Shown here: piece after piece, positions 1-64,000 of the stretch
How positions within the stretch are numbered: the stretch's first letter is position 1
Layout of the letters: the number at the start of each line of letters is the position of its first letter
Origin: Bacteroidales bacterium
GTDB lineage: Bacteria; Bacteroidota; Bacteroidia; Bacteroidales; VadinHA17
Reading direction: 5' to 3'
Assembly: GCA_025358455.1 (NCBI GenBank)
Contig: JANYJP010000017.1
Location: 38,781 to 102,780, forward strand
Length of the DNA stretch: 64,000 nt
Made by a program: the position numbers and the translations under genes
The notes under the pieces: generated by a model
Databases searched by the model: none
The model's input: only the letters and a program-made list of their open reading frames with translations
What the model was told of the DNA's origin: nothing

Positions 1-2
1 AT

Positions 3-647
3 AAAGAAAACAGTGCTCATTTTAATGTCTTTGTTAATGATTCTTTAACTGGAAGCTTCTTTGCCGACAAGGAGAAGAGAAAATATGACTTAAAATGGAA
101 AGGTCAACTTTCAAAGATTGATTCTGTTATGGTTCAATTCGATAATGATATAGTCAATGAATACGGAGACCGGAATCTATTTGTGAAAGAGATAATTTTT
201 GACCACAAGATTCATTCCCCTTACCAGAATAATTCAGAATTTGATATAGGTGAACCTCATGGAGCGATACGGTTAAAAAACAACTATTCTTCCTTTGCAG
301 AATTAGCCAGAAACCGTCTGTTATCATTGGGAATTGATTCATCATTAGTATTGGCGATTCCGGGAAAGCGAGTCAGGATTAACAGAACACTTACAAGCGT
401 CCTGGCATTTCGGGACTGGCTCAAACAATCTGACATTGAGGTAAAAGGCATTAATATAATTACAATGGGTGCTCATGCCAGAAGAACATGGATGACTTAT
501 AATAAAGTGCTTAATAAAAAATATGACATAGGAATTATATCTCTCCCGGATTATATAAATGGTTATTCACATAAGAGAAAGTTTTTAAAAACTTTCCGTG
601 AAACGATTGGAATAATATATTATTGGATTTTATTGATCCCTTACTAA
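3..647 (+). CDS. 5'-truncated CDS: carbohydrate-binding-like segment fused to a DUF218/YdcF(ElyC)-like domain
   Basis: The frame of ORF 129..647 stays open back to the window edge (KENSAHFNVFVNDSLTGSFF...), so the true start lies upstream. It has a 'GDRNLFVKEI' CBM-like stretch, then 'ITMGAHARRTW', which resembles DUF218 proteins. Confidence 0.45.
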   Translation, partial: KENSAHFNVFVNDSLTGSFFADKEKRKYDLKWKGQLSKIDSVMVQFDNDIVNEYGDRNLFVKEIIFDHKIHSPYQNNSEFDIGEPHGAIRLKNNYSSFAELARNRLLSLGIDSSLVLAIPGKRVRINRTLTSVLAFRDWLKQSDIEVKGINIITMGAHARRTWMTYNKVLNKKYDIGIISLPDYINGYSHKRKFLKTFRETIGIIYYWILLIPY

Positions 648-703
648 CAAGTACCGGATAGCAGTTAATTAAAAGATATTTTAACGTTATTATTTCCATT
701 AAC

Positions 704-2869
704 CTACTTTGCACTAACTACTGTAAAAACGACCATTTGGTTCGATTTTCTGATTTTCCCCGGAGATTCCGGTTCAAGATGCAAGCCTTCGTTAATACCT
801 TTAGCTAATAACCTGATCGGGTTTATACCTCTGCTGGCAAGAAAATTTTCAATCAGCTGAGCCTTTTCCTGAGTCGAAATCTGATTGCCTGTCAATTGAC
901 CTGAATTCCCTGAGTATACATCAATTTCGAGTTGTATCGCCGGATATTTGTTAAGAATTCTTACTATCTGATCAAGTAATATCACGGAAGTTGGCATTAA
1001 CTTATTACTATTATCAAAGAACGAATCTGCCTGATCGCCAAAAATCTTTAAAATATTGTATAGTTCCTTTTCTGCCGGATCCTTAATCAAAGACAATCTA
1101 ATCTGAACATTTTTAAATCCTTCCCTTTCCATTTCTTTGAATGCGGGATAACATGCCATAAGCGTTAATTGCTGATCAATTATATAATGATAACTGCTAT
1201 CCTCAGGATCAATAATTTCTTTTACAGTATATTTATTTGGTACATTCCTGAAAGTATTGCTGTTCAGCCCTATTTTCGCTTTAGAAGAAATTAATTCTAC
1301 CTGAAAAATTGCATCCATTTTAAGTACTGATTCAGCAGAATATAAAGATGTGATACGTGCATTACCGTACTTTTTAATATCCTGAAATTCGGACTCAGAG
1401 GAAGAATTTAAAACAGGATTTTTTGGTTTTTCATTTAAACTGTTAAGAACTGATACTCTTTTTGATATCCCTGTTTTATGAATACCACCCATAGACTTTG
1501 ACTTTAATGTCAATTCAAGGTTTACCAGATATTCACCCTTTTCTGTGAAAGCATGGTACACTTTTTCACCTCTTAATCTTGTTCCATCACCAAAGTTCCA
1601 TGAATAATTTAATATTTCATATCCGGGAAGGTGCGATTTGAGTCCGTCAAATACGGTTGATTCACCTTTAATCAGAATATCTTTCGAAGTAATAAACGGC
1701 TGCTCTAAGTTCCTCAGATCCAGGATGTAACTTGCTTTTGCGAAAAACAGTTTGCCGCTGGTTTTGTCTACAATATCGAGTTTAATTTTGAATTCCCCTT
1801 CACCTGCAAAACAATGTGTTGCACTTAATCCGGATGAATGCTTCCCATCTCCGAAATCCCAGCGATATTTCAGATTAAGAGTATCAATTGATGTGGTGCT
1901 GCTATCTTTGAATGAAAAACAATACTTATTTTCCTCCTGTATGTCGTTGTAGAAAATCTGAGGGAAATTTGTTACAAATCTGTATATGTCAATTGTCTTT
2001 TCTCTGTTTGAAGAAAAATATCCCGAACCACCCATCGGATCTGTAACAATTCCAAAATCATCAAATTCTGAATTAATGGGAGGATCGAGTCTTATCGGCG
2101 CTAACCAGTTTCCATTTTTTAACCTCGAAAAGAAAATATCTTTTCCTCCAAGACCCGGATGTCCGTCGGAAGCAAAAAAAAGTTCTCCGGCATTATTAAC
2201 AAACGGATAAGATTCATTCCCCGGAGTATTAATTACAGGGCCGAGGTTTACAGGGTCATTCCAGTAATCGTTCTTCCATTCACAGTAGTAAAGATCAGAT
2301 GCTCCGTATCCGCCGGGCTTATCGGAAGCAAAATATAATTTTTTCCCATCAGGCGAAAGATATGGTGTGGTTACATTATACCATTCATTATTTATTCTTA
2401 ATTCTCTCACTTTGGTCCATTTCCCATCAGCAAGTACCGAAGAAAAGATTCCAAGTTTGTTTTTCTGTCCGGTAACATCTCTAAACTTTCCTTCTATTGT
2501 CTGATTTCTTGAAAAATAAATTGTGTCTCCATCGCTGCTAAAAGTTGCTGGTCCATCATTGAAATTTGTTGTCAGTGCCTTTGAGAAGAGAGTAGGATCA
2601 TGTACCCCTCTGCTGGTAGTATCTGCAAAGTAGATTTTAAGGAGACCTTTATCCTGTGTTGATGAATAATTTAGAAGGAGGTTTGGATTCCTGTTAGTAC
2701 AGAAAACGATACCATTCCTATAAAACACGGGAGAGAACTCATCGTACTTGCCGGTGCTGAAACGGGTTTTCTTTATCGAATAGGTTAATGGCTGTCCATT
2801 AACCTCCTTCGTTACCGGGGATAAGAACAAGAACAAGAACAAAAACACAAATACTGCAGGTTTATTCAT
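704..2869 (-). CDS. OmpA-family outer-membrane protein with TolB-like beta-propeller repeats and PKD-like domains
   Basis: Signal peptide MNKPAVFVFLFLFLFL. Repeated 'Y(F)xSD..GG.G..D(I/L)(Y/F)' propeller-type units. 'YRWDFGDG' and 'YSWNFGDG' PKD signatures. OmpA-like C-terminus. Lies directly downstream of the PorP/SprF gene with a 7-nt gap. Confidence 0.75.
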   Translation of the reverse strand: MNKPAVFVFLFLFLFLSPVTKEVNGQPLTYSIKKTRFSTGKYDEFSPVFYRNGIVFCTNRNPNLLLNYSSTQDKGLLKIYFADTTSRGVHDPTLFSKALTTNFNDGPATFSSDGDTIYFSRNQTIEGKFRDVTGQKNKLGIFSSVLADGKWTKVRELRINNEWYNVTTPYLSPDGKKLYFASDKPGGYGASDLYYCEWKNDYWNDPVNLGPVINTPGNESYPFVNNAGELFFASDGHPGLGGKDIFFSRLKNGNWLAPIRLDPPINSEFDDFGIVTDPMGGSGYFSSNREKTIDIYRFVTNFPQIFYNDIQEENKYCFSFKDSSTTSIDTLNLKYRWDFGDGKHSSGLSATHCFAGEGEFKIKLDIVDKTSGKLFFAKASYILDLRNLEQPFITSKDILIKGESTVFDGLKSHLPGYEILNYSWNFGDGTRLRGEKVYHAFTEKGEYLVNLELTLKSKSMGGIHKTGISKRVSVLNSLNEKPKNPVLNSSSESEFQDIKKYGNARITSLYSAESVLKMDAIFQVELISSKAKIGLNSNTFRNVPNKYTVKEIIDPEDSSYHYIIDQQLTLMACYPAFKEMEREGFKNVQIRLSLIKDPAEKELYNILKIFGDQADSFFDNSNKLMPTSVILLDQIVRILNKYPAIQLEIDVYSGNSGQLTGNQISTQEKAQLIENFLASRGINPIRLLAKGINEGLHLEPESPGKIRKSNQMVVFTVVSAK

Positions 2870-2876
2870 CTGTTTT

Positions 2877-3797
2877 CTAAAAATTCAAAGGATTCACAGC
2901 GTTGACTTTATATCGGAATTCATACCTTATCATTATTTCATGTGAACCATTCCTGTATTTCCCTGATTTGCCTAAATCGGCATCGTAGGTATATGCAATT
3001 CTTAACTGGTCATTCAACTGAAACTGGAACAATCCTTCTATAGCCCGGCCATTTCTGTAGGAGGCTCCTACCCAGAATCTGTCATACAGATTAAAATGTG
3101 CATTTAAATCAAACAGAAAAGACTTCCCCGGGGAATATAGGATCAGGGTAGAAGGGAAAAATTTCACTTTGGAATTTAATGGCAGGATATAACCTGTATT
3201 AAGCATATAATAGTTTTGACCGGGATTAAAACTGAGAGAATACTTGTTTTTTTCAAAGTCGAACTTGTATGATATTAATTTCGGAATTGAAAAACCAGCA
3301 AAAAAATTGCGATAAGAATAATATGTGCCAAACCTGAAATCAGGGACTACAAATACTCGTGAATTTGACAGGAAAGATTCATCTCCCGGATCGAGGGCCA
3401 CCAGATCAGACCATGCAGTTTGCGTTGTAACAATACCCACACCCAAACCAAATGATAGCATTCCATCGCCCATGCTTATTTTATATGAATAGTCAGTGTT
3501 AAAAGCTGTTTGTTTTGTAACACCGATCTTATCATTAATAATAACAAGTCCTAATCCGAGTTTGCCATCCAGAAGCGGAGCATCTGCTGTTAAAGTCGCC
3601 GTTTCAGGAGCGCCGGTGATACCTACCCATTGACGGCGATAAAATGCCGCAATATTTAATGCCCCTCTGTTCCCGGCAAAGGCAGGGTTTATTGTCAACG
3701 GGTTAAGCACATACTGATCTGAAACCGGCGTTAATTGCCCGAAAATACTGCCTGGTATCAGTAGTAAAATAAATAAACTGTATATTATTTTCCTCAT
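2877..3797 (-). CDS. Type IX secretion system membrane protein, PorP/SprF family
   Basis: N-terminus 'QLTPVSDQYVLNPLTINPAFAGNRGALNIAAFYRRQWVGI' is the characteristic PorP/SprF opening. 306-aa beta-barrel-like protein ending in F. Sits immediately downstream of a T9SS type-B cargo gene. Confidence 0.85.
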   Translation of the reverse strand: MRKIIYSLFILLLIPGSIFGQLTPVSDQYVLNPLTINPAFAGNRGALNIAAFYRRQWVGITGAPETATLTADAPLLDGKLGLGLVIINDKIGVTKQTAFNTDYSYKISMGDGMLSFGLGVGIVTTQTAWSDLVALDPGDESFLSNSRVFVVPDFRFGTYYSYRNFFAGFSIPKLISYKFDFEKNKYSLSFNPGQNYYMLNTGYILPLNSKVKFFPSTLILYSPGKSFLFDLNAHFNLYDRFWVGASYRNGRAIEGLFQFQLNDQLRIAYTYDADLGKSGKYRNGSHEIMIRYEFRYKVNAVNPLNF

Positions 3798-3860
3798 GTT
3801 AGATTTTTATTCAAAGATTATCACAATCAGCGTGTTACAGATTAACATTGATAATTTATA

Positions 3861-6800
3861 CTAACGCCTGATAACAATGTATTTGCTATAGGTCATGCCA
3901 GTTTGCGTTTTCAGAATATAGAAATACGTATCATCATCAAGGGGATTGCCCTTTTCATCAACACCGTTCCAATCGTTATTATAATCATTGCTTTTATATA
4001 CTCTGTGCCCGTTCCTGTCAAAAATTACGAGTTCAATTTTTCCGAGTGATTCCTTGCCTCGTATTACGAAATAATCATTTCTGCCATCCATATTAGGCGT
4101 TATCAATGTAGGAATCACCAGATTACGAACTGTAACTTTAACAGAGTCAGAAGATGGAAGACAGACATTATTCGTTACACTCCAGAGAAATATATTGTCG
4201 CCGCCTGAAAGATTGGTAACATTTGTTAAGGGATCAGATGCACTGGCGAATGTTCCTGTTCCTGAAAGCAGTGTCCATAGTCCTGTTTCATTAATCCCAG
4301 GGGCAACAGCTTTCATATTAGTGCTGAACTGTACGTCAACAGCTATGTCAGGACCTGCATTGGCAACAGGTTTTTGTTTTACTATAACACTTACCGGTTT
4401 TATAACAGAACAACCAGATTGCGCTACTGTACCCTTGATGTAATAGGTACCGTCATTGGCCGTTGTTGGAGAATTGTACGTTACAGTTGCGATCGGATTT
4501 GTCCAGTAAGTATAAGTTAAACCCGTACTTGAACCTGCAGTAACGGAGGAGGCTGTCAAATCTGCAGTTGACGGGAAGCAGACAGGTGCAGGATTTGACA
4601 CAATCAATGCAGGGGTTAAAGGATTCAAAACGATATTGACAACCCCGGTTCCTGCGGAAACACATCCGGTTGGGCTTTTAACTATAAAGCTGTATGCACC
4701 GGCCTGCAGACCAGAAACTGTTGTGGTTGTTCCTGTCCCTGAAACAGTTATAGTATCCGGGGTGCTGGTCAATGTCCAGGTCCCTGTTGCAGGCAGTCCG
4801 CTTAGCACTACAATTCCTGTTGAGACGCTGCAGGTTGGTTGTGTAATGGTGCCTATTATCGGGGTAGCCGGACTACCTGGTTGAGCAATTATGACAACAT
4901 TAGATGATGCCGGTGAAACACATCCCGCCGAGCTGGTAACGGTATAGTTATAAGTGCCTGGTGCAAGTCCGGGAATGGTCATGCTTATACCTGCTCCTGT
5001 TGTTGTTACAGTTCCCGGGAAACGGGTCAGGGTCCACGTACCTGTCGCGGGTAACCCGCTTAACAGTACGCTTCCTGTCGATACATTACATGTGGGTCCG
5101 GTAATTGTTCCAACAGTCGGAGTAACAGGTATACCCGGTTGGGCACTAATAAGAACATCCGAAGAGGCCACTGAAGTACAACCTGTTGAACTACCGACAG
5201 TAAACGTATATGTTCCCACATCCAGACCTGAAATAGTTTTCGTTGATCCGGTTCCTGAAGTGGTTAATCCACCGGGAGAACGAGTAAGAGTCCATGTACC
5301 TGCCGCGGGTAACCCATTCAGTACAACACTGCCTGAGGATATGTTACATGTAGGTTGTGTTATTGTCCCAACTGTTGGTGCAGCCGGGAGAGGATTTACA
5401 ATCAGAGTAAACTGTGCAACTGCAGCTGCGCAGGGTACTCCCAGGGGGTTATTTGTAGTTGCAGTAATTATCACTGTCTTGCCGGCATCTCCTGCCGCCG
5501 GTGTATATGTAAAACTAAATGGTGAAACAGTTACTGTTGCCGGAGCTAGTGTACCGGTTCCATTGCTGGTTAATGACACGCTGGTTGCATTTCCTCCGAA
5601 TTCATTTCCGGCTATAGTTACCGGAGCGGTACCACAAGTATTTCCTGTTATACTGCTAAGTACAATAGACGGCCCGTTGACACAACCACAGGAGACTGTG
5701 AAACCTGTTCCTGTTGTTGTACAACCCGCTGCATTTCTTACTGTTATGGCATGACTGCCGTTAATTACCCCTGCAAAGGTTACTGTGGTCTGGTATGCAC
5801 CGGCATCTAATTTGTATTCAATACCGGTTCCCAGAGGGGATGTAACAGTAACTTTGGCAAGGTTAAATCCAAGGGTGCAGTCTGTAGTTTGTAACGGAGC
5901 TGCAGGCGCCGCAGGTTGGGCATTGACAACTGCACTGGCAGAAGAAACTGATGTACATCCTCCTGTGGTGACATTTGTTACAGTATAAGTATATGTACCT
6001 GCTGGTACAAGATCATCAAGTGCGGTTGTTCCTGTCCATGCAATCAATTTACTCCCCGGATTCCGGGTCACTATCCATGTGACAGCTGGGACAGCTGTAG
6101 GCAAACCACTCAATGCAACACTTCCAGTTGCAAGGACACATGTAGGTTGAGTAATTGTCCCGATTATTGGTGCCGGTGGCAATGGTTGCGGATTGACTAC
6201 AGCGACCGTTACAACTGAGCTGCAGCCTCCTGAACTCTTAATAATTACATTGTACGGGGCTGGTGTCAGACCTGCCTTGATGTTACCCGCCTGAAAAAAT
6301 GCTCCATTATCAAAACTATAGGTATCACTTGCATTCTGAACTGTTACGGTAATAGTACCTGTAGCTAATGTACAGTTAGGCTGCGTGACAATGGTAACCG
6401 GCGCTGGCGGTGCAGTTTTTGGCGCTGCTGTTCCATTGCCGGCCGGACTTGTACAACCATTTACAGTAGTGGTCACAGTATTTACACCTGCCGTGATGAC
6501 ATTTATAGATGAAGTGGCTGCTCCTGTACTCCATAATAATGTACCTGTAGCAACTGTTGATAAAGTTGAAGTACCATTACAATTATCCACCACTGTTACT
6601 ACTGGTGCCGCAGGCGCTGTTTTAGGCGCAGCAGTTCCACTGCCGGCCGGGCCTGTACATCCATTTACTGTCGCTGTAACTGTATATGTTCCCGCCGCGC
6701 TGACTATTATTGAGGCTGTTGACGCACCTGTGTTCCATAATAAGGTACCTGTCGCTGCAGTCGATAAAGTAGAAGTGCCATTACAATTATCAACTACTGT

Positions 6801-7412
6801 TACAACAGGCGCGGCAGGTAAGGGATTTACAACTATAATTGTATTTGCGCTGTTTGTACAACTATTAATATCGGTGAAAGTATAAGTTATAGTATGCGAT
6901 CCGGATCCTGCTGTGGCCGGAGTAAATGTACCAGTTGAGTTTACACCGGCTCCCGAGTAGGTTCCTCCGGCAGGTAAACCAACCAGTTGCACAGAAGATG
7001 AATTGACACAGAATGGTCCTGCAGCAGCTAAACTGACACCAGGTAAAGCATTAATTGTAATAGTTGTTGATTTTGTGGAAGGAGTTAAAGGGGAATCCTG
7101 TAAGGTAAGGGTAATTGTTGCCGGACCGGAACCGGTATATGTTATTAGATGCGGTCCCGCACCTGTTGAAGTTGCCTGGTTCGCACCTGCTCCAAAACTC
7201 CAGATAAATGTCGTACTTCCGGAGGTACCGGTTGAAGTATTAGTAATTGTGACAATTGAACCACTGCAAACTGTTGAGCTTACGGTAAAATTTGCAACTA
7301 ATTGCGATAAGGCTTTGCATGGCAATAATAAAAAAAGAATCACCGGAAGCAATAATCTTCCAGCCCATAAATTTAAAGCAGATTTTTTTATAATATTTAA
7401 TTCGGATTTCAT
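3861..7412 (-). CDS. Large repetitive cell-surface adhesin with a T9SS type-B (gliding-motility-associated) C-terminal sorting domain
   Basis: 1183 aa with a signal peptide and a Thr/Gly/Ser/Pro-rich body. Repeated 'GTITQPTC..S.GSV.LSGLPA.GTWTLT' modules. C-terminus 'PTLITPNMDGRNDYFVIRG...YFYIL' matches type-B CTD proteins. Confidence 0.85.
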   Translation of the reverse strand: MKSELNIIKKSALNLWAGRLLLPVILFLLLPCKALSQLVANFTVSSTVCSGSIVTITNTSTGTSGSTTFIWSFGAGANQATSTGAGPHLITYTGSGPATITLTLQDSPLTPSTKSTTITINALPGVSLAAAGPFCVNSSSVQLVGLPAGGTYSGAGVNSTGTFTPATAGSGSHTITYTFTDINSCTNSANTIIVVNPLPAAPVVTVVDNCNGTSTLSTAATGTLLWNTGASTASIIVSAAGTYTVTATVNGCTGPAGSGTAAPKTAPAAPVVTVVDNCNGTSTLSTVATGTLLWSTGAATSSINVITAGVNTVTTTVNGCTSPAGNGTAAPKTAPPAPVTIVTQPNCTLATGTITVTVQNASDTYSFDNGAFFQAGNIKAGLTPAPYNVIIKSSGGCSSVVTVAVVNPQPLPPAPIIGTITQPTCVLATGSVALSGLPTAVPAVTWIVTRNPGSKLIAWTGTTALDDLVPAGTYTYTVTNVTTGGCTSVSSASAVVNAQPAAPAAPLQTTDCTLGFNLAKVTVTSPLGTGIEYKLDAGAYQTTVTFAGVINGSHAITVRNAAGCTTTGTGFTVSCGCVNGPSIVLSSITGNTCGTAPVTIAGNEFGGNATSVSLTSNGTGTLAPATVTVSPFSFTYTPAAGDAGKTVIITATTNNPLGVPCAAAVAQFTLIVNPLPAAPTVGTITQPTCNISSGSVVLNGLPAAGTWTLTRSPGGLTTSGTGSTKTISGLDVGTYTFTVGSSTGCTSVASSDVLISAQPGIPVTPTVGTITGPTCNVSTGSVLLSGLPATGTWTLTRFPGTVTTTGAGISMTIPGLAPGTYNYTVTSSAGCVSPASSNVVIIAQPGSPATPIIGTITQPTCSVSTGIVVLSGLPATGTWTLTSTPDTITVSGTGTTTTVSGLQAGAYSFIVKSPTGCVSAGTGVVNIVLNPLTPALIVSNPAPVCFPSTADLTASSVTAGSSTGLTYTYWTNPIATVTYNSPTTANDGTYYIKGTVAQSGCSVIKPVSVIVKQKPVANAGPDIAVDVQFSTNMKAVAPGINETGLWTLLSGTGTFASASDPLTNVTNLSGGDNIFLWSVTNNVCLPSSDSVKVTVRNLVIPTLITPNMDGRNDYFVIRGKESLGKIELVIFDRNGHRVYKSNDYNNDWNGVDEKGNPLDDDTYFYILKTQTGMTYSKYIVIRR
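6408..6815 (-). repeat. Two tandem ~204-bp (68-aa) near-identical coding repeats inside the adhesin gene
   Basis: 'AAPVVTVVDNCNGTSTLST(A/V)ATGTLLW(N/S)TGA...VNGCT.PAG.GTAAPKTAP' occurs twice back to back (aa ~200-267 and 268-335). It is mirrored in antisense ORF 6385..6885, which shows the same duplication. Confidence 0.7.
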
Positions 7413-7653
7413 ACCTGGCTACTGGTTAGTTTTCAATTGTCCCGCAATCTTCAGATAAACAAATCTCGCGGATAAATGGTGGCAGGAAACTTTGTTTTTG
7501 ATATGCTTTCGCCCCGTCAGTCACATACACGGGACTAACAATAATTAACATAAAAGCCTCAATATCTGCACCTTTGCAGTTAAAAACTCAATTTTTATTT
7601 TTAAATATTTTCAACCAAAAAAAATATACGTAATACACTATTTATTATCAGTT

Positions 7654-8091
7654 TTAGTTAATCCGGTAATCATGTACAACAGATCGAATCCGCTTTTTTA
7701 AACTCAGTTTTTCACTTCTCTTCTCAATATAATATTCAGCAATCGGGAAACCCGTTTCCTTAGTAAAACACTGATTAAGGTACATATAGTTATAACCTAC
7801 TTTATTCGAGATATATGATGAAAAACTGGTTTTGAGGGTAATTTCATTCTTTACCAGAAATAAAATTTCCTGACAAATACAGCTCACAAGCCTTGTTCTT
7901 CTGAAAATTACCTCAAGGCCGTATTTATGCAATGAATAGTCAAGTTTCTCTATTTCTTCCAGCGACAGGTTCTGTTTAAAATTTATTGAACCCAATTCAA
8001 AAGAATAGTTTTTAAAACCAAGTTGTTTCAATTCAAGAAGGACAAACTTTTTAGTCCCGGGGCATACCATATTTTTTATATATAGCTTCAT
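7654..8091 (-). CDS. Small regulator paralog 1 (HMA-like N-domain plus a single AraC-type HTH; shorter than its paralogs)
   Basis: 'MKLYIKNMVCPGTKKFVLLELKQLG' parallels ORFs 21765 and 41179. The ATG at 8091 is preferred over the TTG at 8100 by paralog alignment. The C-terminus keeps 'YNYMYLNQCFTKETG' (HTH1) but lacks the second HTH of the paralogs. Confidence 0.6.
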   Translation of the reverse strand: MKLYIKNMVCPGTKKFVLLELKQLGFKNYSFELGSINFKQNLSLEEIEKLDYSLHKYGLEVIFRRTRLVSCICQEILFLVKNEITLKTSFSSYISNKVGYNYMYLNQCFTKETGFPIAEYYIEKRSEKLSLKKRIRSVVHDYRIN

Positions 8092-8136
8092 AATAAACAA
8101 TTTGTTCTCTTTCTAACTCATAATGAACCTAACAGG

Positions 8137-8727
8137 TTATTTTCTTGCATTGTTATATCTTTTTTCGACAATTTGCCAGTTTATCAGGCTCCAGAAAGCG
8201 ATTAAATATTCTGATCGTCTGTTCTGATAATCAAGATAATATGAGTGTTCCCAAACATCGCATGCCAATAGGGGAATTAATCCGTTACGAAGAGGATTTC
8301 CTGCATTATATTCCTGTATAATCTCGATTGATCCTTTGGGGTTCCAGGCCAGCCATACCCATCCTGATCCAAACAACGATGAGGCAGCTTTAATAAAAGT
8401 GTCCTTACAAAATTGAACGGATCCGAAATTTGCATTTATGATTTTTACGAATGGACCTTTAAGCTTATTATCGTCAGCCTGACTTAAACTCTCAAAATAA
8501 AACGAATGATTCCAAATCTGAGACGCATTATTAAAAACGGGTCCTGCAGCTACCATAATAATTGTTTCAAGGTCCGCGTTTTCGAATTTAGTGCCAATAG
8601 TCAGGTTATTTAAATTAGTAACATATTCCTGATGATGCTTGCCATGATGTAACTCGATTGTTCTTTTTGAAATCTGAGGTTCCAGAATATCGGTTTCATA
8701 TGGCAACGGGGGCAATTCAAATTTCAT
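8137..8727 (-). CDS. sod: Fe/Mn superoxide dismutase (cytoplasmic type)
   Basis: 'LPPLPYETDILEPQISKRTIELHHGKHHQEYV' and 'ACDVWEHSYYLDYQNRR' are canonical Fe/Mn-SOD motifs. 196 aa with no signal peptide. Confidence 0.95.
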   Translation of the reverse strand: MKFELPPLPYETDILEPQISKRTIELHHGKHHQEYVTNLNNLTIGTKFENADLETIIMVAAGPVFNNASQIWNHSFYFESLSQADDNKLKGPFVKIINANFGSVQFCKDTFIKAASSLFGSGWVWLAWNPKGSIEIIQEYNAGNPLRNGLIPLLACDVWEHSYYLDYQNRRSEYLIAFWSLINWQIVEKRYNNARK

Positions 8728-8794
8728 GTCATTCTATATTGTGTGATAAATTCAGTAAGCTTAAATAATTGTGAGTCATAAAATCTTAACTACT

Positions 8795-8862
8795 CAAAAA
8801 TAAGTGTATGACAAGAGTGCCTGATTAAGGTCAGGTTAATATTAAATTAAGATTACATTAAG
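8795..8862 (-). promoter_or_regulatory. Class-1 module: four 11-bp-phased hexamers (CTTAAT/CTTAAT/ATTAAC/CTTAAT), then N21, then TATTTTTG (-7-like box)
   Basis: On the minus strand the hexamers lie at 8862-8857, 8851-8846, 8840-8835 and 8829-8824. An exact 21-nt spacer follows, then TATTTTTG (8802-8795), which fits TAnnTTTG. The module ends 67 nt before the sod ATG. Confidence 0.6.
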
Positions 8863-8923
8863 ATTAGTAACATACTGATATTCAAGCCAGTAAGCAATTG
8901 AAAAAACACGATCTGAGTTAAGG

Positions 8924-8974
8924 GTTTATAATAAAACAAGAATTGCCCGGGATCAGTCCCAGGCAGTTCTTGTT
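8924..8974 (-). terminator. Rho-independent terminator-like hairpin after the response regulator gene
   Basis: Imperfect 17-bp inverted repeat AACAAGAA(T/C)TGCC(C/T)GGG (8935-8974) with a 6-nt loop, followed on the minus strand by TTTTATTAT. Confidence 0.55.
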
Positions 8975-8991
8975 TTAACCGGAAATATGAA

Positions 8992-9675
8992 TTACGCCTC
9001 TTGGCTCAATGAATATCCGAATCCTTTTTTAGTATGGATCAGCTTAATATCGAAGTCTTTATCTATTTTCTTTCTGAGGGAATTTATATGGACATCAATG
9101 ACGTTTGTTCCGGAATTGAAAGAGAATCCCCATATTTTTTCTGCAATCAGAAATCTGTCGAATACTTTTCCTTTATTACTCAGAAGAAGTTCGAGGATTT
9201 TATATTCCGTAGCTGTAAGATTAATCTCTTTCCCGTTTCTTTTAACTTTCCTTGCGATAGAATCAAGTTCCAGATCTGCAACAATTAATAAAGGGTTAAT
9301 TATAGCTTCATGGTTTCTCCGGTTCAGTGCTTTGATACGGGCAAGCAGTTCCTGGAAACTGAATGGCTTCACCAGATAATCATCTGCTCCAAAATCGAAA
9401 CCTGTCAGTTTATCTTCAACTGAATCAAGAGAAGTAAGCATTATGATCGGGGTCAGAATATTTTTGTTCCTGATTTTTTTACATAAATCGAATCCTGTTA
9501 TACCGGGTATAACAACATCAAGTATAATCACATCATATTTTTTTGAAAAAGCCAGTTTTTCACCAATTGTGCTGTCATATGCTATATCAACAAAACAATC
9601 ATTACTTTCCAATCCTATCTTAACAAAGGAGGATATCTTCTGGTCATCTTCAACTAATAGAATTTTCATACTCAA
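8992..9675 (-). CDS. OmpR/PhoB-family response regulator (receiver plus winged-helix DNA-binding domain)
   Basis: 'KILLVEDD', 'DVIILDVVIPGITGFDLC' and 'MLTSLDSVEDKLTGFDFGADDYLVKPF' mark the receiver. 'LTATEYKILELL...VIDVHINSLRKKID' marks the Trans_reg_C domain. No kinase gene is in the same transcription unit. Confidence 0.9.
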   Translation of the reverse strand: MSMKILLVEDDQKISSFVKIGLESNDCFVDIAYDSTIGEKLAFSKKYDVIILDVVIPGITGFDLCKKIRNKNILTPIIMLTSLDSVEDKLTGFDFGADDYLVKPFSFQELLARIKALNRRNHEAIINPLLIVADLELDSIARKVKRNGKEINLTATEYKILELLLSNKGKVFDRFLIAEKIWGFSFNSGTNVIDVHINSLRKKIDKDFDIKLIHTKKGFGYSLSQEA

Positions 9676-9995
9676 CGAAATATAGTATTTACTACATCAA
9701 TTGTAAATTTAGTAAATTTTTGTCAGACCATTATAAAAAACTCACATAAAGGTTGTCAATCTATGTTAAATAAATATAATGATAACTTACGCGACCAACG
9801 GTAATTAACTAATATACAATAATTTGTATCCGGTGAAGGTTCCTAATTCAGCTTCGTTCGCCACGTGTAACCTGATCATAAAAATTATTATCATTCTATT
9901 CACATTGAAATTAATCCGGAATTTAGCTTAACTTTATGGATCATATTAACTGAGGTTAGCAGTGAATATTAATTAAGAATTAAACTGAACCTCTC

Positions 9996-12638
9996 ATGGA
10001 AAATAGGGATTCCAAACCAAAAAAAAACCTTAAAAAAAATATCTCTGGTCCAATGGTTTTAAGGACTAAAGGAATCTCATTCCCTATAGTCGGTATTGGA
10101 GCATCAGCAGGAGGGCTGGAAGCACTTGGACAGTTTTTCAGCAATCTTCCTCTTAATACCGGAATGGCTTTTGTAGTAATTCAACACCTTGACCCTACGC
10201 ATAAAAGTATTATGCCAAAACTTCTTCAGCGGGTTACTTCCCTGAAGGTTATTATTGTCACTGACCGTTTGAAAATCAAACCTGAATGTGTGTATGTGAT
10301 CCCTCCAAATACAAGCATGTCGATTTTGAAAGGAGCATTACATTTATTCGAACCTGTTGAAGTTCGCGGGTTGAGGCTCCCTATTGATTTTTTCTTCAGT
10401 TCTCTTGCCGATGACAGTTCAGAAAAGAGTATTGGTATAATACTTTCAGGAATGGGTTCGGATGGCACTTCCGGACTTCGATCAATTAAAGAAAAGGGTG
10501 GTATTGCTCTTGTTCAGGATCCCAATTCCGCGAAATTTGATGGAATGCCCAGAAGCGCGATTGAAAATGTTCTGGTTGATATAATAGCTCCGGCAAATGA
10601 ACTGGGAGGGAAACTCATTGATTTCCATAATCACCCTCCGGTGATTTCTTCAGGAGATTCTTTTGATCTTAAAGATAAGAGCTCACTCGAAAAAATCATC
10701 ATGCTTCTTCGTAAATATACCGGCAATGACTTTTCACAATATAAGAAAAACACTATTTATCGCAGGATTGAACGACGCATGGCAGTTCATACTATTGCCA
10801 AAATAAATGATTATGTAAGGTTTCTCCAGAAAAACGCCAGTGAGGGCGAAATCCTGTTTAAAGAGCTATTAATTGGGGTAACCAGTTTTTTTCGCGATCC
10901 GGATGTTTGGGACAAGCTGAAAGACAGTGTTTTACCTGACTTAATAGCCAGAGCGCCGTTAGGATATTCGATAAGGGCATGGGTGCCAGGCTGCTCAACC
11001 GGCGAAGAAGCTTATTCTCTTGCAATTATATTTAAAGAGATACTGGATCGATTCAAAACCGACAGAAAAATATCTTTGCAGATATTCGCCACCGATCTGG
11101 ATAGTGATTCTATTGCAATAGCAAGAAAAGGTATCTTCCCTGAACAGATTGCCGCAAATATATCACCGGACAGGCTGGGCCGTTTTTTTGCACATAAACA
11201 GAACAGCTACCGGATAAATGCAGGATTAAGGGAAATGGTAGTATTTGCACCGCACAATGTTATTAATGATCCCCCGTTTACCAGGATGGATATTATTACA
11301 TGCCGTAACCTCCTTATATACTTTGAACCTGAAATCCAGAAAAAGCTTCTAACCATGTTTCAGTATAGTCTCAATCCCGAAGGTATTCTGATCCTTGGAA
11401 ACGCTGAAACTCTTGGATTTCAAAATCACAGCTTCAATACTATTGATGCTAAACTGAGACTCTTCCGGAAATATATAACTGAGGAAACAGTTGAAGGTAA
11501 GAATTTTCCATCTTTTTTTCAACTAACAAACGCTATTGAAAATGAAAAGACAATAACAATGAAAGGACCTGAAAATATTCAGTTTTTTGCTGACAAGTTT
11601 TTGCTGCAGCACTTCTCCCCTTCCAGTGTGCTGGTAAATGATAAAGGCGATATTATATATATCACAGGTCATACCGGAAATTATCTGGAACCTGCAGCAG
11701 GTAAAGCAAATCTTAACATTTTTGCCATGGCACGCAAAGGATTGCAAAACGAACTTCCGGGTGCTTTCCGCAGAGTAATACAAAAAAAGGAAACAGTTGT
11801 TCTGAAAAATCTGACTATTGGAACAAATGGCGGGTATAAATCTATAGATGTTACGATTCAGAAAATTGATATGCCGGAGGCATTGAAAGGCATGATAATG
11901 GTGATCTTTACTGAAGCAAAAAGTGCCGTAGCAATAAAAAGAACCAATACAAAAAGTGTAATTACACCGGAATTCAATAACAAATCCGATCTTGAAACTG
12001 AGCTTGAGCATACCAGGGAAGAATTGCTGATAGCAAATGAAGAGGCGCAGGCATCGAAGGAACTTCTTACTTCTGCAAATGAAGAACTTCAATCTGCCAA
12101 TGAGGAGCTTCAATCAACTAATGAAGAACTTCAATCAACTAATGAGGAGCTTTTAACATCCAAGGAAGAGTTGCAAAGCCTGAATGAAGAACTTCAGACG
12201 GTGAATGCCGAACTACAGAACAACATAGAGGACTTCACCTCTGTAAACAATGATTTGAAAAACCTTCTTGACAGTTTAGATATTGCTACACTCCTGGTTG
12301 ATAAAAAACTAATAATCCGCCGGTTTACAAAACAGGCAACTACGGTTTTTAAACTGAAAGAAGGAGATGTAGGCCGGCCATTTACTGGCCTCGCCTCCAA
12401 TCTGGATTACAAGGAGATGGAAGGTGATGCTCTGAATGTTCTGCAGACACTGATATTAATTGAAAAAACAATTCCGGCTAAAGACGGACGCTGGTTTAAA
12501 GTCCGTATCCTGCCCTATCGGACAGTTGATGACAGGATTGACGGTCTGGTAATTACATTATCTGACATTACAATAGCAAAAAAACTTGAAGCTGAACTGA
12601 ATAGTACAATTGAGAAACTCAATGCTCATAACATTTAA
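9996..12638 (+). CDS. CheB methylesterase / CheR methyltransferase fusion with a heptad coiled coil and a C-terminal PAS domain
   Basis: 'VGIGASAGGLEAL...VVIQHL' is a CheB-like region. 'KKNTIYRRIERRM' and 'RAWVPGCSTGEEAYSLAI...RNLLIYF' form the CheR SAM-methyltransferase. The NEELQS heptad array and a PAS-like C-terminus follow. Confidence 0.85.
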   Translation: MENRDSKPKKNLKKNISGPMVLRTKGISFPIVGIGASAGGLEALGQFFSNLPLNTGMAFVVIQHLDPTHKSIMPKLLQRVTSLKVIIVTDRLKIKPECVYVIPPNTSMSILKGALHLFEPVEVRGLRLPIDFFFSSLADDSSEKSIGIILSGMGSDGTSGLRSIKEKGGIALVQDPNSAKFDGMPRSAIENVLVDIIAPANELGGKLIDFHNHPPVISSGDSFDLKDKSSLEKIIMLLRKYTGNDFSQYKKNTIYRRIERRMAVHTIAKINDYVRFLQKNASEGEILFKELLIGVTSFFRDPDVWDKLKDSVLPDLIARAPLGYSIRAWVPGCSTGEEAYSLAIIFKEILDRFKTDRKISLQIFATDLDSDSIAIARKGIFPEQIAANISPDRLGRFFAHKQNSYRINAGLREMVVFAPHNVINDPPFTRMDIITCRNLLIYFEPEIQKKLLTMFQYSLNPEGILILGNAETLGFQNHSFNTIDAKLRLFRKYITEETVEGKNFPSFFQLTNAIENEKTITMKGPENIQFFADKFLLQHFSPSSVLVNDKGDIIYITGHTGNYLEPAAGKANLNIFAMARKGLQNELPGAFRRVIQKKETVVLKNLTIGTNGGYKSIDVTIQKIDMPEALKGMIMVIFTEAKSAVAIKRTNTKSVITPEFNNKSDLETELEHTREELLIANEEAQASKELLTSANEELQSANEELQSTNEELQSTNEELLTSKEELQSLNEELQTVNAELQNNIEDFTSVNNDLKNLLDSLDIATLLVDKKLIIRRFTKQATTVFKLKEGDVGRPFTGLASNLDYKEMEGDALNVLQTLILIEKTIPAKDGRWFKVRILPYRTVDDRIDGLVITLSDITIAKKLEAELNSTIEKLNAHNI
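12078..12224 (+). repeat. Seven in-frame 21-bp tandem repeats encoding an N-E-E-L-Q-S-x heptad array
   Basis: Units read aatgaagaacttcaatctgcc / aatgaggagcttcaatcaact / aatgaagaacttcaatcaact / ... They encode ANEELQSANEELQSTNEELQSTNEELLTSKEELQSLNEELQTVNAELQ. Confidence 0.85.
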
Positions 12639-12649
12639 CACCAGAAAAA

Positions 12650-14299
12650 ATGAGTAAAGGGAAAAGCATATTAAATACCACAGGAGTTTCTTCTCTTCGG
12701 CAAAAAGCGGAAGACCATCTTAAAAGCAGAAGGACCAAATCAGAATTGCAGATATCAGAAATAGCTGCACATAAACTACTCCATGAACTGGAGGTTTACA
12801 AGATTGAGCTGGAAATGCAGAACGAAGAATTAAGAAATGCACGCGATTCAGCTGAAAATGTACTGGATAAATATTCTGCTCTTTTTGATTTTTCACCTGC
12901 AGGATATTTCGTTCTAACCAGGGAAGGTATCATCAGCCGTCTGAACTTTATGGGAGCCAAAATGTTGGGAAAGGAACGTTCAAAGCTTGTTAATGTAAGG
13001 TTCAGGCAATTTCTTTCCCATGACAGCAGGAATGACTTCGATGATTTCTTACATGATGCTTTTGAATTCAAAACCAAGACATCATGTGAAGTCATAATTG
13101 ATAAAAATGACAACCTCCCAATATTTATTTATATGGAAGGTTTTGTTAACGCTGACGATAAAGAACTCCTTGCGATTACTTTTGATATTACCAGGCGAAA
13201 GGCAGTTGAAAAAGAATTGATGCTCTCAAAAGAGAAAATGGACCTTGCCCTTGAAAATGGCAATATAGGGGCGTGGGAATGGGATATAAACACCAACAAA
13301 GTTACCTGGGACCAGAGAATGGAAAAAATTTTCGGTTTCAAACCGGGAACATTTGGTGAAGCTTATCCGGAGTTCGAAAACTGTATTAATGAAGAAGATA
13401 TCCCCCATTTCAGGAAAGCCATTAAACGGACTTTAGAGAATGATATTCCCTTTGAAACTGTATTCAGGACTATTCCTATCAACGGAGAGTCTAAATATAT
13501 TTCCACAAAAGCCCTCGTTAATAAAGAATTGAATGGGAACCCTGTCAGTATGACCGGGGTATGTTTTGATGTTACAGGAATGAAAAAGGGGACTGAACAA
13601 GTTCTTTTAAGACTAAATGAAGAATTGCTTCGCTCTAATAAGGACCTGCAGCAGTTTGCTTATGTTGCATCGCACGACCTCCAGGAGCCTCTGCGAATGG
13701 TGTCGAGTTTTACGCAAATGCTGGCATTGCACTACGAAGATAAATTAGATAAAGAAGCAAAGGAATATATTAAATATGCCGTTGCCGGGGCAAAAAGAAT
13801 GTATGAACTGATAAATGGACTCCTTGCATATTCACGTATCCAGACAAAAGGCAAGGAATTTACAAAGGTGAACATGAATGAAATTTTTGATGCCGTGATC
13901 AGAAATCAGAGTCTAAAGATTGAAGAAAAGAATGTGGTAGTCACCTGTGGTAAATTACCTGTCGTATCAGCTGATGAAAGTCAGATGATCCAGCTTCTTC
14001 AGAACCTTATATCAAATGCTATAAAATTCAGTCCGGATCCTCCGGTAATTCAGGTTTTATCGAAAGCTGAAGATAATAAATATATCTTTTCAGTAATTGA
14101 CAAAGGAATAGGAATCGATCCTCAATATTTTGAAAGAATCTTCCTTATATTTCAGAGGCTCATGCCAAAAGATGATTATGAAGGTACCGGAATTGGGTTG
14201 GCTATCTGCAAACGAATTGTTGAGAGACACGGTGGAACTATCTGGGTGGAATCGGAACCAGGTAAGGGCTCCACATTCCGTTTCACAATTTCAAGATAA
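12650..14299 (+). CDS. Cytoplasmic PAS-domain sensor histidine kinase (HisKA 'SHDLQEPLR' type)
   Basis: Coiled coil 'LHELEVYKIELEMQNEELRNA', two PAS-like regions, H-box 'FAYVASHDLQEPLRMV', and ATPase motifs 'NLISNAIKF', 'DKGIGI' and 'GTGIGLAICKRIVE'. It starts 11 nt after the CheB/CheR gene. Confidence 0.9.
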   Translation: MSKGKSILNTTGVSSLRQKAEDHLKSRRTKSELQISEIAAHKLLHELEVYKIELEMQNEELRNARDSAENVLDKYSALFDFSPAGYFVLTREGIISRLNFMGAKMLGKERSKLVNVRFRQFLSHDSRNDFDDFLHDAFEFKTKTSCEVIIDKNDNLPIFIYMEGFVNADDKELLAITFDITRRKAVEKELMLSKEKMDLALENGNIGAWEWDINTNKVTWDQRMEKIFGFKPGTFGEAYPEFENCINEEDIPHFRKAIKRTLENDIPFETVFRTIPINGESKYISTKALVNKELNGNPVSMTGVCFDVTGMKKGTEQVLLRLNEELLRSNKDLQQFAYVASHDLQEPLRMVSSFTQMLALHYEDKLDKEAKEYIKYAVAGAKRMYELINGLLAYSRIQTKGKEFTKVNMNEIFDAVIRNQSLKIEEKNVVVTCGKLPVVSADESQMIQLLQNLISNAIKFSPDPPVIQVLSKAEDNKYIFSVIDKGIGIDPQYFERIFLIFQRLMPKDDYEGTGIGLAICKRIVERHGGTIWVESEPGKGSTFRFTISR

Positions 14300-14489
14300 G
14301 ATCATTCATTAAATGATTACTGATTCAAGGCTTTTTTCTGCCTTTAATGTCCTTATTTGAATTATATTGCAGAAACCTGTTTATATGATTTTTTATGGCA
14401 TGCTTTTTTAATACTTAAAATATTTACTTTTGAATTCTCAAAGATTTGCAATGTCTGAAAGCAAAACGAACCAATTCTAAAGGAACGAC

Positions 14490-17400
14490 TTGTATTCAAT
14501 AGATATGAAACCCAGAACCCAAATTACAGTATTGATCTCGCTTGCAGTTATTTTTCTTATAAGCTTAATTGATCTTACAGGATGGATATTTAATATATCT
14601 GCCTTTGACAGTTTTGGATCAGGTTGGGTAACAATGAAAGCCATAACGGCAGTGTGCTTCATATGCTCCGGAGCAGCCATGCTTTTAGTTCAGGCTGGTT
14701 CGGATAACAGGTTAAAAACAGGAATTTCAAGAATACTGGCTGCTATAATCGGGATAATAAGCTTATTGACAATTGCTGTTTCTCTAAATCTAATTATCAG
14801 GGGTGTTGAAGCTCAGATTACCCTAGTTCCTTTTTTTAACAGTTTTCTTGCTCCGGGAAACCGCATGGCATTAATCACTTCAGTTATCTTTCTTCTGTCA
14901 GCAAACATATTTGTTTTATTGTCTTTAAAAAAACAGTGGGCAGGCAATGTTGCCCATATTCTGGTCTTCCCTTTAGGTATGGCAGGCTATTTAATGCTTA
15001 TTAGTTATATCTTAAATGCTTATTCATTACAGGACCTAAAGTATGAAGCGGCACCGCTGAATTCTACAATTGCTCTTTGTGCATTATGTGTAATAATTCT
15101 ACTTATACGTCCGCGGACCTGGCTTATGAAAGTATTCTCTGACAACAGTGCAGGGGGAATAATAGCTCGCAGGCTCTTACCGGGTCTTGTATTACTACCT
15201 ATTCTGATTGGATGGTTGAGTATCTACGGTGAACATAAGGGCTTGTTTCGATCTGAATACGGAGTAGCGCTTGTAACGCTGACATATTCTACCTGCTTCG
15301 TATTACTGGTTTGGTTTATAGCAAGATCTGTTATTCTTACTGACCAGAAACGGATCAAATCAGAAGAAGCTTTACGAACCAGCGAAAGCAACTTCCGTGC
15401 TATCCTGGATGCCACAAAGGAGTCTATATATATGTTTGACAGGGAAGGAAGATTTGTGGTATCCAATATAACTGGTGCCAAACGCTTAAATCTGACAATT
15501 CCGGAATTTACAGGTCATCCTTTTTCTGAATATATGAGTGAAGAACTCGCCTGTTCGCAAATGGAAAAACTTACATCTGTATTCAAATCGGAAAAACCAA
15601 TTGAATTCGAAGATGAGCGAAACGGCATGATCTTTAATCATAATTTTTACCCTGTATTTGAAGGAGGTAAGGTAATACGTGTTGTTGCTTATAGCCAGGA
15701 GATAACCGAACGTAAAAAAGCTGAGACTGAACTGATGCGTTCAAGGCAGGAATGGATTGACACTTTTGATATTATACCTGATCTGATTTCAATCATTGAT
15801 ACTAAACACAAGGTTGTAAGGGCAAATAAGGCAATGCTTGAAAAATTAGGAGTTACTGCAGAGGAAATTTCAGGAACTCCCTGTTTCAATTGTGTACATG
15901 GCACTCAATCTGCTCCTTCACTATGTCCGCATACATTAACCCTGCTTGACGGTAAGCAGCATATTGCTGAAGTACATGAAGATCGACTCGGAGGTGATTT
16001 TATTGTCAGCAACACTCCTATGTTTGATAAAGCCGGGAAGATTATCGGTTCTGTTCACGTAGCCCGGGATATTACAGAACGTAAAAAAGCTGAGGAAGCA
16101 CTTAAAGCAACCGAAGAACGTGTAAAACTTAAACTGGAAGGTATTCTCTCTCCCGAAGGAGATATAGGTATACTTTCGCTTGCTGATATCATTGATGTAC
16201 AAGAGATTCAGATTCTGATGGACAACTTATACAAACTTGTCCGGATACCGATGGCTATAATTGACGATAATGGTAAAGTTTTAGTTGGTGTGGGATGGCG
16301 CGACATATGTACCAAATTCCATAGGATCAATAAGGAAACTTCCAGGAACTGCATAGAAAGCGATACAAATCTTACTAAGGGAATACCCGAAGGAGAATTC
16401 CGGCTTTATAAATGCAGGAACGGAATGTGGGATATTGCAACCCCAATGTTTATCGGAGGCAGGCATATAGGTAATCTTTTCATGGGTCAGTTCTTTTTTG
16501 ACGACGAACCTATTGATTATGAATTTTTTCGCAAGCAAGCTACCAAATTTGGATTCGATGAAAAAGAGTATATTTCTGCTCTTGAAGAGGTTCCCCGATT
16601 GAGTAAATCGATCCTGGAAAGCGCCAAAGGATTTTTTCTGGGTCTCTCCCGTTCGCTCTCAAAGCTGAGTTATAGCAATATTAAACTGGCACGCAATATA
16701 TCTGAACGAGAGAGAACAGAAACGAAATTACTTCAGTTAAACCGTACCCTAAATTCGATCGGGAAAAGTAGCAAGGCCATGATGCTTGCCGAAAATGAAT
16801 TAAGTTACCTCGATAATGTCTGCCGGATCATTGTGAAAGACTGCGGCCATGCATTAGTCTGGATAGGATATACCCAGAACGATTCTGATAAAACAGTTAC
16901 ACCGGTTTCATTTTCGGGCTTTGAAGAGGGTTATATGAAAAATCTTAATATTACCTGGGCTGATACAGAACGTGGAAGAGGTCCTACAGGAACTGCTATC
17001 AGAACAGGGAAAACAGTAGTATGCCCTGATATGCAGACCGACCCTTCTTTTAAACCATGGCGCGGGGAAGCATTAAAAAGAGGTTATGCATCATCAATTG
17101 TATTACCTCTTATTGCAGAAGAAACAACATTCGGTGCCCTTTCAATATATTCCAAAGAAACTAACCCGTTTTCTGAGGACGAGGTTAATCTGCTTTCAAC
17201 CCTGGCCAATGATCTGGCCTATGGCATATCGTACATAAGGTTGATTGAATCTGAAAAAAAGGCAACAAAATCAATCAGGGAGAGTGAAGAGAAGTACCGT
17301 CTTCTGTTCCACGGAATGACTGAGGGTTTTGCCCTGCATGAAATAATCACCGATAATAAAGGTAACCCTAGCGATTATCGGTTCCTCAGCGTAAACCCGG

Positions 17401-19124
17401 CTTTTGAAAATCAAACCGGACTGGTAGCTGAGAATATAATCGGACGGAAAGTCACAGAGGTCTTGCCCGGTACTGAAAAATACTGGATAGATATATACGG
17501 TAAGGTGGCGCTCACCGGGGAAAGCATTGATTTTGAAAATTATCATTCGGAATTACAAAGATACTTCAGAGTCAGTGCATTCAGTCCCCAAAAAGGCTTC
17601 TTTGCTGTAATATTCGAAAATATAACCAACCGTATACTTGCCGAGAAAGAGTTGAAAGAGACAAAAAATTATCTTGAGAATCTCATAAATTATTCAAACA
17701 CACCAATAATAGTCTGGAATACAAAAAATGAGATACAGCTCTTTAATCATGCCTTTGAACACTTAACAGGTTATTCAGCTTCTGAAGTTGAAGGTAAAAA
17801 AATCGATTTTTTGTTTCCTGAAACTTCATTAAAGGAATCAAAAGAGAAGATAAGGCTGGCCATAACAGAAAACCTGGAAATAATGGAAATTCCTGTACTG
17901 ACCAAAAAAATGGAAACCAGAGTAGTTCTGTGGAATTCTGCAAAGATTTATGATAATGACGGGGAAGTATTATCAACTATAGCTCAGGGAAATGATATAA
18001 CCGAAAGAATTACAGCTGAAGAGGCAGTTAAAAAGGCAAAAGATAAACTTGATCTTGCTCTTGAAAACGGAAACATAGGCATATGGGAATGGGATCTGAT
18101 ATCCAAAAGATTTGAATGGGACGTAAGGATGAAAAGAATGTTTGGAATGAAACAATCATCGAAGGAAAAAACATATGCTGCGTTTGAAAGGAACATTGTT
18201 GAAGAGGACCGTCCTCATACACGAAACGCATTCCGGAAGGCTATTGAAGAAGACATTCCATTTGAAACAATATTCAGAATCAGACTTAAAAATGATGCGA
18301 TAAGTCATATAAGTACGAAAGCACTGGTAGAAAAAGATCATAATAATAAACCTGTTAAGCTGTCAGGTGTCTGTTTCGATATTACAGATATGAAAAGAGG
18401 TACTGAAAATGTAATGTTCCGACTTAATGAGGATTTACTCCGATCGAACAAAGAACTTGAACAATTTGCTTATATAGCCTCTCACGATCTGCAGGAACCT
18501 CTGCGGATGGTATCAAGTTTTACCCAGTTGCTCTCAGTAAGATATAAAGACAAACTTGACAAAAATGCCCAGGAATTCATACAATATGCTGTTGACGGGG
18601 CTGTCCGTATGCAGGGTCTGATAAATGACCTTCTTGAATATTCAAGAATAGAAACAAGAGGCAAAATGTTTTCTGCTATTGACCTTCACAAAGTGCTGGG
18701 ACACACCATAAAAAACCTGAGTATTTTAATAAAGGAGAAAAATGCTGTTATCATAAATGATGAATTACCAGCTATTTTAGCTGACGAAGGACAGATGATT
18801 CAGTTATTTCAGAACCTTATTGGCAATGCAATAAAATTTTGTGACACCTCACCCCTGATACATATTTCATGTAAAGAGGAAAAAGAAAATTATGTATTTA
18901 CTATAAAAGATAACGGAATCGGGATGGAGCCTCAGTACTTCAATAAGATATTCCAGATCTTTCAAAGATTACGTGAAAAAGATGAGTATGGAGGAACCGG
19001 AATCGGCCTCGCGATCTGCAAACGTATTGTAGAACGCCACGAAGGGAAAATATGGGTAGAATCAAAACCCGGAAAAGGATCAACATTCTATTTTTCGATA
19101 AGTAAAAATATAAATAACAGATAA
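14490..19124 (+). CDS. Giant membrane sensor histidine kinase (polytopic N-domain, multiple PAS, PocR-like, GAF, HisKA, HATPase)
   Basis: About 290 aa of hydrophobic helices, then several PAS units separated by 'ITERKKAE' linkers. The PocR-like segment 'YKCRNGMWDIATPMFIGGRHIGNLFMGQ' lies at ~16200-16510. A GAF-like region and H-box 'FAYIASHDLQEPLRMV' follow. An alternative start is at 14505 (MKPRTQ). Confidence 0.85.
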   Translation: MYSIDMKPRTQITVLISLAVIFLISLIDLTGWIFNISAFDSFGSGWVTMKAITAVCFICSGAAMLLVQAGSDNRLKTGISRILAAIIGIISLLTIAVSLNLIIRGVEAQITLVPFFNSFLAPGNRMALITSVIFLLSANIFVLLSLKKQWAGNVAHILVFPLGMAGYLMLISYILNAYSLQDLKYEAAPLNSTIALCALCVIILLIRPRTWLMKVFSDNSAGGIIARRLLPGLVLLPILIGWLSIYGEHKGLFRSEYGVALVTLTYSTCFVLLVWFIARSVILTDQKRIKSEEALRTSESNFRAILDATKESIYMFDREGRFVVSNITGAKRLNLTIPEFTGHPFSEYMSEELACSQMEKLTSVFKSEKPIEFEDERNGMIFNHNFYPVFEGGKVIRVVAYSQEITERKKAETELMRSRQEWIDTFDIIPDLISIIDTKHKVVRANKAMLEKLGVTAEEISGTPCFNCVHGTQSAPSLCPHTLTLLDGKQHIAEVHEDRLGGDFIVSNTPMFDKAGKIIGSVHVARDITERKKAEEALKATEERVKLKLEGILSPEGDIGILSLADIIDVQEIQILMDNLYKLVRIPMAIIDDNGKVLVGVGWRDICTKFHRINKETSRNCIESDTNLTKGIPEGEFRLYKCRNGMWDIATPMFIGGRHIGNLFMGQFFFDDEPIDYEFFRKQATKFGFDEKEYISALEEVPRLSKSILESAKGFFLGLSRSLSKLSYSNIKLARNISERERTETKLLQLNRTLNSIGKSSKAMMLAENELSYLDNVCRIIVKDCGHALVWIGYTQNDSDKTVTPVSFSGFEEGYMKNLNITWADTERGRGPTGTAIRTGKTVVCPDMQTDPSFKPWRGEALKRGYASSIVLPLIAEETTFGALSIYSKETNPFSEDEVNLLSTLANDLAYGISYIRLIESEKKATKSIRESEEKYRLLFHGMTEGFALHEIITDNKGNPSDYRFLSVNPAFENQTGLVAENIIGRKVTEVLPGTEKYWIDIYGKVALTGESIDFENYHSELQRYFRVSAFSPQKGFFAVIFENITNRILAEKELKETKNYLENLINYSNTPIIVWNTKNEIQLFNHAFEHLTGYSASEVEGKKIDFLFPETSLKESKEKIRLAITENLEIMEIPVLTKKMETRVVLWNSAKIYDNDGEVLSTIAQGNDITERITAEEAVKKAKDKLDLALENGNIGIWEWDLISKRFEWDVRMKRMFGMKQSSKEKTYAAFERNIVEEDRPHTRNAFRKAIEEDIPFETIFRIRLKNDAISHISTKALVEKDHNNKPVKLSGVCFDITDMKRGTENVMFRLNEDLLRSNKELEQFAYIASHDLQEPLRMVSSFTQLLSVRYKDKLDKNAQEFIQYAVDGAVRMQGLINDLLEYSRIETRGKMFSAIDLHKVLGHTIKNLSILIKEKNAVIINDELPAILADEGQMIQLFQNLIGNAIKFCDTSPLIHISCKEEKENYVFTIKDNGIGMEPQYFNKIFQIFQRLREKDEYGGTGIGLAICKRIVERHEGKIWVESKPGKGSTFYFSISKNINNR

Positions 19125-19126
19125 AT

Positions 19127-19582
19127 ATGGGAATCACTCTTTTAAATTCAATTGACATCCTTGTTGTTGAGGACAATCCCGGCGATGCGCGACTTATCAC
19201 GGAGGTTCTTAACGATAACAAAGTGTTTAGTTCTCTTTATATAGTGAACGATGGCGTTGAGGCAATGCGTTTTCTTAAAAACGAAGGAAAATATAAAACT
19301 GTACTGAAACCTGACCTGATCATTCTTGATCTGAATCTGCCAAAGAAAGACGGACGGGAAGTGCTGGCTGAAATAAAATCAGATGAAGGGCTGAAACATA
19401 TTCCAATTGTTATTATGACCATATCGCAGGCTGAAGAGGACATACTGAAATCGTATAACCTTCATGCAAACTGTTATATAACAAAACCGATTGACCTTAA
19501 TCAGTTTATAAAGGCGGTCAAGTCCATCGAAGATTTCTGGTTTTCAATAGTAAAGCTACCTCCGAAAACGGAAGATGTTTAA
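19127..19582 (+). CDS. Stand-alone receiver-domain response regulator (Rcp1/CheY-like)
   Basis: 'ILVVEDNPGDARLI', 'PDLIILDLNLPKKDG' and 'PIVIMTISQAEEDILKSYNLHANCYITKP'. There is no output domain. It starts 2 nt after the kinase stop. Confidence 0.9.
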   Translation: MGITLLNSIDILVVEDNPGDARLITEVLNDNKVFSSLYIVNDGVEAMRFLKNEGKYKTVLKPDLIILDLNLPKKDGREVLAEIKSDEGLKHIPIVIMTISQAEEDILKSYNLHANCYITKPIDLNQFIKAVKSIEDFWFSIVKLPPKTEDV

Positions 19583-19642
19583 TGAGAATTTAATAATCAT
19601 TCAATTGAATGATGACCGAAGAATTGTTGACATAATCTAACA

Positions 19643-21511
19643 ATGAATTCTATGGTACCTGAGCCTGTCAATGGAAGACCTTCACATGAGCTGGTAAAAG
19701 AACCTGTGTTAAATATCATGATTATTGAAGACAATCCGGGGGACATTATTATTGTCAGGAAATTGTTAAAGTCTTCAGGTCTCCTCTTCAATTTAACGGA
19801 AGCCTCATCATTAAAATCAGCACTTGCACTCTTCACTGATAATAATTTCGATATTATCCTTTTAGATCTTGGACTGCCTGACAGTATTGGGCTGGAAACC
19901 TTAAAGAAATTACAGGTTTTTAAGGTTGTGCCTCCTGTAGTTGTAATGACAGGATTAGATGATGAAGATACTGCACTGGAATCTTTGCGGGAGGGAGCTC
20001 AGGATTACCTGGTCAAGAACAGATTAACTTCAGAGATTATTCTGCGTTCAATAAAATATAGTATTGAAAGGAAGATACTACAGAACATACAGAAAAAAAA
20101 TACTCAGAGGTTTTCATTACTTTCAAATACTACAGCATTTTTGAATGAATGCGATGACATATCTTTAATTTACAAAATAATATGTGATAGTATAAAGTTA
20201 TTACTCGACAATACAATTTCATTTTCTATTGAATATACAGATGACCGGAGTTTTCGTTTTTCTAATATTGGCCAACTTAAATCCTGGTTTAAAAAATCCA
20301 ATTTATTAACAGACCTTGATATTGAAAATCAGATTTTTGATATTGAAGAGCAGAAAAAAGAATTTGGCAATTACTTCAGTGATGGAAAACTTCACAAAAT
20401 AGGCGGGGAGTTGATCGATATTTTTCCAGGCAAAGCTGATAGGGATAAAAGCCTGGAACAGGAAAGAAACATCGGCATCAATTATACCTATGCTGTTGGG
20501 TTTATGAGAAATAAAAACTACTATGGCGGCACAATTATTTCCTGCACTGAAATGATTGGCGATGATGATAAAAACATTATTGAAAACATTTGCAGCCAGG
20601 CCTCCATAAGTATTTACAGAATGGTTATTAAGAAGAATCTCAGAATAAGTGAACTCAGTTATCAGATGTTAAATCAGGAGCTTGAACAAAAAGTAAGTGA
20701 ACGCACTCAGGAACTGGAAAATGCAAATATACTTCTGAACCGTGAGCTTATTGAGCATAATATAGCCGAGGAAGCACTCAGGGAGAGTGAAGCTTTGCTA
20801 AGAGAACTTAATGCAACCAAGGACAAATTTTTCAATATAGTTGCTCATGATCTTAAAAATCCTTTCACCAGCCTTCTTGGTGCAACGGAACTGCTCTTTG
20901 AGAACATTGAGAAAATGGACGCCGAAAAAATCAAGAGACTTGCACAAATATTGAATGATTCGGCAAAAAGCGGTTATGCAATACTTCTTAACCTTCTTGA
21001 TTGGTCACGCTCACAAACGGGACTAATTAAAATCAATCCTGAAAGGATTAATTTGAAAAAATTACTGGATGAAAATATTTCAGAAATGCAGTTATTTTTA
21101 AATAATAAAGAGATTAATCTGAATTCAGAAGCTACGGAGGATATGTACATTTTTGTTGATAAAAATATGCTTAATACTATATTGCGTAATCTGATAAGTA
21201 ATGCGTTAAAATTCACATGCAGAGGGGGCAGTATAGTTATCAGGGCAAATATTAGCGAACAGAAAGTTATAATTTCGGTGAAAGATACCGGAATAGGAAT
21301 ATCTGATGATAATGTTGACAAGTTGTTCAGAATAGATTCAAAATATACCCGCCCAGGTACTGATAAAGAACAGGGCACCGGCCTGGGACTAAAATTAAGC
21401 AAAGAATTTGTCGAGAAACTGGGTGGTAAGATATGGGTAAAAAGTATCGAAAATAAAGGAAGTGAATTTATTTTCTCAATTCCTTTATTTACAGCCCCCA
21501 AGCCTCTTTAG
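19643..21511 (+). CDS. Hybrid sensor: N-terminal receiver, uncharacterised middle domain, HisKA, HATPase
   Basis: Receiver motifs 'IMIIEDNPGD...DIILLDLGLPD...VVMTGLDD...DYLVKN'. H-box 'FFNIVAHDLKNPF'. ATPase motifs 'RNLISNALKF', 'DTGIGI' and 'GTGLGLKLSKEFVE'. Confidence 0.85.
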   Translation: MNSMVPEPVNGRPSHELVKEPVLNIMIIEDNPGDIIIVRKLLKSSGLLFNLTEASSLKSALALFTDNNFDIILLDLGLPDSIGLETLKKLQVFKVVPPVVVMTGLDDEDTALESLREGAQDYLVKNRLTSEIILRSIKYSIERKILQNIQKKNTQRFSLLSNTTAFLNECDDISLIYKIICDSIKLLLDNTISFSIEYTDDRSFRFSNIGQLKSWFKKSNLLTDLDIENQIFDIEEQKKEFGNYFSDGKLHKIGGELIDIFPGKADRDKSLEQERNIGINYTYAVGFMRNKNYYGGTIISCTEMIGDDDKNIIENICSQASISIYRMVIKKNLRISELSYQMLNQELEQKVSERTQELENANILLNRELIEHNIAEEALRESEALLRELNATKDKFFNIVAHDLKNPFTSLLGATELLFENIEKMDAEKIKRLAQILNDSAKSGYAILLNLLDWSRSQTGLIKINPERINLKKLLDENISEMQLFLNNKEINLNSEATEDMYIFVDKNMLNTILRNLISNALKFTCRGGSIVIRANISEQKVIISVKDTGIGISDDNVDKLFRIDSKYTRPGTDKEQGTGLGLKLSKEFVEKLGGKIWVKSIENKGSEFIFSIPLFTAPKPL

Positions 21512-21530
21512 GGATTTACCGGTATTCATT

Positions 21531-21598
21531 ATTAATCCTGTCTTAAGTATTTATTAATTTAATCTTAATGCAAAGAGGCGCTTTTAAACTTAAGTTAG
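21531..21598 (+). promoter_or_regulatory. Class-1 module: phased hexamers ATTAAT/CTTAAG/ATTAAT/CTTAAT, then N21, then TAAGTTAG
   Basis: Hexamers start at 21531, 21542, 21553 and 21564, an exact 11-bp period. A 21-nt spacer follows, then TAAGTTAG (21591-21598), which matches TAnnTTTG at 7 of 8 positions. It lies upstream of regulator paralog 2. Confidence 0.5.
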
Positions 21599-21764
21599 CC
21601 TCATGAAACTTTATACTTAAATTTTCAATACCGGATATAGTTTTCTGACAGGAAATAAAAGGGGATCAAGCGATAACCGGACCAGAGTAATTCACTTAAT
21701 ATAAAATACATCCGGTCAGAATTTGTGAGGCTTTTCATTTAGTATTAATTCATAAAATATCTTT

Positions 21765-22325
21765 TTGAAACTTTACATAAAAAATATGGTTTGCATTCGA
21801 TGCAAAATGGCAGTGAAGTCAGAATTGGAAAATTTCGGACTGCATTACTCTTTTGTTGATTTTGGTGAAGCAGAAATCCGGGAAAATATTTCACAGGTAC
21901 AACGTGAACAGTTAAATATAGCTTTAAAAAAATCAGGGTTTGAACTAATGGATGATAAGAAAAGTATGCTGATTGAAAAAATCAAAATCCTTATTCTTGA
22001 ATTGGTTCATTATTCAGATGAACCTTTAAAAAAGAATCTTTCCGACTACATAAGTGAAAAACTTAATTATGACTACACCTATCTCGCCAATCTTTTTTCA
22101 GAAGCCCAGGGTACAACTATTGAAAAGTTCTTTATAAATCATAAGATTGAAAGAATAAAAGAATTACTGGTTTATGATGAACTCAATTTAAAAGAAATAG
22201 CTTTTAAGTTACACTATAGCAGCGTAGCTCACCTGTCGAGCCAGTTTAAAAAACATACTGGTTTAACTCCCTCCCACTTTAAACAGCTCAAGCACAAAAA
22301 ACGTGTTCCTCTTGAGAATGTGTGA
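21765..22325 (+). CDS. Small regulator paralog 2: HMA-like N-domain (intact MxCxxC) plus AraC-type double HTH
   Basis: A TTG start gives 'MKLYIKNMVCIRCKMAVKSELENFG', a ferredoxin-like HMA pattern with CxxC. The C-terminus has 'YDYTYLANLFSEAQGTTIEKFFINHKIERIKELL' and 'LKEIAFKLHYSSVAHLSSQFKKHTGLTPSHF', the AraC HTH pair. Confidence 0.75.
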   Translation: MKLYIKNMVCIRCKMAVKSELENFGLHYSFVDFGEAEIRENISQVQREQLNIALKKSGFELMDDKKSMLIEKIKILILELVHYSDEPLKKNLSDYISEKLNYDYTYLANLFSEAQGTTIEKFFINHKIERIKELLVYDELNLKEIAFKLHYSSVAHLSSQFKKHTGLTPSHFKQLKHKKRVPLENV

Positions 22326-22385
22326 AATATGTAACTTATTACAATAGTTATGTAACATAAATACATACCAGGGTGACCATCTTTG
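22321..22385 (+). promoter_or_regulatory. Class-2 stress module, copy A
   Basis: TGTGAAATATGTAAC-N15-TGTAAC-N21-CATCTTTG. It overlaps the stop codon of the regulator gene and ends 82 nt before the ATG at 22468. Confidence 0.6.
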
Positions 22386-22467
22386 TAATAGAAACATTAT
22401 TTTTGAATAAATAATTTACTCCAGATAATTTGTATCACAATTTTTAAATATGTAAAACTTTTAAATT

Positions 22468-22620
22468 ATGGGAAATTTGCTTTATGCAGTTGCAGTTATA
22501 TTAGTCATAGCATGGCTGATAGGATTGGTCGGATTTCATGCCGGAGGTATTATTCATGTTCTTCTTGTTATTGCAGTTATTGCAGTTATACTAAGAGTCA
22601 TTCAGGGGAGAAGGCTTTAA
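22468..22620 (+). CDS. lmo0937-family small membrane protein (50 aa; below the ORF-track cutoff)
   Basis: Hand translation gives MGNLLYAVAVILVIAWLIGLVGFHAGGIIHVLLVIAVIAVILRVIQGRRL. The two-helix pattern and the 'GGIIHVLLVIA...R.IQGRR' tail are typical of this family. Confidence 0.7.
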   Translation: MGNLLYAVAVILVIAWLIGLVGFHAGGIIHVLLVIAVIAVILRVIQGRRL

Positions 22621-22676
22621 CCTCATTCTTCCCAAACAGTAAAAATTTAATATTAATAATTTAAAAAAACTAAGCT

Positions 22677-22943
22677 ATGAGTTCAGGTAAAGTATTATTA
22701 GGTGTTCTGGCAGGTGTGGCTGCCGGTGCTTTGATTGGTGTTCTGTTTGCGCCCGATAAAGGTTCAGTTACCCGTAAGAAGATCTCGAAGAAAAGCGAAG
22801 ACTATGCTGATTCAGTTAAAGAAAAATTCAATGATTTTCTGGATAGTATAAGCGAAAAATTTGAATCAGTAAAAGAAGACCTCGAAAAAGAAATGCCCAA
22901 AGCAAAGGGAAGTAAAAAAGATATGGAATCAGCAATGAGTTAA
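22677..22943 (+). CDS. YtxH-domain general-stress-type protein
   Basis: 'GKVLLGVLAGVAAGALIGVLFAPDKGSVTRKKI' is the YtxH N-terminal signature. A charged helical tail follows. Confidence 0.8.
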   Translation: MSSGKVLLGVLAGVAAGALIGVLFAPDKGSVTRKKISKKSEDYADSVKEKFNDFLDSISEKFESVKEDLEKEMPKAKGSKKDMESAMS

Positions 22944-22975
22944 TCCATCAGAAATCCAGTCATAAAATTTAGATT

Positions 22976-23317
22976 ATGGATGAATACTCGAATGTATTTG
23001 AAACCCTGTTAGAAAGAGCGGAAGAATACACAAAAACAAGCATAGAATTATATAAACTGAAAACTATTGATAAAGTTTCGGAAGTATTATCTGCAACTCT
23101 GTCGCGTGCTATAGCTTGTTTCTTTTTTCTCTGTTTCTTTCTGATGGGTTCAGTTGGACTGGCTCTCTGGCTGGGAGAAATTCTTGGCAAATCATGGTAT
23201 GGTTTTTTTGCAGTTGCAACATTTTATGGTCTGATCGGGGTTGTGCTCTATTTCCTTCTGCATAATTGGCTTAAAAAGACATTTGGTAACAATATAATTG
23301 AAGAACTACTAAACTAG
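22976..23317 (+). CDS. Holin-X/DUF1469-like two-TM membrane protein (commonly annotated as phage holin family)
   Basis: An amphipathic N-helix ('LLERAEEYTKTSIELYKLKTIDKVSEV') is followed by two TM helices ('CFFFLCFFLMGSVGLALWLGEILG', 'YGFFAVATFYGLIGVVLYFLL'). The position after ytxH is typical for this family. Confidence 0.55.
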   Translation: MDEYSNVFETLLERAEEYTKTSIELYKLKTIDKVSEVLSATLSRAIACFFFLCFFLMGSVGLALWLGEILGKSWYGFFAVATFYGLIGVVLYFLLHNWLKKTFGNNIIEELLN

Positions 23318-23323
23318 AAGCAA

Positions 23324-23611
23324 ATGCAAAAGATTACGTCCTCCGAGGAGTTAAAAGATGCGATCCGGCAGTTAGAGTATAAACAAAAAAGTGATCAGGA
23401 ATTATTAAGAGAACAGATCAGTATTGTCCGCGAAAGTTTAACCCCGGCAAAACTGATCAAGACAACTTTCAATGAAGTGTTTACGGCTCCCAGCTTAATA
23501 AAAACTGTCCTCAGCACCGCGTTTGGCTTAACGGCCGGGTATTTCACCAAAAGATATTTCACCGGCATACCCGGCACATTGTTGAAAAGGCTTTTGAGCA
23601 GTATTTTTTAG
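23324..23611 (+). CDS. Hypothetical protein, third gene of the YtxH cluster
   Basis: ORF with a 6-nt gap from the previous gene. It has a coiled-coil N-part and a hydrophobic segment 'VLSTAFGLTAGYF'. I recognise no family. Confidence 0.4.
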   Translation: MQKITSSEELKDAIRQLEYKQKSDQELLREQISIVRESLTPAKLIKTTFNEVFTAPSLIKTVLSTAFGLTAGYFTKRYFTGIPGTLLKRLLSSIF

Positions 23612-23677
23612 TCAGGTTACAAATATTCCGGCAGGATGCTCCGATCAATAAATCAAACGGTTATTGTATTCTGCAAA

Positions 23678-23726
23678 GCATTTTCAGAAAGATGAACACC
23701 AATTCCTGAAAATGCTATTTTATTTT
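23678..23726 (+). terminator. Rho-independent terminator-like hairpin
   Basis: Perfect 10-bp inverted repeat GCATTTTCAG...CTGAAAATGC (23678-23715) followed by TATTTTATTTT. Confidence 0.55.
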
Positions 23727-23740
23727 AACGTTTTAATGAA

Positions 23741-24832
23741 ATGGACAAAGAATTAAAATTCCCTTTTTATGCAAAGGCGTCATTCTTTTTAGTTGGAATG
23801 TTTGCTTTAATATCTATGTTATATATCGGCAAGAGTATAATTCTACCAATCATCTTTGCAACTATTATTGCAATAGTTCTCCATCCTGTCGTTACCTTTT
23901 TTGTACGGATCGGAATAAACAGGGTTCTGGCAATTTCGCTCACAGTTGTCCTTGCTATATTATTGATTTCCGCACTTGGTACTTTTCTAATTTCGCAAAT
24001 AAGCAGGTTCAGTGAATCATGGCCAAAACTGGTGGAAAAATTCGATGGATATGTTGACGAAACAATTACCTGGGCTTCAGGTAATTTCGAGATTAGTCCG
24101 CAAAATATTCTTGATTGGATAGCAAAAACCAAAGCTGAACTCTTTAACAATACCGGTACAGCAATCGGACATACTCTGGTTATTTTAGGTAACGGATTAG
24201 TAGTTACACTTTTAGTTCCGGTCTACATTTTCATGGTACTCTTTTACCAGCCTCTGCTTATTGAATTTATACGCCGGGTATTTGGTTCAGGCAACCGGAA
24301 TGAAGTAAGTAAAATAATTTCTGAAGTAAAATCCCTCATCCAAAACTACCTCTCAGGATTGGTAATAGAAGCTGTTCTGGTGGCAATTCTTGATACAACT
24401 GCTCTTCTGATACTTGGAATTGATTATGCAATCCTGCTTGGCATAATTGGAGCTTTGCTCAATGTCATCCCATACATCGGAGGAATTGTTGCGGTTGCTT
24501 TGCCAATGATGATTGCATTGGTTACTAAAACTTCACCGTGGACTATGCTATGGGTTATGGCTGCTTACTATTTTATCCAACTAATTGACAATAACTTCAT
24601 TGTACCCAAAATAGTTGCTTCAAAAGTAAAGATAAATGCTCTCGTTTCCATCATTGTAGTTCTGGCATTCGGAGCCTTGTGGGGCATTCCCGGAATGTTT
24701 ATTTCCATTCCGCTTACAGCTATAATCAAACTTATTTTCGATCATATAGAACCTTTAAAACCATGGGGATTTTTATTAGGCGACACTGTTCCTGCAACGA
24801 CAATATCTAAGACCAAACCAAAAAAGAAATAA
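23741..24832 (+). CDS. AI-2E family transporter (PerM/UPF0118)
   Basis: 363-aa polytopic protein. 'LGIIGALLNVIPYIGGIVA' and 'DNNFIVPKIV' are typical AI-2E/PerM motifs. Confidence 0.85.
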   Translation: MDKELKFPFYAKASFFLVGMFALISMLYIGKSIILPIIFATIIAIVLHPVVTFFVRIGINRVLAISLTVVLAILLISALGTFLISQISRFSESWPKLVEKFDGYVDETITWASGNFEISPQNILDWIAKTKAELFNNTGTAIGHTLVILGNGLVVTLLVPVYIFMVLFYQPLLIEFIRRVFGSGNRNEVSKIISEVKSLIQNYLSGLVIEAVLVAILDTTALLILGIDYAILLGIIGALLNVIPYIGGIVAVALPMMIALVTKTSPWTMLWVMAAYYFIQLIDNNFIVPKIVASKVKINALVSIIVVLAFGALWGIPGMFISIPLTAIIKLIFDHIEPLKPWGFLLGDTVPATTISKTKPKKK

Positions 24833-24852
24833 AATACCTCCTTAAGGGTAAT

Positions 24853-25692
24853 ATGAAAACTATAAAACCTTTTATAAAAGTAAAAAGTTTCGCTACAGGG
24901 CAGTCAATTAAGCTAAGCGAAAAAACTATTGTGAGAGCAGAACAGGCCAATTCCTTTTTGTCCGATGCAGGAAATATGTTCTTATTTATTATAAGGGTAT
25001 TCAGGGAAACATTTTCATTTGATTTTGAATTCAAAGAATTTCTGCATCAATGTTTCAAAGTAGGAAATAAATCGTTGCCCCTTGTTGCCATCACAGGTGC
25101 AATAATGGGTGTTGTGCTTACAATTCAATCACGCCCTGCACTGGCCGAATTCGGAGCAGTCACACTGCTTCCCGGGATGATTGCCGTATCAATTATCAGG
25201 GAAATTGGCCCGGTAGTTACTGCACTGATCTGTGCCGGGAAGATAGGATCCGGTATGGGCGCCGAACTGGGGTCCATGAAAGTCTCAGAACAAATTGATG
25301 CCATGGAGGTTTCAGCAACTAATCCTTTCAGGTACCTTGTTGTTACACGCGTTCTTGCTGCAACTCTGATGTTACCCATACTGGTAATATTTGCTGATGC
25401 TTTTGGATTATTTGGGAGCTGGGTCGGTGTAAATATAAAAGGCAACGTAAATCTTGTATTGTTTTTCTCACAAGCATTCAGTTCAATCCATTTCAAGGAT
25501 TTCCTTCCGGCACTTTTGAAATCTTTTGTCTTCGGATCTGTCATTGGAATAGTTGGATGCTACAAGGGTTTCAATGCGGGAAGAGGTACCGAAAGTGTTG
25601 GAATAGCCGCTAATACTGCTGTAGTTATATCATCCCTTCTGGTAATCATAGTTGATATGATAGCTGTGCAAATAACCGATATGCTGATATGA
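24853..25692 (+). CDS. mlaE: MlaE-family ABC transporter permease
   Basis: 'VAITGAIMGVVLTIQS', 'REIGPVVTALICAGKIGSGMGAELGSMKVSEQIDAMEV' and 'LVVTRVLA' are MlaE/Ttg2B signatures. Confidence 0.85.
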   Translation: MKTIKPFIKVKSFATGQSIKLSEKTIVRAEQANSFLSDAGNMFLFIIRVFRETFSFDFEFKEFLHQCFKVGNKSLPLVAITGAIMGVVLTIQSRPALAEFGAVTLLPGMIAVSIIREIGPVVTALICAGKIGSGMGAELGSMKVSEQIDAMEVSATNPFRYLVVTRVLAATLMLPILVIFADAFGLFGSWVGVNIKGNVNLVLFFSQAFSSIHFKDFLPALLKSFVFGSVIGIVGCYKGFNAGRGTESVGIAANTAVVISSLLVIIVDMIAVQITDMLI

Positions 25693-26471
25693 AAAACTCA
25701 ATCGAAGATACTATCGCGGCTGTTTCGGACGTAACCAAAAACCCTGAACTGATAATAGAAATTAATAATCTGAGAAAGGGATTCGGCTCGCAGGAAGTAC
25801 TTAAAGATGTTTCCCTGAAACTTTTCAATGGAGAGAACCTGGTTATTCTGGGCAAATCAGGAACAGGAAAATCAGTTCTGATAAAATGTATTGTAAGTTT
25901 ATTAAATCCTGATAGTGGAACTATTAATGTGCTTGGTAATAATGTTGGTTCTCTTACAAGTAAATATCTGGATGAATTAAGGAAGAAGATTGGTTTCCTT
26001 TTTCAAAGCGGAGCACTTTATGATTCAATGACTGTAAAACAAAACCTGGAATTTCCATTACGAAGAATTAAAAAAAATCTGACCGAAAAAGAAATAAACC
26101 AAAAAATAAATGAGGTACTTGAAAATGTAGGCCTTGCTGAAACATTAAATAAAATGCCTTCACAACTATCAGGCGGAATGCGCAAACGAATAAGTCTGGC
26201 CCGGACTATCATAGTTGATCCGTTGATTATGCTGTATGATGAACCTACCACAGGACTTGACCCTGCCACATCAGATGAAATAAGCTCACTTATCAATGAT
26301 GTTAAAAACAAATATAAAACCTCTTCAATAATCATCACTCATGATATTGAATGTGCCCGCACCACGGCTGATCGTATTATCATGCTGCAGGATGGTGAAG
26401 TATACGCGGAAGGGAAAATAGATGAGTTCGAAAAATCTAACGACTTATTAATAAAATCCTTCTTCAGGTAA
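25689..26471 (+). CDS. mlaF: MlaF-like ABC transporter ATP-binding protein
   Basis: Walker A 'GKSGTGKS', signature 'LSGGMRKRISLAR', Walker B 'IMLYDEPTTGLD'. The ATGA start overlaps the stop of the permease gene. Confidence 0.9.
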   Translation: MKNSIEDTIAAVSDVTKNPELIIEINNLRKGFGSQEVLKDVSLKLFNGENLVILGKSGTGKSVLIKCIVSLLNPDSGTINVLGNNVGSLTSKYLDELRKKIGFLFQSGALYDSMTVKQNLEFPLRRIKKNLTEKEINQKINEVLENVGLAETLNKMPSQLSGGMRKRISLARTIIVDPLIMLYDEPTTGLDPATSDEISSLINDVKNKYKTSSIIITHDIECARTTADRIIMLQDGEVYAEGKIDEFEKSNDLLIKSFFR

Positions 26472-26498
26472 ATTTTCAAAATTTCAAATTAACTCAAT

Positions 26499-27227
26499 AT
26501 GGAACCACATTCACAGAAATACAAAATACGATTAGGACTGTTTGTAGCAGGTGGATTTATACTTTTTGTAATAAGCATATTCCTGATAGGAAAACAGAAG
26601 AATCTCTTCGACCCGATATTTAAACTCACTACTACTTTCCATAATGTCAGCGGACTGCAGGTTGGAAACAATATTCGCTTTTCCGGAATAAATGTAGGGA
26701 CAGTTGACAATATCATTATAATTAATGATTCGATGATACAGGTCGATATGATCCTTAAAAAAGATGTTCAACAGTTTATCAAAACAGATTGCCAGGTAGC
26801 AATAGGTTCTGAAGGAATCATCGGAGACCGGATTTTAATTATTACACAGGGCAGTTATGAAGCTCAATCGACAAAAGATAATCAGATTCTTTCATCTGTT
26901 GAACCAGTAGAGATTGATGCTATAATATCCAGTCTGAACGTAACTGCCGGGAATTTTGTTATTATATCTGATCAGCTGGCCGAAATTATGACAAAGATTA
27001 ATCAAGGAAACGGAACGCTTGGAAGACTGATCCAGGATTCAACTATATCAAATAATATTAACCAGATGATAATTAATCTTAAAAGGAGCAGCAAGGGATT
27101 GGATGAAAATATGGAAGCAGCAAAAAGCAATTTTCTTTTAAGAGGTTATTATAATAAAAAAATCAGAGTGGCGGAGAAAGCAAAACAGGATTCTATTAGA
27201 TTAAAAGAGGAAAAAACAAAAAAATAA
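26499..27227 (+). CDS. mlaD: MlaD/MCE-domain substrate-binding protein
   Basis: An N-terminal TM anchor precedes 'FHNVSGLQVGNNIRFSGINVGTVDNI', the MCE core. Confidence 0.8.
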   Translation: MEPHSQKYKIRLGLFVAGGFILFVISIFLIGKQKNLFDPIFKLTTTFHNVSGLQVGNNIRFSGINVGTVDNIIIINDSMIQVDMILKKDVQQFIKTDCQVAIGSEGIIGDRILIITQGSYEAQSTKDNQILSSVEPVEIDAIISSLNVTAGNFVIISDQLAEIMTKINQGNGTLGRLIQDSTISNNINQMIINLKRSSKGLDENMEAAKSNFLLRGYYNKKIRVAEKAKQDSIRLKEEKTKK

Positions 27228-27267
27228 TCCTTCTGCTGATCCGGTAAAATATGAAACATCAACATAA

Positions 27268-29232
27268 ATGTATTCCAGATTACTCTTCATCGTGTTATTG
27301 GCCTTTAATATTTGCAGTCAGGTAAAGGCACAGCAGCAAAAAGCAGTTCGCGATTCTATTAAGATTATTCAGGATTCTACCAATTATAAAGAAATTGATC
27401 TGCATTCTAAAAGAACTGTTCAGGATTCATCACAATACAGGGCGATAGAAAAGTTTTCGGAAAAATCAAGATTAACCAGATTTATCCACCGTCTGATTTT
27501 TAAACCGGTTAAAAGGAAACCAGTATCGCAACCCAAAAAGATTAAAATCAAAAAACCGATAAATAAGACCTCGTCAGAGGGCAAAGTCATAAGAAAAATC
27601 CAAATTACGACACTCGATCCATTTGGGTATAGCATTACTGATACGACCAGTCATCCCCAGATATTATTAATGAAAGCAGGGAATAGTGTGCATATAAAAA
27701 CCCGGCCAAAGATCATAAAGAACCTTTTGCTTTTTAAAGAGAATGACCGCTGGGATTCGTTGCTGATAAGGGAATCAGAGCGATTAATCCGATCACAAAG
27801 GTATGTCCACGATGTGCAGATTAATACTATACCTGTATCGCGTAAGAGTGATTCAGTTGATGTTTATATAAGAGAGTTGGATGTCTGGAGTATTGTCCCT
27901 GCTCTTGGGATTTCAACTTCTTCACTATCAATGGGGCTTACCGATATTAATCTTATGGGGTTTGGAAATGGATTTCAGGGAAAAACCCAGTGGAAACGTC
28001 CTTCAGGCGATAATGTATCACGTTTAAGTTACCTGATTCCCAATATCCGCAACTCTTATATAAGTCTTAATTTTCAGTACTTATTTTCACCTAATACTAA
28101 CCTTCTGAATAACGTTCAGTTTACAAAATATTTTTATTCTCCTTTAAGCACCGGTGAGCAATATTTGTTTTCAGGGAATAGTAATATGATTAAAAGTATA
28201 GAGCTCTCAAGATTGTTCTATTCCCCGATGACAAAATGGGCCGGAGGAATATTTCTCGGGCAGATGCTGACGACTCAGAGCTATATCCTGAATGATACAA
28301 CCCGATATTTATCATCTCCCACAAATATCCGGGATTATTGGCTTGGAAGATCGTGGCAGATGAGTAAACTAAATACCGGGGATGGACGAATTACAAGCCT
28401 GATATTATCGGGACGAATTCTTAGAATCCGGTCAGCAAGATCTGCTGAAGCTTTAACAGCAAATATTTTCAATAAGGAAAACTTTTATTTTGCCGGAATT
28501 GGCATTGCCTCAAGAAAATATATAAAGGACAAGTACATTTTCAATTATGGAAAAGTTGAAGATGTTCCAACAGGTCGCACATTTGGTATAACAGTCGGTT
28601 TGGATGCCCGGCAAACAAAGAGGCTTTATATGGGGGTTAATGCCGGCTTGGGAAATTATTATACCTTCGGATATCTGAGCACTCATTTTGAATATGGAGT
28701 GTATAAAGGATCTGCAGGATATCAGCAAGGCGTGTTTACAGCCCGAATCAATTATTATACCAGGTTGTTAAACCTTGGAACCTGGAAACTAAGGCAATTT
28801 GTCAGACCATCTCTTGTACTTGGTATTAATCGGCTTCCTACAGATAATCTGATTTTCAGCGAAGGGTTAAAAGGATTTGAACCTATGGGATATTCCGGAA
28901 CAAGGCTGATGGTATTAACACTGCAGACTCAAAGTTATGCCCCCTGGAATCTTTTAGGTTTTCATTTCGGTCCATATCTTTTCACATCAATGGGAATACT
29001 TGGAAACGAATCATATGGTTTTAAGAGTAGCCGTATCTATTCTTTAATTGGTTTCGGATTGCTTATTAAAAATGATTTTCTGACGTTCAATACTTTCCAG
29101 ATATCTATGACATTTTATCCGTTTATTCCAGGGAAAGGTTATGATATTTTAAGAATGAATTCCTATAGAACCAGTGATTATGGATTTCGGGATTTTGAAA
29201 TTTCCAAACCGGGAGTAGTCGATTTCAGATAA
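27268..29232 (+). CDS. Putative outer-membrane protein: POTRA-like segment plus a large beta-barrel (Omp85-like)
   Basis: Signal peptide and a Lys-rich linker. The segment 'VIRKIQITTLDP...VDVYIRELDVWSIVPALG' resembles a POTRA unit. Beyond it lie ~400 aa of alternating aromatic and Gly-rich strands. Confidence 0.45.
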   Translation: MYSRLLFIVLLAFNICSQVKAQQQKAVRDSIKIIQDSTNYKEIDLHSKRTVQDSSQYRAIEKFSEKSRLTRFIHRLIFKPVKRKPVSQPKKIKIKKPINKTSSEGKVIRKIQITTLDPFGYSITDTTSHPQILLMKAGNSVHIKTRPKIIKNLLLFKENDRWDSLLIRESERLIRSQRYVHDVQINTIPVSRKSDSVDVYIRELDVWSIVPALGISTSSLSMGLTDINLMGFGNGFQGKTQWKRPSGDNVSRLSYLIPNIRNSYISLNFQYLFSPNTNLLNNVQFTKYFYSPLSTGEQYLFSGNSNMIKSIELSRLFYSPMTKWAGGIFLGQMLTTQSYILNDTTRYLSSPTNIRDYWLGRSWQMSKLNTGDGRITSLILSGRILRIRSARSAEALTANIFNKENFYFAGIGIASRKYIKDKYIFNYGKVEDVPTGRTFGITVGLDARQTKRLYMGVNAGLGNYYTFGYLSTHFEYGVYKGSAGYQQGVFTARINYYTRLLNLGTWKLRQFVRPSLVLGINRLPTDNLIFSEGLKGFEPMGYSGTRLMVLTLQTQSYAPWNLLGFHFGPYLFTSMGILGNESYGFKSSRIYSLIGFGLLIKNDFLTFNTFQISMTFYPFIPGKGYDILRMNSYRTSDYGFRDFEISKPGVVDFR

Positions 29233-29296
29233 ATTTCACATATTATTTTCTCCAATACAACGTTTTAAGTAACGTCCTGTTATTTACTCAAAAATG

Positions 29297-29361
29297 TGTG
29301 AATAATGTAACTAATTCTAAAAGTTGTATAACGCTTCTCAGAATAAAGCCAACCATCTTTA
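29297..29361 (+). promoter_or_regulatory. Class-2 stress module, copy B
   Basis: TGTGAATAATGTAAC-N15-TATAAC-N21-CATCTTTA. It ends 38 nt before the ATG at 29400. Confidence 0.6.
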
Positions 29362-29399
29362 CATTACTATAATAATGGTTTAACAAAAACTCAATCCGA

Positions 29400-29843
29400 A
29401 TGGAAAAAACTAATTTAAAAACCCCGGTAAGGAATACCTTATTATTCATTGCAGCCGTAATAATGATATCCTCTTTAAATTCTTGCGCGTTAAAAAAACC
29501 ATTCCTGTTATCATCTGTAGAACCAGCAGCCAGAGGAACTGTCACAATAAAAAGTGATAAGAATAAAAATTATAAAATTAAAGTACAAATATATAATCTG
29601 GCTGAAGCTAACAGGCTTCCCGGAGTAAAGAGTACTTACGTAGTATGGATGATAACGGTGGAAAAGACTACAAAAAATATAGGTCAGATTAAAAGCTCCA
29701 CAGGCATCCTTTCTAAACGGCTTAAAGCTTCTCTGGAGACAAAATCGTCATTTAAGCCCACTAAAATATTTCTTACACTTGAGGATGATGCAAGCATTCA
29801 ATCGCCGATAGGTCAGGTTGTGTTATCAACCAATAATTTTTAA
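29400..29843 (+). CDS. Hypothetical lipoprotein
   Basis: Signal and lipobox-like 'LLFIAAVIMISSLNSC'. 147 aa, beta-rich. No family recognised. Confidence 0.5.
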   Translation: MEKTNLKTPVRNTLLFIAAVIMISSLNSCALKKPFLLSSVEPAARGTVTIKSDKNKNYKIKVQIYNLAEANRLPGVKSTYVVWMITVEKTTKNIGQIKSSTGILSKRLKASLETKSSFKPTKIFLTLEDDASIQSPIGQVVLSTNNF

Positions 29844-29989
29844 AAATATTTTTTTACCCGCAGTGGAAATTCCGACCAGGAATTTTGACCTCGTTATAAG
29901 GTCCACCTTAAATTTCATTTTGATAATGTATAAAGAAATATTCAGGCATGGTTATTTAACATATCACTCTAAAACGGTGCAAATCTGTT

Positions 29990-32900
29990 ATGAAGGTTAG
30001 TAATCCTAAAATTAACGAGTCGCTGCACCAGATAACAGCAGGTCTTTTTGGAGAAGGCTCTCCGAAAAGGTATGCAGGTGAGGAACAACCATTGCGTTCG
30101 GAATTATTCAATTCTGATCAGATGGAGCAGCACGGGAGGAAACTTGCCTCACTGCATACCGTGGGTACAGAACTTGTACCAGACCAATATCTTCTGAACA
30201 GGCTTGCCGAGAATGAGGTAGTCCTCAACGAGGTTCGTAATATTGTTACTGAATCGGTAAAAGCCAATCGTCAGATTACTCCTGCCGGAGAATGGCTGCT
30301 CGACAATTTCTATCTGATTGAAGAGCATATCCATACAGGTAAAAGGCATTTGCCAAAAGGTTACAGCAGGGAATTGCCCCGGCTGCTTACCGGGTTATCC
30401 AAAGGACTTCCGCGTGTTTATGACATTGGTCTTGAAACAATATCACATGGTGATGGACGGGTAGATCCGGAAAGTCTCGGGCGTTTCGTTACAGCTTACC
30501 AGACAGTAAGTCCGTTAAAGCTGGGTGAATTATGGGCAATCCCTATAATGTTACGCCTTGCGCTAATCGAGAACCTCCGGCGTGTAGGTGCCCGTATAGC
30601 TGATAATAGTATTGACCGCGATTTGTCCGATACCTGGGCTGAAAAGATGATGGAAACTGCCGAGAAAGATCCAAAGAACCTCATATTGGTTATAGCTGAT
30701 ATGGCCAGATCGAAACCCCCATTGTCCAACTCATTTGTTTCAGAGTTTGCCCGCCGGTTGCAGGGACAGACTTCTGCACTGGCGTTACCACTGACATGGA
30801 TTGAACAGCAACTATCAGAATCAGGCTCAACAATTGAGCGTATGGTTCAATTGGGGAATCAACAGCTGGCTGCAGATCAGCTATCTATAAGTAACAGTAT
30901 CGACAGTCTCCGTTTCCTTGGTTCGATGGATTGGAAAGATTTTGTCGAAAGAATGAGCATCATTGAACAGATATTACGCAGCGATCCGGGTGGCGCTTAT
31001 AGTAAAATGGATTTTTCTACCCGTGACCACTATCGCCACATAATCGAAAAAATTGCAAAGAGCAGCCTAATGTCAGAAGTTGATGTGGCAGCTAAAGCGA
31101 TATACCTGGCACAACGAAACGCAACCTCCATTAGCACCGATGACAGAACAGCCCATGTCGGATTCTTTCTGGTTGACAAGGGATTACCGGAACTGGAACG
31201 GGAAGTGATGGTGCAATTCTCCGTTCTCAGGACTTTAGCTAAAGTGGGTACAAGGTTTAATTTACTATTATTTACAGGCTCAATCCTGCTACTAACACTG
31301 ATTTTAACCTGGGCCTTACTTGCAGAGGCGTTTGCTGAAGGAGTTCATGGTCTGCCATTTTGGCTTCTGGGTATCCTTTTAGCAGTTTGTTCAAGTCATC
31401 TGGCTGTTCCTCTCGTGAACTGGCTGGCAACATTGCTGGCAAGTCCCAAACCGTTGCCGAGGATGGATTTCTCGCACGGTATACCTCCTGAATCCCGCAC
31501 TATTGTAGTTATTCCTTCAATGCTCCTCAGCACACAAAACATTGACGAGCTGATCGAGAATATTGAAGTGAGGTTCCTTGCAAACCGCGATAAAAACCTT
31601 CATTTTGCTTTACTGACAGATTTTAGGGATTCCGACAATAAAACTCAGCCTGATGATGAGTTGCTGGTACAACTTGCCATTAAGAAAATTCAGGATCTTA
31701 ATGAAAAATACAAAGACACCAAAAACGAAACATTCTTTCTGTTTCATCGTCCGCGCCGTTGGAACAACAGTGACCGGTTATGGATGGGTTACGAACGCAA
31801 GAGAGGGAAGCTTGCTGAACTGAATTCTTTTTTGCGTGGCGGATCTGAAAATCATTTTTCGCATATAATAGGAAATACTGAAGTTTTATCAGATGTGAAA
31901 TATGTTATTACCCTCGACACAGATACACAGCTTCCAAGGGATTCTGCCCGGCAGTTTGTAGGTACAATGGCACACCCTCTGAACCGTGCTGTATATGATG
32001 AAAACAAGCAGCGGGTTTGCATTGGTTATGGCATACTGCAGCCTCGTGTTGCTGTCAGTCTTCCGGCTACAAACATGTCGGTATATGCCAGGTTGTATGG
32101 AAGTGAGCCTGGAATAGACCCTTACACCCGCACAGTATCAGATGTTTACCAGGATGTTTTTGGTGAGGGATCTTTTATTGGTAAAGGAATTTATGATGTT
32201 GATATCTTTAATCAGGTATTCCATTCACGCTTTCCTGAAAACAAGATCCTGAGCCATGATCTTCTTGAAGGATGCTATGCCCGGTCCGGATTAATTAGCG
32301 ATGTTCAGTTATTTGAAGAATATCCCTCAAATTATGTAGCAGACGTAAACCGCCGGCACCGTTGGATACGCGGAGACTGGCAAATAATCAGATGGTTGTT
32401 GCCTAAAGCTCCATGGATGCACGGAAGTTTACAAAGAAATCCCCTCTCAGCACTTTCCCGCTGGAAGATATTTGACAATCTGAGAAGAAGCTTAACTCCC
32501 ATTGCACTGACGCTACTTCTTTTGCTCGGATGGTCATTATTGTCACACGCGTGGTTCTGGACCTTATCAGTTATTGGAATCATCACGTTACCTTCCCTTA
32601 TAATATCCATTGTGGATGTTTTTAATAGACAGACTGATGTACTTCCCAGGCAACATGTTACAGCTTCAATACGTTCGGCGAGCAGACACTTTTCCCAGGC
32701 AGCCTTTATGTTTGCATGCCTGCCTTATGAAGCATTTTACAGTCTCGATGCCATATCCCGCACTCTCTGGAGGCTACTCATCTCGCACAAGAGGCTTCTT
32801 GAATGGAATCTGTCAGGCAAAGCAGAACGGACTAAACGCCCGGGTATAATCGGAACATATATGTCACTGTGGATCGCCCCTTTAATTTCTTTTGTCTCTA

Positions 32901-35900
32901 TAATTTCGCTGGCGCTTTCACAACCAATAATGCTTGCCGTTGTATGGCCTATTCCCGCCCTCTGGTCATCGTCTCCCTTTATTGCCTGGTGGATAAGTCT
33001 GACTCTCAGTCATCGAAAAGCCCGATTATCATCTTATAACATGTTATTCCTCAGGGAACTCTCCAGAAAGACATGGGCATTCTTTGAAGCCTTTGTCGGC
33101 CCTGAAGATAACTGGTTACCACCTGACAACTTTCAGGAGGAGCCTGTTGCAACAATAGCACATCGCACCTCACCAACAAATATGGGCCTGGCATTACTTG
33201 CGAACCTGTCCGCATACGATTTCAGATATATCCCGACGGGCAGGCTAATCGAACGAACAACAAACGCACTTCTTACTATGGAAAAGATGGAGCGGTACAG
33301 AGGCCATTTCTTTAATTGGTATGATACAAAAACTCTGAAGCCTTTACAACCGCCCTTTATTTCATCAGTTGACAGTGGTAATCTTGCTGGTTATATTATG
33401 ATTTTACGACCTGGACTTCTTAGTCTTCACGACCAGAAGATTATGGATCCAAAACTGTTTGAATCGATAGATGATACTTTGAGAATCCTTCTTGGTCTGG
33501 CCGATAAATCTTCAATGGCAAGACTTATAAAATTCAGAAAGGAATTAAAGGTCATCACAGATTCCCATCCTTCGACACTGATTGATCTCCGGCTTTGGCT
33601 TCTTCAGATTTCAGCATCAGCTGTTGAAGTTACCGAGGGACTTATCCCGGACCCTGATAATCAGGCGTACTGGTGGGCTAATTCGCTGCAAAGTCAGTGC
33701 CTTAGTTTCCTTGATGAGCTGACTTTTCTCACACCATGGATACTGTTACCCCCTCTTCCTGACAACCTGATTAAGTTTCCGGGAATTAATGGGATACCTA
33801 CACTTCGTGAACTGGCTGATCTTGACATTAATCTGTTACCTGACATAGAAAATTTATCTGCTCCTGACAAAAAGCCTGAAATGATAAAGCTCATAAATGA
33901 CTTAAAACGGTCTGTAATTGAAGCAAAGTTCAGAGCTAATGAACGGATGGAAGCAATTGAAACCCTGGTATTGAAAGCTGGTGAGTTTACCCATATTGAG
34001 TATGAGTTTCTGTATGACAAAGGGCGTCACCTTCTTTCTGTTGGCTATAATGTAGATGAGCGCCGCAAAGACTCGAGTTATTACGACCTGCTTGCTTCGG
34101 AAGCCCGGTTTACAAGCTTTGTTGGTATTGCACAGGGACAAATTCCACAGGATAGCTGGTTTACGCTTGGACGACTGATTACCTCTACGGGAGGTGATCC
34201 GGTTCTTCTTTCCTGGAGTGGTTCCATGTTTGAATACCTTATGCCTCTGCTGGTGATGCCGACATATGAAAATACCCTGCTTGATCAGACTTATAAGACG
34301 ACGGTTAAGAGACAAATCGAATACGGAAAAAGGAGAGGCACTCCATGGGGTATCTCGGAATCAGGTTATAACATGGTTGATATTCATATGAATTACCAAT
34401 ACCGGGCATTTGGAGTGCCGGGCATGGGACTTAAACGGGGACTGGCTGAGGACCTGGTCATTGCACCGTATGCTTCCATTCTCGCTTTGATGGTAGAACC
34501 GGAAGAAGCATGTCAGAATCTAAAGCATATGGCTGAGAATAGTATGGTAGGAAAATACGGATTTTATGAAGCTGTTGACTATTCTCCTTCACGCATTCCA
34601 CGGGGCCAATCCAGAGTAATAATACATTCATTTATGGCACATCATGAGGGGATGAGCCTTCTTTCGCTTGCATATGTGCTCCTTGACCGGCCGATGCAGA
34701 AGCGGTTTGAATCTGACAATATGTTTCAGGCAACAATGCTGCTCCTTCAGGAACGGATTCCAAAGGCTACTGCATTCTATTCATATACCGCAGGTATTTC
34801 AGACATTCACACCATATCAGGCACCTCTGAAATGCCGGTTCGCATGCTTAATACACCTGATACACTTATACCTGAAGTACATCTTTTGTCAAATGGAAGA
34901 TATAACGTTATGGTGACGAATGCAGGAGGTGGCTACAGCAGTTGGAAAGACCTTGCAATAACACGATGGCGTGAAGACACCACACGCGATAACTGGGGTT
35001 CATTTTGTTATATACGTGACCTTAATACTGGCGAGTTCTGGTCAACAGCGTATCAGCCGACTCTTAAAGAATCAGAAAATTATGAAGCAATTTTTTCGAA
35101 GGGACGTGCTGAATTCCGGCGTCGCGATAATGATTTTGATACTCATACCGAAGTCGTTGTTTCCCCCGAAGATGATATCGAATTACGCAGGGTCCGCATC
35201 ACAAACAGGTCGAGGTTACGCAGGGCTATAGATGTAACAAGTTATGCAGAGGTGGTACTTACTTCAGCTGTAGCAGATACCATACATCCTGCATTCAGTA
35301 ATTTATTTGTGCAAACAGAAATCATCAGCGAACGGCAGGCAATTTTATGCACCCGCAGGCCACGCTCAGTAGATGAACGTGTTCCCTGGATGTTTCACAA
35401 GATGACAGTGCATGGAGCAGACACCGGAGCCGTTTCGTACGAGACAGACAGAATGGAATTCATAGGCAGAGGCAACAGTGTCGTTGCTCCACAGGCCATG
35501 ACCAGTAAAGAAAAGCTCTCGGGAAATCAGGGCTCGGTACTTGATCCAATTGTGGCAATCCGGTTTCATATAATCCTTGATCCTGAAGAATCAGCAAAAA
35601 TTGATATAGTAACCGGAATATGTGAAACCCGTGAAGCAGCCTTAAGCCTTGCCGATAAGTACCAGGATCTACGGCTGGCAAATCGTGTCTTTGAACTGGC
35701 ATGGACCTACAGTCAGGTGGTACTGAGGCAGATAAATGCCACAGAAGCTGATGCGCAACTTTACGGACGTCTTGCCAGTTCCATAATTTATGCAAACTCA
35801 TCTTTACGGGCTGAAACGAATATTCTCAATAAAAACCGCCGTGGACAATCAGGCTTATGGGGTTACTCCATTTCCGGCGATTTGCCAATAGTGTTATTGA

Positions 35901-38704
35901 AGATTGAAGATCCCGGAAATATAAATCTGGTACGGCAACTTGTCCAGGCTCATGCTTACTGGAGATTAAAAGGCCTGGCAGTAGACCTTGTAATCTGGAA
36001 TGAAGATCGTGCAGGATACAGGCAGCTTCTCAATGATCAGATCCTTGGATTAATAGCAGCAGGAATGGAAGCCAATATTATTGATCGGCCGGGCGGTATT
36101 TTCGTCCGGCTCGCAGATCAGATTTCTAATGAGGACCGTATATTGATCCAGACTGTTGCCCGTGCCATTATAAGCGACAAAAGAGGAACACTGGCTGAAC
36201 AGATCAACCGTCGGGCCTTTATTGAAGCTCCGGTTCCATCGTTTAAACCTGCCCGCATTTCGCGGACAAACCTTCCTGTCGAAATTGAGCTGCAACAACC
36301 AATGGGTCTGAGCTTCTTTAATGGTTTAGGCGGATTCACACAGGATGGGCACGAGTATGTTATATCAACTTCAGGCAAACAGGTGACACCGGCGCCCTGG
36401 GTTAATGTTCTGACGAACCCTCGTTTTGGAACCGTTATTTCCGAGAACGGATCATCCTATACATGGAGTGAAAATGCCCACGAAATACGTCTTACTCCCT
36501 GGAATAATGACCCGGTAACCGATTCAGGAGGAGAAGCTATTTATATCAGGGATGAAGAAAGTGGCTATTACTGGTCCCCAACACCATTTCCTGGCTGTGG
36601 TACAAAAACTTACATAAGTCGTCACGGATTCGGTTACAGTATTTTTGAACATATTGAAGCAGGAATTCATTCAGAATTATGCGTTTATGTAGCAATGGAT
36701 GCTTCAATTAAGTTTTCTGTTTTGAAATTAAAGAATGAATCTGGCCGCCAGCGTAAGCTTTCCGTTACAAGCTATATTGAATGGGTTCTGGGCGATCTGC
36801 GTCCGAAATCAGCTATGCACATAACCACTTCGATCGATCCTGATAACGGTGCATTATATGCCCGTAATCCGTATAATACTGAATTTGCCGAGCGTATAGC
36901 CTTTTTCCAGACTGATGAAATATATCATACTTTAAGCTGTGACCGGACAGAGTTTATAGGGAGGAATGGGACACTTAAAAATCCTGCAGCAATGGCAAAT
37001 TCAAGGCTTTCAGGAAAGGCAGGATCTGCCCTGGATCCTTGCGCTGCAATACAGGTTTCCTTCATACTTTCTGAACACCAGGAGCGTGAGACTATCTTCC
37101 GACTGGGAGTCGGGAGGAACTCCGAAGATGCCAATAAACTTGTTCGCAGGTTCTGGGGATCAACAGCAGCACATAATGCACTCGAAACAATACATAAGTT
37201 TTGGAAACACACCCTTGGCGCCGTTCAGATAGAAACTCCCGACAAGTCAATTAACATTCTCACTAACGGATGGCTAATGTACCAAACCCTGGCATGCCGG
37301 ATGTGGGGTAGAAGCGGATATTATCAGTCAGGTGGTGCATTTGGTTTCAGGGATCAGTTACAGGACTCAATGGCTCTAATATATTCTGTTCCTCATCTTG
37401 TAAGGGAACATCTGCTTTTATGTGCAAGTCGTCAGTTCAGGGGTGGAGATGTACAGCATTGGTGGCATCCTCCATCAGGCAGGGGTGTGCGCACGCATTG
37501 TTCTGATGATTACCTGTGGCTTCCACTGGTAGTCAGCCATTATGTTCTTCAAACAGGTGACACAGGTATACTTGAAGAGCCTGTTCACTTTCTTGAGGGT
37601 AACCCTTTAAAGGCAGAAGACGACTCATATTACGATCTTCCCAACAGGTCAGAGGAGGTTGCCAGCTTATATCAGCATTGCGTGAGGGCTATCCTCAGAG
37701 GACTTAGTTTTGGTGTACATGGAGTGCCACTTATTGGAACAGGCGACTGGAACGATGGCATGAACATGGTTGGGAATAAAGGAAAAGGTGAGAGCGTGTG
37801 GTTAGGTTTCTTCTTATATGACGTACTCCAACATTTTACCAGAGTTGCACAACTTCAAGGCGATCTGCCTTTCGTTGAACGCTGTAAAAAGGAAGCAACT
37901 AAACTGCGCCAGAATATTGAGAAGAACTGCTGGGATGGCGAGTGGTATCTTCGTGCCTGGTTTGATGACGGACAGGTACTTGGGTCTGCATCGAACACCG
38001 AATGCAAGATAGATTCCATACCACAAAGTTGGTCGGTATTGTCAGCCGCGGGAGACCCGGTTCGTTCGCGCCTGGCAATGGAAGCTTTTGATAAACATCT
38101 CGTTCGCCGCGATCATGGCCTTATTCAGGTTTTAGACCCGCCATTCGACAAATCAGATCTGAATCCTGGTTATATAAAAGGCTATGTGCCCGGAGTAAGG
38201 GAAAATGGAGGCCAGTACACACATGCTGCTTTGTGGGCAGCGATGGCGTATGCCAAATTGGGCGATAGTAAGCATGCATGGGAATTGCTTAACATTATCA
38301 ACCCTGTAAATCATACACGATCACCTGAGAGTACCGCAATATATAAAGTGGAGCCATATGTTGTTGCAGCCGATGTTTATGCCTTGTCACCTCATATAGG
38401 TCACGGAGGATGGACATGGTATACCGGGTCAGCAGCACTGACTTACAGACTTATAATTGAATCACTGCTGGGACTAAGGCTAGAGTCAGACAAATTGTTT
38501 ATTGAACCATGCCTTCCCTCTGAGTGGGAGAAATTATCTATAAACTACCGTTACAAAGAGACCACCTATAATATCTCACTTATACGAAAACACAACGACG
38601 ACAAAAAAGAACAAATAACCATTGATGGCGTAGTACAGGGAGATGTATCAATTACACTTATTGACGATCAAAAAGAACATTCGGTTGAGATTAGGATACT
38701 GTAA
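29990..38704 (+). CDS. cgs: Cyclic beta-1,2-glucan synthase-like giant enzyme (GT84 glycosyltransferase, membrane region, GH94 phosphorylase-like C-terminal domains)
   Basis: 2904 aa, close to the size of Cgs/NdvB/ChvB. It has a glycosyltransferase core ('VITLDTDTQLPRD', 'ILSHDLLEG', 'RHRWIRGDWQ'), several TM helices, and a C-terminal region with 'GDWNDGMN' and 'NGGQYTHAALWA', typical of GH94 cellobiose/chitobiose-phosphorylase-type domains. Confidence 0.85.
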   Translation: MKVSNPKINESLHQITAGLFGEGSPKRYAGEEQPLRSELFNSDQMEQHGRKLASLHTVGTELVPDQYLLNRLAENEVVLNEVRNIVTESVKANRQITPAGEWLLDNFYLIEEHIHTGKRHLPKGYSRELPRLLTGLSKGLPRVYDIGLETISHGDGRVDPESLGRFVTAYQTVSPLKLGELWAIPIMLRLALIENLRRVGARIADNSIDRDLSDTWAEKMMETAEKDPKNLILVIADMARSKPPLSNSFVSEFARRLQGQTSALALPLTWIEQQLSESGSTIERMVQLGNQQLAADQLSISNSIDSLRFLGSMDWKDFVERMSIIEQILRSDPGGAYSKMDFSTRDHYRHIIEKIAKSSLMSEVDVAAKAIYLAQRNATSISTDDRTAHVGFFLVDKGLPELEREVMVQFSVLRTLAKVGTRFNLLLFTGSILLLTLILTWALLAEAFAEGVHGLPFWLLGILLAVCSSHLAVPLVNWLATLLASPKPLPRMDFSHGIPPESRTIVVIPSMLLSTQNIDELIENIEVRFLANRDKNLHFALLTDFRDSDNKTQPDDELLVQLAIKKIQDLNEKYKDTKNETFFLFHRPRRWNNSDRLWMGYERKRGKLAELNSFLRGGSENHFSHIIGNTEVLSDVKYVITLDTDTQLPRDSARQFVGTMAHPLNRAVYDENKQRVCIGYGILQPRVAVSLPATNMSVYARLYGSEPGIDPYTRTVSDVYQDVFGEGSFIGKGIYDVDIFNQVFHSRFPENKILSHDLLEGCYARSGLISDVQLFEEYPSNYVADVNRRHRWIRGDWQIIRWLLPKAPWMHGSLQRNPLSALSRWKIFDNLRRSLTPIALTLLLLLGWSLLSHAWFWTLSVIGIITLPSLIISIVDVFNRQTDVLPRQHVTASIRSASRHFSQAAFMFACLPYEAFYSLDAISRTLWRLLISHKRLLEWNLSGKAERTKRPGIIGTYMSLWIAPLISFVSIISLALSQPIMLAVVWPIPALWSSSPFIAWWISLTLSHRKARLSSYNMLFLRELSRKTWAFFEAFVGPEDNWLPPDNFQEEPVATIAHRTSPTNMGLALLANLSAYDFRYIPTGRLIERTTNALLTMEKMERYRGHFFNWYDTKTLKPLQPPFISSVDSGNLAGYIMILRPGLLSLHDQKIMDPKLFESIDDTLRILLGLADKSSMARLIKFRKELKVITDSHPSTLIDLRLWLLQISASAVEVTEGLIPDPDNQAYWWANSLQSQCLSFLDELTFLTPWILLPPLPDNLIKFPGINGIPTLRELADLDINLLPDIENLSAPDKKPEMIKLINDLKRSVIEAKFRANERMEAIETLVLKAGEFTHIEYEFLYDKGRHLLSVGYNVDERRKDSSYYDLLASEARFTSFVGIAQGQIPQDSWFTLGRLITSTGGDPVLLSWSGSMFEYLMPLLVMPTYENTLLDQTYKTTVKRQIEYGKRRGTPWGISESGYNMVDIHMNYQYRAFGVPGMGLKRGLAEDLVIAPYASILALMVEPEEACQNLKHMAENSMVGKYGFYEAVDYSPSRIPRGQSRVIIHSFMAHHEGMSLLSLAYVLLDRPMQKRFESDNMFQATMLLLQERIPKATAFYSYTAGISDIHTISGTSEMPVRMLNTPDTLIPEVHLLSNGRYNVMVTNAGGGYSSWKDLAITRWREDTTRDNWGSFCYIRDLNTGEFWSTAYQPTLKESENYEAIFSKGRAEFRRRDNDFDTHTEVVVSPEDDIELRRVRITNRSRLRRAIDVTSYAEVVLTSAVADTIHPAFSNLFVQTEIISERQAILCTRRPRSVDERVPWMFHKMTVHGADTGAVSYETDRMEFIGRGNSVVAPQAMTSKEKLSGNQGSVLDPIVAIRFHIILDPEESAKIDIVTGICETREAALSLADKYQDLRLANRVFELAWTYSQVVLRQINATEADAQLYGRLASSIIYANSSLRAETNILNKNRRGQSGLWGYSISGDLPIVLLKIEDPGNINLVRQLVQAHAYWRLKGLAVDLVIWNEDRAGYRQLLNDQILGLIAAGMEANIIDRPGGIFVRLADQISNEDRILIQTVARAIISDKRGTLAEQINRRAFIEAPVPSFKPARISRTNLPVEIELQQPMGLSFFNGLGGFTQDGHEYVISTSGKQVTPAPWVNVLTNPRFGTVISENGSSYTWSENAHEIRLTPWNNDPVTDSGGEAIYIRDEESGYYWSPTPFPGCGTKTYISRHGFGYSIFEHIEAGIHSELCVYVAMDASIKFSVLKLKNESGRQRKLSVTSYIEWVLGDLRPKSAMHITTSIDPDNGALYARNPYNTEFAERIAFFQTDEIYHTLSCDRTEFIGRNGTLKNPAAMANSRLSGKAGSALDPCAAIQVSFILSEHQERETIFRLGVGRNSEDANKLVRRFWGSTAAHNALETIHKFWKHTLGAVQIETPDKSINILTNGWLMYQTLACRMWGRSGYYQSGGAFGFRDQLQDSMALIYSVPHLVREHLLLCASRQFRGGDVQHWWHPPSGRGVRTHCSDDYLWLPLVVSHYVLQTGDTGILEEPVHFLEGNPLKAEDDSYYDLPNRSEEVASLYQHCVRAILRGLSFGVHGVPLIGTGDWNDGMNMVGNKGKGESVWLGFFLYDVLQHFTRVAQLQGDLPFVERCKKEATKLRQNIEKNCWDGEWYLRAWFDDGQVLGSASNTECKIDSIPQSWSVLSAAGDPVRSRLAMEAFDKHLVRRDHGLIQVLDPPFDKSDLNPGYIKGYVPGVRENGGQYTHAALWAAMAYAKLGDSKHAWELLNIINPVNHTRSPESTAIYKVEPYVVAADVYALSPHIGHGGWTWYTGSAALTYRLIIESLLGLRLESDKLFIEPCLPSEWEKLSINYRYKETTYNISLIRKHNDDKKEQITIDGVVQGDVSITLIDDQKEHSVEIRIL

Positions 38705-38749
38705 CGGGAATAAGGAAATCTCTTTTCTTTAATTTTAAAACTTTAGAAA

Positions 38750-38917
38750 ATGATTTCAAAAATGCTTTTAATTGCCGCCCTGATTCTTATGATTTTCTGG
38801 GCTATTGGATTCTGGATTTTTCATCTGGATTCAATTATTCACATAACATTTATTTTTGTAGTTCTTTTCTTAACCATGAGTTACTCATTAGTAAAAAGCA
38901 ACTACAATAAATTCTGA
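38750..38917 (+). CDS. Second, divergent lmo0937-like small membrane protein (55 aa; below the ORF-track cutoff)
   Basis: Hand translation gives MISKMLLIAALILMIFWAIGFWIFHLDSIIHITFIFVVLFLTMSYSLVKSNYNKF. It shares the two-helix layout and the 'W.IGF...H...IIH' spacing of ORF 22468. It starts 45 nt after the cgs stop. Confidence 0.5.
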   Translation: MISKMLLIAALILMIFWAIGFWIFHLDSIIHITFIFVVLFLTMSYSLVKSNYNKF

Positions 38918-39020
38918 TACCATTGCGGATTTAGAGTAAATGTACCGGAACCATATTAAACAGGGTTGCGTAATACAGACCAACACCCTTAGATAAAACT
39001 TATAAGCAAGGCTGTTAATG

Positions 39021-39085
39021 TGTGAATAATACAACTCTTTTGTTTCATTGTGTAATACTTTCCAGTATTTAAGATTTCACCTTTG
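39021..39085 (+). promoter_or_regulatory. Class-2 stress module, copy C
   Basis: TGTGAATAATACAAC-N15-TGTAAT-N21-CACCTTTG. It ends 41 nt before the ATG at 39127. Confidence 0.6.
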
Positions 39086-39126
39086 TATTCATGTGATAAT
39101 CCATTCACATTGTAATAAATAATGAC

Positions 39127-39504
39127 ATGAAAAATATTGATTTCGTTCAAAATGATGCACAAAATGCTCGTAAAAGCCTGAAAAAGTTCATTTATATAAT
39201 GGGTTTTATAGGAATAGCATTGCTGGCTAATTCCTGCGTTCTTGGTTATGTTGCAACAGAACCTGTTTATGTGGAATCTGTAAGGCCTTCCCGTCCGAGT
39301 AATCTTTCTATCTGGATAGACGGTGATTGGGTGTATAACCGTCAATCTCATCTATATTCACGGAACGCGGGCTATTGGGAAATGCCAAGTCAGAACAGGA
39401 CGTATGTTAGCGGTCGCTGGCAATCAGGGCCACAGGGCAAATATTGGGAAAGAGGTCGTTGGCAGCGTAATGGCCGTCAGGCTAAACATAACAACCAAAG
39501 ATGA
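39127..39504 (+). CDS. Small lipoprotein with WxxGxW-type repeats
   Basis: Lipobox-like 'IALLANSC'. It has 'WIDGDW' and 'WERGRW' (WxxGxW) plus the related 'YVSGRW', and a basic tail. Confidence 0.55.
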   Translation: MKNIDFVQNDAQNARKSLKKFIYIMGFIGIALLANSCVLGYVATEPVYVESVRPSRPSNLSIWIDGDWVYNRQSHLYSRNAGYWEMPSQNRTYVSGRWQSGPQGKYWERGRWQRNGRQAKHNNQR

Positions 39505-39639
39505 ATATTCTGACATAAGTTAAAGTGTGATATCCGAACTTGTAAAATTTAAACATTGAAGCATATACTTACCAGATTAAAAATCTTTGTAACTATATAC
39601 TTTTTTGTTTAACCTTTGTTTAATAAAAAAATCACTGAA

Positions 39640-40536
39640 ATGTTTATCGATTATTACAAGGTTCTGGGATTAGATAAAAAGGCAGCCCAGAAGGATATCA
39701 AAAGCGCCTACCGAAAATTAGCCAGGAAGTACCACCCTGACTTAAATCCGAATAATAAAGATGCAAAAAGGAACTTCCAGGAGATCAATGAAGCAAATGA
39801 GGTACTAAGTGACCCCGCGAAACGAAAGAAGTACGATCAATATGGGAAGGATTGGCAACATGCTGATGAGTTTAAGAAAGGCGGCCAGTATCAGGAACAA
39901 TCGTCAGCTTCACGCAGACCGGATTATTCCACGACTCAAAACGAAGGAGAGTTCTCTGACTTCTTTGAGTCTCTCTTTGGCGGATTTGGAGGCAGTAGAA
40001 GCACCAGACAGGTAAAATACAGAGGAGAAGATTACAATGCTGAATTGAAACTTGATTTGAAGGAGGCATATGAAACACACAAACAGACATTTACCGTTAA
40101 CGGTGAAAAAATAAGGATTACTATTCCTGCCGGAATTGAAAATGGGCAAACAATAAAAATTTCCGGCCATGGCGGATCAGGAATAAACGGAGGTCCCAAT
40201 GGTGATCTTTATATTAAATTTTTTATCGATAACGATCCACGGTTCAAACGCGCTGGAAATGATTTATTCACTTCAGTTGATCTGGATATATATACTGCAA
40301 TATTAGGCGGCGAAATCATTATTGATACACTTGACGGGAAAGTAAAATTAAAAGTTAAGCCTGAAACACAAAATGGAAGTAAAGTAAAGTTAAAAGACAA
40401 AGGTTTTCCTGTTTATAAAAACAAGGAGATGCACGGAGATTTATATTTAACCTATTCAATTAAAATTCCAACTAATCTGACTGAAAAACAAAAAGAGTTG
40501 TTTTCTGAGTTGTCAAATATCAATCTTAAAAAATAA
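39640..40536 (+). CDS. cbpA: CbpA-type DnaJ co-chaperone (J domain plus C-terminal substrate-binding domains, no zinc finger)
   Basis: 'DYYKVLGLDKKAAQKDIKSAYRKLARKYHPDLN' contains the HPD motif. A G/F-like linker and DnaJ_C repeats ('GEDYNAELKLDLKEAY', 'GDLYIKFFI') follow. The ATG at 39640 is preferred over the track's TTG at 39616. Confidence 0.85.
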   Translation: MFIDYYKVLGLDKKAAQKDIKSAYRKLARKYHPDLNPNNKDAKRNFQEINEANEVLSDPAKRKKYDQYGKDWQHADEFKKGGQYQEQSSASRRPDYSTTQNEGEFSDFFESLFGGFGGSRSTRQVKYRGEDYNAELKLDLKEAYETHKQTFTVNGEKIRITIPAGIENGQTIKISGHGGSGINGGPNGDLYIKFFIDNDPRFKRAGNDLFTSVDLDIYTAILGGEIIIDTLDGKVKLKVKPETQNGSKVKLKDKGFPVYKNKEMHGDLYLTYSIKIPTNLTEKQKELFSELSNINLKK

Positions 40537-40541
40537 AACTA

Positions 40542-40838
40542 ATGAAAAAAGATAGTTTGATAAGCGCAAGAGAGTTCTGTAGCAGTCACAACATTGAGAT
40601 ATCATTTATCAGTTCACTTGAGGAATATGGATTGATAGAAATGGAAACTATTGATAAATCAATTTTCATTCATCAAAGCCAGTTGCAGGAGCTGGAAAAA
40701 ATTGTTCGCTTTTATTACGAGTTGGAGATTAACCTTGAAGGTATTGAAGCGATTACCTACCTGTTAAACCGAAGTAACGAAATGCAGAACGAAATTATAA
40801 CACTACGGAATAAGCTTCGTTTATATGAGGATATTTAG
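40542..40838 (+). CDS. cbpM: CbpM-like chaperone modulator (MerR-like fold)
   Basis: 98 aa, 5 nt after cbpA. 'FCSSHNIEISFISSLEEYGLIE' and 'LEINLEGIEAITYLLNR' resemble CbpM. The cbpA-cbpM gene order is conserved. Confidence 0.7.
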   Translation: MKKDSLISAREFCSSHNIEISFISSLEEYGLIEMETIDKSIFIHQSQLQELEKIVRFYYELEINLEGIEAITYLLNRSNEMQNEIITLRNKLRLYEDI

Positions 40839-41012
40839 CCAGCGCCTGGAATAAATATTCATGCATTTTAGATACTAAGAATTATAATAGATTAAAATCC
40901 TGATATCAGGATCTGTAGATATTAATTATCTGTAAGGAATGTTTTATTTCTGACCATACATTATACAACTTCCTTATTATCTGATTCTTACCTTCTTTTT
41001 TAATAATTTCAT

Positions 41013-41080
41013 ATTAACGTCTTCTTAATTTCATCTTAATTAAGACTTAATGTCCTTCGCATCTATTTGGCATATTTTTG
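41013..41080 (+). promoter_or_regulatory. Class-1 module: phased hexamers ATTAAC/CTTAAT/CTTAAT/CTTAAT, then N21, then TATTTTTG
   Basis: Hexamers start at 41013, 41024, 41035 and 41046, an exact 11-bp period. A 21-nt spacer follows, then TATTTTTG (41073-41080). It ends 98 nt before the ATG of regulator paralog 3. Confidence 0.6.
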
Positions 41081-41178
41081 AAGGTAGTAAAGAGAGACTT
41101 AAAATACCCTCACAAGTACTACCAATCTGAGAAGCTAATAAGGGATTATGTTTTTAAGAAATAAAAAAGACAAGAACT

Positions 41179-41748
41179 ATGAAAATATTAATTAAAAACA
41201 TGGTAAGCAATCGTTGCATAATGGTTGTTAAATCAGCTCTGGAAAAACTAAATATTCCTTATAGCTCACTGGAACTGGGTGAAGTTGATCTTTCAGAAAA
41301 CATCTCAGAGGAAAAATTGAGATCGTTTGACAGTAATCTGAGATTTTATGGCCTTGAAGTAAAAGAGGATAAAAAAAGTCAGCTTGTTGAAAAAATTAAA
41401 TCTGCTATAATTGAGCTGGTACATGATTCGGAAGATCAGACTAAAGTAACTCTTTCGGAATATTTAAGCCGGAAACTAAGCTACAACTGTACATATCTGT
41501 CAAACCTTTTTTCTGAATCACAGGGCACTTCCATAGAAAAGTTCTTTATTAACAATAAAATTGAACATGTAAAAGAATTGCTGATAAATGACGGACTGAA
41601 TCTTAAAGAAATTTCATACAGAACAAGTTATAGCAGCGTTGCACACCTCTCGTACCAATTCAAAAAAACTACAGGCCTGGCTCCTTCAGAATACAGACAC
41701 TTGCAGAATAAGAATCGTGTCGCACTTCAACATGTCAGTTTCTTATAG
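41179..41748 (+). CDS. Small regulator paralog 3: HMA-like N-domain (CxxC degenerated to SxxC) plus AraC-type double HTH
   Basis: 'MKILIKNMVSNRCIMVVKSALEKLN' parallels paralog 2. The C-terminus has 'YNCTYLSNLFSESQGTSIEKFFINNKIEHVKELL' and 'LKEISYRTSYSSVAHLSYQFKKTTGLAPSEY'. Confidence 0.75.
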   Translation: MKILIKNMVSNRCIMVVKSALEKLNIPYSSLELGEVDLSENISEEKLRSFDSNLRFYGLEVKEDKKSQLVEKIKSAIIELVHDSEDQTKVTLSEYLSRKLSYNCTYLSNLFSESQGTSIEKFFINNKIEHVKELLINDGLNLKEISYRTSYSSVAHLSYQFKKTTGLAPSEYRHLQNKNRVALQHVSFL

Positions 41749-41975
41749 TTTTCTCCCATAATTTATGACTTTGGAAATACTTAAACCCTTCCACTGCACA
41801 TTTCATCGGACCTGAACGTCATCGTTGCCGGCTTGACAAAGTGGCAAAGCTGGAATCAAAAATCTTTTGTTGCAATTAAAATTTGTAGTAAATTTAGATT
41901 TGCATTTTTCTATCTGATCTGATAGTCATATGGTTAAAACTATGCTTTAGACTATTATAAAATAAAGACTCACAA

Positions 41976-44270
41976 ATGGAAAATCTTACTTTAAATGCTG
42001 CAAACAAGAATTTATCTCCCTGGTGGAGAAGAGGTATAATTATTATTCTGATACTGGAATTTGCCATACTCATTTGGGTTAGTACCGGCAGTTATTATAG
42101 AAAAAATCAACCTCCCGTACCTGAAAAGGTGGTAAACGCCTCAGGATCGTTAATAATTGAAGGTACTTCAATAAAGGCAGGGCAGGAATTATTCCTGAAA
42201 AAAGCTCTGATGAATAACGGTAGTATATGGGGTCATGGAGCCTATCTGGGACCTGATTTTTCAGCTCAGTATTTACATAATCTTACTGTTGAAGTAAGAA
42301 ATTACATATCGCTTCAAAAGTTTAATACTGTCTTTGCGAATCTTACTCCTGACCAGAAAGAATCCCTACCGGGTTTAACTCATGATTTATTATCTGAAAA
42401 CCGTTATAATCCGGAAAATCATAACCTGGTGTTCACCGAACCGGAAATAAAGTCTTTTAATGAACAGCTATCATTCTGGCAGGATTATTTTCAACATCCG
42501 GAAGCAAACAGGGGATTGTCAAGGAATTTGATTTCTGACCAGGAAGAGTTCCGGCAGATCACGTCATTTTTTGCCTGGGCTGCATGGGCAACAACGGCAA
42601 AAGTACCAGGCAGAAATTATTCTTATACAAATAATTTCCCTTATGAACCTCTCATTGGGAATGGACCTTCAAGTGCAACTATTTTGTGGAGTGCATTAAG
42701 CCTGATTACCCTGTTAGCCGGCGTTGCGCTGATATTGTTTTTCTTTGGACGGTTTAATTATCTTGGCTGGAAAGAAAAAACAGGATTTGCCCCTCCCCAA
42801 ATGATTCCCGGGAAACCAACTGCAATTGAACGTGCATCTTTAAAATTTTTCATATTAGCAGTTTTAATTCTTCTGGTTCAAACATTAGCCGGAGGCGCCA
42901 TGGCTCATTATTTTGCTGATCCAAAGGGATTTTTTGGATTTGATCTATCAACCATATTCCCGACAAACATTCTTCGATCGTGGCATTTACAGGCTGCAAT
43001 TCTCTGGATTGCAACTGCATTCATCGGAGGTGGATTATTTATGTCATCCGTTTTATCAAAAAAAGAACCAAAAGCTCAGATCCCTTTAATTAATTTCCTG
43101 TTTGTTGCGCTCGCAATTCTAGTTTTAGGAAGTCTCCTGGGAGAATACCTCGGAGTGAAGGATTTATTGAAGAGGTTATGGTTCTGGCTGGGTAACCAGG
43201 GATGGGAATATCTCGAAATTGGCCGTGGCTGGCAGGTATTAATGGCTATCGGCCTCATATTGTGGGTTTTTCTTCTTTTCCGGGTGGTACGACCAAATAA
43301 AAAAGACCCGGAAGAAAGGGAGCTGAAAATCCTGTTTCTGATTGCAGCTTTTGCAATTCCGTTTTTTTATCTTCCTGCATTTTTCTTTGGTTCTTCTACT
43401 AATTTTTCAACTGTTGATACATGGCGATTCTGGATAATTCATCTTTGGGTAGAAGGATTTTTTGAAGTCTTTGCTACTGTTATGGTCGCGATTATGTTCT
43501 ATAAACTGGGTCTAGTACAAAAGCAAACTGCAACACGGATTATCTACCTCGATGCTGTTCTGTTTTTAGGTGCAGGAATATTAGGAACAGGGCATCACTG
43601 GTATTGGAATGGCCAGACATCAATTTCCATGGCCTTATCAGCTTCTTTTTCAGCTATGGAAGTGGTGCCTTTGATCCTGCTAACTCTTGAAGCTTCGGAC
43701 TTCGCCAAGTTAATGAGTTTAAAGACTGACGAGTCAGGGAAGAGATTACCCTTCCCGCACAAATGGTCATTTTATTTCTTAATCGCTGTAGGAATTTGGA
43801 ATTTTATTGGAGCCGGAATATTCGGATTTTTGATAAACCTGCCCGTAATAAGTTATTACGAAACAGGTACAAACCTTACTCCCAACCATGGTCATGCAGC
43901 ATTAATGGGAGTATTCGGAATGCTTGGTATTGCTTTTATAGTGTTCGCGATCAGGCAGGTTTCTACTGCTGATCATTGGAATAGTATTGAAAAATATGTA
44001 AAAATATCATTCTGGGGACTAAATATTGGACTGGCAGGTATGATAATCCTGCAGTTATTCCCTGCCGGAGTACTGCAATTAATTGATGTGTTAAATAATG
44101 GATACTGGCATGCCAGAAGCCTTGAATTCTCAGGTCAGAAACACATTATAAACCTTGCCTGGTTACGATTACCTGCTGATATATTGTTTATAGCAGCCGG
44201 GGTATTACCTCTTTTATACGCCGTTATCTCAACTTATATCCACATGAGGAAATCAGGAAGAGAAATTTAA
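41976..44270 (+). CDS. norB: Quinol-type nitric oxide reductase large subunit (qNOR/NorZ-like, haem-copper oxidase superfamily)
   Basis: 764 aa. It has an N-terminal TM helix plus a periplasmic extension ('GQELFLKKALMNNGSIWGHGAYLGPDFSAQYLH'), then a 12-TM catalytic core with conserved His residues ('GHHWYW', 'NHGHAALMGVFG'). Confidence 0.85.
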   Translation: MENLTLNAANKNLSPWWRRGIIIILILEFAILIWVSTGSYYRKNQPPVPEKVVNASGSLIIEGTSIKAGQELFLKKALMNNGSIWGHGAYLGPDFSAQYLHNLTVEVRNYISLQKFNTVFANLTPDQKESLPGLTHDLLSENRYNPENHNLVFTEPEIKSFNEQLSFWQDYFQHPEANRGLSRNLISDQEEFRQITSFFAWAAWATTAKVPGRNYSYTNNFPYEPLIGNGPSSATILWSALSLITLLAGVALILFFFGRFNYLGWKEKTGFAPPQMIPGKPTAIERASLKFFILAVLILLVQTLAGGAMAHYFADPKGFFGFDLSTIFPTNILRSWHLQAAILWIATAFIGGGLFMSSVLSKKEPKAQIPLINFLFVALAILVLGSLLGEYLGVKDLLKRLWFWLGNQGWEYLEIGRGWQVLMAIGLILWVFLLFRVVRPNKKDPEERELKILFLIAAFAIPFFYLPAFFFGSSTNFSTVDTWRFWIIHLWVEGFFEVFATVMVAIMFYKLGLVQKQTATRIIYLDAVLFLGAGILGTGHHWYWNGQTSISMALSASFSAMEVVPLILLTLEASDFAKLMSLKTDESGKRLPFPHKWSFYFLIAVGIWNFIGAGIFGFLINLPVISYYETGTNLTPNHGHAALMGVFGMLGIAFIVFAIRQVSTADHWNSIEKYVKISFWGLNIGLAGMIILQLFPAGVLQLIDVLNNGYWHARSLEFSGQKHIINLAWLRLPADILFIAAGVLPLLYAVISTYIHMRKSGREI

Positions 44271-44559
44271 TAATAATGCAATTCGACCAATAAAAAACAT
44301 AACTCACTCAGAGCCCTTGTCAACAGGAAAGCTAATTAAAATGAATAAGGACAAAAAAGGGGGAATCCTAATCTTAAAATCTATGAATGATATAAATCTT
44401 TAAGGAAATTATGTAATGCTTTTGATGCAAAATGGACACAACTTGCGGAAGTCAATACTGGTCATTATTCGAATAGCTCATTTCAGTATTAATATGTTAA
44501 ATTCCAATATGATCAGAGGAAGATATAGTTGATTTATTAAGATTATTAACAATCCCGAT

Positions 44560-44988
44560 ATGAAACAAAAAGCAGGTTTGTGGATTGACCACAGGAAAGC
44601 GGTCATAGTTAATATATATGACCAAAAGGTTGAAAAGATAACACTTGAATCTACTGTTGAAAAACAACTCGGACGTGTCAATGGTATCCGATCTTTGGAT
44701 CACTTCGAAAACCAGATGGTATTAGCGGACGATACACGGGAAAAAAAATTCAAAAACAATATTGCTAAATACTATAATCTTGTTTGCTCTAAAATAAAAG
44801 AAGCTGAATCTGTTGTGATATTCGGTCCGGGAGAAGCCAAACTGGAGCTTAGAAAATTTATTAAAAAAAATAACCAGGCAAAAAAACTTATTGAAATTGT
44901 TTCTGCCGATAAAATGACCGATCATCAGATAACTGCTAAAATACTTAGCCATTTCGGAGTTGAGAATGCAACTGTAATTAATAGGTAA
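44560..44988 (+). CDS. Hypothetical cytoplasmic protein
   Basis: 142-aa ORF with compact coding-like composition. 'GLWIDHRKAVIV...VVIFGPGEAKLELRKFI' is loosely reminiscent of eRF1/host-attachment-like folds, but I cannot assign a family. Confidence 0.4.
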   Translation: MKQKAGLWIDHRKAVIVNIYDQKVEKITLESTVEKQLGRVNGIRSLDHFENQMVLADDTREKKFKNNIAKYYNLVCSKIKEAESVVIFGPGEAKLELRKFIKKNNQAKKLIEIVSADKMTDHQITAKILSHFGVENATVINR

Positions 44989-44998
44989 AAATCAAATA

Positions 44999-45063
44999 TG
45001 TGAATAATACAACATTTTTCGAAAGTTTCGTAACAGTTGTGTAAGCAAATCTTCTCAACTTTA
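44999..45063 (+). promoter_or_regulatory. Class-2 stress module, copy D
   Basis: TGTGAATAATACAAC-N15-CGTAAC-N21-CAACTTTA. It ends only 19 nt before the ATG at 45083. Confidence 0.55.
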
Positions 45064-45082
45064 ATCTTATAAAATTAAGAAT

Positions 45083-45421
45083 ATGAAAAAAGATACCACC
45101 AGCCCGAAGAAGGTCAGCGAGAAGGAGAGAAATGAAGATCTCCCTGGTTATCCAGAATATTCTGAAGATGATGATATCTATTTTAAAGGTAAGGAAGAAA
45201 AGGACATCGACCCTGAAGATATATTGGAGAAAAAAGCGACAGGCAAAAAGGGGAAGCCATTCCCGAATGATCAGGACTATTATGAATCTGGCAGTGATCT
45301 GGACGTTCCCGGTTCTGAACTGGACGACGAACTGGAAATGATTGGAAGCGAAGATGAGGAAAACAATTACTATAGTTTGAGCGATGATAATATTGATGAT
45401 GAGGAAGATCTTCTGGAGTAA
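45083..45421 (+). CDS. Highly acidic low-complexity protein
   Basis: 112 aa, rich in D and E ('DLPGYPEYSEDDDIYF', 'GSELDDELEMIGSEDEENNYYSLSDDNIDDEEDLLE'). No TM helix or signal peptide. It is the first gene after module D. Confidence 0.5.
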   Translation: MKKDTTSPKKVSEKERNEDLPGYPEYSEDDDIYFKGKEEKDIDPEDILEKKATGKKGKPFPNDQDYYESGSDLDVPGSELDDELEMIGSEDEENNYYSLSDDNIDDEEDLLE

Positions 45422-45479
45422 TCAAAAAGTAATATAATCCCTGAAATATTAATTAAGTAAGTGTAATTTATTTAAAAAA

Positions 45480-46571
45480 ATGAAAAAACATTATCAAATC
45501 CTATCATCAGCTCTGAGAGGTGTAAGCATCCTTATAATAGCTCTCTTATTACTTATTGATGTCGCAAACGGACAAACAGTTTCAAAATCCGGTATAGCGT
45601 CAAATATCCCTGACACTGTTTATAAAATATTTGAAAAATCATGCATGACCTGCCATTCTGAAGGTGGAAAGAAGATTGCAATGAGTCATCTGAATTTTTC
45701 CAACTGGAATAAATACAATTCAGAAAAACAAGCTTCAAAAGCAAAGGATATATGCGAAATGGTAACAAAAGGGAAAATGCCCCCTAAAGCTTTCAGGGAA
45801 TCGAAACCTGATCTGATACCCACGGCAGACCAGCTTAAATTTATTTGCCAGTGGAGTGTGGCTATTGGTCTGTATTATACAGGACAAGCCGGAGACATCA
45901 AAACAAACAATGAACCTTTGAAACAACCTGCAATTCAAACTGCAGGAAAGTTTGAGTTTAAGCCTTTGCCTTTTGCCTATGAGGCTCTTGAGCCTTACAT
46001 TGATAAACAAACTGTTGAATTGCATTACACCAAACATCACAAATCAGCTTTTGATGCTTTTGTGGCCGCGGTAAAAGGTACACCTATAGAGGCAATGGAC
46101 ATTAAAGAAATTTTCAGGAATGTCAGCAAATATCCTGTAACTATCAGAAATAATGGTGGAAGTTATTATAACCACATGCTCTACTGGGAAAATATGAAGG
46201 CAAAAGGAGGAGGAACGCCAGCAGGAAAATTATCGGACGCAATTAATAAGAAATTCGGAAATTTTGAAGAATTTAAAAAACAATACACCGAAGCAGGTAA
46301 AAGCAGATACGGCAGCGGATATTCATGGTTAGCTGTTGATGATCAGGGGGAACTGTTTGTTTGTTCCATGCCAAACCAGGATAATCCTCTTATGGATCTT
46401 GCTGAGAAAAAAGGAACACCGTTACTGGTAATGGATGTATGGGAACATGCTTATTACCTTAAATATCAAAATAGAAGAGCGGATTATATTGATGCATTCT
46501 GGAACGTTATTAACTGGGATGTTGTCTCCGGAAGATACGATGATGCTCTGAAAACTATCGTTAAAAAGTAA
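45480..46571 (+). CDS. Secreted fusion: CxxCH haem-binding domain plus Fe/Mn superoxide dismutase
   Basis: Signal peptide 'ILIIALLLLIDVANG'. 'KSCMTCHSEGGKKIAMSHLNFSNW...KGKMPP' resembles the Haem_bd (PF14376-like) domain. A full SOD follows ('FKPLPFAYEALEPYIDKQTVELHYTKHH', 'VMDVWEHAYYLKYQNRR'). Confidence 0.8.
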   Translation: MKKHYQILSSALRGVSILIIALLLLIDVANGQTVSKSGIASNIPDTVYKIFEKSCMTCHSEGGKKIAMSHLNFSNWNKYNSEKQASKAKDICEMVTKGKMPPKAFRESKPDLIPTADQLKFICQWSVAIGLYYTGQAGDIKTNNEPLKQPAIQTAGKFEFKPLPFAYEALEPYIDKQTVELHYTKHHKSAFDAFVAAVKGTPIEAMDIKEIFRNVSKYPVTIRNNGGSYYNHMLYWENMKAKGGGTPAGKLSDAINKKFGNFEEFKKQYTEAGKSRYGSGYSWLAVDDQGELFVCSMPNQDNPLMDLAEKKGTPLLVMDVWEHAYYLKYQNRRADYIDAFWNVINWDVVSGRYDDALKTIVKK

Positions 46572-46631
46572 AGTCTAAGATCGTACAGTTTGGAAATTGG
46601 TTAACCGGTAAACTGGTATCAGCTGGTAATT

Positions 46632-49172
46632 ATGAAAAAACAAAATCATTCTGACAGGCAAACCCTCCCATTCTGGAGCATGCCGGTATCAGACCTTCCA
46701 TCTTATCTGCATACTCCTGATGGCGGATTATCTGTCAAAGAAGCAGGCCAACGACTTATTAGTTATGGAGCTAACCGTCTGAAATCACAAAAACGATCCG
46801 ATGTTCTGACCATCTTTATTGCCCAGTTTAAGAGTCCTATAATACTTATTCTCCTTATTGCAACAGGATTATCTTTTTTCCTTCATAATATAACAGATGC
46901 AGCTATCATTCTTGCCATAGTTTTAATGAGTGGGCTTCTTGGTTTCTGGCAGGAACACAGTGCAACCAGCGCAGTGAAAAAATTATTGGCCATTGTGCAG
47001 ATCAGAGCGGCAGTACTTCGTGAAGGAATCCAAAAGGAAATCCATGTTGAAGAAATTGTTCCAGGAGATATTGTTATCCTCAATGCAGGTGATATAGTTC
47101 CTGGCGACTGTCTCATTCTTGAGTCAAAAGACATCTTTGTAGATGAAGCCATGCTGACAGGAGAGACATTCCCGGTAGAAAAAGCAGCAGGGGTTCTACC
47201 TGTTGATACTCCCCTTGCACATCGTTCAAACTCGTTATGGATGGGGACTCATATTGTTAGCGGCAATGCTAAAGTATTAGTATCATTAACCGGTATAGAA
47301 ACTGAGTTTGGTAAGGTATCTGAGAGTCTCAGGCTGAAACCGCAGGAGACTGAATTCGAACATGGAATAAGAAGCTTCGGTTATTTTCTGGGCGAAGTCA
47401 CACTTATTCTGGTGGTGCTGATCTTTGCCATAAATGTCTTTTTAAAAAGGCCAGTCCTTGACTCATTCCTCTTTTCACTGGCACTTGCGGTTGGTTTAAC
47501 ACCGCAGTTGCTGCCTGCAATCATTAGTATCAACCTTGCTCATGGTGCTAAAAAAATGGCGCAGAAAAAAGTGATCGTAAAACGGCTCTCTTCAATTGAG
47601 AACTTTGGCAGCATGAATGTTTTATGCTCTGATAAAACGGGTACTCTGACTGAAGGAATCGTGAAGGTTCAATCTGCAGTTAATATAGATGGAGTAGCAA
47701 GTGACAATGTATTTCTCTATGCATATCTTAATGCATTTTATGAAACCGGCTTTACAAACCCCATAGACGAAGCGATCCGTACCTATAAAAAAATAGATTT
47801 ATCCGGATACCAGAAGAATGATGAAATTCCTTATGATTTTTTAAGAAAACGATTAAGCATAGCTGTTAATCATTCCGGTGATCATCTGATGGTAACCAAA
47901 GGCGCTCTGACGGATATACTCAAGGTCTGTTCATCAGCTGAAACCCCGGCAGGAAGCATTGTTGAAATTGCTGCAGTAACAGATCAGATTCAAAAGCTTT
48001 ATAATGATTTCAGCAGTCAGGGTTTTCGAACTCTTGGTGTCGCGTATAAAAAATTGCCTTCTGAAGCACTTATTAAAAAAAGTGATGAGGTAAACATGAC
48101 ATTTATAGGATTATTAACACTTTTTGATCCTCCAAAAGCAAATATTGCTGAAACCATTAATAATCTCAGAAAACTTGGCGTTTCACTTAAAATAATCACT
48201 GGCGACAATCATCTTGTTGCATTAACGCTGAGTCAAAAAATGGGTTTACCGAATACAAAAATAATTACCGGTTCAGATATTCGTCAGATGAGCGATGAAG
48301 CATTGCTCAGGAGCGTGGCTGGTGTTGATGTTTTTGCCGAGACAGAGCCCAATCAGAAAGAAAGGATTATCGTAGCAATGCGTAAGGCAGGAAATGTTGT
48401 AGGATATATGGGAGATGGTATTAATGACGCCTCTGCCCTTCACGCCGCTGATGTTGGCATTTCGGTAGATACGGCAGCTGATGTTGCCAAAGATGCCGCT
48501 GATATTGTTCTGCTTGAAAAAGATCTGGGGGTTCTTGTCGAAGGCGTGCGGGAAGGAAGAACAACATTTGCAAACACGTTGAAGTATGTGTTTATGGCAA
48601 CAAGTGCTAATTTCGGTAATATGTTCAGTATGGCCGGAGTGTCATTGTTCATTCCATTTCTTCCGCTTCTGCCCAAACAAATCCTCCTTACTAACCTGAT
48701 GACCGATTTTCCGGAAATGGCTATCGCAACCGATACAGTCGATAATGAAATGATTGACTACCCCCGTCGGTGGGATATCAAAGCCATTCGCAAGTTCATG
48801 ATAACATTCGGCCTTATAAGCTCGGTATTTGACTACATTACCTTTGGCTTGCTTCTGCTGGTTCTCAAAGCCAACGAAAATCAGTTCAGAACAGGATGGT
48901 TTGTCGAGTCAGTAATTTCCGCTTCGCTGATTGTTCTTGTTATTCGCAGCCGAAAACCTTTTTTCAGAAGTACTCCCGGCAAATATCTGCAGATTGCCAC
49001 AATTTTAATCGTTGTTATTACAATGATTCTGCCCTATACGCCTCTTGGAAACCTCTTCGGATTCAGTCCGCTATCCCTGCTAACTTATCTGTTTTTACTG
49101 GCAATTGTAGTTGGTTATATTATTGCAGCAGAAATTACCAAAACTATTTTTTATAAGAGGGTAAAATTTTGA
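46632..49172 (+). CDS. mgtA: Mg2+-importing P-type ATPase
   Basis: 'CSDKTGTLTEG' phosphorylation site, 'MTGETFPVEK', 'ITGDN' and 'GYMGDGINDASALHAADVGISV'. 846 aa with an MgtA-like C-terminal TM region. Confidence 0.85.
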   Translation: MKKQNHSDRQTLPFWSMPVSDLPSYLHTPDGGLSVKEAGQRLISYGANRLKSQKRSDVLTIFIAQFKSPIILILLIATGLSFFLHNITDAAIILAIVLMSGLLGFWQEHSATSAVKKLLAIVQIRAAVLREGIQKEIHVEEIVPGDIVILNAGDIVPGDCLILESKDIFVDEAMLTGETFPVEKAAGVLPVDTPLAHRSNSLWMGTHIVSGNAKVLVSLTGIETEFGKVSESLRLKPQETEFEHGIRSFGYFLGEVTLILVVLIFAINVFLKRPVLDSFLFSLALAVGLTPQLLPAIISINLAHGAKKMAQKKVIVKRLSSIENFGSMNVLCSDKTGTLTEGIVKVQSAVNIDGVASDNVFLYAYLNAFYETGFTNPIDEAIRTYKKIDLSGYQKNDEIPYDFLRKRLSIAVNHSGDHLMVTKGALTDILKVCSSAETPAGSIVEIAAVTDQIQKLYNDFSSQGFRTLGVAYKKLPSEALIKKSDEVNMTFIGLLTLFDPPKANIAETINNLRKLGVSLKIITGDNHLVALTLSQKMGLPNTKIITGSDIRQMSDEALLRSVAGVDVFAETEPNQKERIIVAMRKAGNVVGYMGDGINDASALHAADVGISVDTAADVAKDAADIVLLEKDLGVLVEGVREGRTTFANTLKYVFMATSANFGNMFSMAGVSLFIPFLPLLPKQILLTNLMTDFPEMAIATDTVDNEMIDYPRRWDIKAIRKFMITFGLISSVFDYITFGLLLLVLKANENQFRTGWFVESVISASLIVLVIRSRKPFFRSTPGKYLQIATILIVVITMILPYTPLGNLFGFSPLSLLTYLFLLAIVVGYIIAAEITKTIFYKRVKF

Positions 49173-49257
49173 ATTATCAGAATATTAAAAAAATACTAAT
49201 TCAGTGATTCTAAATTACGTCAAAAACAATGTTTGATTACTTATTCAGATATAAATT

Positions 49258-49551
49258 ATGAAGGCATTATCAAAATTCGAAGTTATCAGTTACCTGGAAC
49301 TTCATTTAAAAAACTGGACATATGATGGGGAAGCTATTAAAAGGGAACTTAAGTTTACGACTTTTGTGGAGGCATTCTCCTTCATGACTTCAGTAGCACT
49401 GGTAGCAGAGAAAATGGAACATCATCCCGACTGGAATAATGTATATAATAAAGTTCAGATTTCTTTAAATACTCATAGTGCAAAAGGTATAACCCAGCTC
49501 GATTTTGATCTGGCAAAGGAGATCGACAAAATATACAAACATTTTGAATAA
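49258..49551 (+). CDS. Pterin-4-alpha-carbinolamine dehydratase
   Basis: 97 aa. 'LKNWTYDGEAIKRELKFTTFVEAFSFMTSVALVAEKMEHHPDW.NVYNKV' contains the conserved HHPD motif. Confidence 0.85.
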   Translation: MKALSKFEVISYLELHLKNWTYDGEAIKRELKFTTFVEAFSFMTSVALVAEKMEHHPDWNNVYNKVQISLNTHSAKGITQLDFDLAKEIDKIYKHFE

Positions 49552-49554
49552 TGA

Positions 49555-50232
49555 TTATCCCTGAAGTAATCTGTTGGTAATGGAATCTTCATTTTCGTGA
49601 TGATAAATATAAGTAGAGTAAAGAACCTCCTTCATACTTACATGATCCTTTCTTGCCCTGTCAAATAGATCAGCATCAGTGCCGAGTAATATATATTTGA
49701 ACCCATTGAGGGAAATAGCAATATTTCTATCGATAAAGAAAGTACCGCCAATTACACAATCGTTCAGGTTAATTTTCTTTCCTGCATCGAACCTGTCCGG
49801 AACAAATTGATTTCCAAGTATTTTTACTCCACCGTATAAAAACTTTATGGAAGGATCCTGCATTAAGATAGCTTTTCTGGATTCAAGATGGAAGCGATCA
49901 AATTCATCATCTGAATCCAGAAATGTTATAAATCTGCCAGTTGCCGACTTTATACCTGCATTTTTAGAAGATGCCTCTCCTCCGTGAGGTTGCTTAATAT
50001 ATTTTATTCCCTGATATCTTCTAAGAAATGGTAATATGTGTTCATATGTGTTATCTGTACTACCATCATCTATAATAATTGCTTCCCAATCATTCTCGGT
50101 CTGAGATATCAGTGACTTTAATGCCCTTTTAAGAAGAATTGCTCTGTTATAAGTAGTAATTATCACAGAAAAGAAAGGAGAAGATTCTATACGCGGATTT
50201 TGATTTTCAAATTCATTAACTAAATTTTTCAT
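49555..50232 (-). CDS. Family 2 glycosyltransferase
   Basis: 'FSVIITTYNRAILLKRALKSLISQT..DWEAIIIDDGSTDNT' and 'FLDSDDEF' (DxD). Confidence 0.8.
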   Translation of the reverse strand: MKNLVNEFENQNPRIESSPFFSVIITTYNRAILLKRALKSLISQTENDWEAIIIDDGSTDNTYEHILPFLRRYQGIKYIKQPHGGEASSKNAGIKSATGRFITFLDSDDEFDRFHLESRKAILMQDPSIKFLYGGVKILGNQFVPDRFDAGKKINLNDCVIGGTFFIDRNIAISLNGFKYILLGTDADLFDRARKDHVSMKEVLYSTYIYHHENEDSITNRLLQG

Positions 50233-50313
50233 ATAAATGAGGATAAGTAGTTTGTTTTAATAATTCTGAATACTACTATCTAACAAATCAATTCTTCAAA
50301 AAGTTTTACAGTT

Positions 50314-50841
50314 TCATTTCTTTAATACTAAATACTTGGTTATTAATGTTCCCTGCTCGTTTACCTTTTCACAACTTATCAGTTGCAGGTTGATGTCTAA
50401 TCTCTTTGTGATTACAATACTATCTCCTTTCCCAAAAATTTTAGGTTCTATTGTAAGCCAGAGTTCATCAACGAGGCCCTCCTTTAAAAATGAAGTTGCG
50501 ATATGTGGCCCTCCTACTACGACCATAGCTTCATATCCCCTTTTTTCAAAGTGAGAAAAAAGCTCGACAGGAGATTCCTTTTTAAACTCAAGCGTACCCG
50601 CGACCTCATATTTTTCATATTTCTCAGGTTCTCTGGTCATTACTACAAGAAGATGCTTTTTTGAAGGTTTTATCGGATCCACATTATAAGTTGCGCTTCC
50701 CATTACTATAAGCTCTGAGTAATCCCAGATTTTCCTGAAATACTTCTGATCATATTTTGACGACCAGGATTTTACGTCAGGATCACCCCACCTGGTTACT
50801 TTTCCATCAAGTGTGGATACAAAAACAAGTATAACTTTCAT
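50314..50841 (-). CDS. Dihydrofolate-reductase-like (RibD C-terminal domain) family protein
   Basis: 'MKVILVFVSTLDGKVT' and 'VVVGGPHIATSFLKEGLVDELWLTIEPKIFGKG' are typical of the RibD_C/DHFR-like family. Confidence 0.75.
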   Translation of the reverse strand: MKVILVFVSTLDGKVTRWGDPDVKSWSSKYDQKYFRKIWDYSELIVMGSATYNVDPIKPSKKHLLVVMTREPEKYEKYEVAGTLEFKKESPVELFSHFEKRGYEAMVVVGGPHIATSFLKEGLVDELWLTIEPKIFGKGDSIVITKRLDINLQLISCEKVNEQGTLITKYLVLKK

Positions 50842-50879
50842 TTTTGGAAGTTGGAATATCCTGAATGATAATAATAAAA

Positions 50880-51347
50880 TCAGGTTGTCTGATCAGCAAG
50901 ATAATTCTGTATACCCATTTGTTTTATCTGACTTAGCTGAGCTTCTATCCAATCAATATGCCTTTCTTCATCAAGTAGGTTTGCTTCAAGGAGGTCGCGG
51001 GTTCCATTGTCATTTAGTTTTACGGCAAGATGAATGCCTTCGTTATATATTTTGGCAGTATTTTCTTCGGCCACTAAGTCGTTCTTAAGCTGGTTCTCCA
51101 CCAATGCTCCTATCTTGACTTTATTGAGATTGCTAACAATTGGCATCCCGTCCAGAAACAATATCCTTGCTATTAATTTCTCGACATGCTTCATTTCTTC
51201 AATAGCGCGTTTTTCAATACTTTTATGGAGACGTTCATATCCCCAGTTAGCACACATTTCAGAATGTACAATGTACTGATTAATTGCAGTCAGTTCGTCT
51301 TCCAGCAGAAAGTTCAGGTTCTCAATAATTTTTTCGTTGCCCTTCAT
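50880..51347 (-). CDS. bfr: Bacterioferritin
   Basis: 'IIENLNFLLEDELTAINQYIVHSEM', 'AIEEMKHVEKLI' (haem-ligand Met context) and 'LLDEERHIDWIEAQL' (ferroxidase ligands). Confidence 0.9.
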   Translation of the reverse strand: MKGNEKIIENLNFLLEDELTAINQYIVHSEMCANWGYERLHKSIEKRAIEEMKHVEKLIARILFLDGMPIVSNLNKVKIGALVENQLKNDLVAEENTAKIYNEGIHLAVKLNDNGTRDLLEANLLDEERHIDWIEAQLSQIKQMGIQNYLADQTT

Positions 51348-51407
51348 GATAATGTTTATTAATTATTAATTATACATACTATCTTCATTAACAGTACGTT
51401 AGTTATA

Positions 51408-51472
51408 CAAATAAACAAAAAGCAGATTTGGTAACGCTTACATAATTTAAATAATGATTTATATAATTCACA
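51408..51472 (-). promoter_or_regulatory. Class-2 stress module, copy G (minus strand; most divergent copy)
   Basis: The minus strand reads TGTGAATTATATAAA-N15-TGTAAG-N21-TTTATTTG. It has the same 15/21 spacing as the other copies and ends 60 nt before the bfr ATG. Confidence 0.5.
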
Positions 51473-51746
51473 CATAGTAATAACTATAATTATAAGTAAT
51501 GGATTTTAAAAGTTTCATAGTCTGAGATTCCACACTTAGTAACCTTCCTGATACCTGCAATACCTTGTCATACCGAACGTTAGTGAGGAATCTCCAACTC
51601 CCAATAGTATAATACTTCTTATAATTCATTTTTAGTCAAAATAGAGATGCTCTGCCAGAAATCGCATTTTTTATTAATTTATTGAAAATAAAACCGATAT
51701 ACCAATTAGTATACGTATCTTGCACCCATTAATTTAAAATCATATT

Positions 51747-51938
51747 ATGAATAATGGAACAGTAAAATTCTATAATGAATCTAAAGGATTTGGATTCATT
51801 AAAGACGCAAATTCAACGAAAGAATATTTTGTACATTCATCAGGCTTAAAAGATAGCATCAATGAGAACGATGAAGTGACTTTCGACCTACAAGAAGGAA
51901 AAAAAGGATTAAATGCAGTAAATGTTAAACTAGCTTAG
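51747..51938 (+). CDS. csp: Cold-shock protein (CspA family)
   Basis: 'GTVKFYNESKGFGFI' (RNP1) and 'YFVHSS' (RNP2-like). 63 aa. Confidence 0.9.
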   Translation: MNNGTVKFYNESKGFGFIKDANSTKEYFVHSSGLKDSINENDEVTFDLQEGKKGLNAVNVKLA

Positions 51939-51969
51939 TTTATCCATTATAAAACATTTAAAATTTTAA

Positions 51970-51997
51970 TCCCGCCAATCAATGGCGGGATTTTTTT
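51970..51997 (+). terminator. Rho-independent terminator after csp
   Basis: Stem TCCCGCC (51970-76), loop aatcaat, stem GGCGGGA (51984-90), followed by TTTTTTT. Confidence 0.8.
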
Positions 51998-52016
51998 ATT
52001 ACGGAAATATTTTATG

Positions 52017-52081
52017 TGTGAATCATGTAACTTATTTTGAATATTTTGTAACTCTTTTGATTGTAATGACATACATCTTTG
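52017..52081 (+). promoter_or_regulatory. Class-2 stress module, copy E
   Basis: TGTGAATCATGTAAC-N15-TGTAAC-N21-CATCTTTG. It ends 125 nt before the ATG at 52207. The leader contains a CCGGTAA...TTACCGG hairpin (52125-52159). Confidence 0.6.
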
Positions 52082-52206
52082 TCTATCAATAATTCGTAAT
52101 AACGATTTGATCAAAAGGCACTCCCCGGTAAACATTTTCACTCTTATACTTGTTACCGGATTATAGGCACAATTAATAATTTAAACTATTTAAAGATTTA
52201 TAAATA

Positions 52207-52461
52207 ATGATTACGACACTTATACTACTTGCAATAGTTGCGCTAATATTGAAACTCGTAAAAGGGAAGCCTGTAATAAATACAGATAACTCAAATGGAG
52301 TCTGGAATAAGCAAAAAAGTAAATTAATGAAGAAATTCTCGGTTTTAACAAAGAATGACTTTCTGTTTGCTGAAGGAAAGAAAGACGAGATGTTAGCCAG
52401 GCTTCAGATTAAACTTGGAAAAACAAAAGAAGAATTGCAAACTATTATAACTGAGCTTTAA
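52207..52461 (+). CDS. CsbD-like general stress protein with an N-terminal TM anchor
   Basis: 'WNKQKSKLMKKFSVLTKNDFLFAEGKKDEMLARLQIKLGKTKEEL' matches the CsbD/YjbJ pattern. It is preceded by the hydrophobic 'ITTLILLAIVALILKLV'. Confidence 0.7.
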   Translation: MITTLILLAIVALILKLVKGKPVINTDNSNGVWNKQKSKLMKKFSVLTKNDFLFAEGKKDEMLARLQIKLGKTKEELQTIITEL

Positions 52462-52497
52462 TAAATTTTTATTTTACAATTATAAAACATTAATAAC

Positions 52498-52659
52498 ATG
52501 CGTGAAAAGAAACCTATTATATTAAAATCACCTGATCTGAATAAAATGCAAGCGGTTTATATTGATCAGAGAACGAAGATATATATTGCTCTTAATGCTG
52601 ACCCCACAAAAGCCAGGAACCGCTATTTAGAACGTTATGGCGTTAAAAAAACCATGTAA
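52498..52659 (+). CDS. Small hypothetical protein (53 aa; below the ORF-track cutoff)
   Basis: Hand translation gives MREKKPIILKSPDLNKMQAVYIDQRTKIYIALNADPTKARNRYLERYGVKKTM. It starts 36 nt after the csbD-like gene on the same strand. No family recognised. Confidence 0.3.
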   Translation: MREKKPIILKSPDLNKMQAVYIDQRTKIYIALNADPTKARNRYLERYGVKKTM

Positions 52660-52794
52660 AATCTTAAAACACTCTGGTTGGGCACCCCTGCAAAAAACAG
52701 TGTGGCGTGTGGATACACCCCGATCTTATTAAAGTGCTTCTTTCAGTTTCAGCAAATACTGCCTCGAAAACTGTTTTTGATTTGTCAATTCTGA

Positions 52795-54231
52795 TTACAG
52801 GCTCTTAACTTCATTGACAAGGTTTTGAAGTGTGCTTTTTGCATCTCCGAATAGCATCCTGGTTTTATTATTAAAGAATAACATATTCTCAATAGCCGCA
52901 TACCCTTTTCCCATGCCTCGTTTCATAACTATGATGTTTTTTGCATCGCGTGCTTTAATGATAGGCATCCCATAAATAGGACTTGTGGGATCATCTTCTG
53001 CCGCGGGGTTTACAACATCATTCGCTCCGATAACAACCAGAACATCAGTATTTGGAAGGTCTGGGTTTATCTCATCACTCTCAATAAGCTGTTCATATGG
53101 CACATCAGCCTCAGCAAGTAAAACATTCATATGGCCTGGCATGCGTCCGGCAACCGGATGAATCGCATACCTGACTTCTACGCCTTTTTCTTCCAGCAGT
53201 TTATCAAGTTCATGACAGATGTGCTGAGCCTGTGCAACAGCAAGTCCGTAACCAGGGACTATAACTACTTTCTTCGAGTAACTCAGCAGGACTGCTGCAT
53301 CGGTAAGGGATATTTCTTTCACTGTGCCGCTTGTGGCAACAGAAGACTGGCCGCCCCCACCAAATACGCCAACAATAACATTTAGCAAAGAACGGTTCAT
53401 CGCCCTGCACATAAGGATCGTAAGTATAGTACCTGCCGATCCTACAAGTATACCACCAGTAAGCATTGCCTGGTTGTTGTAAAGGAAACCACCCATAGCT
53501 GCAGCCACACCTGTAAACGAGTTCAGAAGTGAAATAACTACAGGCATATCAGCACCGCCTATGGGCATGACAAATAATACACCGTATATAACTGATATTA
53601 TAAACATTACATATATCAATGGAGTAAGTTCACTGGCAGCCTGCACATTCCTGGTCATTATGAAAACAATGAATCCTATCAGGACAGCCAGAATTGTGAG
53701 ATTAACAAACTTCATAGCTTTTAGGCGCATATCGCCAATTTTGCCGTCAAGTTTTCCAAAGGCAATCATGCTACCTGACCATGATACAGTACCAATAACA
53801 AGACCAAGAAGAATAGCCAGTACATGCCCGTTAGCCATGCCGGTCTTAGCGATTAATTCAGGGCTGATATGCGGAAACTCTATCATTGATATAAGAGCTG
53901 CAGCGGCGCCCCCCATTCCATTAAAAAATGAGACCAGCTGCGGCATGGCAGTCATCTTAACGCGTTTTGCAATCACCCACCCTATCCCGGTTCCAATTAC
54001 AATTGCGAGAAGAATAAATCCTATATTGCCAATCGGTTTACCATCCTTCTGATGAAACAGGATAGTCGCGAATATTGCCAGACCCATCCCAATTGAAGCA
54101 AAAATATTTCCGCGCCGGGCTGTTAGCGGATGGCTTAACATTTTTAACCCCAGGATAAATAATACCGATGCTACAACATAAGATATCTCGAGGATTGAGA
54201 TTCCGGTATTAAGCTGAGATAATTGATCCAT
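52795..54231 (-). CDS. pntB: NAD(P) transhydrogenase subunit beta
   Basis: Polytopic N-half plus a C-terminal NADP(H) domain ('VVIVPGYGLAVAQAQH', 'YAIHPVAGRMPGHMNVLLAEA', 'VIGANDVVNPAA'). Confidence 0.95.
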   Translation of the reverse strand: MDQLSQLNTGISILEISYVVASVLFILGLKMLSHPLTARRGNIFASIGMGLAIFATILFHQKDGKPIGNIGFILLAIVIGTGIGWVIAKRVKMTAMPQLVSFFNGMGGAAAALISMIEFPHISPELIAKTGMANGHVLAILLGLVIGTVSWSGSMIAFGKLDGKIGDMRLKAMKFVNLTILAVLIGFIVFIMTRNVQAASELTPLIYVMFIISVIYGVLFVMPIGGADMPVVISLLNSFTGVAAAMGGFLYNNQAMLTGGILVGSAGTILTILMCRAMNRSLLNVIVGVFGGGGQSSVATSGTVKEISLTDAAVLLSYSKKVVIVPGYGLAVAQAQHICHELDKLLEEKGVEVRYAIHPVAGRMPGHMNVLLAEADVPYEQLIESDEINPDLPNTDVLVVIGANDVVNPAAEDDPTSPIYGMPIIKARDAKNIIVMKRGMGKGYAAIENMLFFNNKTRMLFGDAKSTLQNLVNEVKSL

Positions 54232-54263
54232 ATTGTTAATCGATTTTGTTTATTCCCAGGTAA

Positions 54264-54566
54264 TTACTTTTTCTTTTTGAACATTTCAAGCATTCTGTCT
54301 GTGACTACAAAACCACCGACAACATTTAAAGTGCCAAGCACTACTGCAAGAAACCCGAGTATCATTGAACCCGTCGTTACAGCATGGCCCAAAACTATGA
54401 TGGCACCAATTATAACCACCCCATGGATAGCATTTGCTCCCGACATCAAAGGTGTATGCAGTATTGCCGGTACATGGCTGATCATTTCAACACCAAGAAA
54501 TATTGACAGGATCACTATAAAAATAATCTCCCTGTGTATTAAAAAAAATCCTAAAATATTTCCCAT
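54264..54566 (-). CDS. pntA: NAD(P) transhydrogenase subunit alpha, membrane part 2
   Basis: 100-aa three-TM protein. 'LHTPLMSGANAIHGVVIIGA' and 'LGTLNVVGGFVVTDRML' are PntA2 signatures. Confidence 0.9.
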   Translation of the reverse strand: MGNILGFFLIHREIIFIVILSIFLGVEMISHVPAILHTPLMSGANAIHGVVIIGAIIVLGHAVTTGSMILGFLAVVLGTLNVVGGFVVTDRMLEMFKKKK

Positions 54567-54574
54567 AATGTTGC

Positions 54575-55705
54575 TTATTTGATATTTAGCATTTGTCTGA
54601 TTCTCTGACTAATATACTCTTTATTATGAACAGCTGCAGTTCCGTTAATTATTTCGTCGGTCATGTTTAAAACAAGGTTTCCATCTTTATCAACCATAAT
54701 TTTCAGAAAATTGATAACATTGCAGCCGAACATCTTGCTTGCATCAGTTGGCATATCGGATGGATAATCCGATTTACCAATTATATTGACTCCGTTTATA
54801 ACTATATTCTTTCCATTTTCCGTCAACTCACAATTTCCTCCAGATGAAGCAGCAAGGTCAATAATAACTGACCCCGGTTTCATATAACTAACCGTTTCTT
54901 TTAACAGAAGTATTGGTGCTTTTTTACCCGGGATCTGGGCTGTAGCAATTACAACATCAGACGCGATGGCCCGTTGCTGTATCAGGTCCTGTTGTTTTTT
55001 CTTAAACACATCGGTTTGTTCGACTGCATATCCCCCGGCAGCAACATCTTCCTTCGAACCCACGACTTCAATGAACTTGCCCCCCAGACTTTTAACTTCC
55101 TCTTTTACAGCAGCTCGTACATCGAATACTTCAACTATTGCTCCCAGTTTACGCGAAATAGCAATTGCCTGTAAACCTGCTACCCCAGCCCCCAGTATCA
55201 GAACTTTCGCGGGCTTAATTGTTCCGGCTGCCGACATAAACATTGGGAAAAACCGTGGCAACATAGAAGCAGCTTCCAGAACTGCTTTATAACCCGATAC
55301 TGTGGCCATGGATGAGAGAATATCCATAGACTGCGCCCGGGTTGTCCTTGGAACGAGGTCGAGTGCGAAAACTGTTAAATTCCTCATTCGTGCTTTTTCC
55401 AGCCAGGCTTTGTTTTCAACCGGATTAAGAACTGAACATAATACCTGTCCTTCTTTAAATGAGTTAATATCATCTGTGAGAGGAGGATTAATAGACAGCA
55501 ATAAAGCCGATTTAGAGATGATCTCTTTTCTGTCAGCTGTCACTGCACCTGCTGTTTGATAATCTTTATCAAAGGCAAAAGCCCTTTCTCCGACATTTTG
55601 TTCGACCAGTATTTCAATACCCATCTTTTTCAATACAGATACTTCGCCAGGAAGTAAAGCTACCCTGTTTTCATTTCCTGTTTCTTTGAGGATGCCTATA
55701 ATCAT
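54575..55705 (-). CDS. pntA: NAD(P) transhydrogenase subunit alpha, part 1 (NAD(H)-binding dI)
   Basis: 'MIIGILKETGNENRVALLPG', 'VLILGAGVAGLQAIAISRKLGA' (Rossmann fold) and 'VVIATAQIPGKKAP'. Confidence 0.95.
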   Translation of the reverse strand: MIIGILKETGNENRVALLPGEVSVLKKMGIEILVEQNVGERAFAFDKDYQTAGAVTADRKEIISKSALLLSINPPLTDDINSFKEGQVLCSVLNPVENKAWLEKARMRNLTVFALDLVPRTTRAQSMDILSSMATVSGYKAVLEAASMLPRFFPMFMSAAGTIKPAKVLILGAGVAGLQAIAISRKLGAIVEVFDVRAAVKEEVKSLGGKFIEVVGSKEDVAAGGYAVEQTDVFKKKQQDLIQQRAIASDVVIATAQIPGKKAPILLLKETVSYMKPGSVIIDLAASSGGNCELTENGKNIVINGVNIIGKSDYPSDMPTDASKMFGCNVINFLKIMVDKDGNLVLNMTDEIINGTAAVHNKEYISQRIRQMLNIK

Positions 55706-55813
55706 ACGTCTGGAAGTTGAAATTAGGAGTGCCTACAGTTTAAATCTCTAATCGGTTACTAATATAATAAACAATAACTTATTATTTCAAAGGCGAGATA
55801 AACTTATTCAAAG

Positions 55814-58006
55814 TTACTGCAGCCCTTGTACTAAACCACTCTTTCCAAAGAAACTCTTCAACCAGAAGTTGTTTGCTTCCTTTCTTGAATGTATAGCTTT
55901 TGCCCCACCCCAACCGTGACGACCACCAGGGTAAAGCATAAATTCAAAGTCTTTGCCTTCATCCTCCATTTTGGAAATCAGATAAATTGAATTCTGCATA
56001 TGAACATTATCATCCATATCTCCATGTGTCAGATACAATTTCCCTTTGTAGTTTTTAACAAATGTGAGGGTCGATCCTTGCTTATATCCATCAGGATTAT
56101 CCTGAGGTGTATCCATAAAACGCTCTGTATAAATGTCATCATAAAGACGAAAATCAGTAACCGATGAACCTGCAAATCCATGTGTCCAGTAACCTGCCCC
56201 TTTTGTCAGAGCAAGGCATGTCATATATCCGCCGTACGAACTTCCGGTAATTCCTATTTTAGTGGAATCCACCCAGGATTTTGTACGTAAAAATTTAACA
56301 GCGTCTTCATAATCAAGAAGTTCCCACTTACCGAGACAACGGTAAATATAGTCAAGGCCTTTCTTTCCAAACTGACCAGAACCACGATGATCAACTGTAA
56401 ATGTGATGATCCCGTTCTGGGAATTCCATGAAGGATTATTCCCCTGCCATCTGTTAGAAACATTTCTTGAATCAGGACCTCCGTAGATTGCAAAAATAAC
56501 CGGGTATTCTTTTGAAGGATCAAAATTTAATGGGTATGTAATTACGGCCGGCATATTGAACAGTCCATCGGAAGTCATGATCTTTAAGAGCTCTGACTTC
56601 GAGTTCATTGCCGCATCATAAACCGGTTGATCAAATTTATAGATTTCTTTCAAAAGTTTTCCGCCTTTATTATATGCCACAATAGAACCGGTGTTTGTAA
56701 TACTGTTCCATGTATCAACAAGGTAGGTTCCTTTGGGTGAAATACTTACATTATGAGTTCCATCACCTTTGGTTATCTGTAAAAGGTTTTTACCATCAAG
56801 TCCTACTCTGAAGGCATGGCTGTCAGTCGATTCTGCCCCATTGGCAGTAAAATATACAACTTTAAGTTCTTCATCGACATTGTCAATGCCGGTAACCCTG
56901 AAATTGAAATTTGTAAGTTGTGAAATCAGTTTCCCGTCCCATCCAAAATAATAAAGATTATCCCAGTCACTTTTGTAGCTTCTTACAATAAAGCCTGAAC
57001 CGTTTTTCATAACATAAATATCTTCGTAGAAATCAACCCATGACTTCCTGATTTCACTGTAGATCTGGGTAAAATCCCCGGTTGCGGGATCAGCGAGAAT
57101 AATTTTAAGATCGTTCTGGTCACGATTTAAAACCTGAATAGCAAGCTTTTTGCTATCCGGTGTCCAGAAAGGCCAGGCAATATATTGGTCTACAATATAA
57201 TCTGTTTTTACCCAAACAGTATTGGCTGAGATTATATCGGCAATACCCATCTTAACTTTTGGATTCGGATCTCCCGGTTTAGGATAAGGAGTAGCCTCAA
57301 TGAGACCATGAATACCATCAGGTTCATCGAGTCTGTTAAGCGTGAACACAGGAACGGGTGAGTCATCAGTTCTGAGATAAGCTATCTTATTCCCATCGGG
57401 CGACCACCAGAAAGCTGCATAATGGCTGGGCCGGCCAAGGATTTCTTCCATATAAACCCATGAAGAATAACCGTTGTAGATCTTGTCTGTAGCATCAGAG
57501 GTAATCCTGATCTCTTTGTTTGACTCAATGTCAAACACATAAAGATCCTTATTTTTTGTATAGGCAACCTTCTTACCATCAGGTGAAAAGCGGGCATTCA
57601 CTTCAGGCATATTATCATTGGTAAGTCTTTTGAGCTCTTTATCACCAATCGTAAAATAAAACAGGTCATTATCTTTAACGATCACAGCACTTTTCATATC
57701 AGGACTCATAGCATCTGTCATCGCCATTGATGTTCCCTTAGGAAGTGACTGTGTCAGCAAATCCCGTCCCGATAATACCTGAGGAACGAAGACACCTTTT
57801 CCTGTTTTTATATCAACTCTCTGAATGAGAGGATTTTTATCTGAATCGAATGTTCTGATCAGGTAATGCGTATCATCTGTCCAGCCCATTATGGCAACCT
57901 GGTTTCCACCGCCTCTCTGAGGCATCTGAGCAATAACCTGCCTTTTTTGTATTGTTAGCGACAACAAAAGAATAATAGCAAAATGAAGAAATCTGAGTCT
58001 TCTCAT
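55814..58006 (-). CDS. Dipeptidyl-peptidase IV-type S9 serine peptidase
   Basis: Signal peptide from 'MRRLRFLHFAIILLLSL' (start at 58006; the ORF-track N-extension is unlikely). DPP-IV N-terminal propeller region. Catalytic 'GITGSSYGGYM', 'HGDMDDNVH' and 'GGRHGW'. Confidence 0.85.
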   Translation of the reverse strand: MRRLRFLHFAIILLLSLTIQKRQVIAQMPQRGGGNQVAIMGWTDDTHYLIRTFDSDKNPLIQRVDIKTGKGVFVPQVLSGRDLLTQSLPKGTSMAMTDAMSPDMKSAVIVKDNDLFYFTIGDKELKRLTNDNMPEVNARFSPDGKKVAYTKNKDLYVFDIESNKEIRITSDATDKIYNGYSSWVYMEEILGRPSHYAAFWWSPDGNKIAYLRTDDSPVPVFTLNRLDEPDGIHGLIEATPYPKPGDPNPKVKMGIADIISANTVWVKTDYIVDQYIAWPFWTPDSKKLAIQVLNRDQNDLKIILADPATGDFTQIYSEIRKSWVDFYEDIYVMKNGSGFIVRSYKSDWDNLYYFGWDGKLISQLTNFNFRVTGIDNVDEELKVVYFTANGAESTDSHAFRVGLDGKNLLQITKGDGTHNVSISPKGTYLVDTWNSITNTGSIVAYNKGGKLLKEIYKFDQPVYDAAMNSKSELLKIMTSDGLFNMPAVITYPLNFDPSKEYPVIFAIYGGPDSRNVSNRWQGNNPSWNSQNGIITFTVDHRGSGQFGKKGLDYIYRCLGKWELLDYEDAVKFLRTKSWVDSTKIGITGSSYGGYMTCLALTKGAGYWTHGFAGSSVTDFRLYDDIYTERFMDTPQDNPDGYKQGSTLTFVKNYKGKLYLTHGDMDDNVHMQNSIYLISKMEDEGKDFEFMLYPGGRHGWGGAKAIHSRKEANNFWLKSFFGKSGLVQGLQ

Positions 58007-58140
58007 AGTAACATATTTAAATTGTGAATAGTCTTTTACAGAAAAACAAAAATAAGAATTTTTAAATTGAATCCACCCCGGTATGCTTAACAACACAAAC
58101 CCTTATGTTAGATAAACATTTAGTACTTTTACATGAATAA

Positions 58141-59451
58141 ATGGAGGGTAAAGGGATCAATACAAAATCAATTCAGGAGAAAGGCTGGCTAAAGCTTGAT
58201 AATGCTGCAAAACTCTATCCTGCCATCATGTCAGGGGAGTTGACTGCTGTTTTCAGAATTACTGCGTCACTTAAAGAACCTGTTAAGTTTTCGGCGATTA
58301 AAGAAGCTGTTGAAGTAACTTCCGCACGTTTTCCTTATTTCAGTGTTTCACTGGGCAGCGGATTATTCTGGCATTACCTGGAATACAACCATAGACTTCC
58401 GCGAATTCAGACTGAAGAAGCGATACCCTGCACCGCATTTGCAGCCGGGAGAAAAGATGAACCACTTTACCGTATATTGATTAAGGAGAACAGAATATCT
58501 GTCGAATTCATACATATACTTACTGATGGCGGTGGTGCATTTGAATACCTTAAATCGCTTTTATATACTTATTTCAAACTAACAGGCAAAACAATAAACT
58601 CTTCCGAGGGAATTATCTTACCTGAGAGCCCGATTGCTGAGGGTGAAATGGAAGACGGATTCATAAGGTTTTTCAGGAAGAAAATTCCACCTCCCGGCAA
58701 GCAGTCAAAGGCGTGGCATCTCAATTTTAAACTGAATAGCAAACCAAGATTGAAAATCATTGTTGCGGAAATAACTCTCGATCAGCTTGTTGAAGTAGCG
58801 AAAAAACTGGGAGTTTCCGTCACGGAATATGTTGTATCGGTTTACCTGTTTTCACTTCAGAAGCTTTATCTTGAAGAAAAAGAAAAAGTAAAGAAGCAGA
58901 AAAGAGGTGTCCTGCGGATTGAAGTACCGATGAATCTGAGAAAGAAGTTTCCAAGTATTACAATGCGTAACTTTTCTTTATTTATCCTGCCTGAGATTGA
59001 TCTCAGGCTCGGAATTTATACTTTTGAAGAGATTCTGAAGAATGTACAACATCAGATTCAGTCAGGCGCAGAAGTAAAACAAATATCGAGGTTACTTTCA
59101 CAGAATGTGGGACATGAAAAAAGTCTTTTCATCAGGATACTACCGCTTTTCATCAAATCAATTGCTATCTCGGCAGTATACAGAAAAATGGGATCAATTC
59201 AGTGCTCAGGAATAATGACCAATCTGGGTGCTGCCAGATTTCCGGAGGATATGGAGAAGAACATCGATTCTATTGACCTTGTGCCAACACCTCCCAATAA
59301 ATATGTAAAGATCTGTTGCGGAATGGTTACATTCAAGAATAAGTTAAGGCTTACTTTTTGTAATATTTCCCGTTCGACAGAGCTGGAAAAACTTTTCCTG
59401 AATCATTTAACTGAATCAGGTATTCATGTTAAAGTTTTTAATAACAAGTAA
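58141..59451 (+). CDS. Condensation/alcohol-acetyltransferase-like acyltransferase (HxxxDG superfamily)
   Basis: 436 aa. 'WLKLDNAAKLYPAI' N-terminal motif and 'EFIHILTDGGGAFEYL' (HxxxDG catalytic motif). Confidence 0.6.
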   Translation: MEGKGINTKSIQEKGWLKLDNAAKLYPAIMSGELTAVFRITASLKEPVKFSAIKEAVEVTSARFPYFSVSLGSGLFWHYLEYNHRLPRIQTEEAIPCTAFAAGRKDEPLYRILIKENRISVEFIHILTDGGGAFEYLKSLLYTYFKLTGKTINSSEGIILPESPIAEGEMEDGFIRFFRKKIPPPGKQSKAWHLNFKLNSKPRLKIIVAEITLDQLVEVAKKLGVSVTEYVVSVYLFSLQKLYLEEKEKVKKQKRGVLRIEVPMNLRKKFPSITMRNFSLFILPEIDLRLGIYTFEEILKNVQHQIQSGAEVKQISRLLSQNVGHEKSLFIRILPLFIKSIAISAVYRKMGSIQCSGIMTNLGAARFPEDMEKNIDSIDLVPTPPNKYVKICCGMVTFKNKLRLTFCNISRSTELEKLFLNHLTESGIHVKVFNNK

Positions 59452-59462
59452 ATATTTCTGAT

Positions 59463-60167
59463 ATGAATATTTGTACCCATTGCGGAGTAGAGCTTGATAA
59501 AGATATTATCACATGTCCATTGTGCGGAATTACAAATGTTGATGGCAAGCCCATTCCGGAAAGAGAAAAGTCAACTCATTACCCCTCCGATATTTTACTT
59601 ATGTACAGAGAGGAGGCAAGAAAGCACCTCTGGGAATTGACCGGCATAATAGCATTCTCAGGAATAGCAGTGTGTACAATAGTTGACCTTGTAATTGGTA
59701 AAAAACTCTCATGGTCACTTTATGCATCCACCTCAATATTAGCGGCATGGATCTGTTTATCACTTATACTTATCGCTTTTAAAAAGTATTTCATTGTAAT
59801 TCCGGGACTTCTAATAACCATATTAACAATGCTATTTTTATTTGACCTTTTTTCACCACCGGTTAACTGGTTTTATGCAATCGGACTTCCTGTAACAATT
59901 GCTCTTTTCATCTCAGTAAGTATTGTAACGATATTATGGAAAGTTGCTCATTTTAAAGGTTTTAACATATTAGCTATAGCATTTATTGTCTTATCAGGCT
60001 TTTGTATAATCTCAGAGGTTTTCATAGATAAATACCTTTTTAAAACTGTCGAATTGAGATGGTCGCTAATTGTGGCTGTTTCAATTTTCCCGATAGCGCT
60101 GGTATTGCTCTTTATTCATTACAGAATGAAAAAGGGAAAGCACCTCGATTCATATTTCCATTTGTAG
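59463..60167 (+). CDS. Zinc-ribbon plus polytopic membrane protein of unknown function
   Basis: 'CTHCGVELDKDIITCPLCG' (CxxC-N12-CxxC) followed by 5-6 TM helices. It starts 11 nt after the acyltransferase gene. Confidence 0.55.
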   Translation: MNICTHCGVELDKDIITCPLCGITNVDGKPIPEREKSTHYPSDILLMYREEARKHLWELTGIIAFSGIAVCTIVDLVIGKKLSWSLYASTSILAAWICLSLILIAFKKYFIVIPGLLITILTMLFLFDLFSPPVNWFYAIGLPVTIALFISVSIVTILWKVAHFKGFNILAIAFIVLSGFCIISEVFIDKYLFKTVELRWSLIVAVSIFPIALVLLFIHYRMKKGKHLDSYFHL

Positions 60168-60207
60168 GAATATCAGAATATTGTCTTATAACAAGTAATT
60201 ACTATCT

Positions 60208-62736
60208 ATGAAACGTACCCTCACGGCAGTTTTGGTTTCAGTTCTTATGATCCCATTCTTACAAGCACAAACTATTAAATCACCAGATGAATTTCTTGGA
60301 TATGAACTGGGGACACAGTTTACTTATCATCATAAAGCCGTTGAGTACTTTAAATATATAGCCAGCGTTTCCCGTATGGCTGAATACCGCGAATACGGCA
60401 GTACCTATGAAGGCCGTCCGCTTGGAGTTTGCTTTGTTTCAACGGAAGAAAATCTGGCTAAACTTGAAGCATACAGAAAAAACAATCTGATAAAAACAGG
60501 TCTGATAAAAGGCGAATTCACCGGTAAACAACTCCCTTTTATCTGGTTTAGCTATAATATTCATGGAAATGAGGCTGCGGGTATGGAAGCCGCGATGAAG
60601 ACACTTTATACACTTGTTACAGGTTCATACCCAGGTGTTTCTGATTATCTCAAGGACCTTATTATAGTTATCGATCCGTGTCAGAATCCTGACGGACATG
60701 AACTCTATACCAACCGTTACAGGAATTCTATGAATTCGGTTATTAACCCTGATAAAAATGCTTATGAACATAATCAGGGCTGGCCTGGTGCCAGATCAAA
60801 CCACTATATGTTCGATCTAAATCGCGACTGGACATGGGAAACACAGGCAGAAACACAGCAACGCCTGAGTCTGTATATTCAATTTATGCCTCAGGTTCAT
60901 GCCGATTTTCATGAAATGAGTCCAGAATCCACCTTCTTTTTTGCGCCGGGAGCCGATCCCTGGAATGAAGTAATCACGCCATGGCAACATGAGTTTCACA
61001 AATTAATGGGAACCGGCAATTCTGAACTTTTCAATCATAAGTTCAGACTTTATTTTACTAAAGAGAATTTTGACCTCTTCTATCCAAGTTATGGTGACAC
61101 ATGGCCTTTGTTTAACGGAGCTATGGGATTTACTTATGAACAGGGTGGCGGTGGTGTTTCAGGACTGGCATATAAACAGGATTCAGGCGATACACTAACA
61201 TTGAAAGACCGGATAGACGGCCATTTCACAGGTTCAATGGCTACCATAAAAGTTTCATATGAAAACAGGGAAAAACTACTTTCTGAGTTTAATAAATACT
61301 TTGATGAGAGTGCGAAAAGTCCTACTTTCAAATATAAATCTGTGATAATAAAAGGTTCAAATGAAAAATCGAATATAGAAAATCTGCTTCAGCTTTTTAG
61401 AAGAAATCAGATCAAATACAGTCTTGCCGGAAACATCGGAAGAAAATTCATAGGATTTGATTATTCCTCGAATAAAGGTGGTGAGGTAACTATTGAAAAA
61501 GGAGATATCCTGGTAAGTGCATACCAGCCTCAATCGCATTTTATGCAGGTATTATTTGAACCGAACACCAAAACCACCGACTCAATAAGTTATGATCTTA
61601 CTGCATGGGCTCTACCTTATGTATATAACCTAAAAGCATATGCGCTTGTTGAAAGAGTTTCAGCTGATTCAGGAAAAGTAGAACAGAATAAAATCATAAA
61701 CCTCCCCGGGAAAAAGGATACATACGCGTACATAGCAAATTACTGCGGCTTTGATGAGTTGAAATATATTGCGGGGCTCTATAACAAAAAAATAAAACTC
61801 AGATATTCATTAAAGCCTTTTACCTTGAATGGGAACAGCTTCAACAGGGGAAGTATAATAATAGCAAGGGGCGATAATAAACATATTGATGGTGACTTTG
61901 ATAATATTGTTACAGAAGTTGCAAATAATTGTCAGGTAAAATTGATAGCCACTTCAACAGGACTTGTGGATAGCGGAAAGGATTTTGGTTCGGGAAATTC
62001 CCCACTTATGAAAAGAAAATCAGTTGCCATGTTATGCGGGGAAAACACTTCGTCATCAGCGGTTGGAGAATTATGGTATTTTTTTGAAAGAGAACTCAAT
62101 TATCCGGTAACACTTCTGAATACTGATAATGCCGAATCACTGAATCTTAAAGATTATGAAATCCTGATCCTTACATCAGGGTCATATTCAAAGCTTAAGG
62201 ATACTATCGTGGATTATGTAAAAAGGGGTGGACGGGTAATAGCGTTTGAAAATGCTCTTTCTCTTTTTGCAGGGATAAAAACAACTGCCCTGGCTAAAGC
62301 TATGGAGACAAGAACCGCAGAACTGAAAGCTATTGAGAAGAAGGTGAAAAGCGATGATACTACCCTTCTTAAAAAATATGAATATGAAAATGAAAGACGA
62401 TATACTATGTCCGAACGTTCTGCCGGAGGTATTTACAGGGTTAAGCTAGATGATACAAATCCTTATGCATTCGGACTTGGGAAACAGTGGTTTATAATGA
62501 AACGTTCTGCAGCCTACCCTTTCCTTGCAACCGGAAGCAATATTGGCTATATACTTGACAAAGAGCCTGTATCAGGTTTTGCAGGGTTTAAATACAAGGC
62601 AAAAATTAAAAATACCCTCGTTCTGGGAACCGAGAAGATTGGGTCAGGGGAGGTTATTTATATTACAGACAATCCGTACTTCAGAGGATTCTGGAAGAGT
62701 GGCAGGGTACTGCTCGGTAATGTGATACTAAGATAG
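60208..62736 (+). CDS. M14-family zinc carboxypeptidase with a large C-terminal extension
   Basis: Signal peptide. 'NIHGNEAAGMEA' (HxxE zinc site), 'NPDGHE' and 'FHEM'. 842 aa. Confidence 0.8.
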   Translation: MKRTLTAVLVSVLMIPFLQAQTIKSPDEFLGYELGTQFTYHHKAVEYFKYIASVSRMAEYREYGSTYEGRPLGVCFVSTEENLAKLEAYRKNNLIKTGLIKGEFTGKQLPFIWFSYNIHGNEAAGMEAAMKTLYTLVTGSYPGVSDYLKDLIIVIDPCQNPDGHELYTNRYRNSMNSVINPDKNAYEHNQGWPGARSNHYMFDLNRDWTWETQAETQQRLSLYIQFMPQVHADFHEMSPESTFFFAPGADPWNEVITPWQHEFHKLMGTGNSELFNHKFRLYFTKENFDLFYPSYGDTWPLFNGAMGFTYEQGGGGVSGLAYKQDSGDTLTLKDRIDGHFTGSMATIKVSYENREKLLSEFNKYFDESAKSPTFKYKSVIIKGSNEKSNIENLLQLFRRNQIKYSLAGNIGRKFIGFDYSSNKGGEVTIEKGDILVSAYQPQSHFMQVLFEPNTKTTDSISYDLTAWALPYVYNLKAYALVERVSADSGKVEQNKIINLPGKKDTYAYIANYCGFDELKYIAGLYNKKIKLRYSLKPFTLNGNSFNRGSIIIARGDNKHIDGDFDNIVTEVANNCQVKLIATSTGLVDSGKDFGSGNSPLMKRKSVAMLCGENTSSSAVGELWYFFERELNYPVTLLNTDNAESLNLKDYEILILTSGSYSKLKDTIVDYVKRGGRVIAFENALSLFAGIKTTALAKAMETRTAELKAIEKKVKSDDTTLLKKYEYENERRYTMSERSAGGIYRVKLDDTNPYAFGLGKQWFIMKRSAAYPFLATGSNIGYILDKEPVSGFAGFKYKAKIKNTLVLGTEKIGSGEVIYITDNPYFRGFWKSGRVLLGNVILR

Positions 62737-62928
62737 GCGTATGGCGTGAGGCTTCATGCTGATATAAAAAGCCAATAATTCTTATTTAGAATTATTATAA
62801 AGTTCTGTTATTCTATTAACAATGTTATTATTTTCACACCAATTGATTATCTTTGCGAAATAAATAGTAAAACAGAGCTGAAAATATGTTTATTAAGCTC
62901 TATTAACTAGTCAATTACACTTAAATAA

Positions 62929-63273
62929 ATGACAATCAAAGAGATAACAGACAGAATAGATGGGAAAGTGATTTGTTGTGAAGAGAAGCTGGCTAACTCG
63001 GTAGAATATGCTTTCGCATCTGATTTAATGAGTGATGTGCTTACGATCGAAAAAGAGAACATGGTACTGATTACAGGGTTGGCAAACCTTCAGACCATCA
63101 GAACATCTGAAATGTCTGATATCTCCTGCATAATTTTCGCCAGAGACAAGAAGATTGGAGAGGAAATGGTAACTCTGGCCAGAGAAAACAATATGATACT
63201 TGTTGAGAGTCCTCATTCGGTATTTCATATTTCAGGAGAATTGTACAAAGCAGGGCTTAAATCAATTTACTAA
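62929..63273 (+). CDS. DRTGG-domain protein
   Basis: 114 aa. 'ASDLMSDVLT....VLITGLANLQTIRT' resembles DRTGG domains found in hydrogenase-regulatory clusters. Confidence 0.55.
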   Translation: MTIKEITDRIDGKVICCEEKLANSVEYAFASDLMSDVLTIEKENMVLITGLANLQTIRTSEMSDISCIIFARDKKIGEEMVTLARENNMILVESPHSVFHISGELYKAGLKSIY

Positions 63274-63275
63274 CC

Positions 63276-63701
63276 ATGCAGTTCAGGCATAAAATAGCCG
63301 GAGGTGATTTTGCAAAAGCCGGGAATGTCGCCAGTTCATTAAAAAAGGTTCTCCGACAACTGAACATTGACCATACAGTATCGAAAAGGATTGTTATTGC
63401 GCTTTATGAAGGAGAAGTAAATGTTGTAGCCCACGCCTATTCAGGAGTTATAGAAGTGGAAATTGATGAAGAAAAGGTTAAAATAAACATAACGGATAAA
63501 GGTCCGGGAATTATTGATATTGAGAAAGCGATGAAGGAGGGTTATTCAACGGCAACATCCCAGGTAAGAGAGATGGGATTTGGAGCAGGCATGGGATTGT
63601 CGAATATGAAGAAGAACAGCGATCTGATGAAGATATCAAGTGTTCCGGGAGAAGGTACAATAGTAGAACTATTAAATTACATAAGACCCGATGCAAGATA
63701 A
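63276..63701 (+). CDS. HATPase_c-type anti-sigma-factor-like Ser kinase / ATP-binding protein
   Basis: 141 aa. 'ALYEGEVNVVAHA', 'DKGPGI' and 'GFGAGMGLSNMKK' are Bergerat-fold N, G1 and G2 boxes. It starts 2 nt after the previous gene. Confidence 0.65.
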   Translation: MQFRHKIAGGDFAKAGNVASSLKKVLRQLNIDHTVSKRIVIALYEGEVNVVAHAYSGVIEVEIDEEKVKINITDKGPGIIDIEKAMKEGYSTATSQVREMGFGAGMGLSNMKKNSDLMKISSVPGEGTIVELLNYIRPDAR

Positions 63702-64000
63702 AAATCAAAACAGGGATTTTCATCATGCGTTAAATGTACATAACGATTTGTGTATCGGTTGCACACATTGCATGTCGGTCTGCCCAACCCAGGCAATAAG
63801 GATCAGAAATGGCAAAGCTATCATCAGTGCAAACCGTTGCGTAGATTGCGGTGAATGTTATAAAGCATGTCCTGTATCAGCAATAGACGTTGAGCAGGAT
63901 GATCTCGAAATGATCTTCAGATTTCCTGTAAGGGTTATCCTCATCCCAAGTGTTCTGATCGGCCAGTTCCCGAGGAAAATTATGGCAACAAGTATCTACA
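63691..64000 (+). CDS. 3'-truncated CDS: 2x[4Fe-4S] ferredoxin-type N-terminus of an [FeFe]-hydrogenase-like (HydS-type?) protein
   Basis: Hand translation from the ATG at 63691 gives MQDKNQNRDFHHALNVHNDLCIGCTHCMSVCPTQAIRIRNGKAIISANRCVDCGECYKACPVSAI... It contains two CxxCxxCxxxCP motifs, overlaps the previous gene by 11 nt, and runs off the window edge (absent from the ORF track). Confidence 0.65.
   Translation, partial: MQDKNQNRDFHHALNVHNDLCIGCTHCMSVCPTQAIRIRNGKAIISANRCVDCGECYKACPVSAIDVEQDDLEMIFRFPVRVILIPSVLIGQFPRKIMATSIY

Follow-up and report, generated by a model that had tools for sequence, protein, structure and literature searches.

In Bacillus subtilis, PhoP depends on four hexamers resembling TT(A/T/C)ACA and repeated every 11 bp, and the boxes of PhoB can be stacked in phase (e.g., in tandem at pstS), with the proximal box replacing the −35 element and the regulator contacting sigma. 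At the level of stress regulons, SoxR-SoxS and MarR-MarA place a small AraC-family activator under the control of a sensor-level regulator, with superoxide dismutase (SOD) in the response. Members of the CusR/CopR/HprR family are typically linked to palindromic boxes, not to four direct repeats, and HprR responds to peroxide. The 22-bp site of PhoB consists of two 11-bp repeats, each with seven conserved and four spacer bases (PMC4447250), and PhoP and GlnR of Mycobacterium tuberculosis occupy consecutive direct repeats in a cooperative manner, two or three dimers assembling into tetramers or hexamers, with tandem PhoP dimers/tetramers displacing the −35/sigma region 4 contact (PMC11825685).

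Here, we analyzed a 64-kb stretch of DNA from a Bacteroidales bacterium (hereafter the window), in which three arrays of phased repeats share the layout of Escherichia coli pho boxes (a 22-bp dimer site of two 11-bp head-to-tail repeats, 7 + 4) and the repeat count and period of the core sites of B. subtilis PhoP. How uncultured Bacteroidales regulate transcription has hardly been mapped, and in this case a response regulator, its probable kinase, a putative DNA site and a first target list (SOD, an ECF sigma factor, HMA-AraC regulators, and several families of unknown function) can be read straight from the sequence.

Phased arrays in the window

Array 1 (8824..8862, minus strand) reads CTTAAT-gtaat-CTTAAT-ttaat-ATTAAC-ctgac-CTTAAT and lies upstream of a superoxide dismutase gene (sod) and the first of three paralogous regulator genes (par1). 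Array 2 (21531..21569, plus strand; ATTAAT, CTTAAG, ATTAAT, CTTAAT) precedes par2, and array 3 (41013..41051, plus strand; ATTAAC, CTTAAT, CTTAAT, CTTAAT) precedes par3. All three had been described in an earlier note on this DNA, and re-reading the DNA returned identical sequences and coordinates, together with the exact 11-bp period reported for the three loci. The rough estimate that such phasing should arise far less than once per 64 kb by chance also held, with three matches to (TTAA-N7)x4 in the window versus none in 100 dinucleotide-preserving shuffles. When periods of 6–19 bp were scanned across the window, runs of more than two were found at period 11 alone and were these three arrays. 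With a weight matrix, the arrays scored 40–44 bits, compared with <13 for the best unrelated site in the window and 8 for the best in shuffled sequence, and the same search found no weaker arrays elsewhere in the window. An Rfam scan of the whole window matched no RNA family, so neither the arrays nor the second type of module described below (class-2) are known RNA elements. Chance similarity of AT-rich sequence, or copying of a repeated or mobile element, could be argued from the AT-richness of the window (38.6% GC) and from the perfect 11-bp, CTTAAT-containing tandem minisatellites that exist in metagenomes, but the shuffled sequences contained no match and the module is conserved between genomes whose SOD is just 58–69% identical, so that we regard this origin as next to impossible. 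Mobile-element copies in particular were rejected, as the spacers and flanks of the three sites do not align.

Across 14 instances that were not ascertained by DNA pattern, the conserved unit is a heptamer, T-CTTAAT, with a T preceding the hexamer in 40 of the 56 units (consensus T(40/56)-C(39/56)-T-T-A-A-T(46/56), followed by four variable bases), and each instance has exactly four units in phase (14/14). The period is 11 bp at all three window sites and in 14/14 of these instances, within the 10–11 bp of head-to-tail direct repeats, and the orientation is direct rather than inverted because the flanks are asymmetric (T-C...T). TCTTAAT with its four free bases likewise has the form of a pho-box-like unit (~7 conserved and ~4 variable bases, units in pairs). 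Phased repeats might also act without a dedicated regulator, as bent or flexible DNA, or be bound by another protein whose gene lies beyond the window; A/T-rich elements in helical phase are able to boost promoter activity, and the window shows no more than 64 kb of the genome. We consider this highly improbable. The T at −1, the C at position 1 and the T at position 6 are conserved while the spacers of 4–5 nt are free, which argues for base-specific recognition; the unit number is always four; and the module is both coupled to one regulator gene in 7/7 unbiased loci and missing from ~470 kb at other, compositionally similar Bacteroidota loci (see below).

Promoter geometry

A −7 box, TATTTTTG, lies exactly 21 nt past the last unit of array 1 (8795..8802, minus strand) and, again after N21, downstream of array 3 (41073..41080, plus strand), whereas array 2 is followed at N21 by the variant TAAGTTAG (21591..21598, plus strand). 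The exact 21-nt distance given in the earlier note is thus correct at 3/3 window loci, and the spacing recurs in 14/14 instances not ascertained by pattern. Sites 1 and 3 carry the Bacteroidetes sigma-A −7 box (TAnnTTTG), and the TAAGTTAG variant of site 2 reappears at N21 in two loci with par2 orthologues (L001 and L004). The Bacteroidetes −33 TTTG, expected ~19–21 nt 5' of the −7 box, is missing, and the last CTTAAT unit is found there instead, which is consistent with activator dependence. Taking the −7 box to lie at −12 to −5, as in Bacteroidetes (PMC9723704), the last unit would fall at ~−39 to −34 (starts predicted), with the proximal unit replacing the −33 element. Sigma-70-type promoter scans of the three array regions gave nothing above shuffles; such empty scans are expected for Bacteroidetes. 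At locus 1, a terminator-like hairpin (8944..8965, minus strand) between the stop codon of the neighboring response regulator gene and array 1 parts the two, so the array 1 promoter would belong to a separate transcription unit.

The OmpR-family regulator ArcA recognizes 11-bp-spaced direct repeats and represses sodA, and the regulator acting on the arrays could similarly keep sod and the AraC genes off in one redox state. Since the −7 boxes are near consensus (TATTTTTG, TACATTTG) and some Bacteroidetes have a weak −33 element or can do without one, so that it is not always required (PMC7366714), the promoters might fire without an activator, leaving the regulator to repress. We nevertheless judge repression unlikely, given that the array always stays clear of the −7 box, the spacer and the (predicted) start site, sits in place of the missing −33 TTTG, and ends 21 nt before the box in 14 non-pattern-ascertained and 14 pattern-ascertained instances, a register so strict that protein–polymerase contact is to be expected rather than occlusion. 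Activation from the arrays is the reading that we favor.

Regulator and kinase

The candidate array-binding protein is an OmpR/PhoB-family response regulator (8992..9675, minus strand) adjoining locus 1, where the earlier note had placed an OmpR-type regulator. It matched Response_reg and Trans_reg_C (Pfam), and no other of the window ORFs that were scanned was found to encode a response regulator whose output domain binds DNA. It scores below the equivalog models of PhoB (TIGR02154, 183 bits versus a cut-off of 296; Bacteroidetes PhoB model, 174 versus 270), and its best-scoring NCBIfam family is CusR/CopR/SilR/HprR, also below cut-off (TIGR01387, 238 bits versus 279), as are the scores against the CusR (218 versus 420) and HprR (217 versus 353) models. 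Its orthologues carry the JGI annotation CusR, and the window regulator has no genes for copper or silver efflux as neighbors. Autoregulation is common in the OmpR family; a search for an array 5' of the regulator gene itself found none, with TTAA spaced irregularly only. That region carries a different conserved motif, TTAACTTGCATAGTTATT.

A Receiver-HisKA-HATPase histidine kinase (19643..21511, plus strand), whose stop codon lies 20 nt before array 2, is the likely cognate partner. The earlier note had a large kinase cluster signaling to the regulator, and comparative support for this was obtained for the last kinase, 19643-21511, and not for the rest of the cluster. A kinase 61–66% identical to its transmitter is encoded divergently to the regulator in six of seven loci ascertained through the regulator, and further orthologues (54–66%) occur in loci L001, L004, L136, L155, and L193. 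These associations suggest that the kinase type encoded at 19643-21511 is most likely the one that phosphorylates the regulator.

Genes downstream of the arrays

The first gene after array 1 is the Fe/Mn superoxide dismutase gene sod (8137..8727, minus strand; Pfam Sod_Fe_N/C), and the second is par1 (7654..8100, minus strand; likely start, the ATG at 8091), which on inspection encodes a truncated paralog with an HMA-like N-domain and the first helix-turn-helix only. By comparison, par2 (21765..22325, plus strand), the phylum-wide conserved orthologue, and par3 (41179..41748, plus strand), a divergent paralog 56% identical to par2, both have the AraC/XylS-type double helix-turn-helix (HTH_18/HTH_AraC matches of 1.8e-16 and 2.5e-15, respectively), and the AraC-domain model of par2 matches the DNA-binding domains of MarA, Rob, and AraC. 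The AraC assignment of the three paralogs stands for par2 and par3, but not in full for par1, which has no Pfam or NCBIfam match and, by eye, no second helix-turn-helix. We did not accept par1 as a mere pseudogene, as orthologues of 134–147 aa (147 aa in L107, 134 aa in L209) and domain-only versions of 71–79 aa (after sod in L205 and L208) are conserved near sod or an array. Structurally, the paralog N-termini have no Pfam HMA match, and the AlphaFold model of the N-domain has a beta-alpha-beta-beta-alpha-beta ferredoxin-like fold (pLDDT ~90) that matches Atx1, GolB, and HAH1 with target-normalised TM-scores of 0.64–0.71 at E-values of only 0.07–0.3. Among the three paralogs, a CxxC motif is present in par2 only (residues 10–13). 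A quinol-type NO reductase gene (41976-44270) lies 3' of par3.

The class-2 module

The class-2 module (TGTGTGAA-N3-TGTAAC, N15, TGTAAC, N21, CATCTTTG) shares the hexamer-N21-box geometry of the arrays in the window sequence, as had been claimed. Its copy at 22319..22385 (plus strand) overlaps the stop codon of par2 and is oriented into a DUF5670/YtxH operon, and other plus-strand copies lie at 29295..29361 (5' of 29400-29843), 39019..39085 (5' of 39127-39504, followed by an ORF at 39616 that is J-domain-like by eye), 44997..45063 (5' of 45083-45421 and a haem-binding/SOD fusion gene, 45480-46571), and 52015..52081 (5' of the CsbD-like gene 52207-52461, whose CsbD match of 24 bits is under the Pfam cut-off of 40). 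A weaker core (51437..51474, minus strand) is directed toward a ferritin/Dps-like gene (50880-51347), with no −7 box at the expected position. Beyond the window, 95–99 instances of the core were found around AraC-orthologue loci, of which 18 overlap the stop codon and 11 read into the AraC gene, and the module occurs together with the HMA-AraC regulator in Bacteroidales, Chitinophagaceae, Prolixibacteraceae, and Marinilabiliales, 5' of classic general-stress genes. Its phylum-wide form is a conserved 67-bp promoter module (TGTGTGAAT-N-ATGTAAC, N15, TGTAAC, N21, cAnCTTTG). It probably serves the HMA-AraC regulators. A literature search for the core sequence returned nothing relevant, and no description of the module or of the HMA-AraC regulator was found.

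Arrays in other genomes

Seven loci were retrieved through orthologues of the response regulator alone (84–89% identity), and an array lies beside the regulator gene, 33–150 nt past its stop codon, in 7/7 of them. Part of this adjacency is synteny conserved in a single Bacteroidales clade, so that the loci are not fully independent. A regulator of the receiver and winged-helix (Trans_reg_C) type is linked to the sites in 7/7. The genes downstream of these arrays encode an ECF sigma factor (four loci), SOD (two) or a par1-like protein (one). Two extra arrays lie 5' of an AraC gene and of a gene for a 187-aa protein, and no further arrays were found in the ~140 kb of the seven loci. Gene order and the downstream gene vary among the regulator-array loci.

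Among 80 loci retrieved through AraC orthologues, by contrast, arrays were found only in L001 and L004, the only two with a kinase orthologue upstream (L004 also carries a regulator orthologue), and none in the other 78 (~470 kb of Bacteroidota sequence of similar composition). A near-array in L002 was not counted, with spacings of 11, 10, 11, and 7, a position abutting the start codon and no N21 box. The earlier note had treated the array as a mark of the HMA-AraC paralogs and had held that array-less orthologues of these regulators would speak against its model; such orthologues do occur in distant relatives (78/80), and the array instead tracks the regulator and kinase. The same loci bear on autoregulation, in which the HMA-AraC paralogs would themselves bind the arrays, a dimer covering four units with each domain in two successive major grooves. 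Arrays do lie 5' of all three paralog genes in the window, AraC-type domains contact two adjacent major grooves ~10–11 bp apart (and the par2 model resembles MarA, Rob, and AraC), the terminal hexamer of class-2 sites keeps the same N21 register, making the modules geometrically alike, and par3 and par1 differ from par2 in presumed recognition-helix residues (by analogy to MarA), so specificity could differ. However, the par2 orthologues that lack an array have nearly invariant helix-turn-helix residues, their loci carry a class-2 core instead, and in L205–L207 and L210, where 10 kb around the array contain no AraC gene, arrays precede genes such as those for SOD and an ECF sigma factor, all of which leaves autoregulation distinctly unlikely. 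As judged from these genomic associations, the array is a hallmark of the response regulator, not of the AraC paralogs.

A pattern scan of metagenomes yielded mostly perfect 11-bp tandem minisatellites, which were removed by unit identity. In 14 of the 59 non-tandem matches TAnnTTT[GA] lies at an offset of exactly 21, with at most two matches at any other offset. The genes 3' of these N21-box modules include SOD, HMA-AraC paralogs and an ECF sigma factor, and four of the contigs encode regulator orthologues (77–84% identity). SOD is the putative array target in L169, L176, L193, L206, and L208. Arrays do precede par1, par2, and par3, as originally proposed, but the putative regulon is wider than the paralogs, extending to SOD, an ECF sigma factor and several families of unknown function.

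Proposed mechanism

Building on the observed anatomy, non-randomness and conservation of the arrays, and on their genomic coupling to regulator and kinase, we posit that the arrays are likely to be composite binding sites of response regulator 8992-9675, which would activate these promoters as two dimers. The phosphorylated regulator would bind the four 11-bp units head-to-tail as two tandem dimers, the units spanning ~−72 to −34 (given a −7 box at −12 to −5), and the promoter-proximal protomer at the Bacteroidetes −33 site would recruit sigma-A RNA polymerase to the −7 box 21 nt downstream, a class-II-type activation as for PhoB and PhoP. In this genome, the tier-one targets would be sod and par1, par2, and par3, and the HMA-AraC products would probably act in turn on class-2 promoters of YtxH, CsbD-like, and Dps/ferritin-like genes, completing a two-tier cascade. 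We infer binding, activation over repression, kinase identity, the signal and the AraC-to-class-2 link from comparative evidence, and every comparative test that we ran agreed with the previously drafted model leading from kinase to regulator, arrays, HMA-AraC proteins and class-2 promoters. A literature search for two-component control of sod or of an ECF sigma factor in Bacteroidales returned nothing relevant.

To our knowledge, Bacteroidota lack RpoS and SigB, and their general stress response has long been missing. A broader and more tentative possibility, which we would not yet favor, is that a redox/oxygen two-component system of anaerobic Bacteroidales captured the phylum-wide HMA-AraC regulator via portable four-repeat promoters, and that the class-2 module represents the general stress response of Bacteroidota, driving YtxH, CsbD-like, Dps/ferritin-like, and possibly chaperone genes. 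If so, the window would show an ancestral regulon together with its lineage-specific rewiring. The class-2 module and the highly conserved HMA-AraC regulator that goes with it may be more important than the arrays. Practically, the arrays offer an oxidative-stress circuit that is ready to be tested, as well as a compact promoter part expected to depend on one response regulator for its output.

Comparison with known systems

Relative to PhoB, the repeat here is TCTTAAT rather than CTGTCAT, the host polymerase recognizes TAnnTTTG at −7, the regulator scores under the PhoB equivalog cut-offs, and the putative regulon concerns oxidative and general stress, not phosphate. PhoP and GlnR of M. tuberculosis and PhoP of B. 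subtilis belong to another phylum and differ in sigma factor and repeat sequence, and the system described here is known from sequence alone. The CusR/CopR/HprR subfamily is the top NCBIfam family for the regulator, yet its sites here would be four direct repeats. Functionally, the proposed circuit resembles SoxR-SoxS and MarR-MarA in being a two-stage cascade via a small AraC-family regulator that includes SOD, but its first tier would be a two-component system in place of a MerR- or MarR-type sensor, and sod would fall under tier one rather than tier two. The AraC proteins also differ in their extra HMA-like domain with CxxC, and may thus sense a signal themselves. Taken together, these comparisons most likely reflect a classical response-regulator site design at work in a previously undescribed stress regulon.

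Phased arrays and their promoter boxes

The three arrays of four TTAA-cored units that the earlier note had described (array 1, 8824-8862 on the minus strand; array 2, 21531-21569, and array 3, 41013-41051, both on the plus strand) were each found in place, letter for letter. A TTAA-N7 pattern repeated four times matched only these three arrays in the 64 kb and nothing in 100 dinucleotide-preserving shuffles, and when the 559 TTAA of the window were chained at each period from 6 to 19 bp, runs of more than two arose at period 11 only, all of them the three arrays. A weight matrix built later scored the arrays at 40-44 bits, unrelated window positions below 13 and shuffled sequence at no more than 8. 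We ruled out that the arrays are copies of one element, because the flanks and spacers of the three regions do not align beyond the repeats and box. Exactly 21 nt past the array end (N21), as the note had it for all three loci, lies an 8-mer, TATTTTTG at sites 1 and 3 and TAAGTTAG at site 2, of which the former (two of the three boxes) fits the Bacteroidetes sigma-A -7 consensus TAnnTTTG. Since this consensus occupies -12 to -5 (PMC9723704; PMC7366714), the arrays would span roughly -72 to -34, with the last unit at the usual place of the -33 TTTG element. In par2-type promoters the unusual box TAAGTTAG replaces TAnnTTTG with N21 unchanged (21591-21598 in the window, and just upstream of position 3001 in L001 and L004, loci fetched from other genomes); in L004 just 4 nt separate the box from the ATG, which implies that this mRNA would be leaderless or near-leaderless, versus a leader of about 165 nt in the window.

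Array 1 precedes a Fe/Mn superoxide dismutase gene (sod, 8137-8727, minus strand) and then par1 (7654-8100, minus strand), array 2 precedes par2 (21765-22325, plus strand), and array 3 precedes par3 (41179-41748, plus strand) and then a quinol-type NO reductase. Both par2 and par3 match HTH_18/HTH_AraC; par1 has no match in Pfam or NCBIfam and, by eye, keeps the first helix-turn-helix alone. AlphaFold models the N-terminus of par2 as a beta-alpha-beta-beta-alpha-beta domain (pLDDT about 90) whose first loop holds CxxC and which aligns structurally with Atx1, GolB and HAH1, at target-normalised TM-scores of 0.64-0.71 but with weak E-values; on this model, the name "HMA-AraC" is fair at the level of fold and, given those E-values, not beyond it. 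The par1 family comprises proteins of 134-148 aa with just the first helix-turn-helix, or of 71-79 aa that have no more than the HMA-like domain (window 7654-8100, minus strand; L107 899-1342; L209 10843-11247; L205 12823-13038; L208 11655-11894), usually encoded directly 3' of sod. Since these truncated paralogs form a conserved family, par1 is no decayed pseudogene; it might modulate the full-length regulators or handle metal in connection with SOD.

The array travels with a response regulator

The array had been linked to HMA-AraC genes, and it does precede all three window paralogs. Among 80 loci with par2 orthologues (66-83% identical; one genome per species, across Bacteroidota), however, it occurs only in L004, with four exact units, and L001, with one TTTA mismatch, each with the same TAAGTTAG box at N21; the remaining 78 loci (about 470 kb) hold no array at a matrix score of at least 20. 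With 78 of 80 loci array-free, the array is not, on this comparison, a property of the AraC gene family. L001 and L004 are also the only ones of the 80 with an orthologue (54-58% identical) of the Receiver-HisKA-HATPase histidine kinase (19643-21511, plus strand) directly upstream, and L004 holds the OmpR/PhoB-family response regulator (8992-9675 in the window, minus strand) too.

Metagenomes were scanned with the pattern TTAA-N6-CTTAA-N7-TTAA-N6-CTTAAT, and most of the 120 stretches returned were perfect 11-bp minisatellites. In 14 of the 59 non-tandem matches, TAnnTTT[GA] starts exactly at offset 21; none of the other offsets between 0 and 62 has more than 2 such matches. Behind these 14 arrays lie genes for SOD (three), a par1-like and a par2-like protein, an ECF sigma factor, a receiver-PAS-LuxR regulator, a DUF5808 protein, DUF4405-like membrane proteins (two), an uncharacterised family of 185-205 aa (two) and an uncharacterised 249-aa protein, the last site being at a contig end with no gene readable. 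Four of the 14 contigs carry regulator orthologues (77-84% identical), in differing gene orders.

Because these contigs had been found through the array itself, we ran the reverse test on seven regulator orthologues (84-89% identical) chosen solely for long contigs, together with 10 kb of flanking sequence to either side. In every case a four-unit array follows the regulator stop codon by 33-150 nt and is directed into the next gene (ECF sigma factor in four, SOD in two, par1-like in one), in line with the proposed pairing of regulator and array. Of two extra arrays, one lies ahead of an AraC gene (60% identical to par2) and the other ahead of a 187-aa gene; these loci (about 140 kb) hold no further arrays. 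Six of the seven regulator genes have a kinase gene as their divergent neighbour, with 61-66% identity between its transmitter and that of 19643-21511 (residues 332-615, or 392-620 in two loci). In the window, a terminator-like hairpin separates the regulator gene from array 1, array 2 begins 20 nt past the kinase stop codon, and the ORFs scanned include no second response regulator with a DNA-binding output domain. On sequence grounds, the interpretation in the earlier note is supported by three independent comparative tests.

Several further features accompany these loci. The ECF sigma factor (167-175 aa; L204 5536-6039, L205 10942-11445, L207 10852-11355, L210 10933-11436, L189 7347-7853, and L169 2076-2603 on the reverse complement of the stored locus) is what most often comes right after the regulator-linked array, and genes for a protein of ~180 aa without a Pfam match and for SOD usually come next, in that order; the window has no orthologue, and in relatives this factor would form a third regulatory layer. 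The regulator-kinase intergenic regions of L136, L204, L205 and L207 share a distinct conserved motif, aaatTTAAatgattttctTTAAa…TTAACTTGCATAGTTATT, and lack an 11-bp array upstream of the regulator, which is thus probably not autoregulated via an array-type site. Between regulator and probable kinase, window 9996-19582 encodes a CheB-CheR-PAS fusion (880 aa), a PAS kinase (549 aa), a multi-PAS/GAF/PocR kinase (1544 aa) and a stand-alone receiver (151 aa), a chain that suggests a branched phosphorelay, whereas in relatives a single kinase alone adjoins the regulator. Perfect long 11-bp tandem minisatellites with CTTAAT in their units occur on many metagenome contigs (L084-L203; e.g. L096, L120, L153, L174); they are unrelated to promoters and yield false positives in pattern-only searches. 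A related-looking array, ATTAAA-acgga-CTTAAA-N5-CTTAAA-N5-CTTAAT, recurs without the N21 box in L167, L187, L188 and L192 and may represent a sister system; in L188 and L192 it lies directly 5' of a 288-aa lipoprotein-like gene, a few kb from an OmpR-family regulator just 43-44% identical to the window's.

A conserved class-2 module around AraC genes

The second promoter type of the window, class 2, shares the N21 hexamer-to-box geometry of the arrays, as had been noted. Its five full modules (22319-22385, 29295-29361, 39019-39085, 44997-45063 and 52015-52081) are identical in geometry (TGTGTGAA-N3-TGTAAC, N15, a TGTAAC-like hexamer, N21, cAnCTTT[GA]), and one weaker core lies on the opposite strand. 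The genes that follow are a DUF5670/YtxH operon, a CsbD-like gene (below Pfam's cut-off), a Dps/ferritin-like gene, an operon with a J-domain-like ORF (by eye) and a haem-binding/SOD fusion gene. The fusion protein (45480-46571; 363 aa), whose gene has a class-2 module upstream, is unusual among superoxide dismutases in its architecture: a complete Fe/Mn SOD is joined to a cytochrome-c/haem-binding domain (Haem_bd, Cytochrome_CBB3).

Across the 80 AraC-orthologue loci, the class-2 core TGTGTGAAT-N-ATGTAAC has 95-99 instances, with the second hexamer and box conserved at fixed positions (box at +56 to +58 in 74 of 99). The 67-bp module (aaATGTGTGAAT-N-ATGTAAC, N15, TGTAAC, N21, cAnCTTTG) is found in Bacteroidales, Chitinophagaceae, Prolixibacteraceae and Marinilabiliales (L002-L079), also ahead of small membrane-protein genes, and in 11 loci it is directed into the AraC gene itself. 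In 18 of the 80 loci, and likewise at window 22310-22335, the core overlaps the AraC stop codon (position +556): the first half of the putative operator is the very end of the reading frame, stop included (…ENV*, GAAAATGTGTGA), so that coding sequence and predicted regulatory site are co-constrained across the phylum. The class-2 hexamer pair has the arrangement of AraC I1-I2, in which two direct-repeat half-sites are spaced by 21 bp and the proximal half-site takes the -33 position. Together with the conservation of the core around AraC genes, this precedent makes the second tier of the proposed cascade, from AraC paralogs to class-2 promoters, plausible.

These data also bear on autoregulation, the alternative in which the AraC paralogs themselves bind the arrays. 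The helix-turn-helix residues of par2 hardly vary within the family, so that its operator would be expected to be just as conserved; around AraC genes this holds for the class-2 core rather than for the array. In most Bacteroidota the AraC regulator thus appears to be autoregulated or otherwise controlled, and in the window's clade it appears to have been placed under the two-component system instead. We found no paper with the class-2 core sequence in this context; the module, which may mark a general-stress regulon that the HMA-AraC regulator controls across the phylum, is a more novel lead than the array regulon.

Proposed mechanism and known counterparts

Mechanistically, the most likely reading is that the four units take up two dimers of the phosphorylated regulator, which would activate sigma-A polymerase from the position of the -33 element. 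The main argument for activation over ArcA-like repression is the strict N21 register, which occlusion would not need; in addition, box and predicted start site both stay clear of the array. Repression is the less likely alternative, made conceivable by -7 boxes that come near the consensus and by a -33 element that is weak in some Bacteroidetes (PMC7366714). As for the signal, the regulon content (SOD, ECF sigma factor and, near arrays in relatives, genes for hemerythrin, ferritin/rubrerythrin and peroxiredoxin) and the regulator's nearest family, CusR/HprR-like with a score below the cut-off, suggest oxygen or an oxidant.

Structurally, the predicted activator site is of a well-known kind, a tandem OmpR/PhoB-type site, and it defines a regulon not previously described, in uncultured Bacteroidales. 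Pooled from 14 instances (56 units), none ascertained by DNA pattern, the unit reads T (40/56), C (39/56), T (55), T (56), A (55), A (56), T (46), then four variable bases, always with four in-phase units and 21 nt from array to box; its asymmetric flanks mark the repeats as direct rather than inverted. The note's appeal to OmpR/PhoB architecture agrees with this anatomy: the PhoB site has the same layout, 22 bp for each dimer in the form of two 11-bp tandem repeats, each with 4 spacer bases beside 7 conserved ones (PMC4447250), and stacked units have a precedent in M. tuberculosis PhoP, seen by cryo-EM as tandem dimers, tetramers and hexamers on successive boxes that replace the -35/sigma region 4 contact, a stacking mode that its authors propose as general for the OmpR/PhoB family (PMC11825685).
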